Assembly: GCA_963846585.1 (NCBI GenBank) | Contig: CAWJWO010000013.1 | Location: 107,801 to 171,800, forward strand | Length of the DNA stretch: 64,000 nt | From: an uncultured Bacteroidota bacterium | GTDB lineage: Bacteria; Bacteroidota; Bacteroidia; Bacteroidales; JAAUTT01 | Reading direction: 5' to 3' | Shown: in pieces, positions 1-64,000 of the stretch | Position numbering within the stretch: position 1 is the stretch's first letter | Layout: every line of letters begins with the position of its first letter | Notes under the pieces: generated by a model | Told to the model about the DNA's origin: nothing | Seen by the model: only the letters and a program-made list of their open reading frames with translations | The model's database searches: none | Position numbers and translations under genes: made by a program

Positions 1-2
1 AG

Positions 3-2240
3 GAACGAATGGGCCTGATAATAAAAGATAATGATTTAGATCTGGTAAGTAAGATCGCGGAACGTGAAAGATCTCCCATGTATATTATTGGTGAAATAAC
101 CGGCGATAACCAGTTTACATTCCTTGACAGAACTAATAATACTAAACCTATCGATCTTAAAATTGAAGATTTACTTGGGAATCCGCCAAAAGTGAATATT
201 AACGATAATTCTTCAGTTCCGGTTTTTGGAGAAATTACCTGTTTTGAAGAAAGGTTGGCCGAATATATTGAACAGGTTCTTCAACTGGAAGGGGTTGCAT
301 GTAAAGATTGGCTGACAAATAAAGTCGATCGGTCAGTTACAGGACATGTTGCATTGCAGCAAACTACAGGTGAAATTCAACTGCCGCTGAACAATCTTGG
401 TATTGTAACATTAGACTATACAGGGTACAGGGGAGTAGCAAATGCTATAGGACATGCTCCGGCAGCTGCTATTATAAATCCGGCAGCCGGTTCAATACTT
501 GCTATTGCGGAAGCTCTTACAAACATTATTTGGGCTCCCTTACAGGGTCATATTAAAGGGGTTTCTTTAAGTGCCAATTGGATGTGGCCCTGTAAAAATC
601 CTGGTGAGGATTCACGGCTTTACACTGCCGTAAAAGCAGCAAGTGATTTCGCAGTTGAATTAGAAATAAATATTCCCACCGGTAAGGATTCTCTTTCCAT
701 GACTCAGCAATATCCGGATGGAAAGGTAGTTATAGCTCCCGGAACTGTTATCATATCTTCTGCAGCAGAAGTAACTGACATTCGCAAATCAGTAACTCCG
801 GCAATTAAGCAGGAAATGAATTCGGAAATTCTATATATAGATCTTTCACAATCTCCTTATAGTTTGGGGGGTAGCAGTTTTTCCCAGATAATCAATTTAT
901 TGGGAAATTCTACCCCAACAGTTAATGATCCTCAATATTTTAAAAGAGCGTTTAACGCTGTTCAATTACTTATAGAAGAAGATAAAATTATAGCGGGACA
1001 TGATATTTCTGCAGGTGGTATGATAACTGCTTTATTGGAAATGACTTTTACTTCAAATACTCTTGGGTTAAATATTGATTTATCGGAAATAACAGAAAAT
1101 GATATTATAAAAGTACTATTTAGCGAAAATCCGGGTTTAATTTTGCAGGTAAATGATCCCGTTGGCGTAACTAACTTTCTTGATAAATATAAAATTAAAA
1201 GTATCGCTATAGGTAAAGTTACTGATAAACGCCTGCTTAAGTTAAGGAAAGGCAGTAATGATTGGACGTTCCAATTGGATAAACTGAGGGATATTTGGTT
1301 CAAAACATCCTGGTTATTTGATAGTTTACAATGCAGCAACAACTTAGCATCAGAGCGGTTCAATAATTATAAAAATCAACCTCTTTATTACAGTTTTAAG
1401 GAACATTTTACCGGTACTTATGATTCTTTAGCGTTAAATCCAAATCGCCGGTCCCCGTCAGGTATAAAAGCGGCAATAATAAGAGAAAAAGGTGTTAACG
1501 GCGACAGAGAAATGGCATATGCCATGTACCTGGCCGGAATGGATGTGAAAGATGTACATATGACTGATCTTATTGCAGGACGTGAAACACTTGAAGAAAT
1601 TCAAATGATCGTTTTTGTCGGCGGATTCTCTAATTCAGATGTGTTGGGTTCAGCAAAAGGCTGGGCAGGGGCATTTCTTTTTAATGAAAAAGCTAAATAT
1701 ACACTTGATAATTTTTATAAACGGAACGATACACTAAGCCTTGGTGTTTGTAATGGTTGCCAGTTAATGATTGAGCTTGGGCTGGTAACGCCTGAACATA
1801 AACAAAAGCCTGTGATGTCAGTAAATGATTCACATAAGTTAGAATCGGCTTTTATAAATGTTAATATACCCGAAAATAATTCAGTTATGTTAAGTTCACT
1901 ATCCGGAAGCAGGCTTGGGATTTGGGTAGCTAATGGTGAAGGAAAATTCAATTTTCCATATAATGAAAATAAATACCATGTAGCAATGAAATACAGCTAT
2001 GAACAATATCCGGGAAATCCTAACGGATCTGATTATTCAATTGCGGGCATTTGTTCAGAGGATGGGCGGCACCTTGCTATAATGCCACATTTGGAACGAT
2101 CTGTTTTTCCATGGAATTGGGCATATTATCCGCAAAATATGAAATTTCAACAGGTAACACCATGGATAGAACCGTTCGTTAATGCTATGAAGTGGATGAA
2201 AAATAGAACCAAGAACCAAGAACCAGGAACCAAGACATGA
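3..2240 (+). CDS. purL: Phosphoribosylformylglycinamidine synthase (large fused PurL), 5'-truncated by window edge
   Basis: KDWLTNKVDRSVTG, LSANWMW, GKDSLSM, HDISAGG motifs; C-terminal glutaminase domain with GGFSNSDVLG, GVCNGCQ and MPHLER. Last residues (RTKNQEPGTKT) are encoded by a heptamer array. Confidence 0.97.
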   Translation, partial: ERMGLIIKDNDLDLVSKIAERERSPMYIIGEITGDNQFTFLDRTNNTKPIDLKIEDLLGNPPKVNINDNSSVPVFGEITCFEERLAEYIEQVLQLEGVACKDWLTNKVDRSVTGHVALQQTTGEIQLPLNNLGIVTLDYTGYRGVANAIGHAPAAAIINPAAGSILAIAEALTNIIWAPLQGHIKGVSLSANWMWPCKNPGEDSRLYTAVKAASDFAVELEINIPTGKDSLSMTQQYPDGKVVIAPGTVIISSAAEVTDIRKSVTPAIKQEMNSEILYIDLSQSPYSLGGSSFSQIINLLGNSTPTVNDPQYFKRAFNAVQLLIEEDKIIAGHDISAGGMITALLEMTFTSNTLGLNIDLSEITENDIIKVLFSENPGLILQVNDPVGVTNFLDKYKIKSIAIGKVTDKRLLKLRKGSNDWTFQLDKLRDIWFKTSWLFDSLQCSNNLASERFNNYKNQPLYYSFKEHFTGTYDSLALNPNRRSPSGIKAAIIREKGVNGDREMAYAMYLAGMDVKDVHMTDLIAGRETLEEIQMIVFVGGFSNSDVLGSAKGWAGAFLFNEKAKYTLDNFYKRNDTLSLGVCNGCQLMIELGLVTPEHKQKPVMSVNDSHKLESAFINVNIPENNSVMLSSLSGSRLGIWVANGEGKFNFPYNENKYHVAMKYSYEQYPGNPNGSDYSIAGICSEDGRHLAIMPHLERSVFPWNWAYYPQNMKFQQVTPWIEPFVNAMKWMKNRTKNQEPGTKT

Positions 2241-2578
2241 AACAGAAGACAGAAGACTTAAGGCAGAGGACAGAAGGCAGAGGACAGAAGGCAGAGGTCA
2301 GAAGACAGAGGTCAGAAGACAGAAAAAGATGAAAGATTAAAGATGAAAGAAGGCAGATAAAAGAGGACGTGAAAGGACGTGAAAGGACGTGAAAGGACGT
2401 GAAGACTTGGAACATAAAAATTTGAAAATGTGCAAATTTGAAAATGAAGATAATGTGTGCAATTTGCAACCTGCAACCTGTAACCTGCAACCTGCAACAA
2501 GTAACATGCGACCAGTAACAAGTAACCTGCAACCTGCAACAAGTTACTTACGACTTACGACTTACGACTTACGACTTA
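2206..2578. repeat. Composite short-tandem-repeat spacer (AACCARG, AGARGNC, AAAGGACGTG, TTTGAAAA-like, AACCTGC, ACTTACG blocks)
   Basis: Read directly: AACCA(A/G)G x4 at 2207-2234, AGAAGAC-like units 2244-2325, 10-mer AAAGGACGTG about x4 at 2362-2402, AACCTGC-like units 2468-2545, ACTTACG x4 at 2546-2573. Confidence 0.95.
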
Positions 2579-5154
2579 GAACTTTTTCTTTTCTTCTGAT
2601 TACTTTTTCTATAGCTATTTTATCCTGCAAACATCCTGATATTGGAAAGATAATTGATATCCCGATGGATAATTCATGGTATTTTCACAAAACATCAGAT
2701 ACTAATTGGTTATCGGCTGTGGTTCCAGGAAATGTCATATCAGATTTAATACAAAATAAAGTCATTAATGATCCATATTTCAGAATGAATGAAAAAGAGG
2801 TGCAATGGATAGAAAATGAGGATTGGGAATATCTCAAAACATTTGATATTTCTGAGGAAGCAATAAACCAGGATGTAACAGAATTATTATTTGAGGGCCT
2901 TGATACTTATGCAGATGTTTTTTTGAACGATTCGCTTATTTTAAGAGCCGATAATATGTTCCGGATATGGAAAGTTGATTGTAAAAAAATTTTGAAACCT
3001 AAATCGAACAGGTTAAAGATTTATTTTCATTCTCCCGTAAAAGAAGGAATGTCCAAAAGGGAAAAATTGTTATATAAGCCCGTTATTGAAGACGAACAAG
3101 CACCGGAGGAAGAACAAACATCTGTTTTTACACGAAAAGCATCTTATCAGTATGGATGGGATGGCGGGCCAAGGTTAATTACTTCAGGAATATGGCGGCA
3201 TATTCACTTATTGGCCTGGTCAGGGGCCAAAATTGAGAATATTTATTTCAAGCCAATACAAGTATCGTCTAAACTGGCAATTTATAATACAGAGGTAAAT
3301 ATCAGTTCAGTAAATGAACAGCATATGCGACTGGAGTTGATTGTTAATAACAGAAACGCTATAGCGGCTACAGATATAACCCTAAAAAAGGGAATGAATT
3401 CCAAATCATTGTCTTTTACTATAAACGATCCAAAATTGTGGTGGCCTAATGGTCTGGGAAAACCAACCTTATACGATTTAACAGTTAAGTTGACAAAGGA
3501 CCTCGAATTGATTGATATTAAAGAAGAAAAGCTTGGAATCCGTAAAGTTGAATTAATAACACAACCTGATTCGTCCGGTACAAGTTTTTATTTCAAGGTT
3601 AATGATTTTCCCGTATTTATGAAAGGTGCATGTTATGTGCCTGAAGACATATTAATAAACAAACGGTCTGCTGAAAAAATCATAAATCTTGTATCTTCTG
3701 CCCAGGCTGCCAATATGAATATGATAAGGGTTTGGGGAGGTGGAATTTATGAAGATCAGAAGTTTTATAATATTTGTGATGAGAAGGGTATACTGGTATG
3801 GCAGGATTTTATGTTTGCATCATCTTTACAGCCTGACGATAGCGCCCATAATGAAAATATCCGCCAGGAAGCCATAGACAATGTTACAAGGTTACGCAAT
3901 CATCCCTGCCTGGCATTATGGTGTGGCAATAGTGAAATACAGGAGAACTGGACCGAATTGGACTGGAAAAATAATTACCCCGGAAAGGTTTCTGATAACC
4001 TCCGGAATAATTACGACTCGGTTTTTAACAATATGTTACCGGGAATTATAAGGAGTTTAGATTCCAAAACGCCATACATATCAACTTCCCCGTCGGGGAC
4101 ATACGATAAAAATACAAAGACCTTTTCAGGAGATCAGCATGATTGGAGTGTATGGTACAACGGAGCATCCATTGAAGATTATGATTCATACATAGGCCGT
4201 TTTGTAAGTGAATTTGGAATGCAATCGTTTCCATCATTGGCTTCATTGGCACAATTTACAATTCCTTCTGATTTAGGTTTACATTCAGAGGTTATTAAAT
4301 TAAGACAATATAATACCTTGACATTGGATTCTAATGAAATAAGTGGTAATGATTTGATATATAAATATGTCACTCAATACTACAAAGAAACAGGCAATTT
4401 TGAAACCATGTGCTATTTAAGTCAGGTAATGCAATCAGAGGCACTCAGAAATGCTATAGAAAGCCACCGGCGGGCTAAACCACATTGCATGGGTTCCTTG
4501 TACTGGCAATTGAACGATTGCTGGCCTGCTATATCATGGTCAACTATTGATTATTATGGCAACTGGAAATTAAGCCATTATACAGTGTGTGATGCGTTTG
4601 CACCAATTATAGCAGTAACGGTACAAGACGGTAAAAATATTAATATTTACGGAATCAGCGATATACTTAAACCTACCGATGCGATTTTACTGGCAAAACT
4701 CATTAATTTTAACGGAAAAATATTGTTTGTGAAACAAATTCCGGTTAAAATTGAAGCTAACAGTTCAAAAATTTTACTCTCAATCCCTGAAGAAGAAATG
4801 TTGAAAAACCTTGATAAAAGAACATGTTGCCTTGTAGTGCAGTTTAATCAACCCAATAGTACCCTTGCTCAAAATATACTATATTTTACAAAGCCCGGCG
4901 AATTAACCCTGCAAAAAGCAACCATTGATATTAGCCTGAATGAAGCGGTAAGCGGATATAACCTTGTACTGAAATCTGCAGTACTGGTAAAAAATGTAGG
5001 GCTGGAAACCCGTCTGAAAAAATGCTGGTTTGCTGATAATAATTTTGATTTGCTGCCGGGTAAACGAACCAAGATAAATGTACATTATCAAGGTACCAGG
5101 GAAGAGTTTTTAAAAGATCTTAATATAGAATCATTGAATAATGCTTTATATTAA
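2506..5154 (+). CDS. GH2 beta-mannosidase, probable lipoprotein
   Basis: FEGLDTYA, RKASYQYGWDGGP, NMIRVWGGGIYE, VWQDFMFA, LWCGNSE, SEFGMQS, GSLYWQLNDCWP motifs. Lipobox-like AILSC after a hydrophobic stretch. Start chosen at in-frame ATG 2506 (ORF track begins at 2389). Confidence 0.9.
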   Translation: MRPVTSNLQPATSYLRLTTYDLRLRTFSFLLITFSIAILSCKHPDIGKIIDIPMDNSWYFHKTSDTNWLSAVVPGNVISDLIQNKVINDPYFRMNEKEVQWIENEDWEYLKTFDISEEAINQDVTELLFEGLDTYADVFLNDSLILRADNMFRIWKVDCKKILKPKSNRLKIYFHSPVKEGMSKREKLLYKPVIEDEQAPEEEQTSVFTRKASYQYGWDGGPRLITSGIWRHIHLLAWSGAKIENIYFKPIQVSSKLAIYNTEVNISSVNEQHMRLELIVNNRNAIAATDITLKKGMNSKSLSFTINDPKLWWPNGLGKPTLYDLTVKLTKDLELIDIKEEKLGIRKVELITQPDSSGTSFYFKVNDFPVFMKGACYVPEDILINKRSAEKIINLVSSAQAANMNMIRVWGGGIYEDQKFYNICDEKGILVWQDFMFASSLQPDDSAHNENIRQEAIDNVTRLRNHPCLALWCGNSEIQENWTELDWKNNYPGKVSDNLRNNYDSVFNNMLPGIIRSLDSKTPYISTSPSGTYDKNTKTFSGDQHDWSVWYNGASIEDYDSYIGRFVSEFGMQSFPSLASLAQFTIPSDLGLHSEVIKLRQYNTLTLDSNEISGNDLIYKYVTQYYKETGNFETMCYLSQVMQSEALRNAIESHRRAKPHCMGSLYWQLNDCWPAISWSTIDYYGNWKLSHYTVCDAFAPIIAVTVQDGKNINIYGISDILKPTDAILLAKLINFNGKILFVKQIPVKIEANSSKILLSIPEEEMLKNLDKRTCCLVVQFNQPNSTLAQNILYFTKPGELTLQKATIDISLNEAVSGYNLVLKSAVLVKNVGLETRLKKCWFADNNFDLLPGKRTKINVHYQGTREEFLKDLNIESLNNALY

Positions 5155-5294
5155 GTTGGAAAGTAGGAGGGTAGGGAAGGTAAAAAGCTATATTTAATCG
5201 GATTTTTAGCATATTAGTGATCTAAGTATATTTTTCGAATTATTTATTATGGTAGTTATGATCTGTTATCAAAAAAAATTGTATTTTTATCACT

Positions 5295-5666
5295 ATGAAA
5301 CCAGGGTTGTTATATATTTTATTAGTTAGTTTTATTTTTTTGTTGGCTTTGTCAAAGCCATCAGATCATAAGCCAGTGAATTATCATTTTTCAACTTACC
5401 AATCAATTGCAAAAAATAATAGCGATGCTTTGGTTATTCCCGGAATAAATGTTTCTCCAAAACAGTATTTCATAGAACTTAACTTTTTGCGATTACAGTA
5501 TGAATCGCTTTTTAAGAATGGAACCAATTGCAGAACAGATTTAAACCCCACATTTATCAAATTATATCTTACCAACATTCTCAATAAGACATTAATTAAA
5601 CAATACCCAATACTACATGTGGTGCGTTCCTTTAATGACAAAGATGAACACCATAATCTCTCTTAA
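5295..5666 (+). CDS. Hypothetical protein with N-terminal hydrophobic segment
   Basis: 123-aa ORF with signal-like N-terminus, co-oriented upstream of an ABC permease; no family recognised. Confidence 0.45.
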   Translation: MKPGLLYILLVSFIFLLALSKPSDHKPVNYHFSTYQSIAKNNSDALVIPGINVSPKQYFIELNFLRLQYESLFKNGTNCRTDLNPTFIKLYLTNILNKTLIKQYPILHVVRSFNDKDEHHNLS

Positions 5667-5743
5667 TAAATAAAGGGCTTATTTCAAGCCATTCCATCCA
5701 TTATTTTCATTATTTATTTATTTATTAATTAATAACTAAGGTT

Positions 5744-8053
5744 ATGATGTTTCATTATATAAAAATATTTCTAAAAAGTATACGCAAGAACCGCTTTTTT
5801 TATAGCATTAATCTGATAGGATTCTTAACAGGGTTTCTATTATTAACAATCATATTTTCATATGTATACCAGGAATTTAGTTTTGACAGGTTTCATAAAA
5901 ATTCTTCAGTTATTTATCGTATTCACATAGGTGGGTATGGAGTTACTCCACTTTGTTTTAAAGAGAAGCTAACAAATAAAATTCCTGAAATTACTCATAT
6001 TATCCGTTTTAGCAGGAATGATCTGACTTTAGTTGACAAGGGTTTAGAAATTAAAATTGGTAAAAGTTATTATACCGATCCGGATATATTTCAGGTCTTT
6101 TATTTCCATCTATTATCTGGCGATGCAAACAAAGTTTTAAAAGCTCCTTTTTCAATTGTCATCGACCGATCAACAGCTGGTAAACTATATGGAAAGAAAA
6201 ACCCAATTGGAGAAACAATGCATATTAAAAATGGAGTCACATATACCATTACAGGAGTTATGGAAAACATTCCATATAATTCACATATTCAGGCCAATGC
6301 ATTTACTTCAATTGAAACGCTGAATTTTATAAAAGATGAATCAGAACTGAACTGTGGTGCCTGGGGCAGCTTAACATATATTTCCTTAAATGAGAAATCA
6401 AATTTAAAGGTTACAGAAAATAAATTAAATGTTGTTCTTAAAGATAATAAAATGGGTACTATGCAAAATTTGCCATTTCAATTACAACCGATTAAAGATA
6501 TTTACTTTGATTATGCCAATAATAAATTTGACGGCTCCGTTCATGGAAATAAACAGACAACATTTTTGTACCTGGCAATATCAATATTAATATTATGTAT
6601 TGTAATGATCAATTTTATTAACCTTTCAACCGCAATCTCCGGGAGCAGGATTAAGGAAATTGCCATTCGAAAAATAAACGGAGCTGGAACTATTCAAATA
6701 ATTAAACAAATTCTTTTAGAATCTCTTTGCTTCATATTTATTTCCTTCAATTTAACCCTATTATTAATTGAGTTGTTGCTCCCTAAATTGAGCAATCTTT
6801 TAAATATAACAATTTCGGCTTCCCATGACCGGTTTAAATATTATGTTTATTATTTTGTCGGGTTTGTCATTATTGGATTTTTAACTGCATTAATTCCCGG
6901 AGTTTTTCTTGCCAAAATCAATGAAGCAAAAGCCATAAAAAATGAATCTCTTTTTAAATCCCGTGGAATTCAACGAAAGGTACTTTTAGTTTTACAAGTA
7001 GTAATAGTAGCAATATTACTAAATGCTACATTTCTAATTAATAAACAAATTAATTTTATGCTAACTAAAGACCTGGGATTTCACAGTGAAAATGTTATTA
7101 CAATATATTTAAATGAAAAATTGATAAAGAATAAATCAACCTTAAAAAATAAACTTTTACAAGATCCACAAATTAAAAGTATTTCTTTTTCAGATGAATT
7201 AATTGGCAAATTTTTACCAAAAGGTTCCTATAGTTTTAATGGTATTGAAAAACTATGTAATTTCTGTGTAATCGATCCCAGCTATTTACCATTGATGGAT
7301 ATTAAAATGAAATATGGGAGGAATTTCAACTCAGAATTGCCAACAGATACAAGTCGCACTTTTATAATAAATGAAAAAGCTTGCAGTGAATTTGGCATTG
7401 AAAACCCTGTGAATAAATTCATATACAAAAACGAAATAATTGGGGTAGTTAAGGATTTCAATTTTACATCTTTACATGATAAAATAGAACCGTTAATAAT
7501 TAAATGTTCAACTAATGGAAAGGTTGCTCATGTAAAACTATGCTCAACAAATCCTGAAGGAACCATTGCCTTTATTAAAAACACATGCATAAGCTTATCA
7601 CCTGATTTTATTTGGAACTACTCTTTTTTAGACGACCAAATCAAGCTATTGTACAAATCTGAATTTGGGTTAAAGAGAAGTTTCATCGTATATACCATCA
7701 TCGCTTTTGTAATTGCCTTACTTGGTCTTTTTGGATTGACCCTGTTTATGATAAGAAAAAAAATAAAGGAAGTCAGTCTAAGAAAATTGTACGGAGCAAC
7801 TTTTTTGGACACATGTAAACTTCTTACAAAAGAACAGATATGGATTGTGGTAATTTCAAATTTAATGGCTTTGCCTATTTCTTTGTTATTAATAAACAAA
7901 TGGCTTAATAATTTTCAATACAAAGCAGATATTGGATTTTTAATCTTTTTTAAAACATTTATCATTACTATAATGATTACACTGAGCGCAATATTTTTAT
8001 TAATCAACCAAACACGAAAAACGAAAATGACAGATACATTTCAACATGAGTAA
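5744..8053 (+). CDS. MacB/FtsX-family ABC transporter permease
   Basis: Duplicated periplasmic+FtsX architecture typical of Bacteroidota; INFINLSTA, RIKEIAIRKINGA, GVVKDFNFTSLH, LLGLFGL, WLNNFQYK motifs. Confidence 0.9.
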   Translation: MMFHYIKIFLKSIRKNRFFYSINLIGFLTGFLLLTIIFSYVYQEFSFDRFHKNSSVIYRIHIGGYGVTPLCFKEKLTNKIPEITHIIRFSRNDLTLVDKGLEIKIGKSYYTDPDIFQVFYFHLLSGDANKVLKAPFSIVIDRSTAGKLYGKKNPIGETMHIKNGVTYTITGVMENIPYNSHIQANAFTSIETLNFIKDESELNCGAWGSLTYISLNEKSNLKVTENKLNVVLKDNKMGTMQNLPFQLQPIKDIYFDYANNKFDGSVHGNKQTTFLYLAISILILCIVMINFINLSTAISGSRIKEIAIRKINGAGTIQIIKQILLESLCFIFISFNLTLLLIELLLPKLSNLLNITISASHDRFKYYVYYFVGFVIIGFLTALIPGVFLAKINEAKAIKNESLFKSRGIQRKVLLVLQVVIVAILLNATFLINKQINFMLTKDLGFHSENVITIYLNEKLIKNKSTLKNKLLQDPQIKSISFSDELIGKFLPKGSYSFNGIEKLCNFCVIDPSYLPLMDIKMKYGRNFNSELPTDTSRTFIINEKACSEFGIENPVNKFIYKNEIIGVVKDFNFTSLHDKIEPLIIKCSTNGKVAHVKLCSTNPEGTIAFIKNTCISLSPDFIWNYSFLDDQIKLLYKSEFGLKRSFIVYTIIAFVIALLGLFGLTLFMIRKKIKEVSLRKLYGATFLDTCKLLTKEQIWIVVISNLMALPISLLLINKWLNNFQYKADIGFLIFFKTFIITIMITLSAIFLLINQTRKTKMTDTFQHE

Positions 8054-8079
8054 TAAATAAGTTAATTATCTGACAACTA

Positions 8080-8107
8080 AGCACTATGCACTGTGCACTA
8101 CGCACTA
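8080..8107. repeat. (N)GCACTA heptamer array x4 next to the dnaE stop
   Basis: agcacta tgcactg tgcacta cgcacta. Confidence 0.85.
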
Positions 8108-8110
8108 TTA

Positions 8111-11053
8111 TCATTCCGCCCTCGGATCAGCCTGATACGGCAGGCGGGCCATCTTGCTTATTTCAATACTTGGGAAACCAAATTCTTCTACAACCTTTCC
8201 TTCGAGCAGGTAAACCCCATACCCCGTAAACGGATATTTTTTCAATGAAACAGGGAAGTGCACAGTATCGAAAAACTCACCGTTAACATCGAGAAAACAA
8301 CCGAAATGCATTATCTCTTTTTTGATAGTCCACACATATTTGATGGTCACCAGATCGCCTGTCATTCGCACAGTTTTTCCTACCAAAGAGTTAATATCCC
8401 TCGAAAGAGTGTTGCCCCGGTAACCCGCTTTCAGCATATCGAACCGTGACATGCTTACAGGGAACCCAAGCAAATCGACTTCATCGTAAGCATCTTCAAT
8501 TGCCTGGTTACTGAGGGGAGGGAGTGCAAAATCCTTTACCGGTTCTTCAAAAAGCCGTTTGGAGGCAGGTACAGGTTTATCTCCGGCAAGAATGAAATGG
8601 GCTTCCCACATAAGTTCCTTTTTGGTTTTTCCGGTAAAACGGAATGCTCCTGCACGGATAAGGATAAGCAGCTGTTCAATACTAACGGCAATACGCCTGG
8701 TAAAATCTGGAAGGCTTTTAAAATCGCCATTAGTATTACGCTCTGCAACGATGAGTTCCGACAGGCCGGATTCGAGGTTTTTGAGGTGGATAAAGCCCAG
8801 GTAAATATCCTCGCCCCGGATGTTAGTCTTTAAATTGCTCCGGTTTACACATGGCAGATTGATTTTTGCACCGTGCCGCCGTGCCTCGTTAACATAAACC
8901 CAGGTGTGATAAAACCCTCCGAAATTATTTATTACCGCTACATGAAACTCATTAGGGAAATACGTCTTAAGATAAAGGCTCTGGTAACTCTCTACAGCGT
9001 ATGATGCTGAATGCGACTTGCAAAATGAATAACCTGAAAAAGATGCAATTTGCCGCCACACCTCTCCGGCAAGGTCGTCACTATAGCCTCGTTCCCTGCA
9101 ATTTTTAAAAAAAGTATCGTGAATACGTTCAAGCTGATCCCTTGACCGGAATTTCCCCGACATGGCCCTGCGAAGGATATCGGCATCGGATAAATCCAGT
9201 CCCGCAAAATGGTGGCATACTTTAAGCACATCTTCCTGATATACCATTACGCCATATGTTTCTTTCAGTTGTTCTTCAAAAACAGGATGCAGGTATTTGA
9301 ACCCTTCCGGATGATGAAAGCGTTTTATGTATTCACGCATCATACCGGACTGGGCCACACCGGGACGAATAATGGAACTGGCAGCCACCAGTTTAAGATA
9401 ATCCTGGCAGCGAAGTTTTTTTAACAGTCCACGCATGGCAGGCGATTCGATATAAAAACAGCCAATAGCTTCGCCCTGGTATAAACGCCTGTTAACTTCC
9501 TTATCGTGTTTAAATGTATCTACCTGGTGAATATCTATTTTTACCCCTTTGTTTTCAAGGACAATTTCGGTACATTCCTTTATATGGCCAAGTCCACGCT
9601 GGCTTAGGACATCTAGTTTTTCGAAACCTATTTCTTCGGCGACGTACATATCCCATTGTGTGGTAGCAAAATTTTTTGGTGGCAGGTCAAGTGCCGTGTA
9701 ACAGGAAATGGGCAATTCCGAAATGAGAATCCCCCCGGCATGTATGCTGCGGTGATGAGGAAAATCTTTCAGTTGCTCGCGGTAACTTAATATTTTACTA
9801 ACTATATCATTTTGCAGGACAGGGGAGGATGGGTTGTCAACCAGGCTGTCAATTTCATTCTTAGGCAATCCGTATACTTTACCAAGTTCGCGAATTATTG
9901 ATTTACCGTGAAAGGTGTTGGTGGCGCCAAGTAGGGCAGTGTGTTTACGGCCGTAGCGTTTAAACATGTAATCGATAACCTGGTCACGGTGAGTCCATGA
10001 GTAATCGATATCGAAATCCGGCGGACTGGAACGTTGAGGGTTGATGAAACGTTCAAAATACAGGTCAAGTTCAATAGGGTCGATGTCGGTAATTTTCAGG
10101 CAATAGGCCACTATACTGTTTCCGCCGCTTCCGCGGCCAACATGATATATGCCCTGCGACATGGAATAGCGGATCATATCCCAGGTGATAAGGAAGTAAG
10201 ACGAAAAGCCAAGCTTGTCGATTACTTCCAGTTCGTGCCTGATACGGCGTCTGGCTTCGGTGTTTTTTTGGCCATAACGGTATACCATGCCTTCCATGGC
10301 AAGTTTTCCGAGCAACAGATGATCGTCGTACTTGCTGCTGGTAAAAACACGTTTGTTTTTAGGGGTTTTAAATTCGAAATCGAAACTACATTTGTCGGCT
10401 AGTTCTCCGGCGTTTTTTACAAGCTCTGGGTAGGCGGCATAAAGTTTTTTGACCCTGTCTGGTGAAAGCAGGCATTCTTCATGTCTGGCCATTTGGCTGC
10501 CGGTTAGTTTGCTCAATAAGGTGTTGTGATCCATTGCCCGTAAGTGTTTATGGAGCTCATAACCGGCTATGGATTCAAAAGTCACCGGTATTTGGGCAAT
10601 AAGTTTTCTGTGATGTCGTTGGTATTCAGCGGTATATATCTTATTAATTTCCCACGGCCGTACCCCGATATATTCATTTTCAAGAAGCAGCTCCAGGGAA
10701 CGGCTTCCAGGGGCATATAGTACGAATACGTTAGAAAATCCGGGGGCAACTGACGAAAACGGTTTTTGTTCAAGGTTGTGACAGGATAGGAAATCGTTTA
10801 TCTCGCTGAATCCATCGAGGTTTTTTGCTATGCAGGTATAGAGATAATAATCGTTTATACGGCATTCCACCCCGGCCACCGGCTTAATATTTTTTTCACG
10901 GCAAAGTTTTACCATGTCGAAACAACCGCTTGTATTATTAATATCGGCAATCACCAGCGCGGGGATGGCAAGTTTCGCGGCATTTTCGACCAGTGTACCG
11001 ACCGGCATGGTACCGTATAGGAGGCTGTAATATGTGTGGCAGGTGTATAGCAT
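8111..11053 (-). CDS. dnaE: DNA polymerase III alpha subunit, short error-prone (DnaE2-like) paralog
   Basis: PHP domain (HTYYSLLYG), GRGSGGNS, FERFINP, catalytic PDFDID, HAGG, YSFCKSH, OB fold; 980 aa with no tau-binding tail; downstream of dinB. Confidence 0.93.
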   Translation of the reverse strand: MLYTCHTYYSLLYGTMPVGTLVENAAKLAIPALVIADINNTSGCFDMVKLCREKNIKPVAGVECRINDYYLYTCIAKNLDGFSEINDFLSCHNLEQKPFSSVAPGFSNVFVLYAPGSRSLELLLENEYIGVRPWEINKIYTAEYQRHHRKLIAQIPVTFESIAGYELHKHLRAMDHNTLLSKLTGSQMARHEECLLSPDRVKKLYAAYPELVKNAGELADKCSFDFEFKTPKNKRVFTSSKYDDHLLLGKLAMEGMVYRYGQKNTEARRRIRHELEVIDKLGFSSYFLITWDMIRYSMSQGIYHVGRGSGGNSIVAYCLKITDIDPIELDLYFERFINPQRSSPPDFDIDYSWTHRDQVIDYMFKRYGRKHTALLGATNTFHGKSIIRELGKVYGLPKNEIDSLVDNPSSPVLQNDIVSKILSYREQLKDFPHHRSIHAGGILISELPISCYTALDLPPKNFATTQWDMYVAEEIGFEKLDVLSQRGLGHIKECTEIVLENKGVKIDIHQVDTFKHDKEVNRRLYQGEAIGCFYIESPAMRGLLKKLRCQDYLKLVAASSIIRPGVAQSGMMREYIKRFHHPEGFKYLHPVFEEQLKETYGVMVYQEDVLKVCHHFAGLDLSDADILRRAMSGKFRSRDQLERIHDTFFKNCRERGYSDDLAGEVWRQIASFSGYSFCKSHSASYAVESYQSLYLKTYFPNEFHVAVINNFGGFYHTWVYVNEARRHGAKINLPCVNRSNLKTNIRGEDIYLGFIHLKNLESGLSELIVAERNTNGDFKSLPDFTRRIAVSIEQLLILIRAGAFRFTGKTKKELMWEAHFILAGDKPVPASKRLFEEPVKDFALPPLSNQAIEDAYDEVDLLGFPVSMSRFDMLKAGYRGNTLSRDINSLVGKTVRMTGDLVTIKYVWTIKKEIMHFGCFLDVNGEFFDTVHFPVSLKKYPFTGYGVYLLEGKVVEEFGFPSIEISKMARLPYQADPRAE

Positions 11054-11229
11054 AGTCGTAAGTCGTAAGTCGTAAGTGACCAGGGGCTAGGGGCTAGGGG
11101 TCAGTGATGAAGTGATTAAGTAATTTGTAATCAGTAATTAGTAATTAGTAATCAGTAATTTGTCATTTGCACATCTGCACATTATTTTTCACGTCTCATG
11201 TTCCCTAGCCCCTAGTCCCTAGCCACTAA
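11054..11229. repeat. Composite repeat spacer between dinB and dnaE
   Basis: AGTCGTA x3 (11054-11074) touching the dnaE start codon; TAGGGGC units at 11082-11100 with inverted GCCCCTA-like units at 11203-11227; TAAT(C/T)AG units 11128-11160. Confidence 0.92.
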
Positions 11230-12384
11230 TGGTCTTATATTTACGGCCCGTTCAATGGAATCTTTGCCATATCGTTTTCGGATACGGTCAAGCGAAAGAT
11301 AAAGATTTACCATTTCAGGGGTATCTTCGAACAGGTTGAGTTGCTGGGTACCGTGTACGAGGTGAGAAAAGCGTACGCCTATCATACGAATGAGCATCCG
11401 GCGGTTATAAAGTTTTTTAAACAGTTCTTTTACTATGTTTAATAGAGTATGGTCAAACGATGAGTAGGGGATACGTTTTTGCATAGTGTATGTATCGAAA
11501 TTCGAATACCTTATTTTTACTGTCACGCAGCAGGTAAGTTTTTGCTGGGAGCGCAGTTCAAAGCAAAGTTTTTCGGTCATTCCTGTAAGTAAGTCGTTTA
11601 GAAAAGTTATATCGGTAGTATCGTTCTCAAATGTACGTTCTGTGCTGATAGATTTTTGTTCCCAATACGGCTGTACTATGTTATGGTCGATACCATTCGC
11701 ACGTTTCCATATTTCGATGCCATTTTTCCCCATTATCCTTTCCATCATCTCAGGCGGCATTTGACGTAAGGTGGCAATTGTATCTATACCCAAAGCCCGC
11801 AGCATGGCAAAGGTTTTATCCCCAATCATAGGTATTTTACGGATCGACAGAGGTGCCAGGAAAGGTGGTACCTGTTCGCTGTTGATGTACAGTTCGCCGT
11901 TTGGTTTAGCCTCACCGGTGGCAATTTTCGATACGGTTTTATTGATAGATAAGCCGAAAGATATTGGCAGCCCGGTCTCCTTTATAATACTATGCCTCAA
12001 CTCGTGTGCCCATTTCTGACACCCAAAAAAGCGGTCCATCCCTGTTATGTCAAGGTAATGTTCATCTATAGAAGCCTTTTCATATACAGGTGCTTTTTCG
12101 GCAATAATGTCGGTTACCAGGTTGGAATATTTGCTGTAGGTTTCCATGTCTCCACGTATGATGATAGCATCAGGACAGAGCAGGCGTGCCATTTTCATGG
12201 GCATGGCCGAACGCACGCCAAATTTCCGGCATTCGTAGCTGCAACTGGCTACAACACCCCGGTCGGAAGTTCCCCCGATGATTACCGGTTTACCTTTCAG
12301 ATCGTTGTGCATTAACCGTTCCACCGATACGAAAAAGGTGTCGAGGTCGAAGTGTACGATATTTCGGGTGGTTGTATCTATCAT
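11212..12384 (-). CDS. dinB: DNA polymerase IV (Y family)
   Basis: HFDLDTFFVSVE, RGVVASCSYE, GVRSAMP, SIDEHYLD, KIATGEAKPNG; QLNLF clamp-binding motif. Confidence 0.96.
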   Translation of the reverse strand: MIDTTTRNIVHFDLDTFFVSVERLMHNDLKGKPVIIGGTSDRGVVASCSYECRKFGVRSAMPMKMARLLCPDAIIIRGDMETYSKYSNLVTDIIAEKAPVYEKASIDEHYLDITGMDRFFGCQKWAHELRHSIIKETGLPISFGLSINKTVSKIATGEAKPNGELYINSEQVPPFLAPLSIRKIPMIGDKTFAMLRALGIDTIATLRQMPPEMMERIMGKNGIEIWKRANGIDHNIVQPYWEQKSISTERTFENDTTDITFLNDLLTGMTEKLCFELRSQQKLTCCVTVKIRYSNFDTYTMQKRIPYSSFDHTLLNIVKELFKKLYNRRMLIRMIGVRFSHLVHGTQQLNLFEDTPEMVNLYLSLDRIRKRYGKDSIERAVNIRPLVARD

Positions 12385-12690
12385 TAGTGCTTGGTGCTTA
12401 GTGCATAGTGCAAAGTGTTTTGTGTTGCAGGATTTTATGATTGTAATATGATCAAAAACTATGTTGATAATGTAATCATTTTTTATTATATTTGTACCGG
12501 AGTATTCAAAATTTTATGTTTTTTCAAACACTAATTACTGATTACTGATTACTGATTACTAATAACAAATTAAGTTTATGAGGTTTATAATGTTTATAAA
12601 GTTTATAGGATTATGTTATTGAGAATTTATATTTATAAGAATTTTATAAACTTTATAAACTTTATAAACAAAATTTACTAGCCACTAACC
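12385..12690. repeat. Repeat blocks in the dinB/lexA-like divergent spacer
   Basis: TAGTGC(A/T)-like x4 at 12385-12412, TTACTGA-like x4 at about 12535-12562, GTTTATAAA-like 9-mers at 12574-12607 facing ATAAACTTT 9-mers at 12643-12669. Confidence 0.85.
12487..12494 (+). promoter_or_regulatory. Bacteroidota sigma-A -7 element, candidate promoter of the LexA-like gene
   Basis: TATATTTG matches TAnnTTTG; a TGAT-N6-ATCA palindrome (12465-12478) lies just upstream. Confidence 0.5.
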
Positions 12691-12699
12691 TGTAGCACC

Positions 12700-13527
12700 A
12701 TGGCAATATTTTTCGCATCAAACATAAAATTGTTGAGGAAGAGAAAGGGCCGTACCCAGGACGATATATCTGCTGCCCTTGATATAAAACGTCCTACACT
12801 GAGTGGTTATGAAAATAGCGGCGTGTTTCCCGGCGTGGAAGCCTTAATGTGCCTTTCGGATTATTTCAGGGTTTCAATAGACACACTTGTGAGAGTTGAC
12901 CTGGCTAAGCTGTCGGAGTTTCAGCTTTCGGAGTTGGAACGGGGGAATGATATATATATACGGGGAACAAATATAAGGATATTGGCTACTACTGTAAACC
13001 GTAACGAGGAAGAAAATATAGAACTGGTTCCTGAAAAGGCTAAAGCCGGTTATGCAACTGGATATTCCGATCCTGATTTTATTAGTGAACTGCCCAGGTT
13101 TTATTTACCTTTTTTATCGCACAACAAGAAGTTCAGGACCTTTCAGATTTCAGGCGATTCGATGTTACCTGTTCCCGATGGCTCATGGATTACTGCCGAA
13201 TTTGTTCAGGACTGGCATACAATTATCAGCGGCAAACCTTATGTTATACTTACCCTGGGAGATGGGGTTGTGTTTAAGATAGCCGATAACCTTATACAGG
13301 ACGAAGGCAAGCTGCGGTTATATTCCTTAAACTCATTCTATAAGCCTTACGATGTGTTTGTTGCTGATATAAAAGAGGTTTGGAGGTTTGTGCATTTTAT
13401 AAGCAGCGAAATTCCTGAAACAGACACCTCAGGCGATGATCTGGCACGTAAGGTATTTGAACTGAGCAGGGAAATTGACGGGATAAAGAAGAGGATGGAA
13501 GATGACGTGGGACGTGAAAGGACGTGA
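12700..13527 (+). CDS. LexA/CI-like self-cleaving repressor (XRE HTH + S24 peptidase)
   Basis: N-terminal HTH (NIKLLRKRKGRTQ..LSGYEN), Ala-Gly cleavage site in AKAGY, catalytic Ser in GDSM and Lys in VVFK; divergent from dinB-dnaE. Confidence 0.88.
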   Translation: MAIFFASNIKLLRKRKGRTQDDISAALDIKRPTLSGYENSGVFPGVEALMCLSDYFRVSIDTLVRVDLAKLSEFQLSELERGNDIYIRGTNIRILATTVNRNEEENIELVPEKAKAGYATGYSDPDFISELPRFYLPFLSHNKKFRTFQISGDSMLPVPDGSWITAEFVQDWHTIISGKPYVILTLGDGVVFKIADNLIQDEGKLRLYSLNSFYKPYDVFVADIKEVWRFVHFISSEIPETDTSGDDLARKVFELSREIDGIKKRMEDDVGRERT

Positions 13528-13561
13528 AAGGACGTGAAAGGACTTGAAAATGGGACGTGAG
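13504..13561. repeat. GACGTG-based 7/10-mer array overlapping the repressor stop codon
   Basis: gacgtgg gacgtgaaag gacgtgaaag gacgtgaaag gacttgaaaa tgggacgtgag. Confidence 0.88.
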
Positions 13562-13564
13562 GCT

Positions 13565-13786
13565 TCAGATTTCAATTTTTCTGCGAATTATTGCGAACCA
13601 CATCTTCGGACCGACATTATCTGGATTCCATTCCGGATATTCTGCCATGAATACAGGATTGCATTCGCCCCTTACCAATTCCAATGATTTGATTTCCCAA
13701 CCATCGGCATAATTTTTGGTAAAACCTTCCTGTGCAGACGGATGATCTTGCATAGCTTTCATTTTTTGTTCGTTTGAAATTTTCAT
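13565..13786 (-). pseudogene. Short ORF, possibly the C-terminal remnant of a class I SAM methyltransferase
   Basis: ADGWEIKSLE...GPKMWFAIIRRK resembles C-termini of small methyltransferases by recollection; no SAM-binding motif present. Confidence 0.3.
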
Positions 13787-13997
13787 ATTAAAGATTTTAT
13801 CTGGTTTTATTGTCTGTAAAATGATAGACGTATAAACCTGACAAATATTTTAAAATTGAAGTATTATTAATGTTTTTAAATTTATAGTTAATAATCTGTA
13901 TACCGGTGTATAATTTTAAATATTGTTTCTTAAGAAAACAGTATAGTATTTTATTGAATCTTGTTTATGTATTGTATATTTGTGGAAAATCGGCATT

Positions 13998-14222
13998 ATG
14001 GACTTACAAACCAGAAAATTGAACGTTATTGAATATCTTATTGGGCTTAAGGATGAAAAGATATTTAGTAAAATTGAATCAACTATTCATGAAATGAAAA
14101 GAGATTTAAAACCCTTTACTCAAAAACAAATTGTGGATAGAGCAAAACGTTCAAATGATGATTATCGTGCTGGAAAGTTTATATCACAGGATCAGTTAGA
14201 AAAAGAATCTGACGCCTGGTGA
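13998..14222 (+). CDS. Putative antitoxin (addiction-module type)
   Basis: Small ORF MDLQTRKLNVIE...GKFISQDQLEKESDAW ending 3 bp before a RelE/ParE gene; TATATTTG box at 13975-13982. Confidence 0.75.
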   Translation: MDLQTRKLNVIEYLIGLKDEKIFSKIESTIHEMKRDLKPFTQKQIVDRAKRSNDDYRAGKFISQDQLEKESDAW

Positions 14223-14225
14223 TAT

Positions 14226-14549
14226 ATGAAAATAATTTGGTCAAATTTTGCATCAGAAACTCTTACAGACATTTATAAATATTACAAAGAAACAGCGAGT
14301 AAGAGTGTTGCTGATAAAATTAAGAGCAAAATTTTTTCAGCGACGAAACAACTTTTAAAACAACCTGAATCAGGACAAATTGAAAAATCATTAGAACATT
14401 TACAAGAAGGGCACAGATATTTGGTTGAGTATAGCTATAAAATTGTTTATAAGCAAGTTAAAGAAGGTATTATTATTACAGATGTTTTTGATACAAGACA
14501 AGATCCAGGAAAAATAAATGAAGAGAAAAGAAGACAAACCAGAATTTAA
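14226..14549 (+). CDS. Type II toxin, RelE/ParE family
   Basis: MKIIWSNFASETLTDIYKYY...PESG...YKIVY...VFDTRQDP pattern. Confidence 0.9.
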   Translation: MKIIWSNFASETLTDIYKYYKETASKSVADKIKSKIFSATKQLLKQPESGQIEKSLEHLQEGHRYLVEYSYKIVYKQVKEGIIITDVFDTRQDPGKINEEKRRQTRI

Positions 14550-15622
14550 AGCTGCCAGTTCATTAAACTGCACAGAAAGCTTGTAAGTTCTTCCGCATAC
14601 TTTTTGCTTTGTAATACAGAAGGATGATAATCTGCACCAAAACCTAGTTTCCATTCTTTTGGCAGGTTGAAAATACAGAGATTTAAATTATTATTCCTGA
14701 TACAATAATTTTTAATATCAGAAAATATATTCTGACATGTAACAAGTTCATTATCTGATATCATGGGGCCGGCAATTAATACTATTTTAGCATAAGGATA
14801 ATATCCTTGTAACTTAGTAATAAACTTAATATAATTATTCCTGAAGATTACTGTATCCAATCTTTTGTCCCATAAATCATTTGTATTAAGGTTAATAATT
14901 ATAACTTCAGGGACAAACCGGCCAGGATCCCATACCGGTTTTAACGAATCATAAAATATACCATCGTAAATATTTGGCATACATGAATAGCTGCCTGTAA
15001 TACTATCGCCATAATTACGGTATATCCCGATACCTGACTTACATACAGCTATATATTCCGCACCCAGATTACGGGCAGTAATGGCAGAATATGTCAGATA
15101 ATGGTTCTCAGTAATGGTACTAAAATGTTCTTTTTCATCCTGTGCCTCTATACCAAATCCGCATGTGATGGAATTCCCGATAAATAAAATCTTTCTTTCC
15201 GGTCCTTTTGGCAGTGCCAGTAAAGTTTTCCAATTGTCCAATATAAATCCCTTAAATACTGACCGCCCGACAAAACACTCGGTAATTTTAATTATTTCAA
15301 CATCATGAATAGTATCTTTAAGCCCTTTAGCAAGATTGTATTCTTTAACAGGTTTGGTGACCCTGAGTTTATAAGGTGGATTGTGGTCAACAATAATATA
15401 ATAATAGTTTTCATAACTCAGGTTTTCCATTTCCATCATAATAGATGTACCTGTAAACGAAGCTTTAATGCTGATGCCGGAATAGGAGAATGCAGGGCAT
15501 TTGGGATTTGAAATATCAATCCTGCCCATATATTTAATAAACGGATTATCGGCTTCAACTTTTGTCTGTGCCCAGGTGTATTGAAAAACCGTGCAAAGTA
15601 AACATAAGGCGAAGGTTCTCAT
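14546..15622 (-). CDS. SGNH/GDSL esterase, CE2-like (acetyl xylan esterase)
   Basis: Signal peptide, N-terminal beta domain, FIGNSITCGFG, SGIG, INLNTND, ADYHPS. Confidence 0.85.
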   Translation of the reverse strand: MRTFALCLLCTVFQYTWAQTKVEADNPFIKYMGRIDISNPKCPAFSYSGISIKASFTGTSIMMEMENLSYENYYYIIVDHNPPYKLRVTKPVKEYNLAKGLKDTIHDVEIIKITECFVGRSVFKGFILDNWKTLLALPKGPERKILFIGNSITCGFGIEAQDEKEHFSTITENHYLTYSAITARNLGAEYIAVCKSGIGIYRNYGDSITGSYSCMPNIYDGIFYDSLKPVWDPGRFVPEVIIINLNTNDLWDKRLDTVIFRNNYIKFITKLQGYYPYAKIVLIAGPMISDNELVTCQNIFSDIKNYCIRNNNLNLCIFNLPKEWKLGFGADYHPSVLQSKKYAEELTSFLCSLMNWQL

Positions 15623-15821
15623 TTATTTGATATAAGTTTAGATTTTTAATTGTATATTTTGTAATTGGATAGTAATACCTGGTAAATCTGATCTAAAAAT
15701 AAGTAATTTATTTATTGTTTTGCCGATCTCAATTACAAAAACATGTTTTATGTTCCAAATGAAAAATAATTAACTTGCAAATCAAAATTGTAAAAACATT
15801 GGATTTATTAATTGACAAATA

Positions 15822-17333
15822 ATGAAGGGAACTATTATCATATCTATGCTTATTCAACTGTGTTTTATAGTAAATGCACAGTATCAAAGAAATACAAATG
15901 ATAAGGGAGATGGATATTATTTAAATCCGGTTTTTGCAGGAGATTACCCTGACCCGAGTATACTGCGCGATGGCAGCGATTACTACATAGTGCATTCGTC
16001 CTTCGAATATTATCCCGGGTTATTAATCTGGCATTCAAAGGATTTGATTAATTGGACACCTGTAACAAATGCATTGCACAAATATGTAGGTTCTGTTTAT
16101 GCTCCTGATTTAGTGAAGTATAAAAACAAATACTACATCTATTTTCCGGCTAATGGCACAAATTATGTTGTTACGGCCGATTCAATTAATGGGCATTGGA
16201 GTGACCCTGTAGATTTGAAAGTTGGCAATATCGATCCTGGTCATGTTGCAGACACTGATGGTAAACGATATTTGTATTTCAGTAACGGAGGATATGTTCC
16301 TTTGTCTGATGACGGACATACTGTTACAGGTGAATGCAAAAATGTTTACAATGGCTGGAAAATACCCCGCGAATGGACAATTGAATGTTTTTGCCTGGAA
16401 GGCCCTAAGCTTGCAAGAAGAGGGAATTATTATTATCTGACAGTTGCCGAAGGAGGTACAGCTGGTCCCGCTACAAGCCATATGGTAATTTCTGCCCGTT
16501 CCATGACGCCTTTGGGCCCCTGGGAAAATTCACCGTATAATCCTGTTATCAGGACAAAAGAAAGTGCTGAAAGATGGTGGTCTCAGGGTCACGGTACTTT
16601 ATTTGAAGATGCAAACGGGAAATGGTGGATGATTTTTCACGGATATGAAAACGGACATTATAATATGGGGCGTCAAACCTTGCTTCTACCAATAGAATGG
16701 ACAAATGACGGTTGGTATAAATTACCGGATGGTATTAAAACTGATGAACCAATTAAAAAACCTTTAAGAATAATTCCGGATGCTGTATTTTCTTTAAATG
16801 ATAAGTTTGAAGGCAATTTGTTAAAACAACAATGGAAATTCTATGGTGAATACGACACCAGCAGGTTTCTCCTTAGTGATAACAGTTTATTTATTAGGGC
16901 TAAAGGGCATTCTGTTGGCGATTGTTCCCCGTTGCTTTGCATCCCGTCAGACCACTCATATATAGCACAGGCAGAGATATTTATTGATGGAGAAGCAACC
17001 GGAGGACTAGTCCTGTTTTATAACAATAAAGCGTATTCCGGAATATTGGCAGATAAAGAAAATATCTTAACTAATCTTAGAACCTGGCAGTTTCCAACCG
17101 AAAAAAAAGCAATTAACAATCATGTATTCCTTCGTCTTAAAAATATCAATAATACAGTTGATATGTATTACAGTATTGATGGGGGAAAATGGAATAAAAT
17201 AGAAAATTCTGTTGAAGTTTCTTCTTATAATCATAATGTCCTTGATGGGTTTTTAAGTTTACGGCTGGGTCTTTGTGCCATAGGTGACGGGATGGTTAAA
17301 TTTAAAAATTTCATATATAAACCTATTAAATAA
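15822..17333 (+). CDS. GH43 beta-xylosidase/arabinofuranosidase
   Basis: NPVFAGDYPDPSI, YAPDL, IDPGH, LEGPKL, GHGTL motifs plus C-terminal beta-sandwich; signal peptide. Confidence 0.92.
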   Translation: MKGTIIISMLIQLCFIVNAQYQRNTNDKGDGYYLNPVFAGDYPDPSILRDGSDYYIVHSSFEYYPGLLIWHSKDLINWTPVTNALHKYVGSVYAPDLVKYKNKYYIYFPANGTNYVVTADSINGHWSDPVDLKVGNIDPGHVADTDGKRYLYFSNGGYVPLSDDGHTVTGECKNVYNGWKIPREWTIECFCLEGPKLARRGNYYYLTVAEGGTAGPATSHMVISARSMTPLGPWENSPYNPVIRTKESAERWWSQGHGTLFEDANGKWWMIFHGYENGHYNMGRQTLLLPIEWTNDGWYKLPDGIKTDEPIKKPLRIIPDAVFSLNDKFEGNLLKQQWKFYGEYDTSRFLLSDNSLFIRAKGHSVGDCSPLLCIPSDHSYIAQAEIFIDGEATGGLVLFYNNKAYSGILADKENILTNLRTWQFPTEKKAINNHVFLRLKNINNTVDMYYSIDGGKWNKIENSVEVSSYNHNVLDGFLSLRLGLCAIGDGMVKFKNFIYKPIK

Positions 17334-17410
17334 ATTTACCCTACCTGTAAATTTGACATTTTCTTACCTGACACTTAATTTTCTTATAGGCACTAATAAA
17401 ACATTATTAT

Positions 17411-19621
17411 ATGAAAAAGAAAATTGTGATTACTGCATGTATTTCATTGTTCACTATATCACAGATATTTAGTGAAGATTACACTAAGTTTGTTGATCCG
17501 TTTATCGGAACAACTAATGGTGGGAATCAAAATCCGGGAGCCCGTGCTCCTTTTGGTATGGTAAATTTTAGTCCGTATAATTATGCCGATACATTTCAGG
17601 ATGCCGCAACTTATATATATGGTCAACCTAAGATTTATGGTTTTGGGCTGACAAATCTGGTCGGTACAGGATGTGACAATTACGGAGGGATACAACTTAT
17701 GCCCATTGTTGCCGGACATGGTACCCCTGTTGGGCATCACTCGGCTTATTCTGAAGAACATGCCGAACCGGGTTATTATTCTGTGAGACTTTCCGATTTC
17801 AATACTAAAGCTGAACTAACGACAAGTACACGTGCATGTTATGGTAAATTTACTTTTCCTGACAGAAAGAAAATAATCACTATTGAAATGTCACGTGTAA
17901 ACACTCAGGATACGGCTTTTTATATTGAAGCAGTTTCAAAAACCGTGGTATGTGGATACCGTACCGATGGTCAGTTCTGTGGAAAACAAGGGACTCACAA
18001 GGTATATTTTTATTCAGTTTTCAGTCAGCCGGCTTCAGTACAACATATCTTCATCAGCGGAAAGCCGGCTAACGGATTAAAAGCACATGCCAGGCATGAC
18101 AAAATATTGCTTTCGTGTGAGTTTGATAAAAAAACATTAAATGTTATTGAAGTGAGGACGGGAGTTTCTTATGTAAGTATAAAGAATGCAAAAGAAAATC
18201 TGGATACGGAAATTGGCAATATATCGTTTGAACAGGTAAGAAAAAAAACAAATGCCAAATGGAATGAACTTTTAGGACGTATTATAGTGGAAGGCACCAA
18301 TTATAACGACAAGGTTAAATTTTATACAGCGATTTTCCATACTATGAGCCATCCTAATATTATTGATGATGTAAACGGTGAGTACCCGTTAATGGAAAAA
18401 AGCGGAATTGGAAGGTTGACGCAGGGTCACAGGTATTCGGTATTTTCATTGTGGGACACATACAGGACTGCCCACCCGTTTTTCACACTTGTTTACCCTG
18501 AGATACAAAGTGACATGATTAAAACCATGCTTGCTATGGCTGACGAATACGGCTGGTTACCACATTGGGAGTGCATAGGAGTCGAAAAAGGCGTTATGAA
18601 TGGCGATCCTTCGCTGATTGTTATTAATGACAGTTATCAAAAAGGGATTCGGGACTTCGATGTACGAAAAGCACTGAAAGCTATGATGCACAATTCCAAA
18701 GAAGTATACACACAATCAGGCGTTGAATTTGTCAGGAAGGCATTTAAGCCTTATTGGGCAAACAATGGCTATATTCCTTACGATTACAAAAAGAAAGGAG
18801 GCTACGTATGGGGCTCGGTTTCAACTACCCTCGAATATAACCTTGCCGACTGGAACCTCGGCCAGATGGCGCTTGCTTTGGGTGATTCCATTTCATTTAA
18901 AACTTATAACTCTGTTTCAAAAGGCTGGCGGAAATTATACGATTCCGGAACAGGATTTATCCGTGAGCGTAAAACTGATGGTTCCTGGCCTGAAAAGTTT
19001 GATCCGCTGGAACAAAACGGCGAAATGAGCTGGAAATATAGTGGTGGTCCCGGTTACACTGAAGGCAACGCATGGAATTACCTGTTTTTCCCGACCCATG
19101 ATATCGATTATCTCAAAACTGCTATGGGTGGCGACTCTGTCTTTACATCGAGGCTTCAGGAGTGTTTTGATAAAGAACATTATGCAGCCGATAATGAGCC
19201 TGATCTGGCCTTTCCATTCCTGTTTAACTGTGTAAAAGGTCAGGAATGTCGCACACAAAGACAGGTGCTGAAGATAATTGAAAAATATTTTGGTACAGGT
19301 CGGGGAAGTATTCCCGGCAATGATGATACGGGTACCATGAGTGCCTGGCTTGTATTTGCCATGATGGGGTTTTACCCTTTATGTCCTGGAAATCCTTCTT
19401 ATCAGATATGTTCACCCTTGTTCGACAAGGTTATTATTAAATTAAACCCAAAGTACTATTCGGGAGGACAGTTTATTATTGAAACTAAAAGGTCAAATCC
19501 TGCTGATATTTATATAAAAAGTATACGGTTAAACGGGAATAAATATGACAATTATACCCTATTGCATTGTAATATTGTGAAAGGTGGAAGTATGGAGGTC
19601 ATAATGGGTGAAGGCAAATAA
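17411..19621 (+). CDS. GH92 alpha-mannosidase
   Basis: VDPFIGT, PGARAPFGMV, EPGYY, FSLWDTYRT, STTLEY, YTEGNAW, DNEPD, PGNDDTGTMSAW. Confidence 0.94.
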   Translation: MKKKIVITACISLFTISQIFSEDYTKFVDPFIGTTNGGNQNPGARAPFGMVNFSPYNYADTFQDAATYIYGQPKIYGFGLTNLVGTGCDNYGGIQLMPIVAGHGTPVGHHSAYSEEHAEPGYYSVRLSDFNTKAELTTSTRACYGKFTFPDRKKIITIEMSRVNTQDTAFYIEAVSKTVVCGYRTDGQFCGKQGTHKVYFYSVFSQPASVQHIFISGKPANGLKAHARHDKILLSCEFDKKTLNVIEVRTGVSYVSIKNAKENLDTEIGNISFEQVRKKTNAKWNELLGRIIVEGTNYNDKVKFYTAIFHTMSHPNIIDDVNGEYPLMEKSGIGRLTQGHRYSVFSLWDTYRTAHPFFTLVYPEIQSDMIKTMLAMADEYGWLPHWECIGVEKGVMNGDPSLIVINDSYQKGIRDFDVRKALKAMMHNSKEVYTQSGVEFVRKAFKPYWANNGYIPYDYKKKGGYVWGSVSTTLEYNLADWNLGQMALALGDSISFKTYNSVSKGWRKLYDSGTGFIRERKTDGSWPEKFDPLEQNGEMSWKYSGGPGYTEGNAWNYLFFPTHDIDYLKTAMGGDSVFTSRLQECFDKEHYAADNEPDLAFPFLFNCVKGQECRTQRQVLKIIEKYFGTGRGSIPGNDDTGTMSAWLVFAMMGFYPLCPGNPSYQICSPLFDKVIIKLNPKYYSGGQFIIETKRSNPADIYIKSIRLNGNKYDNYTLLHCNIVKGGSMEVIMGEGK

Positions 19622-19810
19622 AACAATATCTGTATGTAATTTGTTTCTTATTGGTAATATTTAAAAATTTGATTTGTTCTTATTACAACTCCCTAAAAAA
19701 TTTATAAAAATGAAAGATTAAAAAATGCTAATTTTATTTTAATAACCCCAACGGGCTTAAAGCAACAGAACTGGGCAGCGCCCTGTAAAACAAACAAAAT
19801 AATAAATAAA

Positions 19811-20275
19811 ATGGACAAACAAAAAACCGAAGCGGCAAACTCAGCTTCAACTAAAGACACAACCCCTAAGGTAACGGGAATTGGAGGGATTTTCTTTTAT
19901 TCGGACAATCCGAAGGAAACGAAGGAATGGTATGGTAAAAATCTAGGACTGGAAATTAATGATTGGGGTACAAGTTTTGAATTTAGAAACGCAAACCGGC
20001 CTGCCGAAATTAATTATTTACAATGGAGCCCATTTAAGAAAGGAAGTGATTATTTCGCTCCGTCAAAAAAAGAATTTATGATTGATTATCGGGTTCAGAA
20101 TATTGAAGGTTTAGTGAAAAAATTAAAAGCCAATGGAGTAAACATTCTTGACAAGATTGAAACGTATGATTATGGGAAATTTGTTCACATCATGGACTCT
20201 GAAGGTAACAAAATAGAATTATGGGAACCGATCGAAAGCGATTTAAACAAAAAAGGTGTAAAGACAACGAAATAG
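19811..20275 (+). CDS. VOC/glyoxalase family protein
   Basis: KVTGIGGIFF...WY...YGKFVHIMDSEGNKIELWEP. Confidence 0.9.
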   Translation: MDKQKTEAANSASTKDTTPKVTGIGGIFFYSDNPKETKEWYGKNLGLEINDWGTSFEFRNANRPAEINYLQWSPFKKGSDYFAPSKKEFMIDYRVQNIEGLVKKLKANGVNILDKIETYDYGKFVHIMDSEGNKIELWEPIESDLNKKGVKTTK

Positions 20276-20286
20276 GAACCAAAAAA

Positions 20287-20358
20287 CCTTCGACTTCGCT
20301 CAGGTACCAAATCTTTAGCCGCAATTTTGAATAGGGCAGCCATAATGGTTGACCCTAC
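20287..20358. repeat. Two REP-like elements
   Basis: CCTTCGACTTCGCTCAGG at 20287-20304 (variants at 41733, 41890 and 51142); minus-strand GTAGGGTCAACCATTATGGCTGCCCTAT at 20331-20358 is a GTAG-tagged imperfect palindrome. Confidence 0.6.
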
Positions 20359-20448
20359 AGACGGCCCACGGCTAATAAGGTATCATATTTGTGCCATTGG
20401 CGGCTTCGGCATATAGAAATTGATTAATTTGAAAATTTACGTTAAACT

Positions 20449-22344
20449 TCAAATCACTTTAAACGAAGATTTACCGATCGATATGCCACGGATTTTCAGC
20501 TCTGTAAAATAAATTCCCGGTTTCCAGAAAGCACCCGCTGTTCTGTTTCCCCAACCATCACAATGCCAAATCGTTGTCCAACCGGCTTCAATTATAGCAT
20601 TATCATTTTGATGGGCGATTTCATGTCCTGTGCTATCGGTCCAGATAGCTTCTATGCCAAAATTAATTTTATATCCGGGTGCATCAAAATGAAGATCTAT
20701 TTCCCAGTTAATAAAGCGGATATGTGAGCCTGTGAATTCCGTTTTATAGGCACGCTGCTCCTTGGCAGGTGCATCAAAATCACTTTCAAAAAATAAAATA
20801 GGATTATATTCTATAATTATAGATCCAAGTATTCTTCTGAATATAATATCCTTAGCTATCGAACGAACTGTAGTGTCAGTGGCAGTATTCACTATGTTAA
20901 TCAATGTAGTTCTATCAGTAATTTTTTCTAACACAGCATACCGGATCACGGGATTTTTATCATTAAATGCCAGATCGGCTAACCGGCCCTGGTCAGTTAT
21001 TTTATCAACTTCTACCCAGCGTTTTTGATAATCTTTGGAATTTTTTTCAGTTATTTTTTCTTCTTCATCCTTTCGTTTTTTATTTTCTATAATATTTTTA
21101 TCATATTCGTCGAGCCGCATAGCTGCATCAGTTTTTTTCCAGTCAGGATCAATCGATCTGAGTGCCTTTATTGCTGATTTCCGGATTAAATAATTTTGTA
21201 CCATCATTGTAAGGATAATAGGTTCTATGGCACGCTTATCCTTTAGTTTCCCAAGTGCATCAATAACAGGTATTTTTATATCTGAATTCTCTTTTTTTAA
21301 TTCGTCAATCAGTGGTAAGACAGCCCGTTTGTCATTTAAATTTCCCAGGGCATCAACTACCTGCGACTTGATTCTGGAACCCGGTTTTTTCAATTCGGCA
21401 ATCATTGGTTCTACAGTCCTGTTGTCTTTGAAGTCGTTCAATGCATAAACGGCTGCATAACAGACATATTCATCCGGGTCGTTCATTTTTTCGATTAGCG
21501 GCCCGACTGCCCGGCTGTCCTTTATATCTCTTAGTTTATGTATTGCTTCAATCACTACCTCCCTGTCCGGGTCATTAAGCATGGTGATAAGTAATTCTGT
21601 TATCCGGTTGTTTTTAAAATTGACAAGTGCTTCAATGGCAGCTTGTCGAATATCACCCGTGGGGTCTTTCAGTAATTCAATTAGGGAGTCAAAGACACGG
21701 TTATCTTTTATTTCACAAAGAGCTAATGCTGCTGCATTATGAAAAATTATATCTTCATCTTTCAATATACTGACAATAGGTTTAATTCCTAAAGGTTTAT
21801 AGATAGATTTGACAAGATAATGCAATGCCTTATTAAATGTTTCATAAAAAGGCGCGTCATTGGCATAATAATTTTTGTTTATTCTTTGCAACAGGGGTGT
21901 ATATTCATTGAATTGTTCAGAAAATTTCTCTCCTTTTGTGGCTTCAAAGGTAACGGTAAAATATAGCGATGCACCGGTATAATTGTATCCCCAAATGCCG
22001 GTTGAATTATAATCCCCGACATAGTTACCGCCTATAGGGTTACCTGTTACCTGTATCTTAACCATCATATCGTAACTTACTGAATCTTCAGTTATCCCGG
22101 CATATTGAAGTATTGTTGCCATAGTTTCCCTAACCGGCAGAGATATTAAACCTGCTTTACCATAAGATTGCGAAATAATAATTTTTGCTTTCTTTACATT
22201 TCGGAACGAAGGGTTTCTTCCAGTATTCGGATCAGCTGCATAACTTTCGGATGTTGTGTTGACTGTATGTTGTTGTGATTGTATTGTATTACAGAAGAAC
22301 ACAGGGGCTAAGATCAATAGTTTAAATATTCCGCAATAATTCAT
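20449..22344 (-). CDS. Exported HEAT-repeat (PBS-lyase-like) protein
   Basis: Signal-like N-terminus; about 7 repeats of the type ALGKLKDKRAIEPLI..L.D; beta-rich C-terminal domain. Confidence 0.85.
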   Translation of the reverse strand: MNYCGIFKLLILAPVFFCNTIQSQQHTVNTTSESYAADPNTGRNPSFRNVKKAKIIISQSYGKAGLISLPVRETMATILQYAGITEDSVSYDMMVKIQVTGNPIGGNYVGDYNSTGIWGYNYTGASLYFTVTFEATKGEKFSEQFNEYTPLLQRINKNYYANDAPFYETFNKALHYLVKSIYKPLGIKPIVSILKDEDIIFHNAAALALCEIKDNRVFDSLIELLKDPTGDIRQAAIEALVNFKNNRITELLITMLNDPDREVVIEAIHKLRDIKDSRAVGPLIEKMNDPDEYVCYAAVYALNDFKDNRTVEPMIAELKKPGSRIKSQVVDALGNLNDKRAVLPLIDELKKENSDIKIPVIDALGKLKDKRAIEPIILTMMVQNYLIRKSAIKALRSIDPDWKKTDAAMRLDEYDKNIIENKKRKDEEEKITEKNSKDYQKRWVEVDKITDQGRLADLAFNDKNPVIRYAVLEKITDRTTLINIVNTATDTTVRSIAKDIIFRRILGSIIIEYNPILFFESDFDAPAKEQRAYKTEFTGSHIRFINWEIDLHFDAPGYKINFGIEAIWTDSTGHEIAHQNDNAIIEAGWTTIWHCDGWGNRTAGAFWKPGIYFTELKIRGISIGKSSFKVI

Positions 22345-22394
22345 ATGATTTATTATAAAGATATTATTGGTGTCTCACCTGATACTATTTTTAC

Positions 22395-22850
22395 TTAATC
22401 AGTATAATAATAATATTTCGGATCAGGTTGATTGCCCATCCAAATACAAAACCATGTCAATAATACTAACGATCCTGATACCGCACAACCAATCCATGCT
22501 TTACGGGTTTGTTCCTTATCTCCGTGAGAAGCTAAATATACCAATCCTACTCCGGCCACACTGAACACGAAACCCCACCAGAATGAAGGGATGAGAAGAG
22601 GTGGTTTATTGTCATCACTAAAAAACGGATTAGTAACCAAATCAAGGCCGCTCAATTTTACTGTACCTGCTTTGGTAAAACATTCTATGGCCAGGGCAGG
22701 ATGTTCGGCAACGTAATTTTCGATTATGCTTAAATCTGATAAGGCAGCATTTACAGCTGGCTTGTCGTATTTAAAAAGATCGGCATCATTTGCTGATATT
22801 TTTGCAAATCCAAATAAATTCAATAAGAAAATAAAAATAAGTCTTTTCAT
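22395..22850 (-). CDS. Hypothetical membrane protein
   Basis: Signal peptide and two C-terminal TM segments (IPSFWWGFVFSVAGVGLVY). Confidence 0.75.
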   Translation of the reverse strand: MKRLIFIFLLNLFGFAKISANDADLFKYDKPAVNAALSDLSIIENYVAEHPALAIECFTKAGTVKLSGLDLVTNPFFSDDNKPPLLIPSFWWGFVFSVAGVGLVYLASHGDKEQTRKAWIGCAVSGSLVLLTWFCIWMGNQPDPKYYYYTD

Positions 22851-22995
22851 GTAAGTAGAGTTAGTTTCAATTTTTAATATTAATGATAAGGTTGGTTTAT
22901 CTTAAGTAGATTTAACATTTCATTTTGTTTAGATATGACAAATATATATAAAACGTTACATGAATTTTATGATTATTATAAATCTGGATCAGTAA

Positions 22996-23262
22996 TATAA
23001 GTTCGGTTGTTTAAAACTGAATAAATCATTGAACGAGTCCTGTTTAGGTCTGCAACATTTATTCTTCAGTGTTGTTTTCGGGACTTTGGTTATATTGTTT
23101 TTTATGCTGGCCTGGAGTGATTTTACTGGCAATAAAATAATAAGGATAGTGGCAGGATATGATGGGATTATTTGCGGCCTTTCAGCAATGTATGCATGTT
23201 TTGCACTGATTTTAAATGAAATATATCATAAAACTGTTCTACCCTTAGGAGTAAAAAAGTAG
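22996..23262 (+). pseudogene. satP: C-terminal fragment of a SatP/YaaH (GPR1/FUN34) acetate channel
   Basis: FGCLKLNKSL...VVFGTLVILFFMLA..AGYDGIICGLSAMY..ILNEIYHKTVLPLG matches the SatP C-terminal third; in-frame stop at 22993 and no 5' part. Confidence 0.7.
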
Positions 23263-23286
23263 GTTTTTGCTACAATCAAAAAAACA

Positions 23287-23655
23287 TTATTCTGCAAACG
23301 TCAGGATATAGCCATTAATGTCCTGAATTGAAAATTCAGTTGCACCATAGAATGTTTTTTCAAGACCCTTTACAACATTCACTTTGTCTTTAATTTGTTC
23401 ATACAATTGATTAATTTCTTTTGTCTGAATGTAAAGTAATAACGAACCACCATCCTGTCTGCTTATTGCCGGTAATTCAGTACCTAAACTACTGAAGGTT
23501 TGAAACATAAATGTTACCTTTCCACAACTCATCATTGCCCAGACAAATTCATCAGTTTCCGGCACGGTTGTTACGATACTGAATCCGATCCGTTTGTAAA
23601 AATCAATAGTCTTGTTGATGTCTTTTACGAAAATGTTTGGTGATAGTGTTTCCAT
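23287..23655 (-). CDS. VOC/bleomycin-resistance family protein
   Basis: METLSPNIFVKDINKTIDFY...TFYGATEFSIQDINGYILTFAE. Confidence 0.88.
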   Translation of the reverse strand: METLSPNIFVKDINKTIDFYKRIGFSIVTTVPETDEFVWAMMSCGKVTFMFQTFSSLGTELPAISRQDGGSLLLYIQTKEINQLYEQIKDKVNVVKGLEKTFYGATEFSIQDINGYILTFAE

Positions 23656-23773
23656 AATTATTTTATATTTATAACAACTAGTGAGCAAATATGTTAAGTA
23701 AAAATATTAAAAATATTTAATGATTTTCGTCAAAATTATTTAAAAAAATTTGGAGATCCCAAACAAAATTGTC

Positions 23774-23804
23774 TACATTTGTACATCACTAGTAAACTAG
23801 TACA
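23774..23804 (+). promoter_or_regulatory. -7 promoter box followed by a palindromic operator candidate
   Basis: TACATTTG (23774-23781), then ACTAG-TAAA-CTAGT (23788-23801) extended by ACA. Confidence 0.5.
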
Positions 23805-23848
23805 CTACTTAAATAAATAATTAATTAACCATTAAATATTAATAACTT

Positions 23849-24238
23849 ATGAAAACTTTATCTTTAATCATTTTAAGTATTATTTCAATTTATGCCAATG
23901 CACAAAAAATTACCGGTAAAATAACGGATTCTGAATCGGGTAAACCAGTTCCTTTTGCAGAAGTGTCGGTAATTGGCAATAATTTAGGAACAGTATCTGA
24001 TATTCATGGAAACTTTGTAATGGACGTTTCAAATAGTTGTGAAACCTGCATTATTCGATTTTCAAGTTTAGGTTATGAAAAAATTAATATAGAAATGAAG
24101 AATTTTACAAAAAATATTATGAAACAGAAATCAATAAACATTAAATTACCTCCTAAATCTTATCAAATTCCTGAAGTGGATATATACGGACAACGTTCTA
24201 AACTTGCACAGTTAAATTCTATAAAAAGAAATAAATAG
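23849..24238 (+). CDS. Carboxypeptidase-like regulatory domain protein (stand-alone)
   Basis: Signal peptide; ITGKITDSESGKPVPFAEV...GTVSDIHGNF...FSSLGYE. Confidence 0.82.
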   Translation: MKTLSLIILSIISIYANAQKITGKITDSESGKPVPFAEVSVIGNNLGTVSDIHGNFVMDVSNSCETCIIRFSSLGYEKINIEMKNFTKNIMKQKSINIKLPPKSYQIPEVDIYGQRSKLAQLNSIKRNK

Positions 24239-24264
24239 TTAATAATTAATCATTTTGCTTTATT

Positions 24265-24296
24265 ATTAGCCTGACTTATTTGTAAGTCAGGCTAAT
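24265..24296. terminator. Hairpin between convergent genes, likely bidirectional terminator
   Basis: Perfect 14-bp stem ATTAGCCTGACTTA / TAAGTCAGGCTAAT with a 4-nt loop. Confidence 0.7.
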
Positions 24297-24369
24297 TGAT
24301 CCTCCGGATGTTTCTATTCTTCCAATGAAATATTGCAAAAGAATATGATATGATAGGTATTATTTTTTT

Positions 24370-25290
24370 TCATTTTAATTGATGTATATAATTATCAAGA
24401 ATACTTTTAACTGTTTTATTAACGTAATTATTTTTATCGTTTTGCATTCCTTTAATAACTTCGAAAGCACCAAGAGTACCAATATAATATCCAAGACAAA
24501 TTGCCGCATTTCTTCGAACAATATTATTACTATTTTTTGTATACTTAACAAATTTATCAAAGGCGTATTCACACTGTCCCATTAAGGACAATGTTGCAAT
24601 ACCATCTAAAGCCATTAATATATTTTTCTGTTTACTTATTAATTGTTTTAATAGTGATATCGATTCCTTCGAATTAATTTCCTTTAAAGCATTAAATACC
24701 TGTTCAGGGTAAAATACATTATTATATTTTTCTTTAAAATAATTTAAGGAAATATTATATTTTTCAAATTTCACTAAAATGACTGCCGCAATGGTAGCTA
24801 ATTCATTATCATTACCACTTAACATTTTTATTAATGCATTTTTTGAAACATCATTATTATAAATAGATAGGCATTTAGCCATTACAACTAAATAATTATG
24901 ATCTTTTTTTAAGGTGTCAGTAAAAATATATTTTATTAATAAATAGAGATATTTTTGATCTTTAGTATCCCATGCTAATTTACATAAATTAAAAGTATAT
25001 TTATAATCAATTATTTTAGAATAATTTATGTCTTTATTAATTTTTAAATCAAATATTTTATACTTATATGGGAAAGGGTCATTTTCGCGACAAGGTATTA
25101 TTTTATATCCGTTAAGAGCATTACCAGGATAACTTCTATTGTAGTCACCAAAGATAGTATCAGATTTATTAAAAAAAGTTCCTCCATCTTCATCATATGG
25201 CTGTACTGCACTATCATCAGCAGGGCCGTCTTGTGCATATATATATAACGCCTTAATCGTTAAAATAGTAATTAATAATAATTTTTTCAT
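24370..25290 (-). CDS. Exported HEAT-repeat-like hypothetical protein
   Basis: Signal peptide; helical repeats such as NSNNIVRRNAAICLG; very AT-rich. Confidence 0.65.
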   Translation of the reverse strand: MKKLLLITILTIKALYIYAQDGPADDSAVQPYDEDGGTFFNKSDTIFGDYNRSYPGNALNGYKIIPCRENDPFPYKYKIFDLKINKDINYSKIIDYKYTFNLCKLAWDTKDQKYLYLLIKYIFTDTLKKDHNYLVVMAKCLSIYNNDVSKNALIKMLSGNDNELATIAAVILVKFEKYNISLNYFKEKYNNVFYPEQVFNALKEINSKESISLLKQLISKQKNILMALDGIATLSLMGQCEYAFDKFVKYTKNSNNIVRRNAAICLGYYIGTLGAFEVIKGMQNDKNNYVNKTVKSILDNYIHQLK

Positions 25291-25625
25291 TTCATTTCAT
25301 TTTTTAGTTGATAAAACCAGATGTGTATCAAATTTATTGCCGGCAAAAAATAATTTTGTAGTTCTATTTTTAATTATAGTCTTTAATTCGTTTATAGTCA
25401 ATAGAATGGAATGCTTCTCAGGATAATTGTGAAATAGAGTTAAAATCAGAACTTTTAAATAAAACGCCTATACTTTGCTGAATCCTGTGCAAAAATGTTT
25501 GAAGTACAAGTAAAAATCAATATCTGTGTAATCAATAAGGTTAAATATTTTTTCATGTAATAGTATGCATCCGGGAATTTGATTTAAATATATAATATGT
25601 TTGAAAATCGAAACCTGTGCTCATT

Positions 25626-25973
25626 TTATAATACGATATCTCTTACATGGTGCTCATATTCGGGTTCCCAGGCGGGTGAGGTTATGCAAACCTGTTTTAA
25701 TGAACCTTTGTAGTAGAATCTTTTATTTGGCGGAATAATTACTACATCTCCCGCGTTAACTTTATGAGGGACATCTTCGATGAACCACGTGCCAGAACCT
25801 TCTATAATAAAGAATATAAAGTTGCTTTTGGTGTGATAAAACTCTTCAGAATGGCCTTTAATTGTTTCCTGGTAAACCACAGAAGCATCAGGGCAATCTT
25901 CTTTTGAATTGTATACCCTCATTTTTACACCTTGTTTCTCAAATTCAGCAGCATTTTCCTTTTTAAAAACCAT
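25626..25973 (-). CDS. Cupin domain protein
   Basis: HSEEFYH...FFIIEGSG...AGDVVIIPPN. Confidence 0.85.
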   Translation of the reverse strand: MVFKKENAAEFEKQGVKMRVYNSKEDCPDASVVYQETIKGHSEEFYHTKSNFIFFIIEGSGTWFIEDVPHKVNAGDVVIIPPNKRFYYKGSLKQVCITSPAWEPEYEHHVRDIVL

Positions 25974-26021
25974 GACTTTACTAAAATTAAACGATTATTT
26001 TATTTGTTGTCAACTGTATCC

Positions 26022-27311
26022 TTATTTTTTCAAGCTATTGATAACTTTAACTCCGATCAATTGGTCATAACGACTGCCAAAAGGGCAATAATAGACATAA
26101 ATGGCATAATCGTTTTCAGTTTCATAATAATTCCCTTCGAAAAAACTTTCATCTGCTTTGTTTGATCCTTTAGTTTTCAATACATACTGATAGTTGTAAT
26201 ATCCCTGTTTTACCAAAATATCAGCTTCATAGGTTTTATGATCGGTATTATATGTAAGCCGGTTATTTTCATAACATGTATAATCTGTAAAACCACCAAT
26301 CACATATACATCACCTTCATTTACAACATCATCCATCGCCAGGGACATGTGAACATGCACATATTCAGCGTCTGTATTAGGCGTGGTACCTTGCTTATTT
26401 TGAATCAAATATTTTCCATTTAAATCTTCATTATAGAAATAACCTGTATTATTCCTTGGCTTATCGGGTTTGAGTATAACTTCGTATCTATTATTTATAA
26501 AATTGATTGATTTAATGTCAGCTTCCTGGTATTTTAAATCCTTAATATCAAAACTTCTATATTCATTTCCTCCGGGAAAAATATTTTTTTCGTCATTTTC
26601 ATACACAATTTCATCATTATTAATCTGCATCGGTTTTATGTCTGAAACTGCCGATCTCCAGTTATTATTTTTAACCACAGCAATTTTAATTGTTTGATCA
26701 GGGTTATCTATTTGAAACGAATGATGCGAAATTCTAAAATTAACCTCCTGGCTTGTATTTTCATAATCAGGTAAAACTGATCGTCTCACATTTGCAAATA
26801 TTTGGACTAATTCTTCCGTAACTACAAACCTTTTTATGAGGACAGGGGTTTCCACATTATTATCTTCGTAAACTAAAAGGACATAATTCCCTGATAGTTT
26901 AAGAGACAGATGTTCATTTGGAATTTTTAAGTAATAATGAATATAAGATATGTTGGTGCTGACAGACGATTCATAATTTACAAGTGGATTTTGTTCAAAA
27001 CCATCAATATATTCAGAAGGGGATAAACGGGATGGCATCCAATCCATATCGCAATGTATCACTGTATAATTATAGTTTTTTGAATTTTCATCCAGGTCAT
27101 CGAAGCTAAAGGACAAGAATTTATCGTTTTTAAGTTCAAGTACCGGATATGAGAATTCCCATCCTTTCCTGAATAATTGTACAGTTTTAATGCTTTTTTT
27201 AAGTACAGTATCAACCGGATAGGGTCCATTCGGTGGTAATGCCTTCATACTTAAACTAACACCTATAGCAATTATCAATAATACTAATTTAATAAATAAA
27301 GTAATTTTCAT
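26022..27311 (-). CDS. DUF5103 family protein (T9SS plug-like)
   Basis: IKTVQL, SFDDL, YTVIHCDMDW, SGNYVL, FPGGNEYRSFD, DLNGKY, KQGYYNYQY, EGNYYETENDY motifs. Confidence 0.78.
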   Translation of the reverse strand: MKITLFIKLVLLIIAIGVSLSMKALPPNGPYPVDTVLKKSIKTVQLFRKGWEFSYPVLELKNDKFLSFSFDDLDENSKNYNYTVIHCDMDWMPSRLSPSEYIDGFEQNPLVNYESSVSTNISYIHYYLKIPNEHLSLKLSGNYVLLVYEDNNVETPVLIKRFVVTEELVQIFANVRRSVLPDYENTSQEVNFRISHHSFQIDNPDQTIKIAVVKNNNWRSAVSDIKPMQINNDEIVYENDEKNIFPGGNEYRSFDIKDLKYQEADIKSINFINNRYEVILKPDKPRNNTGYFYNEDLNGKYLIQNKQGTTPNTDAEYVHVHMSLAMDDVVNEGDVYVIGGFTDYTCYENNRLTYNTDHKTYEADILVKQGYYNYQYVLKTKGSNKADESFFEGNYYETENDYAIYVYYCPFGSRYDQLIGVKVINSLKK

Positions 27312-27341
27312 AATTTTTGATAATTAATTATAAGAGCCACG

Positions 27342-27592
27342 AACCAAGAACCAGGAACCAAGACAAGAAATTGGACAAATCATTTAAGATTTTAGAATTG
27401 AGAATATAGATTTAAGATTTTTTATTACAGAATATCCAAATCTTAAATCTCAAATCTAGAATCTAAAATCTAGAATCACCTATCAAGCCTTCTGCTTTCT
27501 TTTATCTTTCAACTTTTATCTTCCTTCTATTGTCCTGGCTCTTGGCTCTTGGCTCTTGGTTTTTGGTTCCTGGTTCCTGGTTCCTGGTTCTA
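27342..27592. repeat. Nested inverted repeat composite between the DUF5103 gene and rsmE
   Basis: Left AACCA(A/G)G units face right C(C/T)TGG(T/C)T units (27534-27590); inner TAGATTT-like block faces an AAATCTA-like block. Confidence 0.93.
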
Positions 27593-28294
27593 TTCTATTG
27601 TATTAAGGAATCTTATTGTATGACACGCAACAATACCGGCTGTTTCTGTTCGAAACCGGTTTGACCCGAGGGTAACAGGAATATAGTGATTTGTTTTAGC
27701 AATATTTATCTCATTTTCAGTAAAATCACCTTCAGGTCCTATTAATATTGATATTTCATTGCCGGGAATGTACACTGAGCCTATGGTTTTGCGATCTCCT
27801 TCACATGTTGCAATAATCTTGTTTTCACATAATTTTGTATTGATAAAATTATTAAATTTAATTATTGGGTTCAATTTAGGATGATAGGCATTAATGGATT
27901 GTTTCATGGCCGATTCCAAAATACGGTTGCATCGTTCAATATTGATATTTTTTTTTTCGGTTCTCTCACATATCAAAGGCGATATTTCATCTATACCTAT
28001 TTCTGTTGCTTTTTCGAGAAACCATTCAAAACGGTCGGGAAATTTAACGGGTGAAATTGCAATATGAAGCTTATAGTTACGTTTTTCAAATTCCGGTTTT
28101 GATTCCTTTACTATTACCCTGCACTTTTTGGGATTGGGATCTGCAATAATGGCTATATATAAGGTACCTTTTCCATCAATCATATGTATTTCATCATTTA
28201 CGTTCATTCGCAGAACTTTTATAGCGTGTTTGGATTCCTCTTCATTAAGGCTGTATTCAATTCCTGAAATATCCGGAGTGTAAAAGATTTGCAT
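27590..28294 (-). CDS. rsmE: 16S rRNA m3U1498 methyltransferase
   Basis: EEESKHAIKVLR, EKATEIG, SAMKQS, IGPEGDF, LGSNRFRTETAG. Confidence 0.96.
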   Translation of the reverse strand: MQIFYTPDISGIEYSLNEEESKHAIKVLRMNVNDEIHMIDGKGTLYIAIIADPNPKKCRVIVKESKPEFEKRNYKLHIAISPVKFPDRFEWFLEKATEIGIDEISPLICERTEKKNINIERCNRILESAMKQSINAYHPKLNPIIKFNNFINTKLCENKIIATCEGDRKTIGSVYIPGNEISILIGPEGDFTENEINIAKTNHYIPVTLGSNRFRTETAGIVACHTIRFLNTIE

Positions 28295-28303
28295 AATAAA
28301 TAT

Positions 28304-28555
28304 AGTCGTAAGTCGTAAGTCGTAAGTCGTAAGTCGTAAGTCGTAAGTCGTAAGTCGTAAGTCGTAAGTCGTAAGTCGTAAGTATATATTATTTATATGT
28401 CCAAAGGTTTATAAGGTTTATAAAGTTTATATAGTTTATGCGTTTATGCGTTTATGCGTTTATAAAGTTTATAAGTTTATTTATATGGTGCAGGTTCCAT
28501 GTCTTCACGTCCCACGTCCCACGTCCTTTTTCACCTCATCACCTCATCACTTTCA
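28304..28555. repeat. AGTCGTA x11 plus GTTTAT 8/9-mers, CACGTCC and TCACCTCA blocks
   Basis: Perfect AGTCGTA x11 at 28304-28380, 9 bp from the rsmE start; GTTTATGC/GTTTATAAA units 28406-28480; CACGTCC x3 at 28506-28526. Confidence 0.95.
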
Positions 28556-31500
28556 TTTACCATTGTCCTGTTGTTTCTTTTCAATATCTTCTTGCTCAGG
28601 TTGTTGTTCTATTTCCTGATCTTCTGGTTTTTGAGATTCGCTATTTAAATGTTGTTTATATTTTCTTAAAAAATTATACATTTTAGTATCTGTTGCTATC
28701 AATAATGTATATGAAGTTTCATTTTTAGGAACATTCAGCACCCGTTGTTTTAAAGTAAGGTTTCTTATGATATTAACGAAATTCGTATTAGATGAAAAAA
28801 CCTGCATTTCTCCTCGCGTGTAACCAAAATAGTAGAAGTTTTTATCATCCTGCTTCAGGTATATGTCCATAAAATCCCCGCTGCGTTTTCTGGTTATCTC
28901 AACATATCCATCTATCATTTTGTTTATATTAATATTAAGGATATTGCCTATTCCAATTTTTCCTGTAGATTGATATGAATTTGTTTTGCTGTTCCATTTT
29001 AAATTAAGGTTGGTGAAATTCACAGTATGTTGAAATTCAGTTGGAACAGACAATAAATTTCCATTGGATAGTTTTGTCAGAAAGGTATCAGTCATTGATT
29101 TTCCTATATTTTGGTACAAGTATCTTAACAGAACCGGACGTTTAGCATCAACCGGTTTAAAGTCGGGGATACTGTCTAATTGATTTGCAATTAATTGCAT
29201 AGCGTTATCAGTGATCATGAAATCAATACCCAAAACAACATCGATTAAAACATCATTTGTATTTAAGTTATAATTTATGCCTCCGTAAACGTTAAGTTTA
29301 ACCTGACCCAGGTTAACACCAAGGTTTAGTCTTCCTTCGCCGTATTCCACACATTTTGAATTATTGATAATTAAATAATTTCCTGTTGTATCAGGATATT
29401 TCATTTTTTCCTTCGATGCAATTTCAAAAAACATAGAATCGTGGTTATAATGCAGGTAACCACTTGATGTATGGATGTAGGAATCGTTGTAATTTCTCCT
29501 TCCGGATAAAAATGAAGGGTAGATATGAATTGAATCTGAACCTGATAATATTCCTGAAAATATTTTATTATTGTTAATATTAAGAGGGTTATCGTTTATT
29601 GGAATAAAAATATCTTTCGGATCAATTTCGGAATTGAATTTAAGCCAGTTTGGTTTTGGTTTATCACATTTAATTACTGGTTTTACTCCTCCTGTAAAAG
29701 TTAACAGAGGCATGGATGAATTTAAGGTTACTTTTCCCTCGAATCTGAAAAACGGGCTTAAATAAAAGCTGTCAGGTTCAAGGATATTTCCCCTGGCAAT
29801 AGTGTGTAATGCCGAATCTACAATTATTTCATTCATAAAAACTGTCTTAGAGGAATCATTTTCATCAATATAGTCATATTCCCCTGTACCGGTGAAACTT
29901 TGTCTGCTCTGAACATTAACATTAGCAGAATGAAGAGTATGGAAGCGGTCATTATAGTTTGCTATAATTTTGCAATTATAAATTGTTCGCATCAGTGCAG
30001 CTTCTGCAACTGAAATTTCACCATCCGACGGATATATAATTGCATCTGCGACACGTAATAATTTAACATCTTTGGCCCTGATTATGTCATTTTTGTAATC
30101 GAAAATGGCAGTTGGTGCAACAAAATTGAGAGTATCCTGTTTCGGATTTAATGAAATATAACGTGGACCTTCAGGTTCTCCTTGGAAACCAAATTTTTCG
30201 TCGAAGTAATTTTTCAGATTATTGCCGGCCTTTTTGGTTTTAGTTGTGGAACCCATTGTAAGTGTCTTGTCCGGCATATTCCATTTAAAATAATTAAGGA
30301 AGCTTATATATTTGTTTTCAGGGAATTCAACTTTTGTAAAATCATCATTCGATGTAAATTCTCCTTTTTGGAGGGAAAAATCAACATGAGATTTTACATT
30401 TTCTTCTGTTATTACTGCATATCCATTCTTTGTCGTTGATTTTAGTATAAATTGAGAGGTATCACTGTCAAAAGATTTTGCAAAGTATTTAAATAAACGG
30501 GAATTAATTTCAGCTGTTGAAATATTCATTTTTCCCCGGCCGGTTAAACCTTTAGGATCAAGGATTAGCCCTCCGTTAAGATTTGTTTCGGTATTAAACA
30601 TTTGAAATGGGCTATTACCTTGGTTAATAAACATTTGGTTATCATTTATTACCCAATGTATATAGTTATTTGCAGCCTGTACAGATGGAAATTGTGTGTT
30701 AGTAAATTGTTCATTAACAACAAATTCATTTGATTGAGTATTCATCGAATCAGGATAAAATTTAAAATCTTTTGAAGTAGTAACTGAAGATAAATAATTC
30801 AATTTTCCAACACCACGTAATCCTTTGTTATTTAATGTTATATCTGCAAATAGCGTTCCTTTCTCCCCATATACTGGAATTCCACCAGGGCCTGGGTTAA
30901 ATTTAAAACCAAGTGAATAGTCAGGTTGAAGTTTAAGCTGTTGTTCAATTGCTGGTAAAATTCCTGAAGATTGAAATTTACCGTTAAATTTCAATCCTTC
31001 TTTGGATAAATGGTCAAGGCTGTCAATAGCAAATGGATATACCTCAAAATAAAAGCTTTCTTCCGGATAAACTCCACCTTCAATACTTTTGCTCTGAAAG
31101 TAAACATAAGAATTTTCGTGGCTTTCAAATCGCGGATATTCATGTAAATGTCTGCGTCCCGATTTATTGTCGGCTTTATCAATTTGAACATCACCGGTAA
31201 GATGTTGAATAACATTATTTACTTTATGTGGTATAGGGTTTCCATAATTATCTAATTCGCTTGTTAATACTAAAAATGATACTGAATCGACATTTTGTAA
31301 ATTGATTTTAAAATCTTTATAATTAAAAAAGAAATTACTTCCATAAAATGTGAATAAGCCTGCTTCAACTTTACCATCAAACTGGAAACTTCTGTTCTCT
31401 TTCATTATTATTTGCTGCCTTGTGGGATAAATTGTAACGTTTTGTGAATCGCTCAGCGCAATTTTATTAATTCCATTAATATATAAATCAAACGTATTCA

Positions 31501-33127
31501 TATCCAGGACAGCATTTGGCTGAGGTGCCTGGGTAGTAGAAACAAAGTCAACCACATCATAATCAATACTTGATGTACTGGCAAGGAGATAATCATGAAG
31601 CCGTTTTTTTAAAGTAACAATATCCTTTTGGCTGTTATAATAAATAAAACCTTTTTGTGCCATCACCATTAATTCCTGACGCACTTCATTTGGTTCACGG
31701 CCAACAAAATCTGCAAACGATAAAGCGCTAAACTGTTCAGATTTAATTTTTTTCGAAAATTTATAAATTAATACCAAAGGGTGAACAGCATCCATACTCT
31801 GTAAACTTTCAAATTGAACCTGTTTAAAATAATTTTGTGATTCAAACCTGGCTTTTCCGATCGCAGAACCTCTTGCCATAGTTAAATTAATCACGGGCTG
31901 ATCAATTTTCCAGGTTAGTTGTTCGAAATCCATATCAATTTTATGATATGAATTGTAATACGGGCTCTTTGAGGAAAATTCGTCAGATTTTAACAGATTG
32001 ACTTCCTTATTTTTAACTAAATAAATGAATGATAAATCGTTATGATAAATGGAATCCCGGTTAAGATAAATTTTTACAATAGTATTTATGCCATTTATAC
32101 GTTCAGGTCGAAAAACAAAATATTTTGATTTTACTTCCATTAAATTCCCGTTATTTTTTTTAACTATAATTCTGGCATCTTCCTTTTCATTCCCGGAGCC
32201 AATAATTTTAGATCCTTTCATTGAAAATCCTCCGTCATAATCGATATTTTCATATAAGTCTCTAAAAAAGAAACGTTTGTTGTAGGAATTGAATTCCGGA
32301 TATAAAGTAGATTCAGAATTTTGAACATTCATTACTTTATCATTAAGTCTGCCCAAAACGGGTTTGTTAAAATATTTTTGATAGGTAAATACAACAGAAT
32401 CAGCATAATATTCAAGTCGGTTAAGATCAATGTTATAATTATTAAGTATAGCATTTACCTCTGATGCTTTAAAACCGGCAATATTCCAGTTAACTAAACC
32501 TTTATTGCCTGCCCATTTTGATTCAGCAGGATAAAATGTTCCTGAAGTTTCGTAAATTACTATGCTGTCATTTTTTGAATAACAAGTAAGGGAACCATTT
32601 GAAAAAGAAATTGAAAATATATGATTTAATAAATGAAAGTTATAATTTGAGTTGGAAAATTCCCACTTTACAGTTGAAGAATTATGGATACAGTTATTAT
32701 TAATAACGTTTAAAATATCAGACATAAAACTGCTTAGAGCATTTAATGAGAATTTTTTCATATTCATTAATTCCCCCAAATATTCCATTACAATTGTATA
32801 GTTATCATCTTTTTTTGTAGTATTTTTTAATTTATAAAGCATGGAAATAAGCAAAAAATAATGTGTATCTCGAGCTTTTCCATTATATAGTATATTAGAT
32901 AATTTTACAATTTCAGCTTTTTCGGTTTCAGAAAATAAATTATTTTTCCATCCATTGGTGAAATCTTCAATTTGCATATTTTCATCGCTGGTGATTTTTG
33001 AACCCAACAATTCTTTGACCTGATTAGGGTATAAGTCCGCGTTGTTAAAATAAACATTATCTGTTTGGGAATAAATATTATACAAAATAATTATATTAAG
33101 TATAATGCAGCTGAATATTTTTACCAT
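28553..33127 (-). CDS. Large exported beta-rich hypothetical protein (1524 aa)
   Basis: Uninterrupted 4.6-kb ORF, signal-like N-terminus, alternating-hydrophobic strand pattern, internal repeats; no catalytic motif recognised. Confidence 0.85.
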   Translation of the reverse strand: MVKIFSCIILNIIILYNIYSQTDNVYFNNADLYPNQVKELLGSKITSDENMQIEDFTNGWKNNLFSETEKAEIVKLSNILYNGKARDTHYFLLISMLYKLKNTTKKDDNYTIVMEYLGELMNMKKFSLNALSSFMSDILNVINNNCIHNSSTVKWEFSNSNYNFHLLNHIFSISFSNGSLTCYSKNDSIVIYETSGTFYPAESKWAGNKGLVNWNIAGFKASEVNAILNNYNIDLNRLEYYADSVVFTYQKYFNKPVLGRLNDKVMNVQNSESTLYPEFNSYNKRFFFRDLYENIDYDGGFSMKGSKIIGSGNEKEDARIIVKKNNGNLMEVKSKYFVFRPERINGINTIVKIYLNRDSIYHNDLSFIYLVKNKEVNLLKSDEFSSKSPYYNSYHKIDMDFEQLTWKIDQPVINLTMARGSAIGKARFESQNYFKQVQFESLQSMDAVHPLVLIYKFSKKIKSEQFSALSFADFVGREPNEVRQELMVMAQKGFIYYNSQKDIVTLKKRLHDYLLASTSSIDYDVVDFVSTTQAPQPNAVLDMNTFDLYINGINKIALSDSQNVTIYPTRQQIIMKENRSFQFDGKVEAGLFTFYGSNFFFNYKDFKINLQNVDSVSFLVLTSELDNYGNPIPHKVNNVIQHLTGDVQIDKADNKSGRRHLHEYPRFESHENSYVYFQSKSIEGGVYPEESFYFEVYPFAIDSLDHLSKEGLKFNGKFQSSGILPAIEQQLKLQPDYSLGFKFNPGPGGIPVYGEKGTLFADITLNNKGLRGVGKLNYLSSVTTSKDFKFYPDSMNTQSNEFVVNEQFTNTQFPSVQAANNYIHWVINDNQMFINQGNSPFQMFNTETNLNGGLILDPKGLTGRGKMNISTAEINSRLFKYFAKSFDSDTSQFILKSTTKNGYAVITEENVKSHVDFSLQKGEFTSNDDFTKVEFPENKYISFLNYFKWNMPDKTLTMGSTTKTKKAGNNLKNYFDEKFGFQGEPEGPRYISLNPKQDTLNFVAPTAIFDYKNDIIRAKDVKLLRVADAIIYPSDGEISVAEAALMRTIYNCKIIANYNDRFHTLHSANVNVQSRQSFTGTGEYDYIDENDSSKTVFMNEIIVDSALHTIARGNILEPDSFYLSPFFRFEGKVTLNSSMPLLTFTGGVKPVIKCDKPKPNWLKFNSEIDPKDIFIPINDNPLNINNNKIFSGILSGSDSIHIYPSFLSGRRNYNDSYIHTSSGYLHYNHDSMFFEIASKEKMKYPDTTGNYLIINNSKCVEYGEGRLNLGVNLGQVKLNVYGGINYNLNTNDVLIDVVLGIDFMITDNAMQLIANQLDSIPDFKPVDAKRPVLLRYLYQNIGKSMTDTFLTKLSNGNLLSVPTEFQHTVNFTNLNLKWNSKTNSYQSTGKIGIGNILNININKMIDGYVEITRKRSGDFMDIYLKQDDKNFYYFGYTRGEMQVFSSNTNFVNIIRNLTLKQRVLNVPKNETSYTLLIATDTKMYNFLRKYKQHLNSESQKPEDQEIEQQPEQEDIEKKQQDNGK

Positions 33128-33192
33128 AAATCAATTTGTATGTATTATCAATAATAGTCTAAATATCCTAAATTTACAATTAATTTTAAAAA

Positions 33193-33227
33193 TAGTGCCT
33201 AGTGCATAGTGTGTAGTGCATAGTGCA
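33193..33227. repeat. TAGTGCA-like heptamer x5
   Basis: tagtgcc tagtgca tagtgtg tagtgca tagtgca. Confidence 0.85.
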
Positions 33228-33254
33228 TAAAAAATGATTAATGGATAATGAAAT

Positions 33255-35807
33255 ATGAGTATTTCTGAAAGCGGTATTAAAGATCAAACCAGAATTGTAA
33301 TTGTTGAAGATAATAATGTTTATGCTGAATATATTCGTCATATACTCGAACAGCAGAATTATTTGGTAAAAATTATCAGCGATGGAGAACAAGCCCTTGA
33401 ATATCTGCTTGAAAATGATGATTTTGATATAGTTTTAATGGATAATATCCTGCCATCTGTCAATGGTATAGATATAATACATGAACTTCAATTAAATAAA
33501 AAGAACCATTCAGTAATCTTTGTAACTTCTGATACAGATATAAATTTGGTAATTAGTGCAATGCGGGCAGGGGCACTTGATTTTGTTATTAAGTCATCAC
33601 CTAAATTTATGGAGGAATTACTTAAAGTTGTGGATAAATTATATAACCTGCAATTGATAAAAAAGAAACAGAAACAAGCTGAGGATGAACTATTAAGGAA
33701 TAATGCACAAGATATTATATTAAAGGATATATCTTCCAACTTGCTCAACCTCTCATTTAGTAAAACCGATGACGGAATAAATGATGCAATTGAGATGATC
33801 GGGAAAAATATTAAAGCTGACAGAGGTTATGTATACCTGTTTAATGAGGATAATTTAACGTTTTCCATTCCATACGTATGGTACAGATCTTCAATACGAT
33901 CAACACCTTCTAAAAATCTTACCGTAACTAAGAGGCATGAAATAAAATGGCTTGAAGATTTAATTGAAGGGCTTGACTTTGTTCAAATAAATGATACCGG
34001 AAAATTGCCATATAATACAGACAATATTTTACCTGAAAGTATAAAAAATAATATTGGATCATTTATTATCGTAGCAATGAGATCTGAAGGTAATAATTTG
34101 ATAGGATATCTTGGCTTTGAAAGTAAAATAAAAATTACTAATTGGCAAAAAGATACCCGGAAACTTGTAGTAAAAGCCACTGATATAATAGTACGGGCCC
34201 TTGAACATAAGAAATGGAGATTATCCCTTGAAACCAGCGAAAAACAACTTCAGGTTGCATTGGCTGAGGCTGAACAAGCCAATAAGTCTAAAAGTCTGTT
34301 TCTGGCTAATATGAGCCACGAGATAAGAACTCCAATGAATGGAATTATGGGTTTAAGTGAATTACTCAGAAAAACAAAACTTGATGAAACCCAAAAAAAT
34401 TACATTGATGCTATAATCAGTTCATCAGATAATCTGCTCGTTATTATTAATGATATTCTTGATTTATCTAAAATCAACGAAGGGAAACTTCAGATTGAAA
34501 AAATCGAATTCCGTTTGGATAAATTGGTTTCAGGTATTGTTAAATATCTTGATTTAACCGCGAGGGATAAAGGGATAGATTTACGTATGCGAACAGATAA
34601 GAATATTACTCCTTTCCTGATAGGTGATCCCGTAAGAATTAATCAGGTCCTTATTAACCTGATTGGTAATGCTATTAAATTTACTAATGAAGGATATGTT
34701 GAATTATCAATTAACCTGATAAAAAAGGACAACAATTTAAATTACCTTCATTTTATTGTTGAAGATACGGGAATTGGTATAGATGCTGAAAAACATAAAT
34801 TAATATTCGACAGCTTCAGCCAGGAGGACGAAAGTGTAAGCCGTAAATTTGGAGGTACAGGCTTAGGGTTACCTATAAGTAAACAACTTATTAATATGAT
34901 GGGGGGTAGTCTTGAGCTTGAAAGCTCAAAAGGAGTAGGTTCGAAGTTCTTTTTTACTCTTGTTTTACCTGATGGGAACCCTGATATATCAGGCATGGAG
35001 TATGAAGAAAAATTCCAGGCAGTTAACCTGTCAGGGATAAAAGTATTAGTTGCTGAAGATCATAAAATAAACCAGTTTTTAATAAATTCAATTCTAAAAA
35101 ATTGGAATGTTTTTCCTGATATTGCCGAAAATGGACTTACGGCCATAGAGATGTTTAAAGCTAACCGTTATGATATTGTGCTTATGGACAGGCAAATGCC
35201 TGAAATGGACGGCATTGAGGCAACCAGGGTAATACGTGAAGAACTTAAATCTGACATTCCTATAATAGCACTTACAGCTGCTGCACTTATAGGTTCAAAG
35301 GAACAAATGCTTGAAGCCGGAATGAACGATTTCTTAACCAAACCATTTCATTCCGATGATTTGTTAAATATATTAATTAAATATCTGAAAATAGATTTAA
35401 AGGAGAAATTAACAATAGTAAATACTGACTGGCCTGTTTTAATAGGGCAAAAATTATACGGGCTTGAAGGTTTAAAAAAAATGTTTGGTAATGATCGTGT
35501 TACAATAATTGAAATGATTAACATGTTTATTGATTCCACTCCCAGTTTATGGACTGAGCTTTTAAAGGAATATGAACAACAAAATTATTTTAAATTGGCA
35601 GAAATTGCCCATAAAATAAAAGCATCTATAGATATTATGGAGATTAATTCACTAAAACAGGTAATAAGGGATATTGAGGAATGTGGTAAGGACAATGACA
35701 AGGAGCATAAATTGATAAGCCTGATTGATAATTTTTCTGAAATAATTAGTATCACCATTGAGCAACTTAGGATTGACGTAAAAAATATTTCCCTGACCGC
35801 TTCCTGA
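33255..35807 (+). CDS. Cytoplasmic hybrid histidine kinase (REC-GAF-HisKA-HATPase-REC-Hpt)
   Basis: VEDN/LMDNILP receiver; [37 protein letters not shown]; second receiver [11 protein letters not shown]; Hpt AHKIK; no TM segment seen. Confidence 0.93.
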
Positions 35808-35820
35808 AAGTGGAAGTAAT

Positions 35821-35903
35821 AAGATAAAAGATAAAAGATAAAAGAACACAATAATCAGTAATCAGTAATCAGTATCAGTAATCAGTAATTAGTAATCAGT
35901 AAT
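35821..35903. repeat. AAGATAA x3 and TAATCAG-like x7 arrays
   Basis: Read directly; the array ends about 7 bp before the ABC gene ATG. Confidence 0.88.
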
Positions 35904-35910
35904 TAATTTT

Positions 35911-37644
35911 ATGGTCAAAAAGACAAATCAAAAAGACAACCGTCCTAATGTTTTTGTTATTCTCAAGCCTTACAGGTGGATGATAATTTTCATGGTTGTA
36001 TTTGCCCTTTTAAGTAACGGGGTTAACTTAATCATACCTAAACTTATTTCTCATGGCATTGATTCTTTTACTGCAGGCCATTTTATAATAAAAACATTAA
36101 TAGTAGAATTTTTAGTTGCTTCTTTTGTTATTTTTATTTTTAGTTATCTGCAAAGTATAGTTCAGACATTCGCATCTGAAAGAGTGGCAAGAGATATGAG
36201 AATGCAGCTTTCCGCGAAAATATCCAGGCAGAGTTTTTCTTATATACAACAGGCCAATCCATCACGTTTGTTAACTAACCTTACCTCGGATATTGATTCC
36301 ATTAAAATGTTTGTTTCAATGGCAGTAGTTTCAATTGCTTCATCAATATTCATAATTATCGGCGCTTGTATACTTCTTATTTCAATTAAGTGGAAATTGG
36401 CGATACCAGTAATTTCAATTATTCCGGTAATAGGAGGTTTATTTTTAATTGTGTTTGGAAAATTAAGAGGTTTTTTCAGAAAAAGCCGCGAAATTATCGA
36501 TTGGCTTAATAAAGTAATTAATGAAAGTATTATAGGGGCTGCAATAATTCGTGTTCTTAATTCACAACAACTGGAATATGAAAAGTTCCTGCAGGCTAAC
36601 ACAAATGCTAAAAACAATGGTTTTTCAATCCTTCGCTTATTTGCCACACTTATACCAATAATTACTTTTATAGCAAATTTAGCTGCATTAACTATCCTCG
36701 CATTTGGAGGACACTTTGTAATTAAAGGGAGTATGACTTTGGGCGATTTTGCAGCATTTAGCAGTTATCTTTCTATTCTGATATTTCCAATTATTATAAT
36801 TGGTTTTATGAGTAATATTATAGCCCAGGCATCTGCTTCTTATGAGAGGATAAGTCAGGTACTTAATGTTCAGGAAACCCCTGAACATGGAACAATAGCA
36901 GATACTTTGCACGGCCATATTGAACTTGACAATATTTCAGTAAAATATGAAGATAAATTTGTGTTAAAAAATGTTTCTTTTTCAGTAAAACCAGGAACAA
37001 ATACAGCGATCATTGGACCTACAGCTGCAGGTAAAAGCCAGTTGCTGTATTTATTAACAGGTCTCATTAAACAGAGTTCGGGAACGGTTAAGTTCGATGA
37101 CAGGGATATAGATGATTATAAAAAAGAATCATTCCATGGTCAAATTGGCTTTGTTTTTCAGGATAGTGTTATTTTTAACCTTAGTTTACGCGAAAACATA
37201 GCCTTCAATAATTCTGTAACTGATGAATCATTGAAATCAGCTATAGATACATCGGAATTAAATGATTTTATTGAGTCGTTACCTCAAAAACTTGATACTA
37301 TTGTTTCTGAGCGTGGTACCAGTCTTTCGGGAGGACAAAAACAACGGATCATGCTTGCCCGTGCCCTTGCTGTAAATCCAAAAGTTTTACTATTGGACGA
37401 TTTTACGGCAAGAGTTGATAGACAGACCGAGCAAAAAATTTTCTGCAATTTGTTAAATAATTACCCTAAATTAACTCTTATCTCAGTTACTCAGAAAATT
37501 ACTCCAGTTAAAAATTTCGATCAGATAATTTTATTAATGGAAGGGGAACTTATAGCTAAAGGTAAACACAAAGATTTAAAAGAATCATGCCCCGAATATG
37601 CGCAAATTTATAATTCACAGCGCAGTACGAGTCACTATGATTAA
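35911..37644 (+). CDS. ABC exporter subunit (TMD+NBD), degenerate-site half
   Basis: GPTAAGKS, LSGGQKQR, Walker B LLLDD (Glu to Asp), switch His replaced (VTQK). Confidence 0.92.
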   Translation: MVKKTNQKDNRPNVFVILKPYRWMIIFMVVFALLSNGVNLIIPKLISHGIDSFTAGHFIIKTLIVEFLVASFVIFIFSYLQSIVQTFASERVARDMRMQLSAKISRQSFSYIQQANPSRLLTNLTSDIDSIKMFVSMAVVSIASSIFIIIGACILLISIKWKLAIPVISIIPVIGGLFLIVFGKLRGFFRKSREIIDWLNKVINESIIGAAIIRVLNSQQLEYEKFLQANTNAKNNGFSILRLFATLIPIITFIANLAALTILAFGGHFVIKGSMTLGDFAAFSSYLSILIFPIIIIGFMSNIIAQASASYERISQVLNVQETPEHGTIADTLHGHIELDNISVKYEDKFVLKNVSFSVKPGTNTAIIGPTAAGKSQLLYLLTGLIKQSSGTVKFDDRDIDDYKKESFHGQIGFVFQDSVIFNLSLRENIAFNNSVTDESLKSAIDTSELNDFIESLPQKLDTIVSERGTSLSGGQKQRIMLARALAVNPKVLLLDDFTARVDRQTEQKIFCNLLNNYPKLTLISVTQKITPVKNFDQIILLMEGELIAKGKHKDLKESCPEYAQIYNSQRSTSHYD

Positions 37645-37645
37645 G

Positions 37646-37797
37646 TAGTAAGTCGTATGTCGTATGTCGTAAGACAGAAGACAACTGGCAGAAGACAGAA
37701 GACAGAAATTAAAAGAAAAAAGACATGAAGATATATAACCTGCAACCTTCAACTTACAGTCATTTACTTACGACTTACGACATACGACTTACGACTT
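37646..37797. repeat. Composite with inverted terminal arrays
   Basis: Left A(A/T)GTCGT units then AGAAGAC units; right AACCTGC-like then ACTTACG/ACATACG units (37766-37796). Confidence 0.92.
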
Positions 37798-37817
37798 TCT
37801 AATAATTATAAAATGGA

Positions 37818-39575
37818 ATGGATTACAACTTAAATATTACCGGGACTAAAACTGAGAAAAAGAAATCAACACTGTCTTCACTAAAGAAGATATTGGATTT
37901 TATGGCGGATGAGAAAAAAACTCTTATCCTTGCTACTGTTGCTATGATGATAAATGCCGCGTTAAATTTATTGGCCCCAATGATTATAGGGCATACTATT
38001 GATAAATATGTTCAGACCAAACAATACCATGGCGTACTGGTTTTTTCGGGATTATTACTATGCATGTATATTTTGGCACTTGGCACTAATTATTTGCAGA
38101 CTATACTGATGGGGGGAGTGGGTCAGCGGATGTTGTTCAGTTTACGTAATTCAGTTTTTAATAAACTGCAGGAACTACCACTAGACTTTTTCAATCAAAA
38201 CAGGGCAGGAGATCTTATTTCAAGAATTAACAACGATACAGATAAACTAAATCAGTTTTTCTCCCAATCGTTGGTTCAATTCCTGGGAAGTATTTTTATT
38301 ATGGCAGGCGCAGCCATTTTTCTTTTATCAATTAATTTGGCACTTGGTGCCGCGGCGCTGGCTCCTGCATTATTTATCTGGTTGTTTACACGGGCAATAT
38401 CTCCTTGGGTGAAAGCCAGGAATGCTGTTAATCTTAAAAATGTCGGGGGTTTAAGTGCAGAAATTCAGGAAAGCCTTAATAATTTTAAAGTTATAATTGC
38501 TTTTAACCGTCGCGATTATTTCAGGAATAAGTTCAATGAAGCAAATCAACAGAATTATTCGTCTGCTGTTAAAGCCGGTTTGGCAAATAATATATTTAAT
38601 CCTGTTTATGGACTGGCTGCAAATTTAGGACAGTTGATTGTACTCGTGTTTGGCATATATTTGATAACCACAGGTCATTTTAGTATAGGTTTACTTATAA
38701 GTTTTCTTGCTTACATTACAAACTTTTATAATCCTCTGAGACAATTGGCTGCACTGTGGGCTAATTTTCAGATAGCCCTTGCTGCCTGGGACAGGGTTTC
38801 CCGAATTCTTATCCTGGAAAATAATTTAAAGGTTATGGAGGATTATACCGGAGTAGTTTCCTCCTCAATTCTTACTTTTAAGAATGTATCCTTTGCATAT
38901 CCGAATGGAACTGAAGTATTGCGTCATGTTAATTTTGATCTGCAAAGGGGTAAAACATATGCTTTCGTGGGGCCTACCGGAGGAGGTAAAACTACCACGG
39001 CTTCTCTTATGGCACGGCTTTATGACACTACCAAAGGGACCGTATTGCTGGATGGGAAAGATATCCGTTCTTTTACACCTCAGGAGCGTTCACAAAAAGT
39101 TGGATTTATACTACAGGAACCTTTATTATTTACAGGTACCATTCGTGAAAATATTTTATATGGCAATGAAGAAATATATACTAATGACCAATTGACAATA
39201 GCAATAGGTGAGGCAGGACTTATGAGTTTGCTCGGACGGTTTGAACAAGGACTGGATACTAAATTACAAATCTCCGGAGACGGGGTCAGCCTTGGGCAAA
39301 AGCAACTAATTGCCTTTATGCGTGCAGTATTACGTAAACCACAACTGTTAATACTGGATGAAGCTACTGCAAATATTGATACTGTGACGGAGAAGCTGTT
39401 AGATGAAATATTAAAAAAATTACCTGAAACCACAACAAGGGTAATAATCGCACATCGGTTAAATACAATTGAAAATGCTGATGAGATTTACTTCGTAAAT
39501 TCTACAAAGGTAGTCAAGGCAGGATCGCTTACAGATGCTGTTGAACTATTGTTGCACGGGAAAAGAAAAAGTTAA
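37818..39575 (+). CDS. ABC exporter subunit (TMD+NBD), consensus-site half
   Basis: GPTGGGKT, degenerate signature SLGQKQ, LILDEATA, IAHRL; forms a TM287/288-type heterodimer pair with the upstream gene. Confidence 0.92.
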   Translation: MDYNLNITGTKTEKKKSTLSSLKKILDFMADEKKTLILATVAMMINAALNLLAPMIIGHTIDKYVQTKQYHGVLVFSGLLLCMYILALGTNYLQTILMGGVGQRMLFSLRNSVFNKLQELPLDFFNQNRAGDLISRINNDTDKLNQFFSQSLVQFLGSIFIMAGAAIFLLSINLALGAAALAPALFIWLFTRAISPWVKARNAVNLKNVGGLSAEIQESLNNFKVIIAFNRRDYFRNKFNEANQQNYSSAVKAGLANNIFNPVYGLAANLGQLIVLVFGIYLITTGHFSIGLLISFLAYITNFYNPLRQLAALWANFQIALAAWDRVSRILILENNLKVMEDYTGVVSSSILTFKNVSFAYPNGTEVLRHVNFDLQRGKTYAFVGPTGGGKTTTASLMARLYDTTKGTVLLDGKDIRSFTPQERSQKVGFILQEPLLFTGTIRENILYGNEEIYTNDQLTIAIGEAGLMSLLGRFEQGLDTKLQISGDGVSLGQKQLIAFMRAVLRKPQLLILDEATANIDTVTEKLLDEILKKLPETTTRVIIAHRLNTIENADEIYFVNSTKVVKAGSLTDAVELLLHGKRKS

Positions 39576-39702
39576 TTTGAAAATTTGAAAATTTGAAAAT
39601 GATGACAAATTACTGATTACTAATTACTAATTGGTTTATAAGGTTTATAAGGTTTATAGCTTTTTTTTAACTTAATCACTTAATCACTTTTAACCTGCAA
39701 CC
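39574..39702. repeat. Composite of 8-, 7- and 9-mer arrays
   Basis: AATTTGAA x3, TTACT(G/A)A x3, GGTTTATAA about x3, TTAATCAC x2, AACCTGC. Confidence 0.85.
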
Positions 39703-39823
39703 GAATATTATTATATCAATAATTAATTTGCCTATGGAGTTGACATAGATTTTTAATATTATTGCATCTGAATTCTGGTAATATACTAACAGGCTAAAGC
39801 CTAAAGCCTAAATACCTTTAAAA

Positions 39824-41716
39824 ATGAGAAAATGGCGTATTGAAGACTCTGCGGAGCTTTATAATATAACCGGTTGGGGTGTTAATTATTTTTCTATTAA
39901 TGAAAAAGGAAATGTTACCGTTACTCCTCAAAAAAACGGTGCTTCGGTAGATCTGAAGGAACTAATTGATGATTTAAGGCTCTCGGATGTTTCCGCACCC
40001 ATGCTGATAAGGTTTCCAGATATTCTTGACGACAGGATTATAAGCATTTCAAGTTGCTTTAAATCGGCTTCGGAGGAATACGGCTATAAAGGTCAGAATT
40101 TCATCATTTATCCTATTAAGGTTAATCAGATGAGGCCTGTGGTTGAAGAAATTGTCAGTCATGGTAAAAAGTTCAATATTGGCCTGGAAGCCGGTTCAAA
40201 ACCGGAACTTCATGCTGTTATTGCTATAAATACAGATCCTGAATCACTTATCATTTGCAATGGTTATAAAGATGAAGATTATATTGAGCTTGCATTGCTT
40301 GCTCAAAAGATGGGCAAACGGATATTTTTAGTGGTGGAAAAGTTAAACGAACTTAAACTTATAAACACTATATCAAAAAGGTTAAAAATTAAACCGAATA
40401 TAGGTATTCGAATTAAACTGGCAAGTTCGGGAAGCGGCAAATGGGAGGATTCAGGCGGTGATGTAAGCAAATTCGGGTTAACTTCGAGTGAATTACTTGA
40501 AGCTCTTGATTTTATTGATAAAAACAAGATGCACCAATGTCTTAAACTTATTCATTTTCACATTGGCAGCCAGGTTACAAAAATAAGACGTATTAAGATT
40601 GCTCTTAATGAGGCGTCACAATTTTATGTTCAGTTGCGAAAAATGGGATTTAATGTAGAATTTGTCGATATTGGAGGAGGTTTGGGTGTTGATTATGATG
40701 GTACAGGTTCATCCAACAGCGAAAGCAGTATTAATTATTCTATCCAGGAATATGTAAACGACTCGATAAGCACTTTTGTCGATGCAAGCAACAAAAGTAA
40801 CATACCACACCCCAATATTATTACTGAATCGGGCCGGTCCCTTACTGCCCACCATTCGGTGCTGATATTCGAAGTACTTGAAACTACGACATTACCCTCA
40901 TGGGATGAAGAAGAAGTCATAACTGAAAATGATCATGAGTTGGTTAAGGAATTATACCGGTTGTGGGATACCATGAATCAGCCACGTATGCTGGAAACAT
41001 GGCACGATGCCCAGCAAATACGTGAAGAGGCCCTCGATAAATTTGGATTTGGAATTATTGACCTTAAAACCAGGGCTCAGGTGGAACGTCTTTTTTGGAC
41101 TGTTGCCCGCGAGATTTATCAAATGTCTATCGAGATTAAACATGTCCCTGAAGATTTACGGCAATTATCCAGGCTTCTTTCCGATAAATATTTTTGCAAC
41201 TTCTCACTTTTCCAGTCACTTCCTGATTCATGGGCAATAGATCAGATTTTTCCAATAATGCCCATACACAGGTTAGACGAATCGCCTTCACGATCAGCTA
41301 CTTTACAGGATATTACCTGCGATTCGGATGGTAAAATTGACAATTTTATTACTGCACGTAATTCATCATATCATCTTCCAGTCCATTCACTTAAAGGCAA
41401 AGAACCATATTATATGGGAGTTTTTCTTGTTGGCGCTTACCAGGAAATTTTGGGCGACCTCCACAACCTTTTTGGGGATACAAATGCAGTACATGTTAGT
41501 GTGGATGAAAACGGATATAGTATAGATCAGGTTATTGACGGGGAAACCGTTGCTGAAGTCCTGGAATATGTTCAGTACAATCCCAAAAAAATGGTACGTA
41601 CTGTTGAAACATGGGTAACAAGTTCAGTAAAAGCCGGAATTATTACTATTGAAGAAGGGAAGGAGTTTCTATCCAATTATCGTTCAGGGCTTTATGGATA
41701 CACGTATTTAGAATAA
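39824..41716 (+). CDS. speA: Biosynthetic arginine decarboxylase
   Basis: YPIKVNQ, GLEAGSKPEL, CNGYKD, SKFGL, HFHIGSQ, DIGGGLGVDYDG, NFSLFQSLPDSW, DITCDSDG, GAYQEILGDLHNLFG. Confidence 0.97.
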   Translation: MRKWRIEDSAELYNITGWGVNYFSINEKGNVTVTPQKNGASVDLKELIDDLRLSDVSAPMLIRFPDILDDRIISISSCFKSASEEYGYKGQNFIIYPIKVNQMRPVVEEIVSHGKKFNIGLEAGSKPELHAVIAINTDPESLIICNGYKDEDYIELALLAQKMGKRIFLVVEKLNELKLINTISKRLKIKPNIGIRIKLASSGSGKWEDSGGDVSKFGLTSSELLEALDFIDKNKMHQCLKLIHFHIGSQVTKIRRIKIALNEASQFYVQLRKMGFNVEFVDIGGGLGVDYDGTGSSNSESSINYSIQEYVNDSISTFVDASNKSNIPHPNIITESGRSLTAHHSVLIFEVLETTTLPSWDEEEVITENDHELVKELYRLWDTMNQPRMLETWHDAQQIREEALDKFGFGIIDLKTRAQVERLFWTVAREIYQMSIEIKHVPEDLRQLSRLLSDKYFCNFSLFQSLPDSWAIDQIFPIMPIHRLDESPSRSATLQDITCDSDGKIDNFITARNSSYHLPVHSLKGKEPYYMGVFLVGAYQEILGDLHNLFGDTNAVHVSVDENGYSIDQVIDGETVAEVLEYVQYNPKKMVRTVETWVTSSVKAGIITIEEGKEFLSNYRSGLYGYTYLE

Positions 41717-41717
41717 C

Positions 41718-41922
41718 AGAACCAGGAACCATCCTTCGACTTAGCTCAGGAACCAAGAGCCAGGAGCCAAGATAAAAGAAGGCAGATGACAGAAAATAAT
41801 TTGTAAATTTAAAAATGTGCAAATTTAAAGATGAAAATTATTTATACAACTTTAACATAATCTAAAGTCTTGGTTCCTGGTTCTTGGTTCCTGAGCTAAG
41901 TCGAAGGATGGTTCCTGGCTCT
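41718..41922. repeat. 55-bp inverted arms with a 95-bp spacer between convergent genes
   Basis: 41718-41772 versus reverse complement of 41868-41922: 52/55 identical; arms are AACCARG units with an embedded CCTTCGACTTAGCTCAGG. Confidence 0.93.
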
Positions 41923-41934
41923 AATAATTAATAA

Positions 41935-44025
41935 TCAATTTGCCTTACTCAACACTTTGAATTCCACCCTCCGGTTCAATTGTCTGCCGGCAGCAGTTGT
42001 ATTAGGTGCAATTGGTTGTTTGAGGCCATATCCCCTGTATATAAGATGTTCCTGGGGAATTTTATGACCAATAAGGTAATCTACAACTGCCTTGGCCCTG
42101 TTTTCTGAAAGGATCATATTAGCATAAGGTGATCCCTGATTATCAGTATGGCCTGATATTTCAATCTTAAGATCGGAATTTTCCTGCATAAATTTTACTA
42201 CTTTATCGAGTTCTTCGTATGATTTAGGTTTTAGTATTGATTTACCCGAATCGAAATAGATGTTCTTAAGTACAATTTTCGATCCTACCTCTATTTTATT
42301 TAATGCGAAATTCTTCACTATTTCCATTCCCTGAAATTCTGAAGGGCTTATTTTTACTACATCCAGAAAGAACATGTAATCCTTGGCATGGATTTCAATG
42401 CCATAATTTTTACATTGAGGGAGTTTGCTTCTATAATTCCCGAAACTGTCGGATAAGGTAGTGGAAACTACCTGACTTTTTTCTGCATCAATAAGATCGA
42501 TTTTGGCAATCAGCGGGCTATTTGTTTTACTGTCAGTTATGGTACCACGCATATAAAATGTAGTATCAATATTTATTGTTTCGGGTTTCCGGGCGAAAAT
42601 ATCTGAAATTGGTTTGTTAAAGTAAGCAACTATCTGTTCATCGGTAGTCAATATCATTTCTTGTTCACTGCCCATGTAACTTATTTTATAAATATCATAT
42701 CCACCGCGGGTGTCGGGGCGAATAGAAGAGTAATAAGCATATTTTCCATCAGCCGAAGGACGGTAAAACAGTTCATTGTCGGGAGTGTTGATCGGATAAC
42801 CAAGATTTACAGGTTTTTGCCAATTGCCATTAGCATCTTTTTCAGATCGGAAAATATCATACCCTCCCATGCTATTATGTCCTTTCGAACTAAAATACAA
42901 AACATTGCCGTCGGGCTGAACATAAACAGCATCTTCATCATATTTTGTATTAATAACGTTACCAATGTTTTGTGGACTTTGCCATTTGCCATTTTTACCT
43001 TTTGTACAAAAGAAAATATCTTTACCACCAAAACTTTCATTTTTTTCATTGCTTACGAAATAAATGGTGTTACCATCGGCTGTAATGCTGAAAGAAGATT
43101 CAGTCATATCGGTATTAAATCCCTTGCCGATTTTTTTAGGGAAAGTCCAATTGTTGTTCTTAAATGTTGAAACCAGAATATTTGAGGATTTTTTATATCC
43201 ATCATATAGATATCGTGTTAACCCATCAGGCGAAACCCAAACTATGGCATCATTATGTTTTGTATTAAATCCTTCGTCGTAAAGGTAACTGGCATTAGTC
43301 CATTTTCCTGATTTATTTGTCGATGTATAAATATCCTCATCAAACATATAATTTAGCTTATCAGGTTTTTGTTTTTTATTTTTTGGGCGTCGGGAAGTAA
43401 AAAACATCAATGAATCTTTGTGTACTAATAATGCGTTATAATCGTCGTATTTCGAATTTACAGAGTCGCCTGCGTTAGTAATAACTACTCTGACAGGATT
43501 ATTAACCAGGGCCTTGCCTGAATTGCATTCATCAATGCATTTGTATACCATCGTGGAAAATTTTTCCTGGTCCCGTTTTTTTAATGATTTATAGAATGCT
43601 TCATATTGTTCAATTGCTTTATCGAATTGCATGTTAAACTGATAAGCCTTCCCGATCATGTATTGGATATCTCCTGCAACGTTGGGATATTTGTTATAAG
43701 CCATTTTAAAATAATCAATTGCTTTTGATTTATAGTCTGAACGAAGGTAACAGAGTGCAATTTTATAATTCAGTTCAGGACAATCCTTATTATATTCTGC
43801 CGCTTTTAAATAAAATTCCAAAGCTTTTGGGATAGCTCCTTTCCCTTTTTTTGCCCAGGCATCTCCATCAAGAACATTCTGATAAGCTTCGAGGAAACCT
43901 TCACGTTTTACTTTTAAGGTTGACCTGCGTATACTTATTTCATTTTGGGCAGTTATATTGTCAGAAAATAGCAAGTACAGGAATATACTTACAAATGAAA
44001 TTTTAAGGAAGGTTTGATAGTTCAT
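41935..44025 (-). CDS. OmpA-family protein with TPR, PD40 and carboxypeptidase-regulatory domains (PorE-like architecture)
   Basis: TPRs; PD40 repeats (GGKDIF, GGYDIF, NLGYPINTPDNE); OmpA_C motifs NIYFDSGKS, EISGHTD, LSENRAKAV, NRRVEF. Confidence 0.9.
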   Translation of the reverse strand: MNYQTFLKISFVSIFLYLLFSDNITAQNEISIRRSTLKVKREGFLEAYQNVLDGDAWAKKGKGAIPKALEFYLKAAEYNKDCPELNYKIALCYLRSDYKSKAIDYFKMAYNKYPNVAGDIQYMIGKAYQFNMQFDKAIEQYEAFYKSLKKRDQEKFSTMVYKCIDECNSGKALVNNPVRVVITNAGDSVNSKYDDYNALLVHKDSLMFFTSRRPKNKKQKPDKLNYMFDEDIYTSTNKSGKWTNASYLYDEGFNTKHNDAIVWVSPDGLTRYLYDGYKKSSNILVSTFKNNNWTFPKKIGKGFNTDMTESSFSITADGNTIYFVSNEKNESFGGKDIFFCTKGKNGKWQSPQNIGNVINTKYDEDAVYVQPDGNVLYFSSKGHNSMGGYDIFRSEKDANGNWQKPVNLGYPINTPDNELFYRPSADGKYAYYSSIRPDTRGGYDIYKISYMGSEQEMILTTDEQIVAYFNKPISDIFARKPETINIDTTFYMRGTITDSKTNSPLIAKIDLIDAEKSQVVSTTLSDSFGNYRSKLPQCKNYGIEIHAKDYMFFLDVVKISPSEFQGMEIVKNFALNKIEVGSKIVLKNIYFDSGKSILKPKSYEELDKVVKFMQENSDLKIEISGHTDNQGSPYANMILSENRAKAVVDYLIGHKIPQEHLIYRGYGLKQPIAPNTTAAGRQLNRRVEFKVLSKAN

Positions 44026-44044
44026 TTTATTTTATTTTAATTTT

Positions 44045-45103
44045 TTATTTGCAATCCTTAAGGAATTTGGATGCCTGATCCACACCAAGTTTATCAGCAA
44101 GTTTCCAATCATTACATGCTCCATCCATATCGCCCTTTAATTCTTTAATGTATCCTCTGTTTATGTATGCCTCACCATAATCACCATTAAGTTCAATAAT
44201 TTTATTCAGGGTAGCCAGAGCATTTTCGTAATCTTTTTCATATGTCAATGCAACAGCCAGGTTATTCATGGCTGAGAAATTTCCGGGATTAATTTTTAAT
44301 GCTTTATTAAAATCTTCGATTGCTTCTTTATTTTTTCCTGATTTATATTTTGCCTGCCCACGGTTATTGTAACATATTATACAGGCAGAATCCAGTTGAA
44401 TTGATGTTGTAAAGGAAGTTACAGCACCCTGTAAATCGTTAAGTTCGAGTTGTACCATACCCATATTATTATAAGCTAATGGAAAATCAGGTTGATATTC
44501 TATCGCTTTTTCATAATCGTTCAAAGCACCTTTAAAGTCTTTCATTTTATATTTGGCACTGGCTCTGTCGTGATATGCATAAGAAAAATTATATCGTTTA
44601 TCAATAGCAAAAGTGAAATCGATAATTGCGCTACTGTAATCCTCTTTTATCAGGCTTATTACCCCCCTCTGGTAATAGAGCATAGGTTCTGTGAAACCGA
44701 ATGCTATAGCTTTGGTAAAGTCCTCAACTGCCTGATTGTATAAATTTTTTCGAAAATTTATAGTTCCTCTTATATATAAAGCTTCGCCTGAATTAGGATC
44801 TAACAGGATACATTTATTAATATCAGTCAGAGCTTCGTCTTTTTTATCCAGGCTAAGTTCAACTTTTCCACGTTCAAGATAAGCTTTACTGACGCCGGTA
44901 TTACTACGAATGTATTCATTCAAATACTTTAAAGCTTCTGCAAAACTGTCAACTTTAATACATTGAACAGCTTTGTTAAAATACTTTACAGATTTGTATT
45001 CATCATATAGATTGTGGCCGGGAAATGCGGTTGACTTAGTGACTTGTGAATTACAAATAAGTGCATTAAGACAAACAAAAATAAAAATATAAATTCGTTT
45101 CAT
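44045..45103 (-). CDS. Exported tetratricopeptide repeat protein
   Basis: About 8 TPRs (AYHDRASAK, AYNNMG, YNNRG), ending GACNDWKLADKLG; start set at MKRIYIF. Confidence 0.9.
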   Translation of the reverse strand: MKRIYIFIFVCLNALICNSQVTKSTAFPGHNLYDEYKSVKYFNKAVQCIKVDSFAEALKYLNEYIRSNTGVSKAYLERGKVELSLDKKDEALTDINKCILLDPNSGEALYIRGTINFRKNLYNQAVEDFTKAIAFGFTEPMLYYQRGVISLIKEDYSSAIIDFTFAIDKRYNFSYAYHDRASAKYKMKDFKGALNDYEKAIEYQPDFPLAYNNMGMVQLELNDLQGAVTSFTTSIQLDSACIICYNNRGQAKYKSGKNKEAIEDFNKALKINPGNFSAMNNLAVALTYEKDYENALATLNKIIELNGDYGEAYINRGYIKELKGDMDGACNDWKLADKLGVDQASKFLKDCK

Positions 45104-45270
45104 GAACAGGGCTTTAAGGGTTAGAAATATAAAACCAGAAACCATGCTAATTTAATCAGATTTTCTGATTCTTATAAAAAACAAGATACATAAAAAATCA
45201 AAATTCTCAAATCATTACTATATTTATATAAATTTTGAACTATATTTAAATTATAAAATAAAGGTTAATT

Positions 45271-45612
45271 ATGGTAACTGATTTAACGTATCTTACAAGC
45301 ATGGCAGGTGGTAATCCTGAAATAATTAAAGAGATGATCCAGATTTTTATTGAGCAGGTGGAAGAATATATAAAGGAAATGCATAAGTACCTGGATGAAA
45401 AAGATTATATTTCCCTGGGGAAGCTTGCTCATAAATCAAAATCTTCTGTTGCTATTATGGGAATGAATGATCTTGCTACAGAATTAAAAACTCTTGAATT
45501 GCTTGCTAAAGAAAGCAAAGAACCTGAAAAGTATTCAATGATGGTAGAAAACTTTGAATCACAATGTAAAACTGCCATATCAGAACTTCAGGAATCTAAG
45601 ATTAAATTATAA
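45271..45612 (+). CDS. Stand-alone Hpt domain protein
   Basis: DLTYL..MAGGNPE...LAHKSKSSVAIMG. Confidence 0.88.
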   Translation: MVTDLTYLTSMAGGNPEIIKEMIQIFIEQVEEYIKEMHKYLDEKDYISLGKLAHKSKSSVAIMGMNDLATELKTLELLAKESKEPEKYSMMVENFESQCKTAISELQESKIKL

Positions 45613-45631
45613 ACATTAACTTTAGCAAACC

Positions 45632-45970
45632 ATGTTGAAGATAGTCAATATCAATAATATTAATGTTGCTTCATTTGAATATATCAGCAGGTTTAATTCA
45701 CTAATCACTGATGCTGTTAAGGAACAATTAAATAATTTGTATAATAAACCAAATAACAGATTAATTTTGAATCTTGACGGAATAAAATTTATAGATAGTT
45801 CCGGTTTTGGTGTTTTATTATCTGTAATGAAAACAGCCAGTATTAATTTCGGTCAATTTAAATTATGCAGTATTAATAAAGAAGTACTTGATCTTTTCAA
45901 ACTCCTTCAATTACAAAATGTTTTTGAAATATATAATAACTTAGACGACTGTCTTAACAGTTTTAAATAA
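45632..45970 (+). CDS. STAS domain protein (anti-sigma factor antagonist)
   Basis: LILNLDGIKFIDSSGFGVL motif. Confidence 0.9.
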   Translation: MLKIVNINNINVASFEYISRFNSLITDAVKEQLNNLYNKPNNRLILNLDGIKFIDSSGFGVLLSVMKTASINFGQFKLCSINKEVLDLFKLLQLQNVFEIYNNLDDCLNSFK

Positions 45971-45973
45971 AAT

Positions 45974-46158
45974 AGTCGTAAGTCGTAAGTCGTAAGTCGT
46001 AAGTCGTAAGAAATTTATTTAAATATTCGCAAGTAGTGAGTTGAATTTAAAGCTCAGGTGAAATTGATGAACAAATAAAATGCGATATTTGTGACCAACA
46101 ACCAACAACCAACAACTAAAAACCAACAACTAACAACTAACAACTAAAAACCAGTAAC
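45974..46158. repeat. AGTCGTA x5 (left) and AACAAC(C/T)-like x9 (right)
   Basis: 45974-46008 and about 46094-46158, flanking a short unique core. Confidence 0.9.
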
Positions 46159-46166
46159 GAATAATT

Positions 46167-47477
46167 ATGGAACAAAATATTCTTACAGAGAGAATTAAAT
46201 CTGATCTGCTGCGTCCTGTAGGATTTAACAAAGGATTTTATATCTGGATGGCTTTTCTTGCAATTGCATTATTAATTTGTTTATATGCATATACAATTCA
46301 GTTAAGGTTAGGTCTTGGTGTTACAGGTATGAGTGATTTTGTGTCATGGGGCATATATATATCCAATTTTGTATTTTTTGTTGCTTCAAGCCTTATCGGA
46401 ATGCTTATAAGTGCAGTACTCGGCCTTTCAGGTGTAAAATGGATAACACCATTGACGAGAATTGCTGAAATAATAGCTTTAGCTTTTGCTGCGGTTGCCG
46501 GTTTGGTAATTGTATCAGATATGGGTCGTCCGGAAAGGCTTTTATATGTTTTTATGGATGCAAGGGTACAATCGCCGATATTATGGGATGTAACAGTTGT
46601 AACCACATATGTTGTAATAAGTGCCTTGCTTTTATATATTCCGTTGATCCCCGATTTGGTTATTTGCCTGGAAAAACTTGATTCTGCTCCTAAATGGCAG
46701 CGTTGGATTTATAAAACATTATCCCTTAACTGGAAAAATTATCCGTCTCAAATGTCAATTATTCAAAAATCTATGAGGATTTTACTAATTCTAATAATCC
46801 CTGTAGCATTATCAATACATACGGTTACATCATGGTTATTTGCCTCTACTCTTCGGCCGGGTTGGAACAGTACCATTTTTGGCCCTTATTTTGTTACCGG
46901 AGCATTTGTTGCCGGTTGCGCTGCTGTAATAATAGCGATGTATTTTTTCCGTAAAAATTATAAATTACATAATTACATTAAATGTGAACATTTCGATAAT
47001 ATGGGCAAATTATTAGTATTGGCTTCACTTGTTTATTTATATTTTAATATCAATGAATTTCTTGTTCCTGGATATAAACTTGAAAAGGCTGACTCTGTTC
47101 ATCTTATGGATTTGTTTGTTGGTCGGTATGCCGTTATGTTTTGGAGTACACAGATATTAGGATTGATACTACCTATTATATTGTTATTGTTTAAACGAAT
47201 GAGAAAACCTTTACCAATATTAATTATTGCAATATTTGTTTTTGCGGGGGCTTGGTTTAAACGTTACATAATAGTGATTCCGACTATGGAACGCCCATTT
47301 CTGCCTATTCAATATGTTCCTGAGAGGTTTAAATTTTATTCACCGACCCTCATTGAAATTGCAATTACACTGGCTTCCTTTATTCTGGTATTAATGATTA
47401 TAACAATTCTTTCGAAGTTATTTCCTATTGTTCCCGTAGCGGAAACCATTCATGAAAGAGATAATCCAAAGTCATAA
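46167..47477 (+). CDS. nrfD: NrfD/PsrC/ActC-family quinol-interacting membrane subunit
   Basis: WGIYISNFVFFV, RIAE, DMGRPER, SPILWD, HTVTSW, RPGWNSTIFGPYFV; about 10 TM helices. Confidence 0.88.
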   Translation: MEQNILTERIKSDLLRPVGFNKGFYIWMAFLAIALLICLYAYTIQLRLGLGVTGMSDFVSWGIYISNFVFFVASSLIGMLISAVLGLSGVKWITPLTRIAEIIALAFAAVAGLVIVSDMGRPERLLYVFMDARVQSPILWDVTVVTTYVVISALLLYIPLIPDLVICLEKLDSAPKWQRWIYKTLSLNWKNYPSQMSIIQKSMRILLILIIPVALSIHTVTSWLFASTLRPGWNSTIFGPYFVTGAFVAGCAAVIIAMYFFRKNYKLHNYIKCEHFDNMGKLLVLASLVYLYFNINEFLVPGYKLEKADSVHLMDLFVGRYAVMFWSTQILGLILPIILLLFKRMRKPLPILIIAIFVFAGAWFKRYIIVIPTMERPFLPIQYVPERFKFYSPTLIEIAITLASFILVLMIITILSKLFPIVPVAETIHERDNPKS

Positions 47478-47482
47478 TTTTT

Positions 47483-48418
47483 ATGAAAAAACTGAATCTG
47501 TTATTGTTAGTTGGTGGCTTTATTTTTTTAATGCTTAAGGTTTCGGCTCAGCAGTGGGATGTACCTGCAGATAAAAAAGACAAAAATAGCCCTTTCCGGT
47601 TTACGGCTGAAACTTCAGTTAAGGGAGAATCGGTTTTTAAACAAAATTGCCAGGTTTGTCATGGTGAACCTACAAAAGGGACATATAATAAAGGTCTTAT
47701 TCCCGTTCCGGGTGATCCTGCGACGGATAAATTCCAGAAACAAACAGACGGGGCATTATTTTATAAAATTACAACCGGTCGTGGGGCCATGCCACAGTTC
47801 AGGGACATCTTAACGGAAGAACAGCGCTGGCAGGCAATATCGTATTTCAGAAGTTTTAATAAAAGCTATGTACAACCTGAAAATGAATTAAAAGAGGGAT
47901 CATCTGTTGAAGTGCAAAATGTATTTCTTTCCCTTACGTTTATTCCTGTTAATAATCAGGTTAAAGCGTTAGCAACTGATAAATATAATAAACCGGTAAG
48001 GGGAGCAGAAGTCGGATTATTTGTAAAACGCTATTTTGGCAAAATGAAAATTGGAGAGTCGGTTAATACTGATTCGGAAGGTATAGCAGTATTTGATTTT
48101 CCTAAAGATTTGCCGGGAGATAAAAAGGGGAACGTTATTATTATCGCCGATATTAACATCGGAGGTACTGATATACAAAAAATTGATACTTTTTCTATAG
48201 GAATCCCTACAAATAAACCTCCTTTAACAAGTGGACATGCAATGTGGAATGTAATGTCAAAAGCACCTGTTTGGCTATTACTCAGCTATTTTATTGTAGT
48301 AGCTGTAATTTGGGGATTTATTATTTTTATTGTAATGCAATTGGTTAAGCTTAGAAAAAGAGGACAGATGACAGAGGACAGAGAACAGAAGACAGAAGAG
48401 GTGAGACGTGAGACATAG
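47483..48418 (+). CDS. Membrane-anchored monoheme cytochrome c
   Basis: Signal peptide, CQVCH, distal Met in GAMP, Ig-like middle domain, C-terminal TM helix; tail encoded by repeats. Confidence 0.88.
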   Translation: MKKLNLLLLVGGFIFLMLKVSAQQWDVPADKKDKNSPFRFTAETSVKGESVFKQNCQVCHGEPTKGTYNKGLIPVPGDPATDKFQKQTDGALFYKITTGRGAMPQFRDILTEEQRWQAISYFRSFNKSYVQPENELKEGSSVEVQNVFLSLTFIPVNNQVKALATDKYNKPVRGAEVGLFVKRYFGKMKIGESVNTDSEGIAVFDFPKDLPGDKKGNVIIIADINIGGTDIQKIDTFSIGIPTNKPPLTSGHAMWNVMSKAPVWLLLSYFIVVAVIWGFIIFIVMQLVKLRKRGQMTEDREQKTEEVRRET

Positions 48419-48530
48419 GACGTGAATACATGCAACATGCAACCTGCAACACATATACAAATAAACGTATAAATCTTATAAACCTTATAAACCTTATAAA
48501 CGCATAAACATATAAACTCATAAACCTTTA
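48360..48530. repeat. Composite array overlapping the cytochrome c 3' end
   Basis: AGAGGAC/AGAAGAC-like x6, GTGAGAC x2, AACATGC/AACCTGC, ATAAAC-based 8/9-mers. Confidence 0.9.
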
Positions 48531-48578
48531 ACAATAAGTATTCCAAATACAATAATATCAATAAAGTTAGATACTGCT

Positions 48579-49361
48579 ATGAAATTAAATAAGTTGATTA
48601 TACTATTATTATTTATGGCAAAGGTTTCCTTTGCTCAGCAACCTGTCAGTACAACAGTGACTGAAGGAGAAGTTGGAATAATTGAGCATCTTGACAGTAT
48701 AATCCCTCTCGATCTGAAGTTCAAAAATGAGAAGGAAGAAATAGTTTCGTTAAGGAGCCTGATAAATAAACCTACAGTATTATCTTTTGTATATTTTGAC
48801 TGTCCAAGTTTGTGTAACAGGCTACTTGAAGGGTTATCGCATGTGATTGAAAATTCTGATCTTAATCTGGGAAAGGATTACCAGGTTATTACATTGAGTT
48901 TTAATTATTTTGATACACCAGAAATGGCAAAACAGAAAAAGGAAACTTTTATGCTAAGGAAAACCAGGGACCATTCAGCAAGCTGGATTTTTCTTACAGG
49001 CGATAGCACAAGTATATACAAACTTACCAATTCAGCAGGGTTTAAATTTAAAAGGGCCGGATTAAACTTTATTCATCCGGCAGCCATTATCATGTTAACT
49101 GGGTCCGGTAAAATTACCCGATATCTCTATGGTATATCATTTTTGCCATTTGATCTGAAAATGGCTGTGGCAGAAGCCGAAAAGGGATTGTCAAGGCCTA
49201 CTATAAGCCGGGTACTGGATTTTTGTTTTGCATATGATCCGGAAGGGAAAAGATATGCCCTCGATATTACCAAAATTTCAGGGGTACTTATTGTTTTTTT
49301 CCTGTTATTATTTGTTATAATTTTATTAATAAGAAAAAGGACGAAAAATTTGAAAATTTAA
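48579..49361 (+). CDS. SCO1/SenC copper chaperone
   Basis: YFDCPSLC (CxxxC), FIHPAA, ITRYLYG, FCFAYDP. Confidence 0.92.
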   Translation: MKLNKLIILLLFMAKVSFAQQPVSTTVTEGEVGIIEHLDSIIPLDLKFKNEKEEIVSLRSLINKPTVLSFVYFDCPSLCNRLLEGLSHVIENSDLNLGKDYQVITLSFNYFDTPEMAKQKKETFMLRKTRDHSASWIFLTGDSTSIYKLTNSAGFKFKRAGLNFIHPAAIIMLTGSGKITRYLYGISFLPFDLKMAVAEAEKGLSRPTISRVLDFCFAYDPEGKRYALDITKISGVLIVFFLLLFVIILLIRKRTKNLKI

Positions 49362-49409
49362 TAATGTGCAAATGATGACAAATTACTGATTACTAATTAC
49401 TGATTACTA

Positions 49410-51038
49410 ATGACTAATGACAAAGAGATAATGCCTGCACACCAAAATCCTGGTCAGCCCAGTTACCTTGAATATAAAGGTAAATACAAAGGAATTGCAG
49501 GATGGATTTTTTCCACCGATCATAAACGCATAGCTTTACTTTATCTGTATTCGATAATGACCTTCTTCCTGGTTGGTGCAACTCTTGGGGTATTAATGCG
49601 AACGGAACTTATTGCGCCCGGAGAAACAATTATGAAGGCACAGACATATAACGGGATGTTTACACTCCACGGCATAATTATGATATTTCTTGTAGTTATA
49701 CCTGGTTTATCAGTTACTTTCGGAAATTTTTTCCTGCCTATTATGATAGGTGCAAAAGATGTGGCTTTTCCCAGGCTTAATTTATTTTCATGGTGGGTTT
49801 ACATTTTGGGTGCAGCAATAGCAATTACTTCACAATTTATCGGAAATGGTCCTCCTGATACCGGCTGGACATTCTACGCGCCATATAGTACTCATACCCA
49901 TACCAATGTTATAGCTGCAGTTTTAGGTGCATTTGTACTTGGATTTTCCTCTATTCTTACCGGATTGAATTTTATAGTGACTATTCACCGGATGCGTGCT
50001 CCTGGTATGACCTGGTTCAGGATGCCATTGTTTCCCTGGTCGCTTTATGCTACTGCCTGGATACAGGTATTAGCCACGCCAATTGTAGGTATTACACTTT
50101 TAATGGTTATTGCGGAGCGTGTTTTTAAAATTGGATTTTTTGATCCGGCCCTGGGAGGTGACCCGGTGCTTTATCAGCATTTATTCTGGATTTATTCTCA
50201 TCCGGCAGTTTATATCATGATATTACCTGCTATGGGGGTTGTGACCGAAATTATCCCCACATTTACAAAACGAAAAATATTCGGATATAAGGCAATAGTA
50301 TTTTCCAGCCTTGCTATTGCCGGAGTTGGTTATTTGGTTTGGGGTCATCATATGTTTACTTCCGGAATTAGTATCACGGCACGCTGGATATTCTCCCTGC
50401 TAACATTCATTGTAGCAGTTCCGAGTGCAATAAAGGTATTTAACTGGATAACCACAATGTACAAAGGATCAATTGATTTGCAACCGCCGCTTTTATATGT
50501 TTTTACGTTTATTTTCCTGTTTCTCATAGGCGGTTTATCAGGTCTGGTGCAGGGAGCATTGGCTACCAACATCCAGGTTCATGATACTTCATTCGTGGTG
50601 GCCCATTTTCATTATATAATTTTTGGCGGGATGGGATTTGCCTTCTTTGCGGGTATTCATTATTGGTTTCCTAAAATATACGGGAAAATGTATAACATCA
50701 GGCTGGCCAATATTGCCTGGGTTATTTTGTTTGTTGGATTCAACGTTTTATATTTCCCATTATTTATAATTGGGCTTCAGGGTATGCCCCGCCGTTATTA
50801 TGATTATCTACCCCAATTTCATACCGGCCATTTCATTTCAACAATGGGGGCATATGTATTGTCGGTGGGACTAATTCTAATGATTTATAATTTTATTCGT
50901 TCGTCGCGAAAAGGTATAGTGGCTTCTGCAAATCCCTGGGGAAGTAAATCAATTGAATGGACGATTCCTTCTCCACCGCCTTTGGAAAATTTTGAAGTAA
51001 TACCGGTAATTTCCGAAGAACCCTATAACTATAAATAG
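49410..51038 (+). CDS. coxA: Heme-copper oxidase subunit I, A2 type
   Basis: STDHKRI, TLHG, FPRLN, GWTFYAP, YSHPAVY (A2 signature), WGHH, VAHFHY, GMPRRY. Alternative start at 49431. Confidence 0.96.
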   Translation: MTNDKEIMPAHQNPGQPSYLEYKGKYKGIAGWIFSTDHKRIALLYLYSIMTFFLVGATLGVLMRTELIAPGETIMKAQTYNGMFTLHGIIMIFLVVIPGLSVTFGNFFLPIMIGAKDVAFPRLNLFSWWVYILGAAIAITSQFIGNGPPDTGWTFYAPYSTHTHTNVIAAVLGAFVLGFSSILTGLNFIVTIHRMRAPGMTWFRMPLFPWSLYATAWIQVLATPIVGITLLMVIAERVFKIGFFDPALGGDPVLYQHLFWIYSHPAVYIMILPAMGVVTEIIPTFTKRKIFGYKAIVFSSLAIAGVGYLVWGHHMFTSGISITARWIFSLLTFIVAVPSAIKVFNWITTMYKGSIDLQPPLLYVFTFIFLFLIGGLSGLVQGALATNIQVHDTSFVVAHFHYIIFGGMGFAFFAGIHYWFPKIYGKMYNIRLANIAWVILFVGFNVLYFPLFIIGLQGMPRRYYDYLPQFHTGHFISTMGAYVLSVGLILMIYNFIRSSRKGIVASANPWGSKSIEWTIPSPPPLENFEVIPVISEEPYNYK

Positions 51039-51225
51039 TTGCTAGATGTTAGTTGTTAGTTGTTGGTTGCTGAATATAAGTAATGAGGTAAAAAAGGACG
51101 TGAGTCATGGGACGTGGGACGTGGGACGTGAAGACCTGCACCCTTCGACAGGCTCAGGGTACGATTAACTGCAACCTGCAACATATAAACATATAAACCA
51201 TATAAACTTTATAAACGCATAAACA
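51036..51225. repeat. Composite array between coxA and coxC with embedded REP-like motif
   Basis: TAGTTGT-like units, GACGTGG units, CCCTTCGACAGGCTCAGGG (51141-51159), AACCTGC, ATAAAC 8/9-mers. Confidence 0.9.
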
Positions 51226-51229
51226 GAAA

Positions 51230-51844
51230 ATGGATAATGTGATATTACATGCCGAACATCGAGATGATTTCGGAGCAAAACTTGGGATGTGGATATTTAT
51301 TTTTACAGAGTTATTGCTTTTTGGAGGGTTATTTCTCGTTTATGCAGTATACAGAAGGATGTATCCGGGCGATTTTCATGAAGCAGCTGCCCAATTGAAT
51401 GGATTTTTAGGAACTTTAAATACAGTAGTTCTGCTTGTAAGCAGTATGACTATTGCAATGTCACTTACTGCCATTCAAAAAAATAATCCAAAACTTGCTG
51501 TAAACCTCATTTTTATAACCTTGCTATTGGCTATAATCTTTCTGGCCGATAAATATCACGAATGGAGTACTGAAATCAGCGAAGGACTTTATCCGGGATC
51601 TGACACATTACAGCAACAAACCCATGGAATAATCCTGTTTTTTGGACTTTACTTCTTTATGACAGGATTGCATGTATTTCATATGATTGTTGGAATGGTA
51701 CTTCTATCTATAATATTGATAAAAATTAAAAAGGGTAAAATTAATTCAGACAGGCATGTATTGCATGAAAACGGATCGCTTTACTGGTGCCTTGTCGACT
51801 TAATATGGATGTTTTTGTTTCCGTTGTTGTATCTGGTAACGTAA
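51230..51844 (+). CDS. coxC: Cytochrome c oxidase subunit III
   Basis: LGMWIFIFTELLLFGGLF, NTVVLLVSS, YFFMTGLHVFH, LYWCLVDLIW. Confidence 0.93.
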   Translation: MDNVILHAEHRDDFGAKLGMWIFIFTELLLFGGLFLVYAVYRRMYPGDFHEAAAQLNGFLGTLNTVVLLVSSMTIAMSLTAIQKNNPKLAVNLIFITLLLAIIFLADKYHEWSTEISEGLYPGSDTLQQQTHGIILFFGLYFFMTGLHVFHMIVGMVLLSIILIKIKKGKINSDRHVLHENGSLYWCLVDLIWMFLFPLLYLVT

Positions 51845-51849
51845 AAAAT

Positions 51850-52197
<348 letters not shown>

Positions 52198-52201
52198 ATA
52201 T

Positions 52202-52483
52202 ATGGATTACGATAAACATATTACAGAATATAAAACGTACGCGGTGGTACTTATTGTGCTGCTTATCCTCACTATGGTTTCAATCCTGGTTACACATTTG
52301 CAGTTAAAGGCATGGACAGTAGGTATTGCTCTTGTAGTTACCTGTGTAATGGCCGGGTTAATTCTTATATACTTTATGCATATTAAATTTGACAATATGC
52401 TTATTAAAATTCTGGTAGCACTTGTTTTTCTGCTTTTTGCCATTTTTATGGGGCTTGTTTTATTAGACTATTCCTACATGTAA
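52202..52483 (+). CDS. coxD: Cytochrome c oxidase subunit IV family protein
   Basis: Three TM helices, LLILT, YFMHIKFD. Confidence 0.88.
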   Translation: MDYDKHITEYKTYAVVLIVLLILTMVSILVTHLQLKAWTVGIALVVTCVMAGLILIYFMHIKFDNMLIKILVALVFLLFAIFMGLVLLDYSYM

Positions 52484-52488
52484 AAAAT

Positions 52489-52723
52489 AGTCGTAAGTCG
52501 TAAGTCGTAAGTCGTAAGACAGAAGGCAGAAGGTAAAAGGCAGAGGGCAGAAGGCAGAAGACAGAAGGCTTGATATGTGATTCTAGATTTTAGATTCTAG
52601 ATTTGAGATTTAAAATTTGGATATTCTGTAAGTACAAATCTTAAATATAGATTCTCAATTCTAAAATCTTAAATGATTTGTCCAATTTCTTGTCTTGGTT
52701 CCTGGCTCTTGACTCTTGGTTCC
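52489..52723. repeat. Composite array between coxD and coxB containing an inverted copy of 27351-27494
   Basis: AGTCGTA x4, AGAAGGC-like units, then 52562-52705 equal to the reverse complement of 27351-27494 (137/144). Confidence 0.95.
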
Positions 52724-52752
52724 TTTAATATTATTAATTACTGATAAACACT

Positions 52753-53670
52753 ATGTATACTGAGGCATCAAATTTTGTAGAGGGAGTTGATTTTGCTTAC
52801 AAACTGATATTTGGTATTTGCTTTTTCTTTTTGATAAGTATTACCGGTATTATGATTTTTATTATCATCCGGTACAGGAAATCAAAACATCCAAAAGCTG
52901 TTCAGATTAAAACAAATAATGCCCTTGAAATTACATGGACCATTATCCCGCTAATACTGGTATTAGTCATGTTTTATTATGGATATATAGCATTTCTTCC
53001 AATGCGGCATGCCCCAAAAGATGCCATGGTTGTAAAAACTACAGGACAAATGTGGTCGTGGGATTTTGAATATTCAAATGGGAAACATTCGCCCATTTTG
53101 GTTGTGCCTTTGGGTAAAGCAGTAAAGCTGGATATGAATTCAAAAGATGTAATTCATGGCATGGAAATACCACAGTTCAGATTAAAGGAAGATGTTATTC
53201 CGGGACGTCATACGATGATTTGGTTTATTGCTAACCACACAGGTGAATACAGGATATTCTGTTCATATTATTGTGGGGTTGCACATTCCAATATGTTATC
53301 GATGGTGAAGGTACTACCAGTCGATAGCTTTAAGATTTGGCTAAACAGGGAATCTTCAAAAATAGAAAGTGCCGACGATGGTTTGAAAATTATCCGGCAA
53401 AATGCTTGTACGGCTTGTCATTCAATAGATGGCTCCCCTCTGATAGGTCCAACATTAAAAGGGTTGTACGGTGCAAAACTTACTGTAATTACTGATGGCA
53501 AAGAAAGAGAAGTAATTGCAGATACAGCATACCTACGCACTTCAATAACTGAGCCTGACAAGGATATTGTAAAAGGGTTTAATAAAGGATTAATGATGAG
53601 TTACAAGTCGGCATTGAAAGACACTGATATAATAAGCATTATTGAATACCTGAAATCTATTGCTAAGTAA
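52753..53670 (+). CDS. coxB: Cytochrome c oxidase subunit II with fused cytochrome c
   Basis: LEITWTIIP, QMWSWDFEY, CuA ligands DVIH and CSYYCGVAHSNM, C-terminal CTACH. Confidence 0.94.
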   Translation: MYTEASNFVEGVDFAYKLIFGICFFFLISITGIMIFIIIRYRKSKHPKAVQIKTNNALEITWTIIPLILVLVMFYYGYIAFLPMRHAPKDAMVVKTTGQMWSWDFEYSNGKHSPILVVPLGKAVKLDMNSKDVIHGMEIPQFRLKEDVIPGRHTMIWFIANHTGEYRIFCSYYCGVAHSNMLSMVKVLPVDSFKIWLNRESSKIESADDGLKIIRQNACTACHSIDGSPLIGPTLKGLYGAKLTVITDGKEREVIADTAYLRTSITEPDKDIVKGFNKGLMMSYKSALKDTDIISIIEYLKSIAK

Positions 53671-53686
53671 TGTTTTCTTAATTACA

Positions 53687-54649
53687 CTAATTACAATAAT
53701 TTATGGCGCAGGACTTATCATAAACAAATGACTTATAATTAGCTATAGCCTTACTTGCGAGTTCTTTTATATATTCGTCGGTTAAGAAAACCAGGAAACT
53801 TATTGCTACTGTGAATTCTTTGTTTTTATTTTTAACAAAACAGGCAGGGCTTATTGAAGTAACTTTTTTAAATTCATTTATCAGGTGAGCCTGGTCATAA
53901 TATCCGTTATTTATTACCAGCTGGTACCAGTCGATGTTTGAGGACAGGTTTAAAGTCCTTATCACATTTTGGACCCTGAAAGTCTGGCATAATTCTTTAG
54001 GTGTTATTCCGGCTACTAATTTTATATCGCGTTCGAAACTGCGTTCGGTCATATAAAACTGTTTTAGCAATGCCGGCAGCTTTATATTTCCATTATTTTC
54101 CTTTATAATATTTATTGCATTAAGAGTACGGTCAATGTTAACACTTTTATGAGAATATTTATTCAGCCTGTATAAAAAATATTGGTCCAAATATGCTTTT
54201 ATTTCATTATAGTTTTTTGCCAGTTCAATTTTTTCGCGGAGGTATTTTATTTCATTTCCAAGCACATCTTCAGCAACATACACATTATTATACAGTTCTT
54301 TTGTTGGAATGAAAAATAATTTATAAAATCCATGCAATGTAAACCTTACCCTCATGCTTTTAAATGGAATATTATGCATGCTGCTTCTTAACATCTTGTC
54401 AATATTCCGGATTCCTACAAAAATTGATTTGGAGCATCCTACTCTTATATTTTGGTTTCCGAACCAATAATCACAATTGGAATCATTATAGTTAAAATAC
54501 CAGTCGACACACCTTGTTGGAAGATGAATCTGGGAATTTAAGGTTTGTGGATGTTTATTATCTTCATTAACATCAACAAACCAATAGTGATCGATAATAT
54601 CACTAAGTTGAGGTGATGGCTTCAGGTAAAGTTGAGTTGTGGAAGACAT
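53687..54649 (-). CDS. AraC-family transcriptional regulator
   Basis: PSPQLSDIIDHYW N-terminus; ERSFER...GITPK and GYYDQAHLINEFK. Confidence 0.88.
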   Translation of the reverse strand: MSSTTQLYLKPSPQLSDIIDHYWFVDVNEDNKHPQTLNSQIHLPTRCVDWYFNYNDSNCDYWFGNQNIRVGCSKSIFVGIRNIDKMLRSSMHNIPFKSMRVRFTLHGFYKLFFIPTKELYNNVYVAEDVLGNEIKYLREKIELAKNYNEIKAYLDQYFLYRLNKYSHKSVNIDRTLNAINIIKENNGNIKLPALLKQFYMTERSFERDIKLVAGITPKELCQTFRVQNVIRTLNLSSNIDWYQLVINNGYYDQAHLINEFKKVTSISPACFVKNKNKEFTVAISFLVFLTDEYIKELASKAIANYKSFVYDKSCAINYCN

Positions 54650-54761
54650 TTTTTTTCAAAGATATTTGTTTTACGAAACTAACAATGATATTTGAAAGGG
54701 ATATTGACATAATTAACGAAATATTACATTAAATGAAGGTTTGAAGCGGTCTAAAATAACA

Positions 54762-54790
54762 ATACCATCTCCGTTTTATGAAGATGGTAT
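54762..54790 (-). terminator. Candidate intrinsic terminator
   Basis: 9-bp stem ATACCATCT/AGATGGTAT followed on the minus strand by TGTTATTTT. Confidence 0.5.
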
Positions 54791-55024
54791 CCTTTAACCA
54801 CATAACTATAAGATCAACGTATTATTGAGTTTTAACCTCATCCCCGGCATTTACAAAAAACCGGATATATATAATATTAATAACGATCCGAAATTATCAC
54901 CGAACTAATAAGTAATTTATAACATAGCCATTGTAAAATTATATTACTTTGAAAGTAAATAATTGGAAAAATCCGACAAAGTTTATTAAATCTTAATTTT
55001 ATCTTTACAGCCCTGATTAAAGAT

Positions 55025-56968
55025 ATGAAGAAAAAACCTGCACTTTTCGTAATTGCTGGAATTGCAATAGTTATAACAGTCTATTTTGGGATTAGAAATT
55101 CTATTTTGCATGAAGTTCTGAATAATAAATGCAGAAAGCTGGAAAAAAAGCTTGATTTGCAAATAAAATATAAACATGCTCAATTTATTGGTTTAAAAAC
55201 ATTTTATATAAGTAATTTAAGTGTCGTAGTAAATGCAAGGGATACTTTTATTAAATCTGATTCAATAATTTTAAACCCTAAACTATTTTCTCTCTTAACC
55301 GGGCATTTTCGCCTGCATGCAATAGGTTTATATAAATCGAAGATTAATGCAACAAAATATGTTTTATTGAAATTGCACAATATCATGAATGGCAACAAAA
55401 GTGACCTTCATAATATTCCAAAAATCATAAATTTTGCCGGTATAATTAATTCTTTACAAAAAAGTATTTTAAAACTCGTACCTTCTGATATCATTATACG
55501 AAATTCCTGGTTTTCCTATTCTAAAGATTCCGTTTGTTCTATCCTTTATTGTGAAAATTTTAGTTATCAAAATTCAAAATATATCGGAGATGTATTTCTT
55601 TTAAATAAATCGGAAAAGAAGCGCTGTCTGGTAAATGGTATTTTCGATTTAAATCAAGGCATCACTTTATCAATCACTCATCCTGACGCTTCTATTATTA
55701 ATATTCCTTATACACGTCAATGGTGGAATTCAAGGTTTGGGTTTAATTCATTGCAGTTTTCACTTCTTTTGCAGAAAGTTGATAATAATAACCAGATTTT
55801 ATCAGGGACTGCGTACATAAAAGATCTGGCTATACAAAATGAAAGGATTAGCCCTGATGTGGTTTATATTAAATCGGTAGCTATAAATTTTAAAGTTAAG
55901 GCTGGCAATGGAGTAATTGAAATGGACAGTACTTCATCTGTTAATATAAACAAATTTTCATTTTCTCCTTATATAAGATATGAAAAATCAGACAAGCACA
56001 CCTTTTCATTTGCTTTTATCAGAAAGGAATTCGAAGCGCCAGATCTGTTCAATTCTTTTCCTGAAGGGTTGTTCACCACCTTTAAGGGATTAATTGCCAA
56101 AGGCAGGTTAGCATATAGTTTGAAAACTTTCATCGATTTCGATCATCCGGATAGTGTACAGTTTGACTCATATTTGGAAAATAAGGGTTTTGGGATTGAA
56201 AAATTTGGAATAACAGATTTCAGAATTCTTAACCATGAATATAATCAGGATGTTTATGATAAGGACAGATATATTAAAACTATTCTTGTAGGTTCTGATA
56301 ATAATGATTTTGTTCCGCTCGGGGATATTTCTCCATATTTGAAGTATTCAGTATTAACATCCGAAGATGGAGATTTTTTCTATCATCATGGATTTAATCT
56401 CAGGGCATTTCGTGAATCAATTATTGCAAATATAAAAGCTAAACGCTTTGCCAGAGGTGGCAGCACTATTACTATGCAACTTGTAAAAAATGCTTTTTTA
56501 AGCAATAACAAAACTATTTCACGAAAAATTGAAGAAGCATTGATAGTATGGATGATAGAAAATTTACATCTTGTAAGCAAGGAACGAATGTTTGAAGTTT
56601 ACTTAAACATTATAGAATGGGGTCCGGGGGTATATGGAATTAAGCCGGCATCAATGTTTTATTTTAATAAATTACCCGATAAATTAACTCTTTCGGAAAG
56701 TATATACCTTTCCAGTATTATTCCCAGGCCAAAGGGGTTTAAATATACCTTCATAAGCAATGGTGAAATGGCCGGATTTTATAATGAATACAGCAAATTA
56801 TTATGTAAGGTAATGCTTAAGCGAAATCAGATAACTTCAAATGATTCGTCCAATCTGCAACCATTTGTGAATCTTACCGGTATTGCCAAAGAATACCTGG
56901 CATTACCTGATACTTTGGCTATCGAAGATTCTTTATTTTACAAAGAGCCGGAGATAATTGAGTATTGA
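55025..56968 (+). CDS. Peptidoglycan transglycosylase (GT51) with long N-terminal extension, no transpeptidase
   Basis: SEDGDFFYHHG, RGGSTITMQLVKN, RKIEE, EVYLNIIEWG. Confidence 0.9.
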   Translation: MKKKPALFVIAGIAIVITVYFGIRNSILHEVLNNKCRKLEKKLDLQIKYKHAQFIGLKTFYISNLSVVVNARDTFIKSDSIILNPKLFSLLTGHFRLHAIGLYKSKINATKYVLLKLHNIMNGNKSDLHNIPKIINFAGIINSLQKSILKLVPSDIIIRNSWFSYSKDSVCSILYCENFSYQNSKYIGDVFLLNKSEKKRCLVNGIFDLNQGITLSITHPDASIINIPYTRQWWNSRFGFNSLQFSLLLQKVDNNNQILSGTAYIKDLAIQNERISPDVVYIKSVAINFKVKAGNGVIEMDSTSSVNINKFSFSPYIRYEKSDKHTFSFAFIRKEFEAPDLFNSFPEGLFTTFKGLIAKGRLAYSLKTFIDFDHPDSVQFDSYLENKGFGIEKFGITDFRILNHEYNQDVYDKDRYIKTILVGSDNNDFVPLGDISPYLKYSVLTSEDGDFFYHHGFNLRAFRESIIANIKAKRFARGGSTITMQLVKNAFLSNNKTISRKIEEALIVWMIENLHLVSKERMFEVYLNIIEWGPGVYGIKPASMFYFNKLPDKLTLSESIYLSSIIPRPKGFKYTFISNGEMAGFYNEYSKLLCKVMLKRNQITSNDSSNLQPFVNLTGIAKEYLALPDTLAIEDSLFYKEPEIIEY

Positions 56969-57116
56969 ATATTGAAAAATTAAGTTGCAGGTTACAGGTT
57001 GCAGGTTATTAAATACAACCTTTCCAACTTTAAAACCTATACAACTAATACAGCATTTCAATTGAACCAATAATCAATTTTTTGGTTAATTAAGTAAAAG
57101 TGAAAATCTATAAAGT

Positions 57117-57476
57117 ATGGACCAATATGAATCGAACAGAAGAAAATTTATCCGCAGCCTGGGGTTATCAGTCGGAGCTGTAATGACTGTTAATTCGGTT
57201 ATCAAGGCAGGTGTAAGTGATAATAAAGAAAAGTTTGAGATTACTCCTGAGCAGGAAGAATTTATTATAAAATACGAAAAATGGATGGATGATTTTATTG
57301 ATGTTATCCGTGTGCAGAAAATATCTCCAAATAACCTTGATAATAATAAAAAACTTATAAGACTTACCGAAATAGCTAAAGAATGGCAACAAAGGCTTAC
57401 AGAGTTTATGAAGGATGAAAATTTTGCCAGATATTATATTGTAGTAACTGAAAGAATGACTCAGGAAATAGAATGA
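57117..57476 (+). CDS. Small hypothetical protein with twin-arginine signal
   Basis: SNRRKFIRSLG followed by a hydrophobic stretch. Confidence 0.7.
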   Translation: MDQYESNRRKFIRSLGLSVGAVMTVNSVIKAGVSDNKEKFEITPEQEEFIIKYEKWMDDFIDVIRVQKISPNNLDNNKKLIRLTEIAKEWQQRLTEFMKDENFARYYIVVTERMTQEIE

Positions 57477-57666
57477 TAGTGCATAGTGCATAGTGCATAG
57501 TGCTTAGTTCCTCTATACAAATCACCAGACATAAGCAAAAAAAATAATTGTTGGTTGTTGTTAAATTATTGATACTACAAATTTCAATTTGGAAGACAAC
57601 CTTTACAAATTTTTATGTGTCTGAAATTCTATGCACTATGCACTATGCACTAAGCACTATGCACTT
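57477..57666. repeat. Inverted pair of TAGTGCA / TGCACTA arrays
   Basis: TAGTGC(A/T) x4 begins immediately after the stop (57477-57504); (T/A)GCACTA-like x5 at 57632-57666. Confidence 0.92.
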
Positions 57667-57772
57667 TTGAGACAAATTGCAGGACTGAAGAAAATATTGA
57701 TTTAACAATTAATCATAAGCAGTAAGTATTATTATTTATCGCATATTTGCGTTTATGTATAATTACCGTATT

Positions 57773-60700
57773 ATGAAGAATACAATTAACAGGTTATTTT
57801 TTATTTTAATTGTAACAAATTTAGTTAATTACAATTCGATGGCACTAATTAATAAGCCATCGAAAAGGAATTGCAGACCGGATACTTCTGGAGTAATTTT
57901 TAACTTGCATTCACATTGGGTTGATTCGGTATTTAATTCTCTCTCAGCAGATCAGCGAATCAGCCAATTATTTATGATAGCTGCATATTCTGACTCTGAT
58001 CAGAAACATGTTGATCGGATTTCAGGGATCATTAAAAACTACCAACCGGGAGGATTGATATTTTTTCAGGGCGGGCCATTAAGGCAGGCCAATCTTACAA
58101 ATTTGTACCAGGGTATTTCAAGAACGCCTTTACTTATTGGTATAGATGGTGAATGGGGCCTTGGAATGAGACTTGACAGTACTATGAGCTTTCCACGCCA
58201 GATGATGTTAGGTGCAATTGAAAATGACAGCCTTATTTATGATATGGGTTTTGAAATAGCAAATCAGTTAAAGGCGCTTGGTATTCATATCAATTTTGCC
58301 CCGGTAGTGGATATAAATAATAATCCTGATAACCCGGTAATTAATAACCGGTCGTTTGGTGAAAACAAATACCAGGTGGCCCGTAAGGGAATTGAGTATA
58401 TGATGGGGATGCAGGCAAACGGGATTATTGCAACTGCCAAACACTTCCCGGGTCACGGGGATACAAATGCTGATTCGCATATAACCCTGCCGGTAATAAA
58501 TTTTGATTATCACCGGCTCGACAGCCTTGAACTGTTCCCTTTCCGTAAATTAATAAATCATGGTGTAGGAGGGGTAATGGTAGCACACTTATTTGTACCT
58601 GCACTGGATTCTGCAAAAAATACCGCATCAGTACTCTCAGAAAAAATAGTGACTGGTTTGCTTAAAGATTCATTACATTTTAAAGGATTAATATTTACCG
58701 ATGCCCTGGGCATGAAAGGTGTTTCTGATTTCTTTCAACCGGGGGAACTGGAAGTTAAGGCACTTGAGGCTGGGAATGATATATTAGTGATGCCGTCGGA
58801 TATCGGAAAAGCTTTAAATTGTATCAGTGAAGCACTATCATGTGGGTTACTTAGACAATCCCGGATAGACAGTTCCTGCCGTAAAGTACTAGCTGCCAAA
58901 GAATGGGCTGGTTTGAAGAAGGTTAATCCTATCGATTTAAGTTCTTTGAAAGTTAAATTAAACAACCCTGTAGCTGGTCTTATACAACGTAAAATTATTG
59001 AATCGGCACTTACCCTGGTTCAGAACCAAAATCACCTTTTACCTTTAAAACGTCTCGATACGCTAAAGATAGGATTGGTACTAATTGGTACAGGTAAGTC
59101 AAACCAATTTAAAGAAACATTATCTCTTTACGATGATATAGACTGTTATTACCTCGACAAACAAGCCGATTCGTGCAGGATTGATAGTTTATTATCTTTT
59201 CTCCGAAGTTATAACCTTATTATTGCCGGTATACATAACACAAGTTCACGGCCAAATAAAAATTTTGGGATTACACCAAACGAAATTTCATTTCTTGAAA
59301 AATTATCCGCCCAAAAACAGGTTATACTCGATTTATTTGCAACACCTTATGCCCTGAATTATTTTAAACAACCTGAATTATTTAAATCTATATTGGTGTC
59401 ATATGAGGACAAGCCTTTAATACAGGATTACTCTGCACAGCTTATTTTTGGTGCAGTGGGAGCTAATGGCACATTACCGGTTAGTACAAGTAAATATTGT
59501 CTTACAACAGGATTGATTACTGAGAAAGGCTTACGGTTAAAATATACAATCCCGGAGGAACTTAACATCGATAGGGGAAAACTTGCACAAATTGATACAA
59601 TTGTAAACCACGCTATAAAAAAAGGGGCCATGCCCGGATGTGTTGTACTGGGAGCTAAGGATGGGGTAGTATTTTACCACAAAGCGTTTGGATTCCATAC
59701 ATACAATACCGATGAACCTGTATTGACCCGGGATATATATGATCTGGCCTCAGTAACGAAAATTGCAGCTACTCTTCCGGTAGTGATGCAGTTGTACGAA
59801 GAAAAAAAAATCAGACTAACTGATAAATTATCTGCCTATCTGCCGGAATTAAAAAAGACAAATAAGAAAAATATACCAATTATTGATATGTTAACTCACC
59901 AGGCACAGCTTCAGCCATATATTCCTTTTTACCGGAGGCTTCTGGAACCGGAAGATCCAAAGGAAAAATTGACGTCAAATGTGTATTCTGAAAAATATTC
60001 CGTAAGGCTGGGGCCACATCTATTTGTAAATAATAATACTAATTACCGTAAAGGGCTTATTTTTTCAAATTTTGATCAAAAACACGGATTAGAGGTTGCA
60101 AACAGTATGTTTTTGTTAAACACATATACCGACTCTATATTTAAAATAAGTAATAATTCACCATTACTGCCGTTGAAGAAGTTTAAATACAGCGACATGG
60201 ATTTTTACTACATGTACTGGATGATTGAAAGGATTACCGGTATCCCTCTAAATGAATACGTCAGGGATAAATTTTACAATAAACTGGGAGCTGCCACAAT
60301 GGGATATTTGCCTTTGGATCGTTTTGACCCTGACAGAATTCCTCCTACTGAAAACGACATGGTATTTCGAAAGCAATTAGTACACGGCTATGTTCATGAT
60401 CCGGGAGCTGCCATGATGGGTGGTGTATGCGGGCATGCCGGTTTATTTTCCAATGCTAACGATCTTGCCAAAATAATGCAAATGTATCTTAACAAAGGCA
60501 TGTATGGTGGTGAACAGTATTTTAAACCTTCCACAGTAGATTATTTCAGTGCGTGCCCTTTTTGCAAAACCAATCGCCGCGGTATTGGGTTTGACCGTCC
60601 TGTAATGAATTCCAATAATGGGCCTACATGCGAGTGTGTAACTGATAAAAGTTTTGGACATACCGGATTTACAGGTATAATGACCTGGGTGGATCCAGAG

Positions 60701-60832
60701 TCAGGACTATTATATGTATTCCTTTCAAACAGGGTTTACCCGAATGCTGATAACAATAAATTAACTGAGTTGAGTGTAAGAACAAGGATACAGGAGGTGA
60801 TTGTAAATAGTTTGAATACGTTTAGTAGGTGA
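57773..60832 (+). CDS. GH3 beta-N-acetylglucosaminidase fused to a beta-lactamase-like serine hydrolase
   Basis: IDGEWG, NFAPVVD, KHFPGHGDTNADSH, FTDALGM; C-terminal LASVTK (SxxK), YSD, VHDPGA, GHAGLF, GHTGFTG. Confidence 0.93.
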   Translation: MKNTINRLFFILIVTNLVNYNSMALINKPSKRNCRPDTSGVIFNLHSHWVDSVFNSLSADQRISQLFMIAAYSDSDQKHVDRISGIIKNYQPGGLIFFQGGPLRQANLTNLYQGISRTPLLIGIDGEWGLGMRLDSTMSFPRQMMLGAIENDSLIYDMGFEIANQLKALGIHINFAPVVDINNNPDNPVINNRSFGENKYQVARKGIEYMMGMQANGIIATAKHFPGHGDTNADSHITLPVINFDYHRLDSLELFPFRKLINHGVGGVMVAHLFVPALDSAKNTASVLSEKIVTGLLKDSLHFKGLIFTDALGMKGVSDFFQPGELEVKALEAGNDILVMPSDIGKALNCISEALSCGLLRQSRIDSSCRKVLAAKEWAGLKKVNPIDLSSLKVKLNNPVAGLIQRKIIESALTLVQNQNHLLPLKRLDTLKIGLVLIGTGKSNQFKETLSLYDDIDCYYLDKQADSCRIDSLLSFLRSYNLIIAGIHNTSSRPNKNFGITPNEISFLEKLSAQKQVILDLFATPYALNYFKQPELFKSILVSYEDKPLIQDYSAQLIFGAVGANGTLPVSTSKYCLTTGLITEKGLRLKYTIPEELNIDRGKLAQIDTIVNHAIKKGAMPGCVVLGAKDGVVFYHKAFGFHTYNTDEPVLTRDIYDLASVTKIAATLPVVMQLYEEKKIRLTDKLSAYLPELKKTNKKNIPIIDMLTHQAQLQPYIPFYRRLLEPEDPKEKLTSNVYSEKYSVRLGPHLFVNNNTNYRKGLIFSNFDQKHGLEVANSMFLLNTYTDSIFKISNNSPLLPLKKFKYSDMDFYYMYWMIERITGIPLNEYVRDKFYNKLGAATMGYLPLDRFDPDRIPPTENDMVFRKQLVHGYVHDPGAAMMGGVCGHAGLFSNANDLAKIMQMYLNKGMYGGEQYFKPSTVDYFSACPFCKTNRRGIGFDRPVMNSNNGPTCECVTDKSFGHTGFTGIMTWVDPESGLLYVFLSNRVYPNADNNKLTELSVRTRIQEVIVNSLNTFSR

Positions 60833-60835
60833 AAA

Positions 60836-60898
60836 TGAGACGTGAGACGTGGGACGTGGGACGTGAAAAGAGACGTGGGACGAGAAAAGGCAGAAGGT
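60836..60898. repeat. GACGTG(A/G) heptamer array after the GH3 stop
   Basis: gagacgt gagacgt gggacgt gggacgt gaaaa gagacgt gggacg. Confidence 0.85.
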
Positions 60899-61019
60899 AA
60901 TACAATGTTTAAAAATATCACTATCTGAATTAAATTTTTATGTAATCCCCAAACAACATTGAATTTATTGGAGATATTAAGTTTATTGCCTAATATTGTC
61001 ACTGTATAAAAACAATAAT

Positions 61020-61299
61020 CTAACAACTAACAACTAACAACTAACAACTAACAACTAACAACTAACAACTAACAACTAACAACTAACAACTAACAACTAA
61101 CAACTAACAACTAACAACTAAAAAACTAACAACTAACAACTAACAACTAACAACTAACAACTAACAACTAACAACTAACAACTAACAACTAACAACTAAC
61201 AACTAACAACTAACAACTAACAACTAACAACTAACAACTAACAACTAACAACTAACAACTAACAACTAACAACTAACAACTAACAACTAACAACTAACA
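61020..61299. repeat. Long TAACAAC tandem array (38 perfect units plus one 8-bp variant)
   Basis: 14 units 61021-61118, TAAAAAAC 61119-61126, 24 units 61127-61294. Confidence 0.97.
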
Positions 61300-61305
61300 T
61301 CTCAT

Positions 61306-62700
61306 ATGACTACAAATATTACTGAAACAGGAAATATTAATAAACCATCCGTCTGGCAGGAATTCTGGTCGAAAGAGGATTGGTGGGCTGTTTGGCTTGG
61401 CCTTGGTATTGTTGTGCTGGCCATTGTTTTTTATTTTGCCGGCTCCGGCATATCCTGGATTGCAGTTTCTCCGGCCAAATGGTCAACGTTGTCACAGCTT
61501 GCAACGCAATTCTCAACGAATGCCATCAGGTATATCGCTTTGCTTGGTGCTTTCCTGATTCTCTTCACCATCGTGGTTTCTTTCATCGGACAAAAGCCCA
61601 GGGCATTTATTCCATCTTTTATTATTGTCTTTATACTTTCGACAATCATATACGCCGCAGGCAACTGGGATCAGGCCAGTCGCTATAATCTGGAACCGCC
61701 GCTGGTGGCTCTCGTTCTTGGACTTATTATTTCAAATGTAACCGGATTTCCCCGTTGGCTCGATGCCGGTTTCAGGGTCGAATTTTATATTAAACTTGGA
61801 ATTGTATTGCTGGGAGCCACTTTGCCTTTCACGTTAATAATCTGGGCAGGGCCGGTTGCAATTTTGCAGGCATCAATTGTTTCAGTAGTTACTTTTTTGG
61901 TCATTTTCTTCATTGCCCGGAAGCTGGGCCTGGACCGACGTTTGGCGGCGGTTATGGGGGCAGGTGGGGCTGTATGTGGCGTTTCAGCGTCGATTGCAGT
62001 TGCCGGCGCGGTCAGGGCTAAAAAGGAGCACCCGCCAATTGCCATAAGCCTGGTCATATTTTGGGCTATTATTCTCATTTTTGCGTTGCCGCTGGTTTCA
62101 CGCACGATGCACCTGCCGACAGGAGTAGGTGGTGCCTGGATTGGGACGTCGGAATTTGCTGATGCTGCCGGCCTCGCTGCCGCGCAATCTTATGGAGGTT
62201 TGGCTGGTCCAGATTCGGGAATATCAGGAACGGCAGACCAGGCACTTGCATCCTATACACTTATTAAAGTTATTGGTCGGGACATTTGGATAGGTATTTG
62301 GGCGTTTGTTCTGGCTCTAATTGCAGTCACTGTTTGGGAACGTTCCGAATCCAACTCAAAAGTTCAGGTCGGCCAGATATGGTGGCGTTTTCCCAAATTC
62401 GTAATTGGGTTCCTCATAGCATCGGTACTAATTACAGTGATTGTCCACGGACATACACTTGGTGATTACAATAAATTGGTAAAACCCTCCCTCATAGCAC
62501 CCATCACTTCGTTGCGAACCTGGGCATTCACCTTTAGTTTCTTAAGTATCGGGCTTACCACAAGGTTCCGCGAATTGGCAAATGCTGGATTCAAACCTTT
62601 TATAGCATTCACAGCCGGGGTTATTGTAAACGTAATATTAGGATATATCCTGTCAGTTATCGTTTTTGGTCATTACTGGTCTACTATTGTGACACATTGA
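61306..62700 (+). CDS. YeiH/UPF0324 (putative sulfate exporter) membrane protein
   Basis: KEDWWAVWLG, EFYIKLGIVLLGA, AVCGVSASIA, GAWIGTS, KVIGRDIWIG, RFPKFVIGF, FLSIGLTT. Confidence 0.88.
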   Translation: MTTNITETGNINKPSVWQEFWSKEDWWAVWLGLGIVVLAIVFYFAGSGISWIAVSPAKWSTLSQLATQFSTNAIRYIALLGAFLILFTIVVSFIGQKPRAFIPSFIIVFILSTIIYAAGNWDQASRYNLEPPLVALVLGLIISNVTGFPRWLDAGFRVEFYIKLGIVLLGATLPFTLIIWAGPVAILQASIVSVVTFLVIFFIARKLGLDRRLAAVMGAGGAVCGVSASIAVAGAVRAKKEHPPIAISLVIFWAIILIFALPLVSRTMHLPTGVGGAWIGTSEFADAAGLAAAQSYGGLAGPDSGISGTADQALASYTLIKVIGRDIWIGIWAFVLALIAVTVWERSESNSKVQVGQIWWRFPKFVIGFLIASVLITVIVHGHTLGDYNKLVKPSLIAPITSLRTWAFTFSFLSIGLTTRFRELANAGFKPFIAFTAGVIVNVILGYILSVIVFGHYWSTIVTH

Positions 62701-62711
62701 AACATTGACGC

Positions 62712-62960
62712 ATGAAATTTTTAGATGCAATTCAACTGAACAGTTCCGGGCCGGTCTGCCAAAAGTGCACATATTTCCAAAACGATCCGGCTCTCATTGA
62801 AGTAGCATATCGAGGACTCAAGGTAATGAGTTCCGGGTATGCCTCAGTGCGTGACCGGGACGGTTTCTGCAATTATAATCAACTTTACCTTTCAGCACGC
62901 GACAGTTGTCGACATCACCTTATTCTTCCCGAAAGTACCCAGGGACTTACGGCACTGTGA
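62712..62960 (+). CDS. Small four-cysteine protein, possible Fe-S or metal binding
   Basis: CQKC..F, GFC and SC spaced like a 4-Cys cluster protein; starts 11 bp after the yeiH-like stop. Confidence 0.6.
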   Translation: MKFLDAIQLNSSGPVCQKCTYFQNDPALIEVAYRGLKVMSSGYASVRDRDGFCNYNQLYLSARDSCRHHLILPESTQGLTAL

Positions 62961-64000
62961 ATTGCAGTTATATTATATTCCATGTCTTCCTCATCTGCCA
63001 TTGCAGCAATTGCACCTGAAATTACAGCTATAACTTCATCTTCATCTTCATCAACCTTTTTGTTATGATTTGAGGTGGTTACGGATGGCCGATCCGCTTC
63101 CTTTGCAGGGAAACCTTCCTTACGCAATTTGAAAAAGTTTTCGGCCACCTGCGGGAGAAGGGCATATGAAAGAATATCTTCATCCTGTACGATGTAATCT
63201 TTAATTTTTGTTCTTATAGATTCAAGTTCAGGATTAATCAAATCAGCGGGACGACATGTAATTGGTGTTTCATCACCAAGTATTTTTTTATAGATTTCCT
63301 CAGAAATGGGGGCAGGTGTTTTGCCATATTCGCCTTTTACCAGTGCTTTTGATTCCTTTGACACCATTTTGTACCGTTCTCCCATAAGAACGTTAAATAC
63401 AGCCTGTGTACCAACAATCTGGCTGGTTGGTGTAACTAAAGGAGGATATCCAAAGTCTTTTCTTACACGCGGCACTTCTTTTAAACATTCTTCAAACTTG
63501 TCCGAAGCATTTTGTTGTTTTAACTGAGAAACCAGATTTGATAGCATACCTCCGGGTACCTGGTATATCAGGGCATTTGCATCAACTCCCAGAACCTTTT
63601 GTTCCAAAAGTCCGCTCTTTATATATTGCTCGCGCAACGGCCTGAAGTATTCGGCTATTTCACTTAACAAAGGAAGGCTTAACCCTGTATCATAGGAAGT
63701 ACCCTGAAGTGAAGCCACTAATGATTCGGTTGGAGGTTGAGATGTACCCATCGACATTGGAGATATGGCACAATCAACAATGTCGATGCCGGCTTCAATG
63801 GCCTTTAAATATGTCATAGAAGCAACCCCGCTGGTATAATGAGAATGAAGGGCTAACGGGATGTTAACTGCTGCCCGGATGGCTTTTATCAGATTATAAG
63901 CATCATAAGGGAGAAGGAGGCCTGCCATATCTTTGATACAAATAGAATCGGCTCCCATCGATTCAAGTTGTCTGGCATCCCTGACAAATTGTTCAGGAGT
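62915..64000 (-). CDS. oadA: Oxaloacetate decarboxylase alpha / pyruvate carboxyltransferase family subunit, 5'-truncated by window edge
   Basis: ICIKDMAGLL, LHSHYTSG, QVPGGMLSNL, GYPPLVTPTSQIVGTQA, GEYGKTP; no biotinyl (AMKM) domain at the C-terminus. Confidence 0.8.
   Translation of the reverse strand, partial: TPEQFVRDARQLESMGADSICIKDMAGLLLPYDAYNLIKAIRAAVNIPLALHSHYTSGVASMTYLKAIEAGIDIVDCAISPMSMGTSQPPTESLVASLQGTSYDTGLSLPLLSEIAEYFRPLREQYIKSGLLEQKVLGVDANALIYQVPGGMLSNLVSQLKQQNASDKFEECLKEVPRVRKDFGYPPLVTPTSQIVGTQAVFNVLMGERYKMVSKESKALVKGEYGKTPAPISEEIYKKILGDETPITCRPADLINPELESIRTKIKDYIVQDEDILSYALLPQVAENFFKLRKEGFPAKEADRPSVTTSNHNKKVDEDEDEVIAVISGAIAAMADEEDMEYNITAIHSAVSPWVLSGRIR

Follow-up and report, generated by a model that had tools for sequence, protein, structure and literature searches.

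Polarised heptamer arrays between the genes of an uncultured Bacteroidota bacterium may be arms of gene-less hairpin elements resembling rRNA intervening sequences

Short tandem heptamers, the STRR, occur in the spacers of heterocystous cyanobacteria, and very small dispersed repeats in the spacers of Nostoc punctiforme were reportedly described by Elhai et al. in 2008. [quoted passage not shown] The GGGAATC and GGGGAYT heptamers of Xanthomonas and Nostoc are intergenic and lie on both strands, also as convergent pairs (70 in Xcc), with 16% for convergent and 7-8% for divergent spacers; their G-rich strand begins near the 5' neighbouring ORF, some arrays overlap stop codons, and the authors saw no association with mobile elements (PMC4692102). 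Because convergent pairs, and a position near the ORF on the 5' side in any ORF orientation, were described there (Rehm et al., 2015), polarity is not new: it is already known for one heptamer family. TAACTGA repeats of Beggiatoaceae, Cyanobacteria and Bacteroidetes lie just 5' of start codons in forward and 3' of stop codons in reversed orientation, are interspersed in some Bacteroidetes with other heptamers, and are missing from the same spacers of close relatives (MacGregor, 2015; PMC4679880).

We analysed a 64,000-nucleotide stretch of DNA (the window) from an uncultured Bacteroidota bacterium, together with the rest of its genome. Its arrays resemble the cyanobacterial STRR and Nostoc punctiforme repeats in being spacer heptamers and small dispersed repeats but belong to another phylum, as the host's T9SS PorE, CHU_0125 OmpA and GH92 genes show. 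The placement rule is that of the Xanthomonas and Nostoc repeats, which differ in having one family per genome, read as quadruplex-forming, with no nesting or link to a gene or element mentioned in the accessible text (PMC4692102). The work on TAACTGA likewise treated a single unit, read as translational-regulator sites, and its accessible text proposes neither a polarity rule nor a hairpin element (PMC4679880). The 23S rRNA IVSs of Coxiella and Leptospira are alike in their terminal stem of about 28 bp, in the PF05635 ORF in the loop and in the purine-rich 5' arm, whose strain-variable GACAGAT heptamers in Coxiella are close to the AAGACAG family found here (PMC4990558). Unlike them, the elements described below sit between protein genes rather than at 23S helix 25 or 45, and have dozens of unit families, nested layers and more than 1000 gene-less copies.

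The initial annotation had claimed 21 array-filled spacers in the window, and Tandem Repeats Finder (128 rows) recovered all 21, with array starts no more than a few bases from every listed place: 2205, 8076, 11054, 12384, 13510, 27332, 28304, 33192, 35821, 37648, 39574, 41747, 45974, 48359, 49373, 51036, 51850, 52489, 56984, 57476 and 60836-61299. Its heptamers (AAGTCGT, AACCARG, AGAAGAC, GACGTGG, TAGTGCA, AGTTGTT, AGGTTGC, TAGGGGC, TAGATTT and TAATCAG) were all found, as were its 8-, 9- and 10-mer units AATTTGAA, GTTTATAAA and AAAGGACGTG. All modules lie between protein-coding ORFs, and no rRNA was found in the window. They are given below without strand, '>' and '<' denoting the direction of an arm.

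2205-2584: module '><'; left AGAACCA, AAGACAG, AAAGATG and AGGACGTGAA, right TGCAACC and ACTTACG.
8076-8108: single ACTATGC arm ('<'), adjoining the stop of gene 8111-11053 (minus strand).
11054-11228: module touching a CAT start codon; left AGTCGTA and AGGGGCT, right AGTAATT and CCCTAGC; the sister-species spacer has 80 bp, without arrays.
12384-12669: module; TAGTGCT array directly at the start codon, followed by ancestral spacer that is conserved and by ACTGATT, GTTTATAAG and TTTATAAAC.
13510-13549: single arm of four GGACGTGAAA copies ('>') at a gene 3' end.
27332-27591: nested symmetric module, outer AACCAAG-type arms around an inner AGATTYT palindromic core; homologous to 52560-52752, reversed.
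28304-28550: module; left AGTCGTA x11 and GTTTATAA x9, right CACGTCC and TCACCTCA.
33192-33229: ATAGTGC x5 in '>' form close to the right-hand gene start; a polarity exception.
35821-35903: module; left AAGATAA x3.6, right TAATCAG x7.6, ending 8 bases 5' of a start codon.
37648-37797: symmetric module; left AAGTCGT-type and AAGACAG, right ACTTACG; the orthologous sister-species spacer has other families (ATAAACGA x8, ATTATAC x7).
39574-39812: module of AATTTGAA, AATTACT, GGTTTATAA and ACTTAATC, beginning within a stop codon; ancestral promoter-like DNA is retained at about 39750-39790, followed by a CTAAAGC array and the start codon.
41717-41934: symmetric module in a convergent spacer; facing AACCAGG/AGCCAGG arms, outer inverted pair ccatccttcgacttagct / agctaagtcgaaggatgg.
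45974-46153: module; AGTCGTA x5 3' of a stop codon, ACCAACA x8.6 5' of the next start.
48359-48528: module; left AGAGGAC, AGACGTG and ACATGCA, right TATAAACCT; the spacer has 310 bp here and 111 bp in the sister species.
49373-49418: AATTACT/TGATTAC array filling a 48-bp spacer.
51036-51225: module; left TAGTTGT (its first TAG being the stop codon) and GGACGTG, right CATATAAAC; the corresponding sister-species sequence measures about 18 bp.
51850-52198: module with unlike arms; left AGTCGTA and AAGACAG x19 grading into AAGATAA, right TCTTTCT and ACAACTA x12.
52489-52720: module; AGTCGTA, AAGGCAG, a 96-nt AGATTYT palindromic core, then a cttggttcc-type right arm.
56984-57008: single arm, GTTACAG/GTTGCAG x3.6.
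57476-57665: clean gene-less hairpin element directly 3' of a stop codon, (TAGTGCA)4, 120 nt, (CTATGCA)5; 32 bp stand here in the sister species, whose ancestral spacer survives right of the element.
60836-61299: module; left GACGTGR, then CTAACAA x40 up to 6 bases 5' of a start codon.

The same phenomenon is real and far stronger in the whole genome than the window alone could show. Arrays of at least three copies numbered 1814 for period 7, 467 for period 8 and 92 for period 6, and they occupy almost half of the spacers (1154/2569), whose borders are only approximate because the gene calls were crude (ATG-start ORFs of at least 80 aa, greedy choice). Although these genes cover 84% of the genome, 93% of period-7 bases fall outside them. 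The commonest family, AGTTGTT, forms 181 arrays; ACGTGGG forms 48 and AGGGGCT 19. The arrays are also present in Logan contigs from four metagenome runs of one study, which span array borders at 48236-48429, 48435-48657, 50912-51112 and 57404-57643 with 0 differences; these runs possibly represent the source sample and are therefore not independent. Compared with orthologous spacers of the sister species, the modules are net insertions, and the unit families have turned over completely between the two species.

Throughout the genome, the strand that reads inward is fixed for each unit family. When directions were collapsed per spacer, the genome gave 537 '><' and 3 '<>' patterns, 27 complex ones and 587 spacers with one direction only (280 '>', 307 '<'); the 21 window spacers comprise 13 '><', no '<>' and 8 with one direction. 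Circularity was avoided by learning orientation on contigs totalling 2.15 Mb and applying it to the other 1.93 Mb, in which we counted 204 '><', 1 '<>' and 6 complex spacers and found 733 of 857 arrays concordant. Tables of left or right position by strand gave Fisher p values as low as 1.9e-27 for single families. Overall, 1717 of 2020 arrays lie in the expected half of their spacer, with 96% doing so in the outermost tenth, a rule followed by 83-91% in spacers of ++, -- and +- gene orientation and by fewer, 66-74%, in -+ spacers. Host genes are flanked as '< GENE >' 261 times and as '> GENE <' 6 times. The proposal that polarity is independent of flanking-gene orientation thus holds, its left and right examples for AAGTCGT and ACGACTT were correct, and the array at 33192, singled out at 33193, is a true exception. 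In the regular orientation the 33192 array would place ATG triplets in the leader.

The vocabulary common to the window's spacers was borne out genome-wide, and so was the recurring layer order: a split-half test predicted it correctly in 123 cases and incorrectly in 26, and 200 shufflings within arms gave 0.50 +/- 0.042 with a maximum of 0.617. More than tandem units is shared, since 300 of the 1154 array spacers have at least 40 non-tandem bases in common with another spacer at 80% identity or more. The 96-nt palindromic core of AGATTYT has 51 genome copies, nearly always innermost and sometimes standing alone, which fits the suggestion that elements inserted repeatedly at the centre of existing modules. 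The opposite order fits array edges that fall exactly on stop and start codons, ancestral spacer DNA remaining inside modules, and inner layers that are AT-richer and slightly more degenerate; the observations as a whole lend central insertion no support over that order.

Arms pair within a spacer and not across genes. An inverted 9-mer is common to both arms in 36.5% of the 537 '><' spacers, as against 13.8 +/- 1.4% in shuffled pairings (2.6 times chance), whereas pairing across 264 host genes, at 11.4%, equals the 11.7 +/- 1.9% expected. Matched arms of gene-less modules are predicted to form stems of about 30 bp; the element at 57476-57665 has a stem of about 33 bp (z -8.5, folded 57470-57670), and the module at 27332-27591 folds into stems within stems (z -7.8, folded 27325-27595). 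Lack of a common inverted 9-mer marks 63% of '><' spacers, and such modules fold weakly; that at 51850-52198, for example, reaches z -2.3. Only 59 of the 537 have the same called family in both arms. The genome encodes RNase III.

The window modules show the long-stem inverted repeats and arm heptamers of an IVS, outside 23S rRNA and with no PF05635 ORF. The initial annotation had suggested that similar arrays flank small four-helix-bundle (TIGR02436-like) genes in other genomes and had seen no such gene in the window; the 8 matches in this genome lie on contigs C3, C7, C8, C15 and C18, none on the contig of the window. Facing arrays enclose only 6 of 3223 crude genes, 3 of them TIGR02436/PF05635 genes, which characteristically occupy the centres of modules. 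Visual inspection placed 6 of the 7 full-length TIGR02436 genes between matched arms of a single family that face each other, with the PF05635 ORF in the loop; the arm families are AGTGCTT; AAGAGCC/AACCAAG; AAAATTTG; AGGGRYT; AAGRCAG; and AAGTCGT. In the cassette at C18:166295 the ORF is enclosed by a stem of about 31 bp (z -5.65). No gene-bearing copy of the commonest family, AGTTGTT, was found in the assembly.

The suggested link proved correct and extends to other genomes. At least three inverted 9-mer seeds join the flanks at 49 of 77 TIGR02436 loci in named Bacteroidota (controls: 6.1, maximum 10, for pairing with other loci; 16 for direct orientation; 3/70 for windows 640-900 bp away) and at 20 of 30 loci in relatives, where units are genome-specific. 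In the named genomes left arrays have G>C in 37 cases vs 11, and right arrays C>G in 45 vs 7. On the inward strand, AG occurs in 129 of 163 arm units and CT in 33. Unit sharing climbs with protein identity over five bins (1.6%, 3.2%, 8.4%, 27% and 57%), and the gene flanked by AAGTCGT keeps its synteny in three species despite a protein identity of only 52-53%. The best relatives of the S23p-like genes are in Prolixibacteraceae and other Bacteroidota. Arrays were scarce or absent in the sampled stretches of relatives that possess 3-5 TIGR02436 genes (0 per 80-100 kb in G007, G009 and G015); therefore the gene is not sufficient for genome-wide spread. The idea that the window's modules are sites emptied by gene loss is not supported: tblastn with the 7 proteins found no gene remnant in any module; it is therefore the architecture that suggests descent from a gene-bearing form.

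Our preferred explanation, held with moderate confidence, is that the spacers probably hold gene-less members of a family of IVS-like hairpin elements, the fuller form of which encloses a TIGR02436/PF05635 gene. An element would be a pair of facing arms made of 7-10-nt tandem units, the inward-reading arm having the G-richer form, nearly always with AG, and the opposite arm its complement; polarity would ignore flanking genes because it is built into the element. In the fuller form a TIGR02436/PF05635 (S23p, Avd-like) four-helix-bundle gene would lie inside the arms; the genome has 7 of these genes, each with its own unit family, and these families rank among the genome's commonest. Nesting would represent stems within stems, and shared vocabulary and layer order would come from common descent and from composite segments copied between spacers. 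Slippage would change copy numbers, and point changes would alter units, mostly towards A+T. In transcripts, matched arms are predicted to form stems of at least 30 bp that RNase III would cut, as in 23S rRNA intervening sequences, with excision or harmless separation of cistrons where elements lie in operons. The four-helix-bundle pentamer is a putative reader of its own AG-phased repeats.

The comparison extended to other compact repeat systems. REP/REPIN-RAYT elements and MITEs are also small palindromic intergenic repeats with hundreds of copies, sometimes nested; the arms here differ in being tandem arrays, and no target duplication was seen. The sole Y1_Tnp gene (C2:316663-317007), which is absent from the sister species and four other relatives, is flanked by its own 46-nt GC-rich inverted hairpins and not by heptamers. 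Of the MITE features, inverted arms are present; at the clean insertion at 57476-57665 no duplication was seen, and no transposase parent turned up. The modules as a whole gave no indication of a means of movement, with neither a transposase nor a target duplication found. The genes share the fold family of the Avd protein of diversity-generating retroelements, with bAvd matches that are weak (26.4 and 17.3 bits, cut-off 40); neither a DGR-type reverse transcriptase nor a template/variable repeat pair was found in the genome.

Alternatively, independent simple-sequence repeats might be kept as mRNA sites for regulators (S1, Csp, CsrA-like), the role MacGregor proposed for TAACTGA repeats (PMC4679880); polarity would then reflect the needs of leaders and trailers, and the four-helix-bundle genes would merely tolerate their surroundings. 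Arrays do adjoin start codons directly, spare ancestral promoter-like DNA and are rarer in divergent spacers (33.6% vs 44-52%), and the ATG-bearing AGTGCAT is under-represented at 5' flanks (29%, p 2e-5); the exceptional array at 33192 likewise keeps ATGs out of the upstream region. Some families lean strongly towards 3' flanks, with shares at 5' flanks of 26% for AAGACAG, 14% for ACGTGGG and 4% for ACAGAGG, which points to mRNA-level selection too. But AGTTGTT, AGTGCTT, AACCAAG, AACCAGG, AAGTCGT and AAGAGCC are equal at 5' and 3' flanks, always in inward form, so that on this view a single unit would need to act in leaders when read on one strand and in trailers when read on the other; AACCAAG gives G/T-rich CTTGGTT leaders with TTG triplets. 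With arms pairing within spacers above chance and the reversed '> GENE <' arrangement nearly limited to one gene family, we consider regulator sites an improbable sole explanation.

Plain replication slippage on local seeds, with polarity arising from native spacer composition (A/C-rich leaders, T-rich trailers) and deletion of direct repeats, would need no element. It would account for neighbouring families one or two substitutions apart, such as AGTCGTA, AGTCATA, AGACAGA, AGACAAA, AGATAAA and AGATTAA grading in phase over 51850-52005, for the complete turnover of families, and for the sister species' A/C-rich leaders with low-copy proto-arrays such as gaataaac/gcataaac. Yet identical units are found again and again, in hundreds of spacers that are otherwise unrelated, AAGTCGT is found again in 6 of 31 genomes, and the non-tandem connectors, the 51 copies of the core, the excess of '><' over '<>' and the AACCAAG group, which breaks the composition rule, all go against slippage, making this account quite unlikely.

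In diversity-generating retroelements, reverse transcriptases work with Avd-like four-helix bundles as cofactors. This role lends some appeal to templated addition, also raised by the initial annotation as an enzyme synthesising units, by which a telomerase-like or other reverse transcriptase would extend both 3' ends of a spacer break, later breaks adding inner layers; exactly the '><' pattern would result, with the synthesised G-richer strand inward. The search yielded no candidate enzyme, however: the genome's three reverse transcriptases (RVT_1 genes with GIIM and/or RVT_N domains, two with a maturase domain and one truncated) are of group II intron type and none is at a module. Breaks inside arms should often yield '><><', but only 27 of 1154 spacers are complex, and non-tandem connectors travel with the arrays, so we regard templated addition as very unlikely. 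Maintenance for the sake of non-B structures in DNA or RNA, G-quadruplexes among them, is scarcely credible as a general account, for although GGGAATC and GGGGAYT repeats of the same placement form quadruplexes in vitro (PMC4692102) and ACGTGGG and AGGGGCT have G runs, most families (AGTTGTT, AGTGCTT, AACCAAG, AAGTCGT, AAGATTT) have none and so lack the four or more runs of at least three G, leaving it tenable only for G-run families.

A wider relationship is possible, though we put it forward only tentatively and would not be surprised to see it fail. On this view the intergenic heptamer arrays of widely different bacteria, among them the cyanobacterial STRR, the GGGAATC repeats of Xanthomonas, the TAACTGA repeats of Beggiatoa and those found here in Bacteroidota, would represent arms of a single ancient class of selfish hairpin elements, whose full form would encode an S23p/Avd-like pentamer that reads AG-phased 7-8-nt repeats on its own arms, co-diverges with them and aids maintenance or spread; the intervening sequences of 23S rRNA would count as the particular instance in which such an element settled in rRNA. 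Bacterial repeats that have long seemed puzzling may thus be one kind of hairpin element.

Using Tandem Repeats Finder on the window, C13:107801-171800, we found arrays of tandem 7-10-nt units at all 21 intergenic sites listed in the initial annotation, together with every unit that it had named. The 'inward' strand of each unit family was set by majority, and '>' denotes that form on the top strand. By this measure, the 21 window spacers with arrays comprise 13 in which the arrays face inward ('><'), none in which they face outward ('<>') and eight with a single direction. Site 33192 breaks this polarity rule, as had been noted; TAATCAG, also named as an exception, obeys it once family orientation is learned genome-wide, although its polarity is weak (p = 0.05). 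The earlier comparison with cyanobacterial STRR repeats holds as an analogy and not as membership, because the families matched by the window proteins are those of Bacteroidota (T9SS PorE, the CHU_0125 OmpA family and GH92). A search of the window against Rfam gave no family at gathering score.

Across the genome (G000; 4.07 Mb in 20 contigs, 32-37% G+C per contig), period-7 arrays of at least three copies number 1814, against 92 of period 6. By our gene calls, which are crude and on which all gene and spacer counts rest, 59,807 of 64,379 period-7 bases lie outside genes, and arrays of period 7-10 occur in 1154 of 2569 spacers, covering 14.4% of spacer bases. Strand-by-side tables for the 20 commonest families gave Fisher p values from 1e-4 to 1.9e-27, with AACCTGC (p = 0.06) as the single exception. 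The rule is obeyed alike in ++, -- and +- spacers (83-91%) and less often in -+ spacers (66-74%). Collapsed to one pattern per spacer, the arrays read '><' in 537 cases, '<>' in three, '>' in 280, '<' in 307 and complex in 27. To avoid circularity, family orientations were learned on half of the contigs and scored on the other half, where 204 '><', one '<>' and six complex spacers were counted. The recurring layer order described initially was also borne out: half of 500 multi-layer arms (an arm being the array layers on one side of a spacer) predicted the other half with 123 right and 26 wrong, compared with 0.50 ± 0.04 for internally shuffled arms. Outer layers are formed by AGTGCTT, AAGTCGT, AGTGCAT, AGCCAGG and AACCAAG, and inner layers by AAGATTT, AGATTTT, AAAGTTTAT and AGGTTGC; in three-layer arms, G+C drops from 0.42 in the outermost layer to 0.30 in the innermost, and percent match from 86.7 to 82.9.

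Arrays begin at the coding border, and pieces of the ancestral spacer persist further in. At 51036 the array's TAG doubles as the stop codon, at 57476 TGA is directly followed by TAGTGCA, and at 12384 CAT is directly followed by TAGTGCT. In practice, gene callers are misled by arrays that run into stop codons and lie directly against start codons, with ORFs inflated or misplaced, as in two mechanical ORFs of the window:
2185-2532, minus strand, 115-aa ORF running through arrays
2389-5154, ORF for which a GTG start is placed inside a module (the whole set of arrays in a spacer)

The TIGR02436/PF05635 (S23p) family of four-helix-bundle proteins is named after ORFs in 23S rRNA intervening sequences (IVS). 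The initial annotation had associated similar arrays with such genes in other genomes and had seen no such gene in the window; indeed, none lies anywhere on the window's contig, and G000 carries seven full TIGR02436 genes and one fragment. From both visual and scripted inspection of their flanks, six of the seven full genes have facing arms of a single family on either side, different each time (AGTGCTT; AAGAGCC/AACCAAG; AAAATTTG; AGGGRYT; AAGRCAG; AAGTCGT), so that the proposed link stands. These arm families rank among the commonest in the genome. Among all 3223 crude genes, 261 have the arrangement '< GENE >' and six '> GENE <', and half of the six (3/6) encode PF05635 proteins. The other three encode a SiaC-family protein, TrmD and an outer-membrane beta-barrel (C2:395515, C15:411646, C17:50043), and their position may reflect chance or capture. 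The TIGR02436 paralogues are 27-48% identical and therefore old. The seventh gene, at C18:594264, is not between facing arms of one family. Near it, the palindromic core element described below and its flanks recur pairwise (594694/596439 and 599644/603853, spanning to 604058), which suggests a local segmental duplication; the same contig carries a 63-bp tandem repeat in four copies at 215682-215929.

TIGR02436 is present in 26 of 31 related genomes, and 20 of 30 loci in these relatives share at least three inverted 9-mers between their two 260-bp flanks, with array units specific to each genome. We then scanned more widely with one genome per species, giving 80 loci, mostly from named Bacteroidota (among them Flavobacterium, Pedobacter, Mucilaginibacter, Chryseobacterium, Adhaeribacter and Saprospiraceae) and a few labelled as other phyla. 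Flanks were long enough at 77 loci, and 49 of these had at least three inverted seeds, against a mean of 6.1 (maximum 10) when flanks of different loci were paired, 16 when seeds were counted in direct orientation and 3 of 70 when the windows lay 640-900 bp away. Left-hand arrays are present at 46 of these loci and right-hand arrays at 53, with 31 loci having both; the skew is G>C on the left (37 vs 11) and C>G on the right (45 vs 7). Across 105 cassettes (TIGR02436/PF05635 genes between facing arms), the inward strand of the arm units carries AG in 129 of 163 cases and CT in 33. Cassettes with more similar proteins more often have a unit in common: 1.6% of pairs do so below 40% protein identity and 57% above 75%. 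The same pair of host genes encloses the AAGTCGT-flanked gene in G000 and the relatives G008 and G011; the protein of the enclosed gene is 52-53% identical across the three genomes and the host genes 68-78%. Six of the 31 genomes contain AAGTCGT arrays, with 99 matches in G000 and 3-11 in each of G002, G005, G009, G011 and G013.

In the sister species G012, whose DnaE-like protein is 87% identical to that of G000, orthologous spacers differ in length (G000 vs G012): 190 vs ~18, 331 vs 56, 267 vs 69 and 244 vs 32 bp. Array density in relatives was taken from 80-140 kb samples per genome, and period-7 arrays number 2.9 per 100 kb in G012 (140 kb sampled), compared with 44.5 in G000; most of the G000 unit vocabulary is missing from the sampled G012 DNA. 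In spacer 37645-37817 both species have arrays, of different families, which is a complete family turnover between species. The absence of the outer families from 140 kb of G012 does not date the layers, given AAGTCGT arrays in five other genomes and other-family arrays in one orthologous spacer of G012; outer layers may be the younger or the older ones. Separately, the hybrid histidine kinase gene at 33255-35807 lacks two in-frame stretches (429 and 770 bp; region 33666-34273) found in G012.

Copying between spacers is evident from non-tandem connectors common to different spacers (300/1154) and from a 96-nt AGATTYT palindromic core that recurs in 51 copies, some standing alone. Other dispersed non-tandem repeats contain AAAATGCTCATTTAC (~42 copies), AACCCCAACCCCTTAA (~32) or CCTTCGACTACGCTCAGGGCAAG (~28), and the related ccttcgacaggctcaggg sits in the centre of a window module (51135-51160). 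An AGATTYT/AAATCAC palindromic module occurs in two copies with identical flanks, C17:298213-298310 and C19:167989-168086, both continuing straight into tRNA-like sequence (ggggggattagctcagctgg...). These two modules may lie in rRNA operon spacers, which would make them interesting in view of the connection with IVS. The sequencing runs listed as matching the window include no RNA run; the four DNA runs come from one study, possibly the sample of origin, and their short, low-depth contigs leave the stretch partly without cover; joints between arrays of different spacers in these contigs are uninformative because repeats form such joints in assembly graphs.

A called family is common to both arms in 59 of the 537 '><' spacers (27 expected), and an inverted 9-mer in 36.5%, compared with 13.8% in shuffled pairings. 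This sharing is a clear excess yet a minority, and most modules are not simple palindromes. Pairing of arms across host genes showed no excess over control. The initial annotation suggested that gene-less modules are empty sites, which found no support: tblastn with the seven proteins (E up to 1) returned known genes and a few chance matches, and no remnants in gene-less modules. A shared central motif was likewise rejected: the innermost gaps are short, with a median of 35 bp, and no 10-mer occurs in more than 15 of the 537. A RAYT origin was dismissed as the single Y1_Tnp gene has its own GC-rich hairpins, a separate REP-like system, and a reverse transcriptase (RT) or DGR origin as the three RT genes present are of group II intron type. 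Searches of G007, G012, G014, G026 and G029 yielded no Y1_Tnp gene. The genes concerned are:
C2:316591-317192, Y1_Tnp (RAYT-like) gene with 46-nt GC-rich inverted hairpins, 91% complementary
C1:12054-13511, RT gene, group II intron type
C2:259603-261000, RT gene, group II intron type
C8:82124-83221, RT gene, group II intron type, without a maturase domain, 2.1 kb from a TIGR02436 gene

When folded as RNA, a cassette has its ORF enclosed by its two arms, which pair as a stem of ~31 bp (z -5.65). A stem of ~33 bp (z -8.5) is formed by the gene-less module at 57470-57670, and the nested module at 27325-27595 gives stems within stems (z -7.8). The fold is weak (z -2.3) for a module whose arms are unlike. 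G000 encodes RNase III, and matched arms are putative sites for this enzyme, which would let the element reside in operons. An S23p-like pentamer would bind its own repeats; two solved PF05635/TIGR02436 structures, 2gsc and 2rld, are pentameric, with five chains each. Polarity would then be a property of the element, with AG units in the 5' arm and their complement in the 3' arm, passed to all copies; because such an element is symmetric, it would look alike whichever way the neighbouring genes point.

Known systems offer parallels. According to PMC4990558, a Coxiella element has a 28-bp terminal stem and, ahead of the S23p start, three tandem GACAGAT heptamers whose copy number differs between strains, RNase III cuts at the first repeat, and a Xanthomonas S23p homologue is a pentameric toroid. 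GGGAATC repeats in Xanthomonas and GGGGAYT repeats in Nostoc form convergent pairs, overlap stop codons and lie close to the 5' neighbouring ORF in either ORF orientation; PMC4692102, which describes them, reads them as quadruplexes and states that they are not tied to mobile elements. They follow the same polarity rule as the G000 arrays, with one family only. Heptamers that occur in five Bacteroidetes, TAACTGA among them, are missing from the same spacers in close relatives, according to PMC4679880. Our literature search, which covered mainly open-access articles, found no work linking TIGR02436/PF05635 to genome-wide intergenic arrays.

G000 connects two puzzles. Tandem heptamer repeats from bacterial spacers have appeared in the literature for decades and, to our knowledge, their origin has never been given; the PF05635/TIGR02436 proteins are widespread, and we know of no role for them outside retroelements. 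Three testable proposals follow: the turnover of spacer DNA, as seen between the sister species, would be measurable; each TIGR02436 paralogue would form a cognate protein-repeat pair; and operon transcripts would be processed by RNase III at matched arms.
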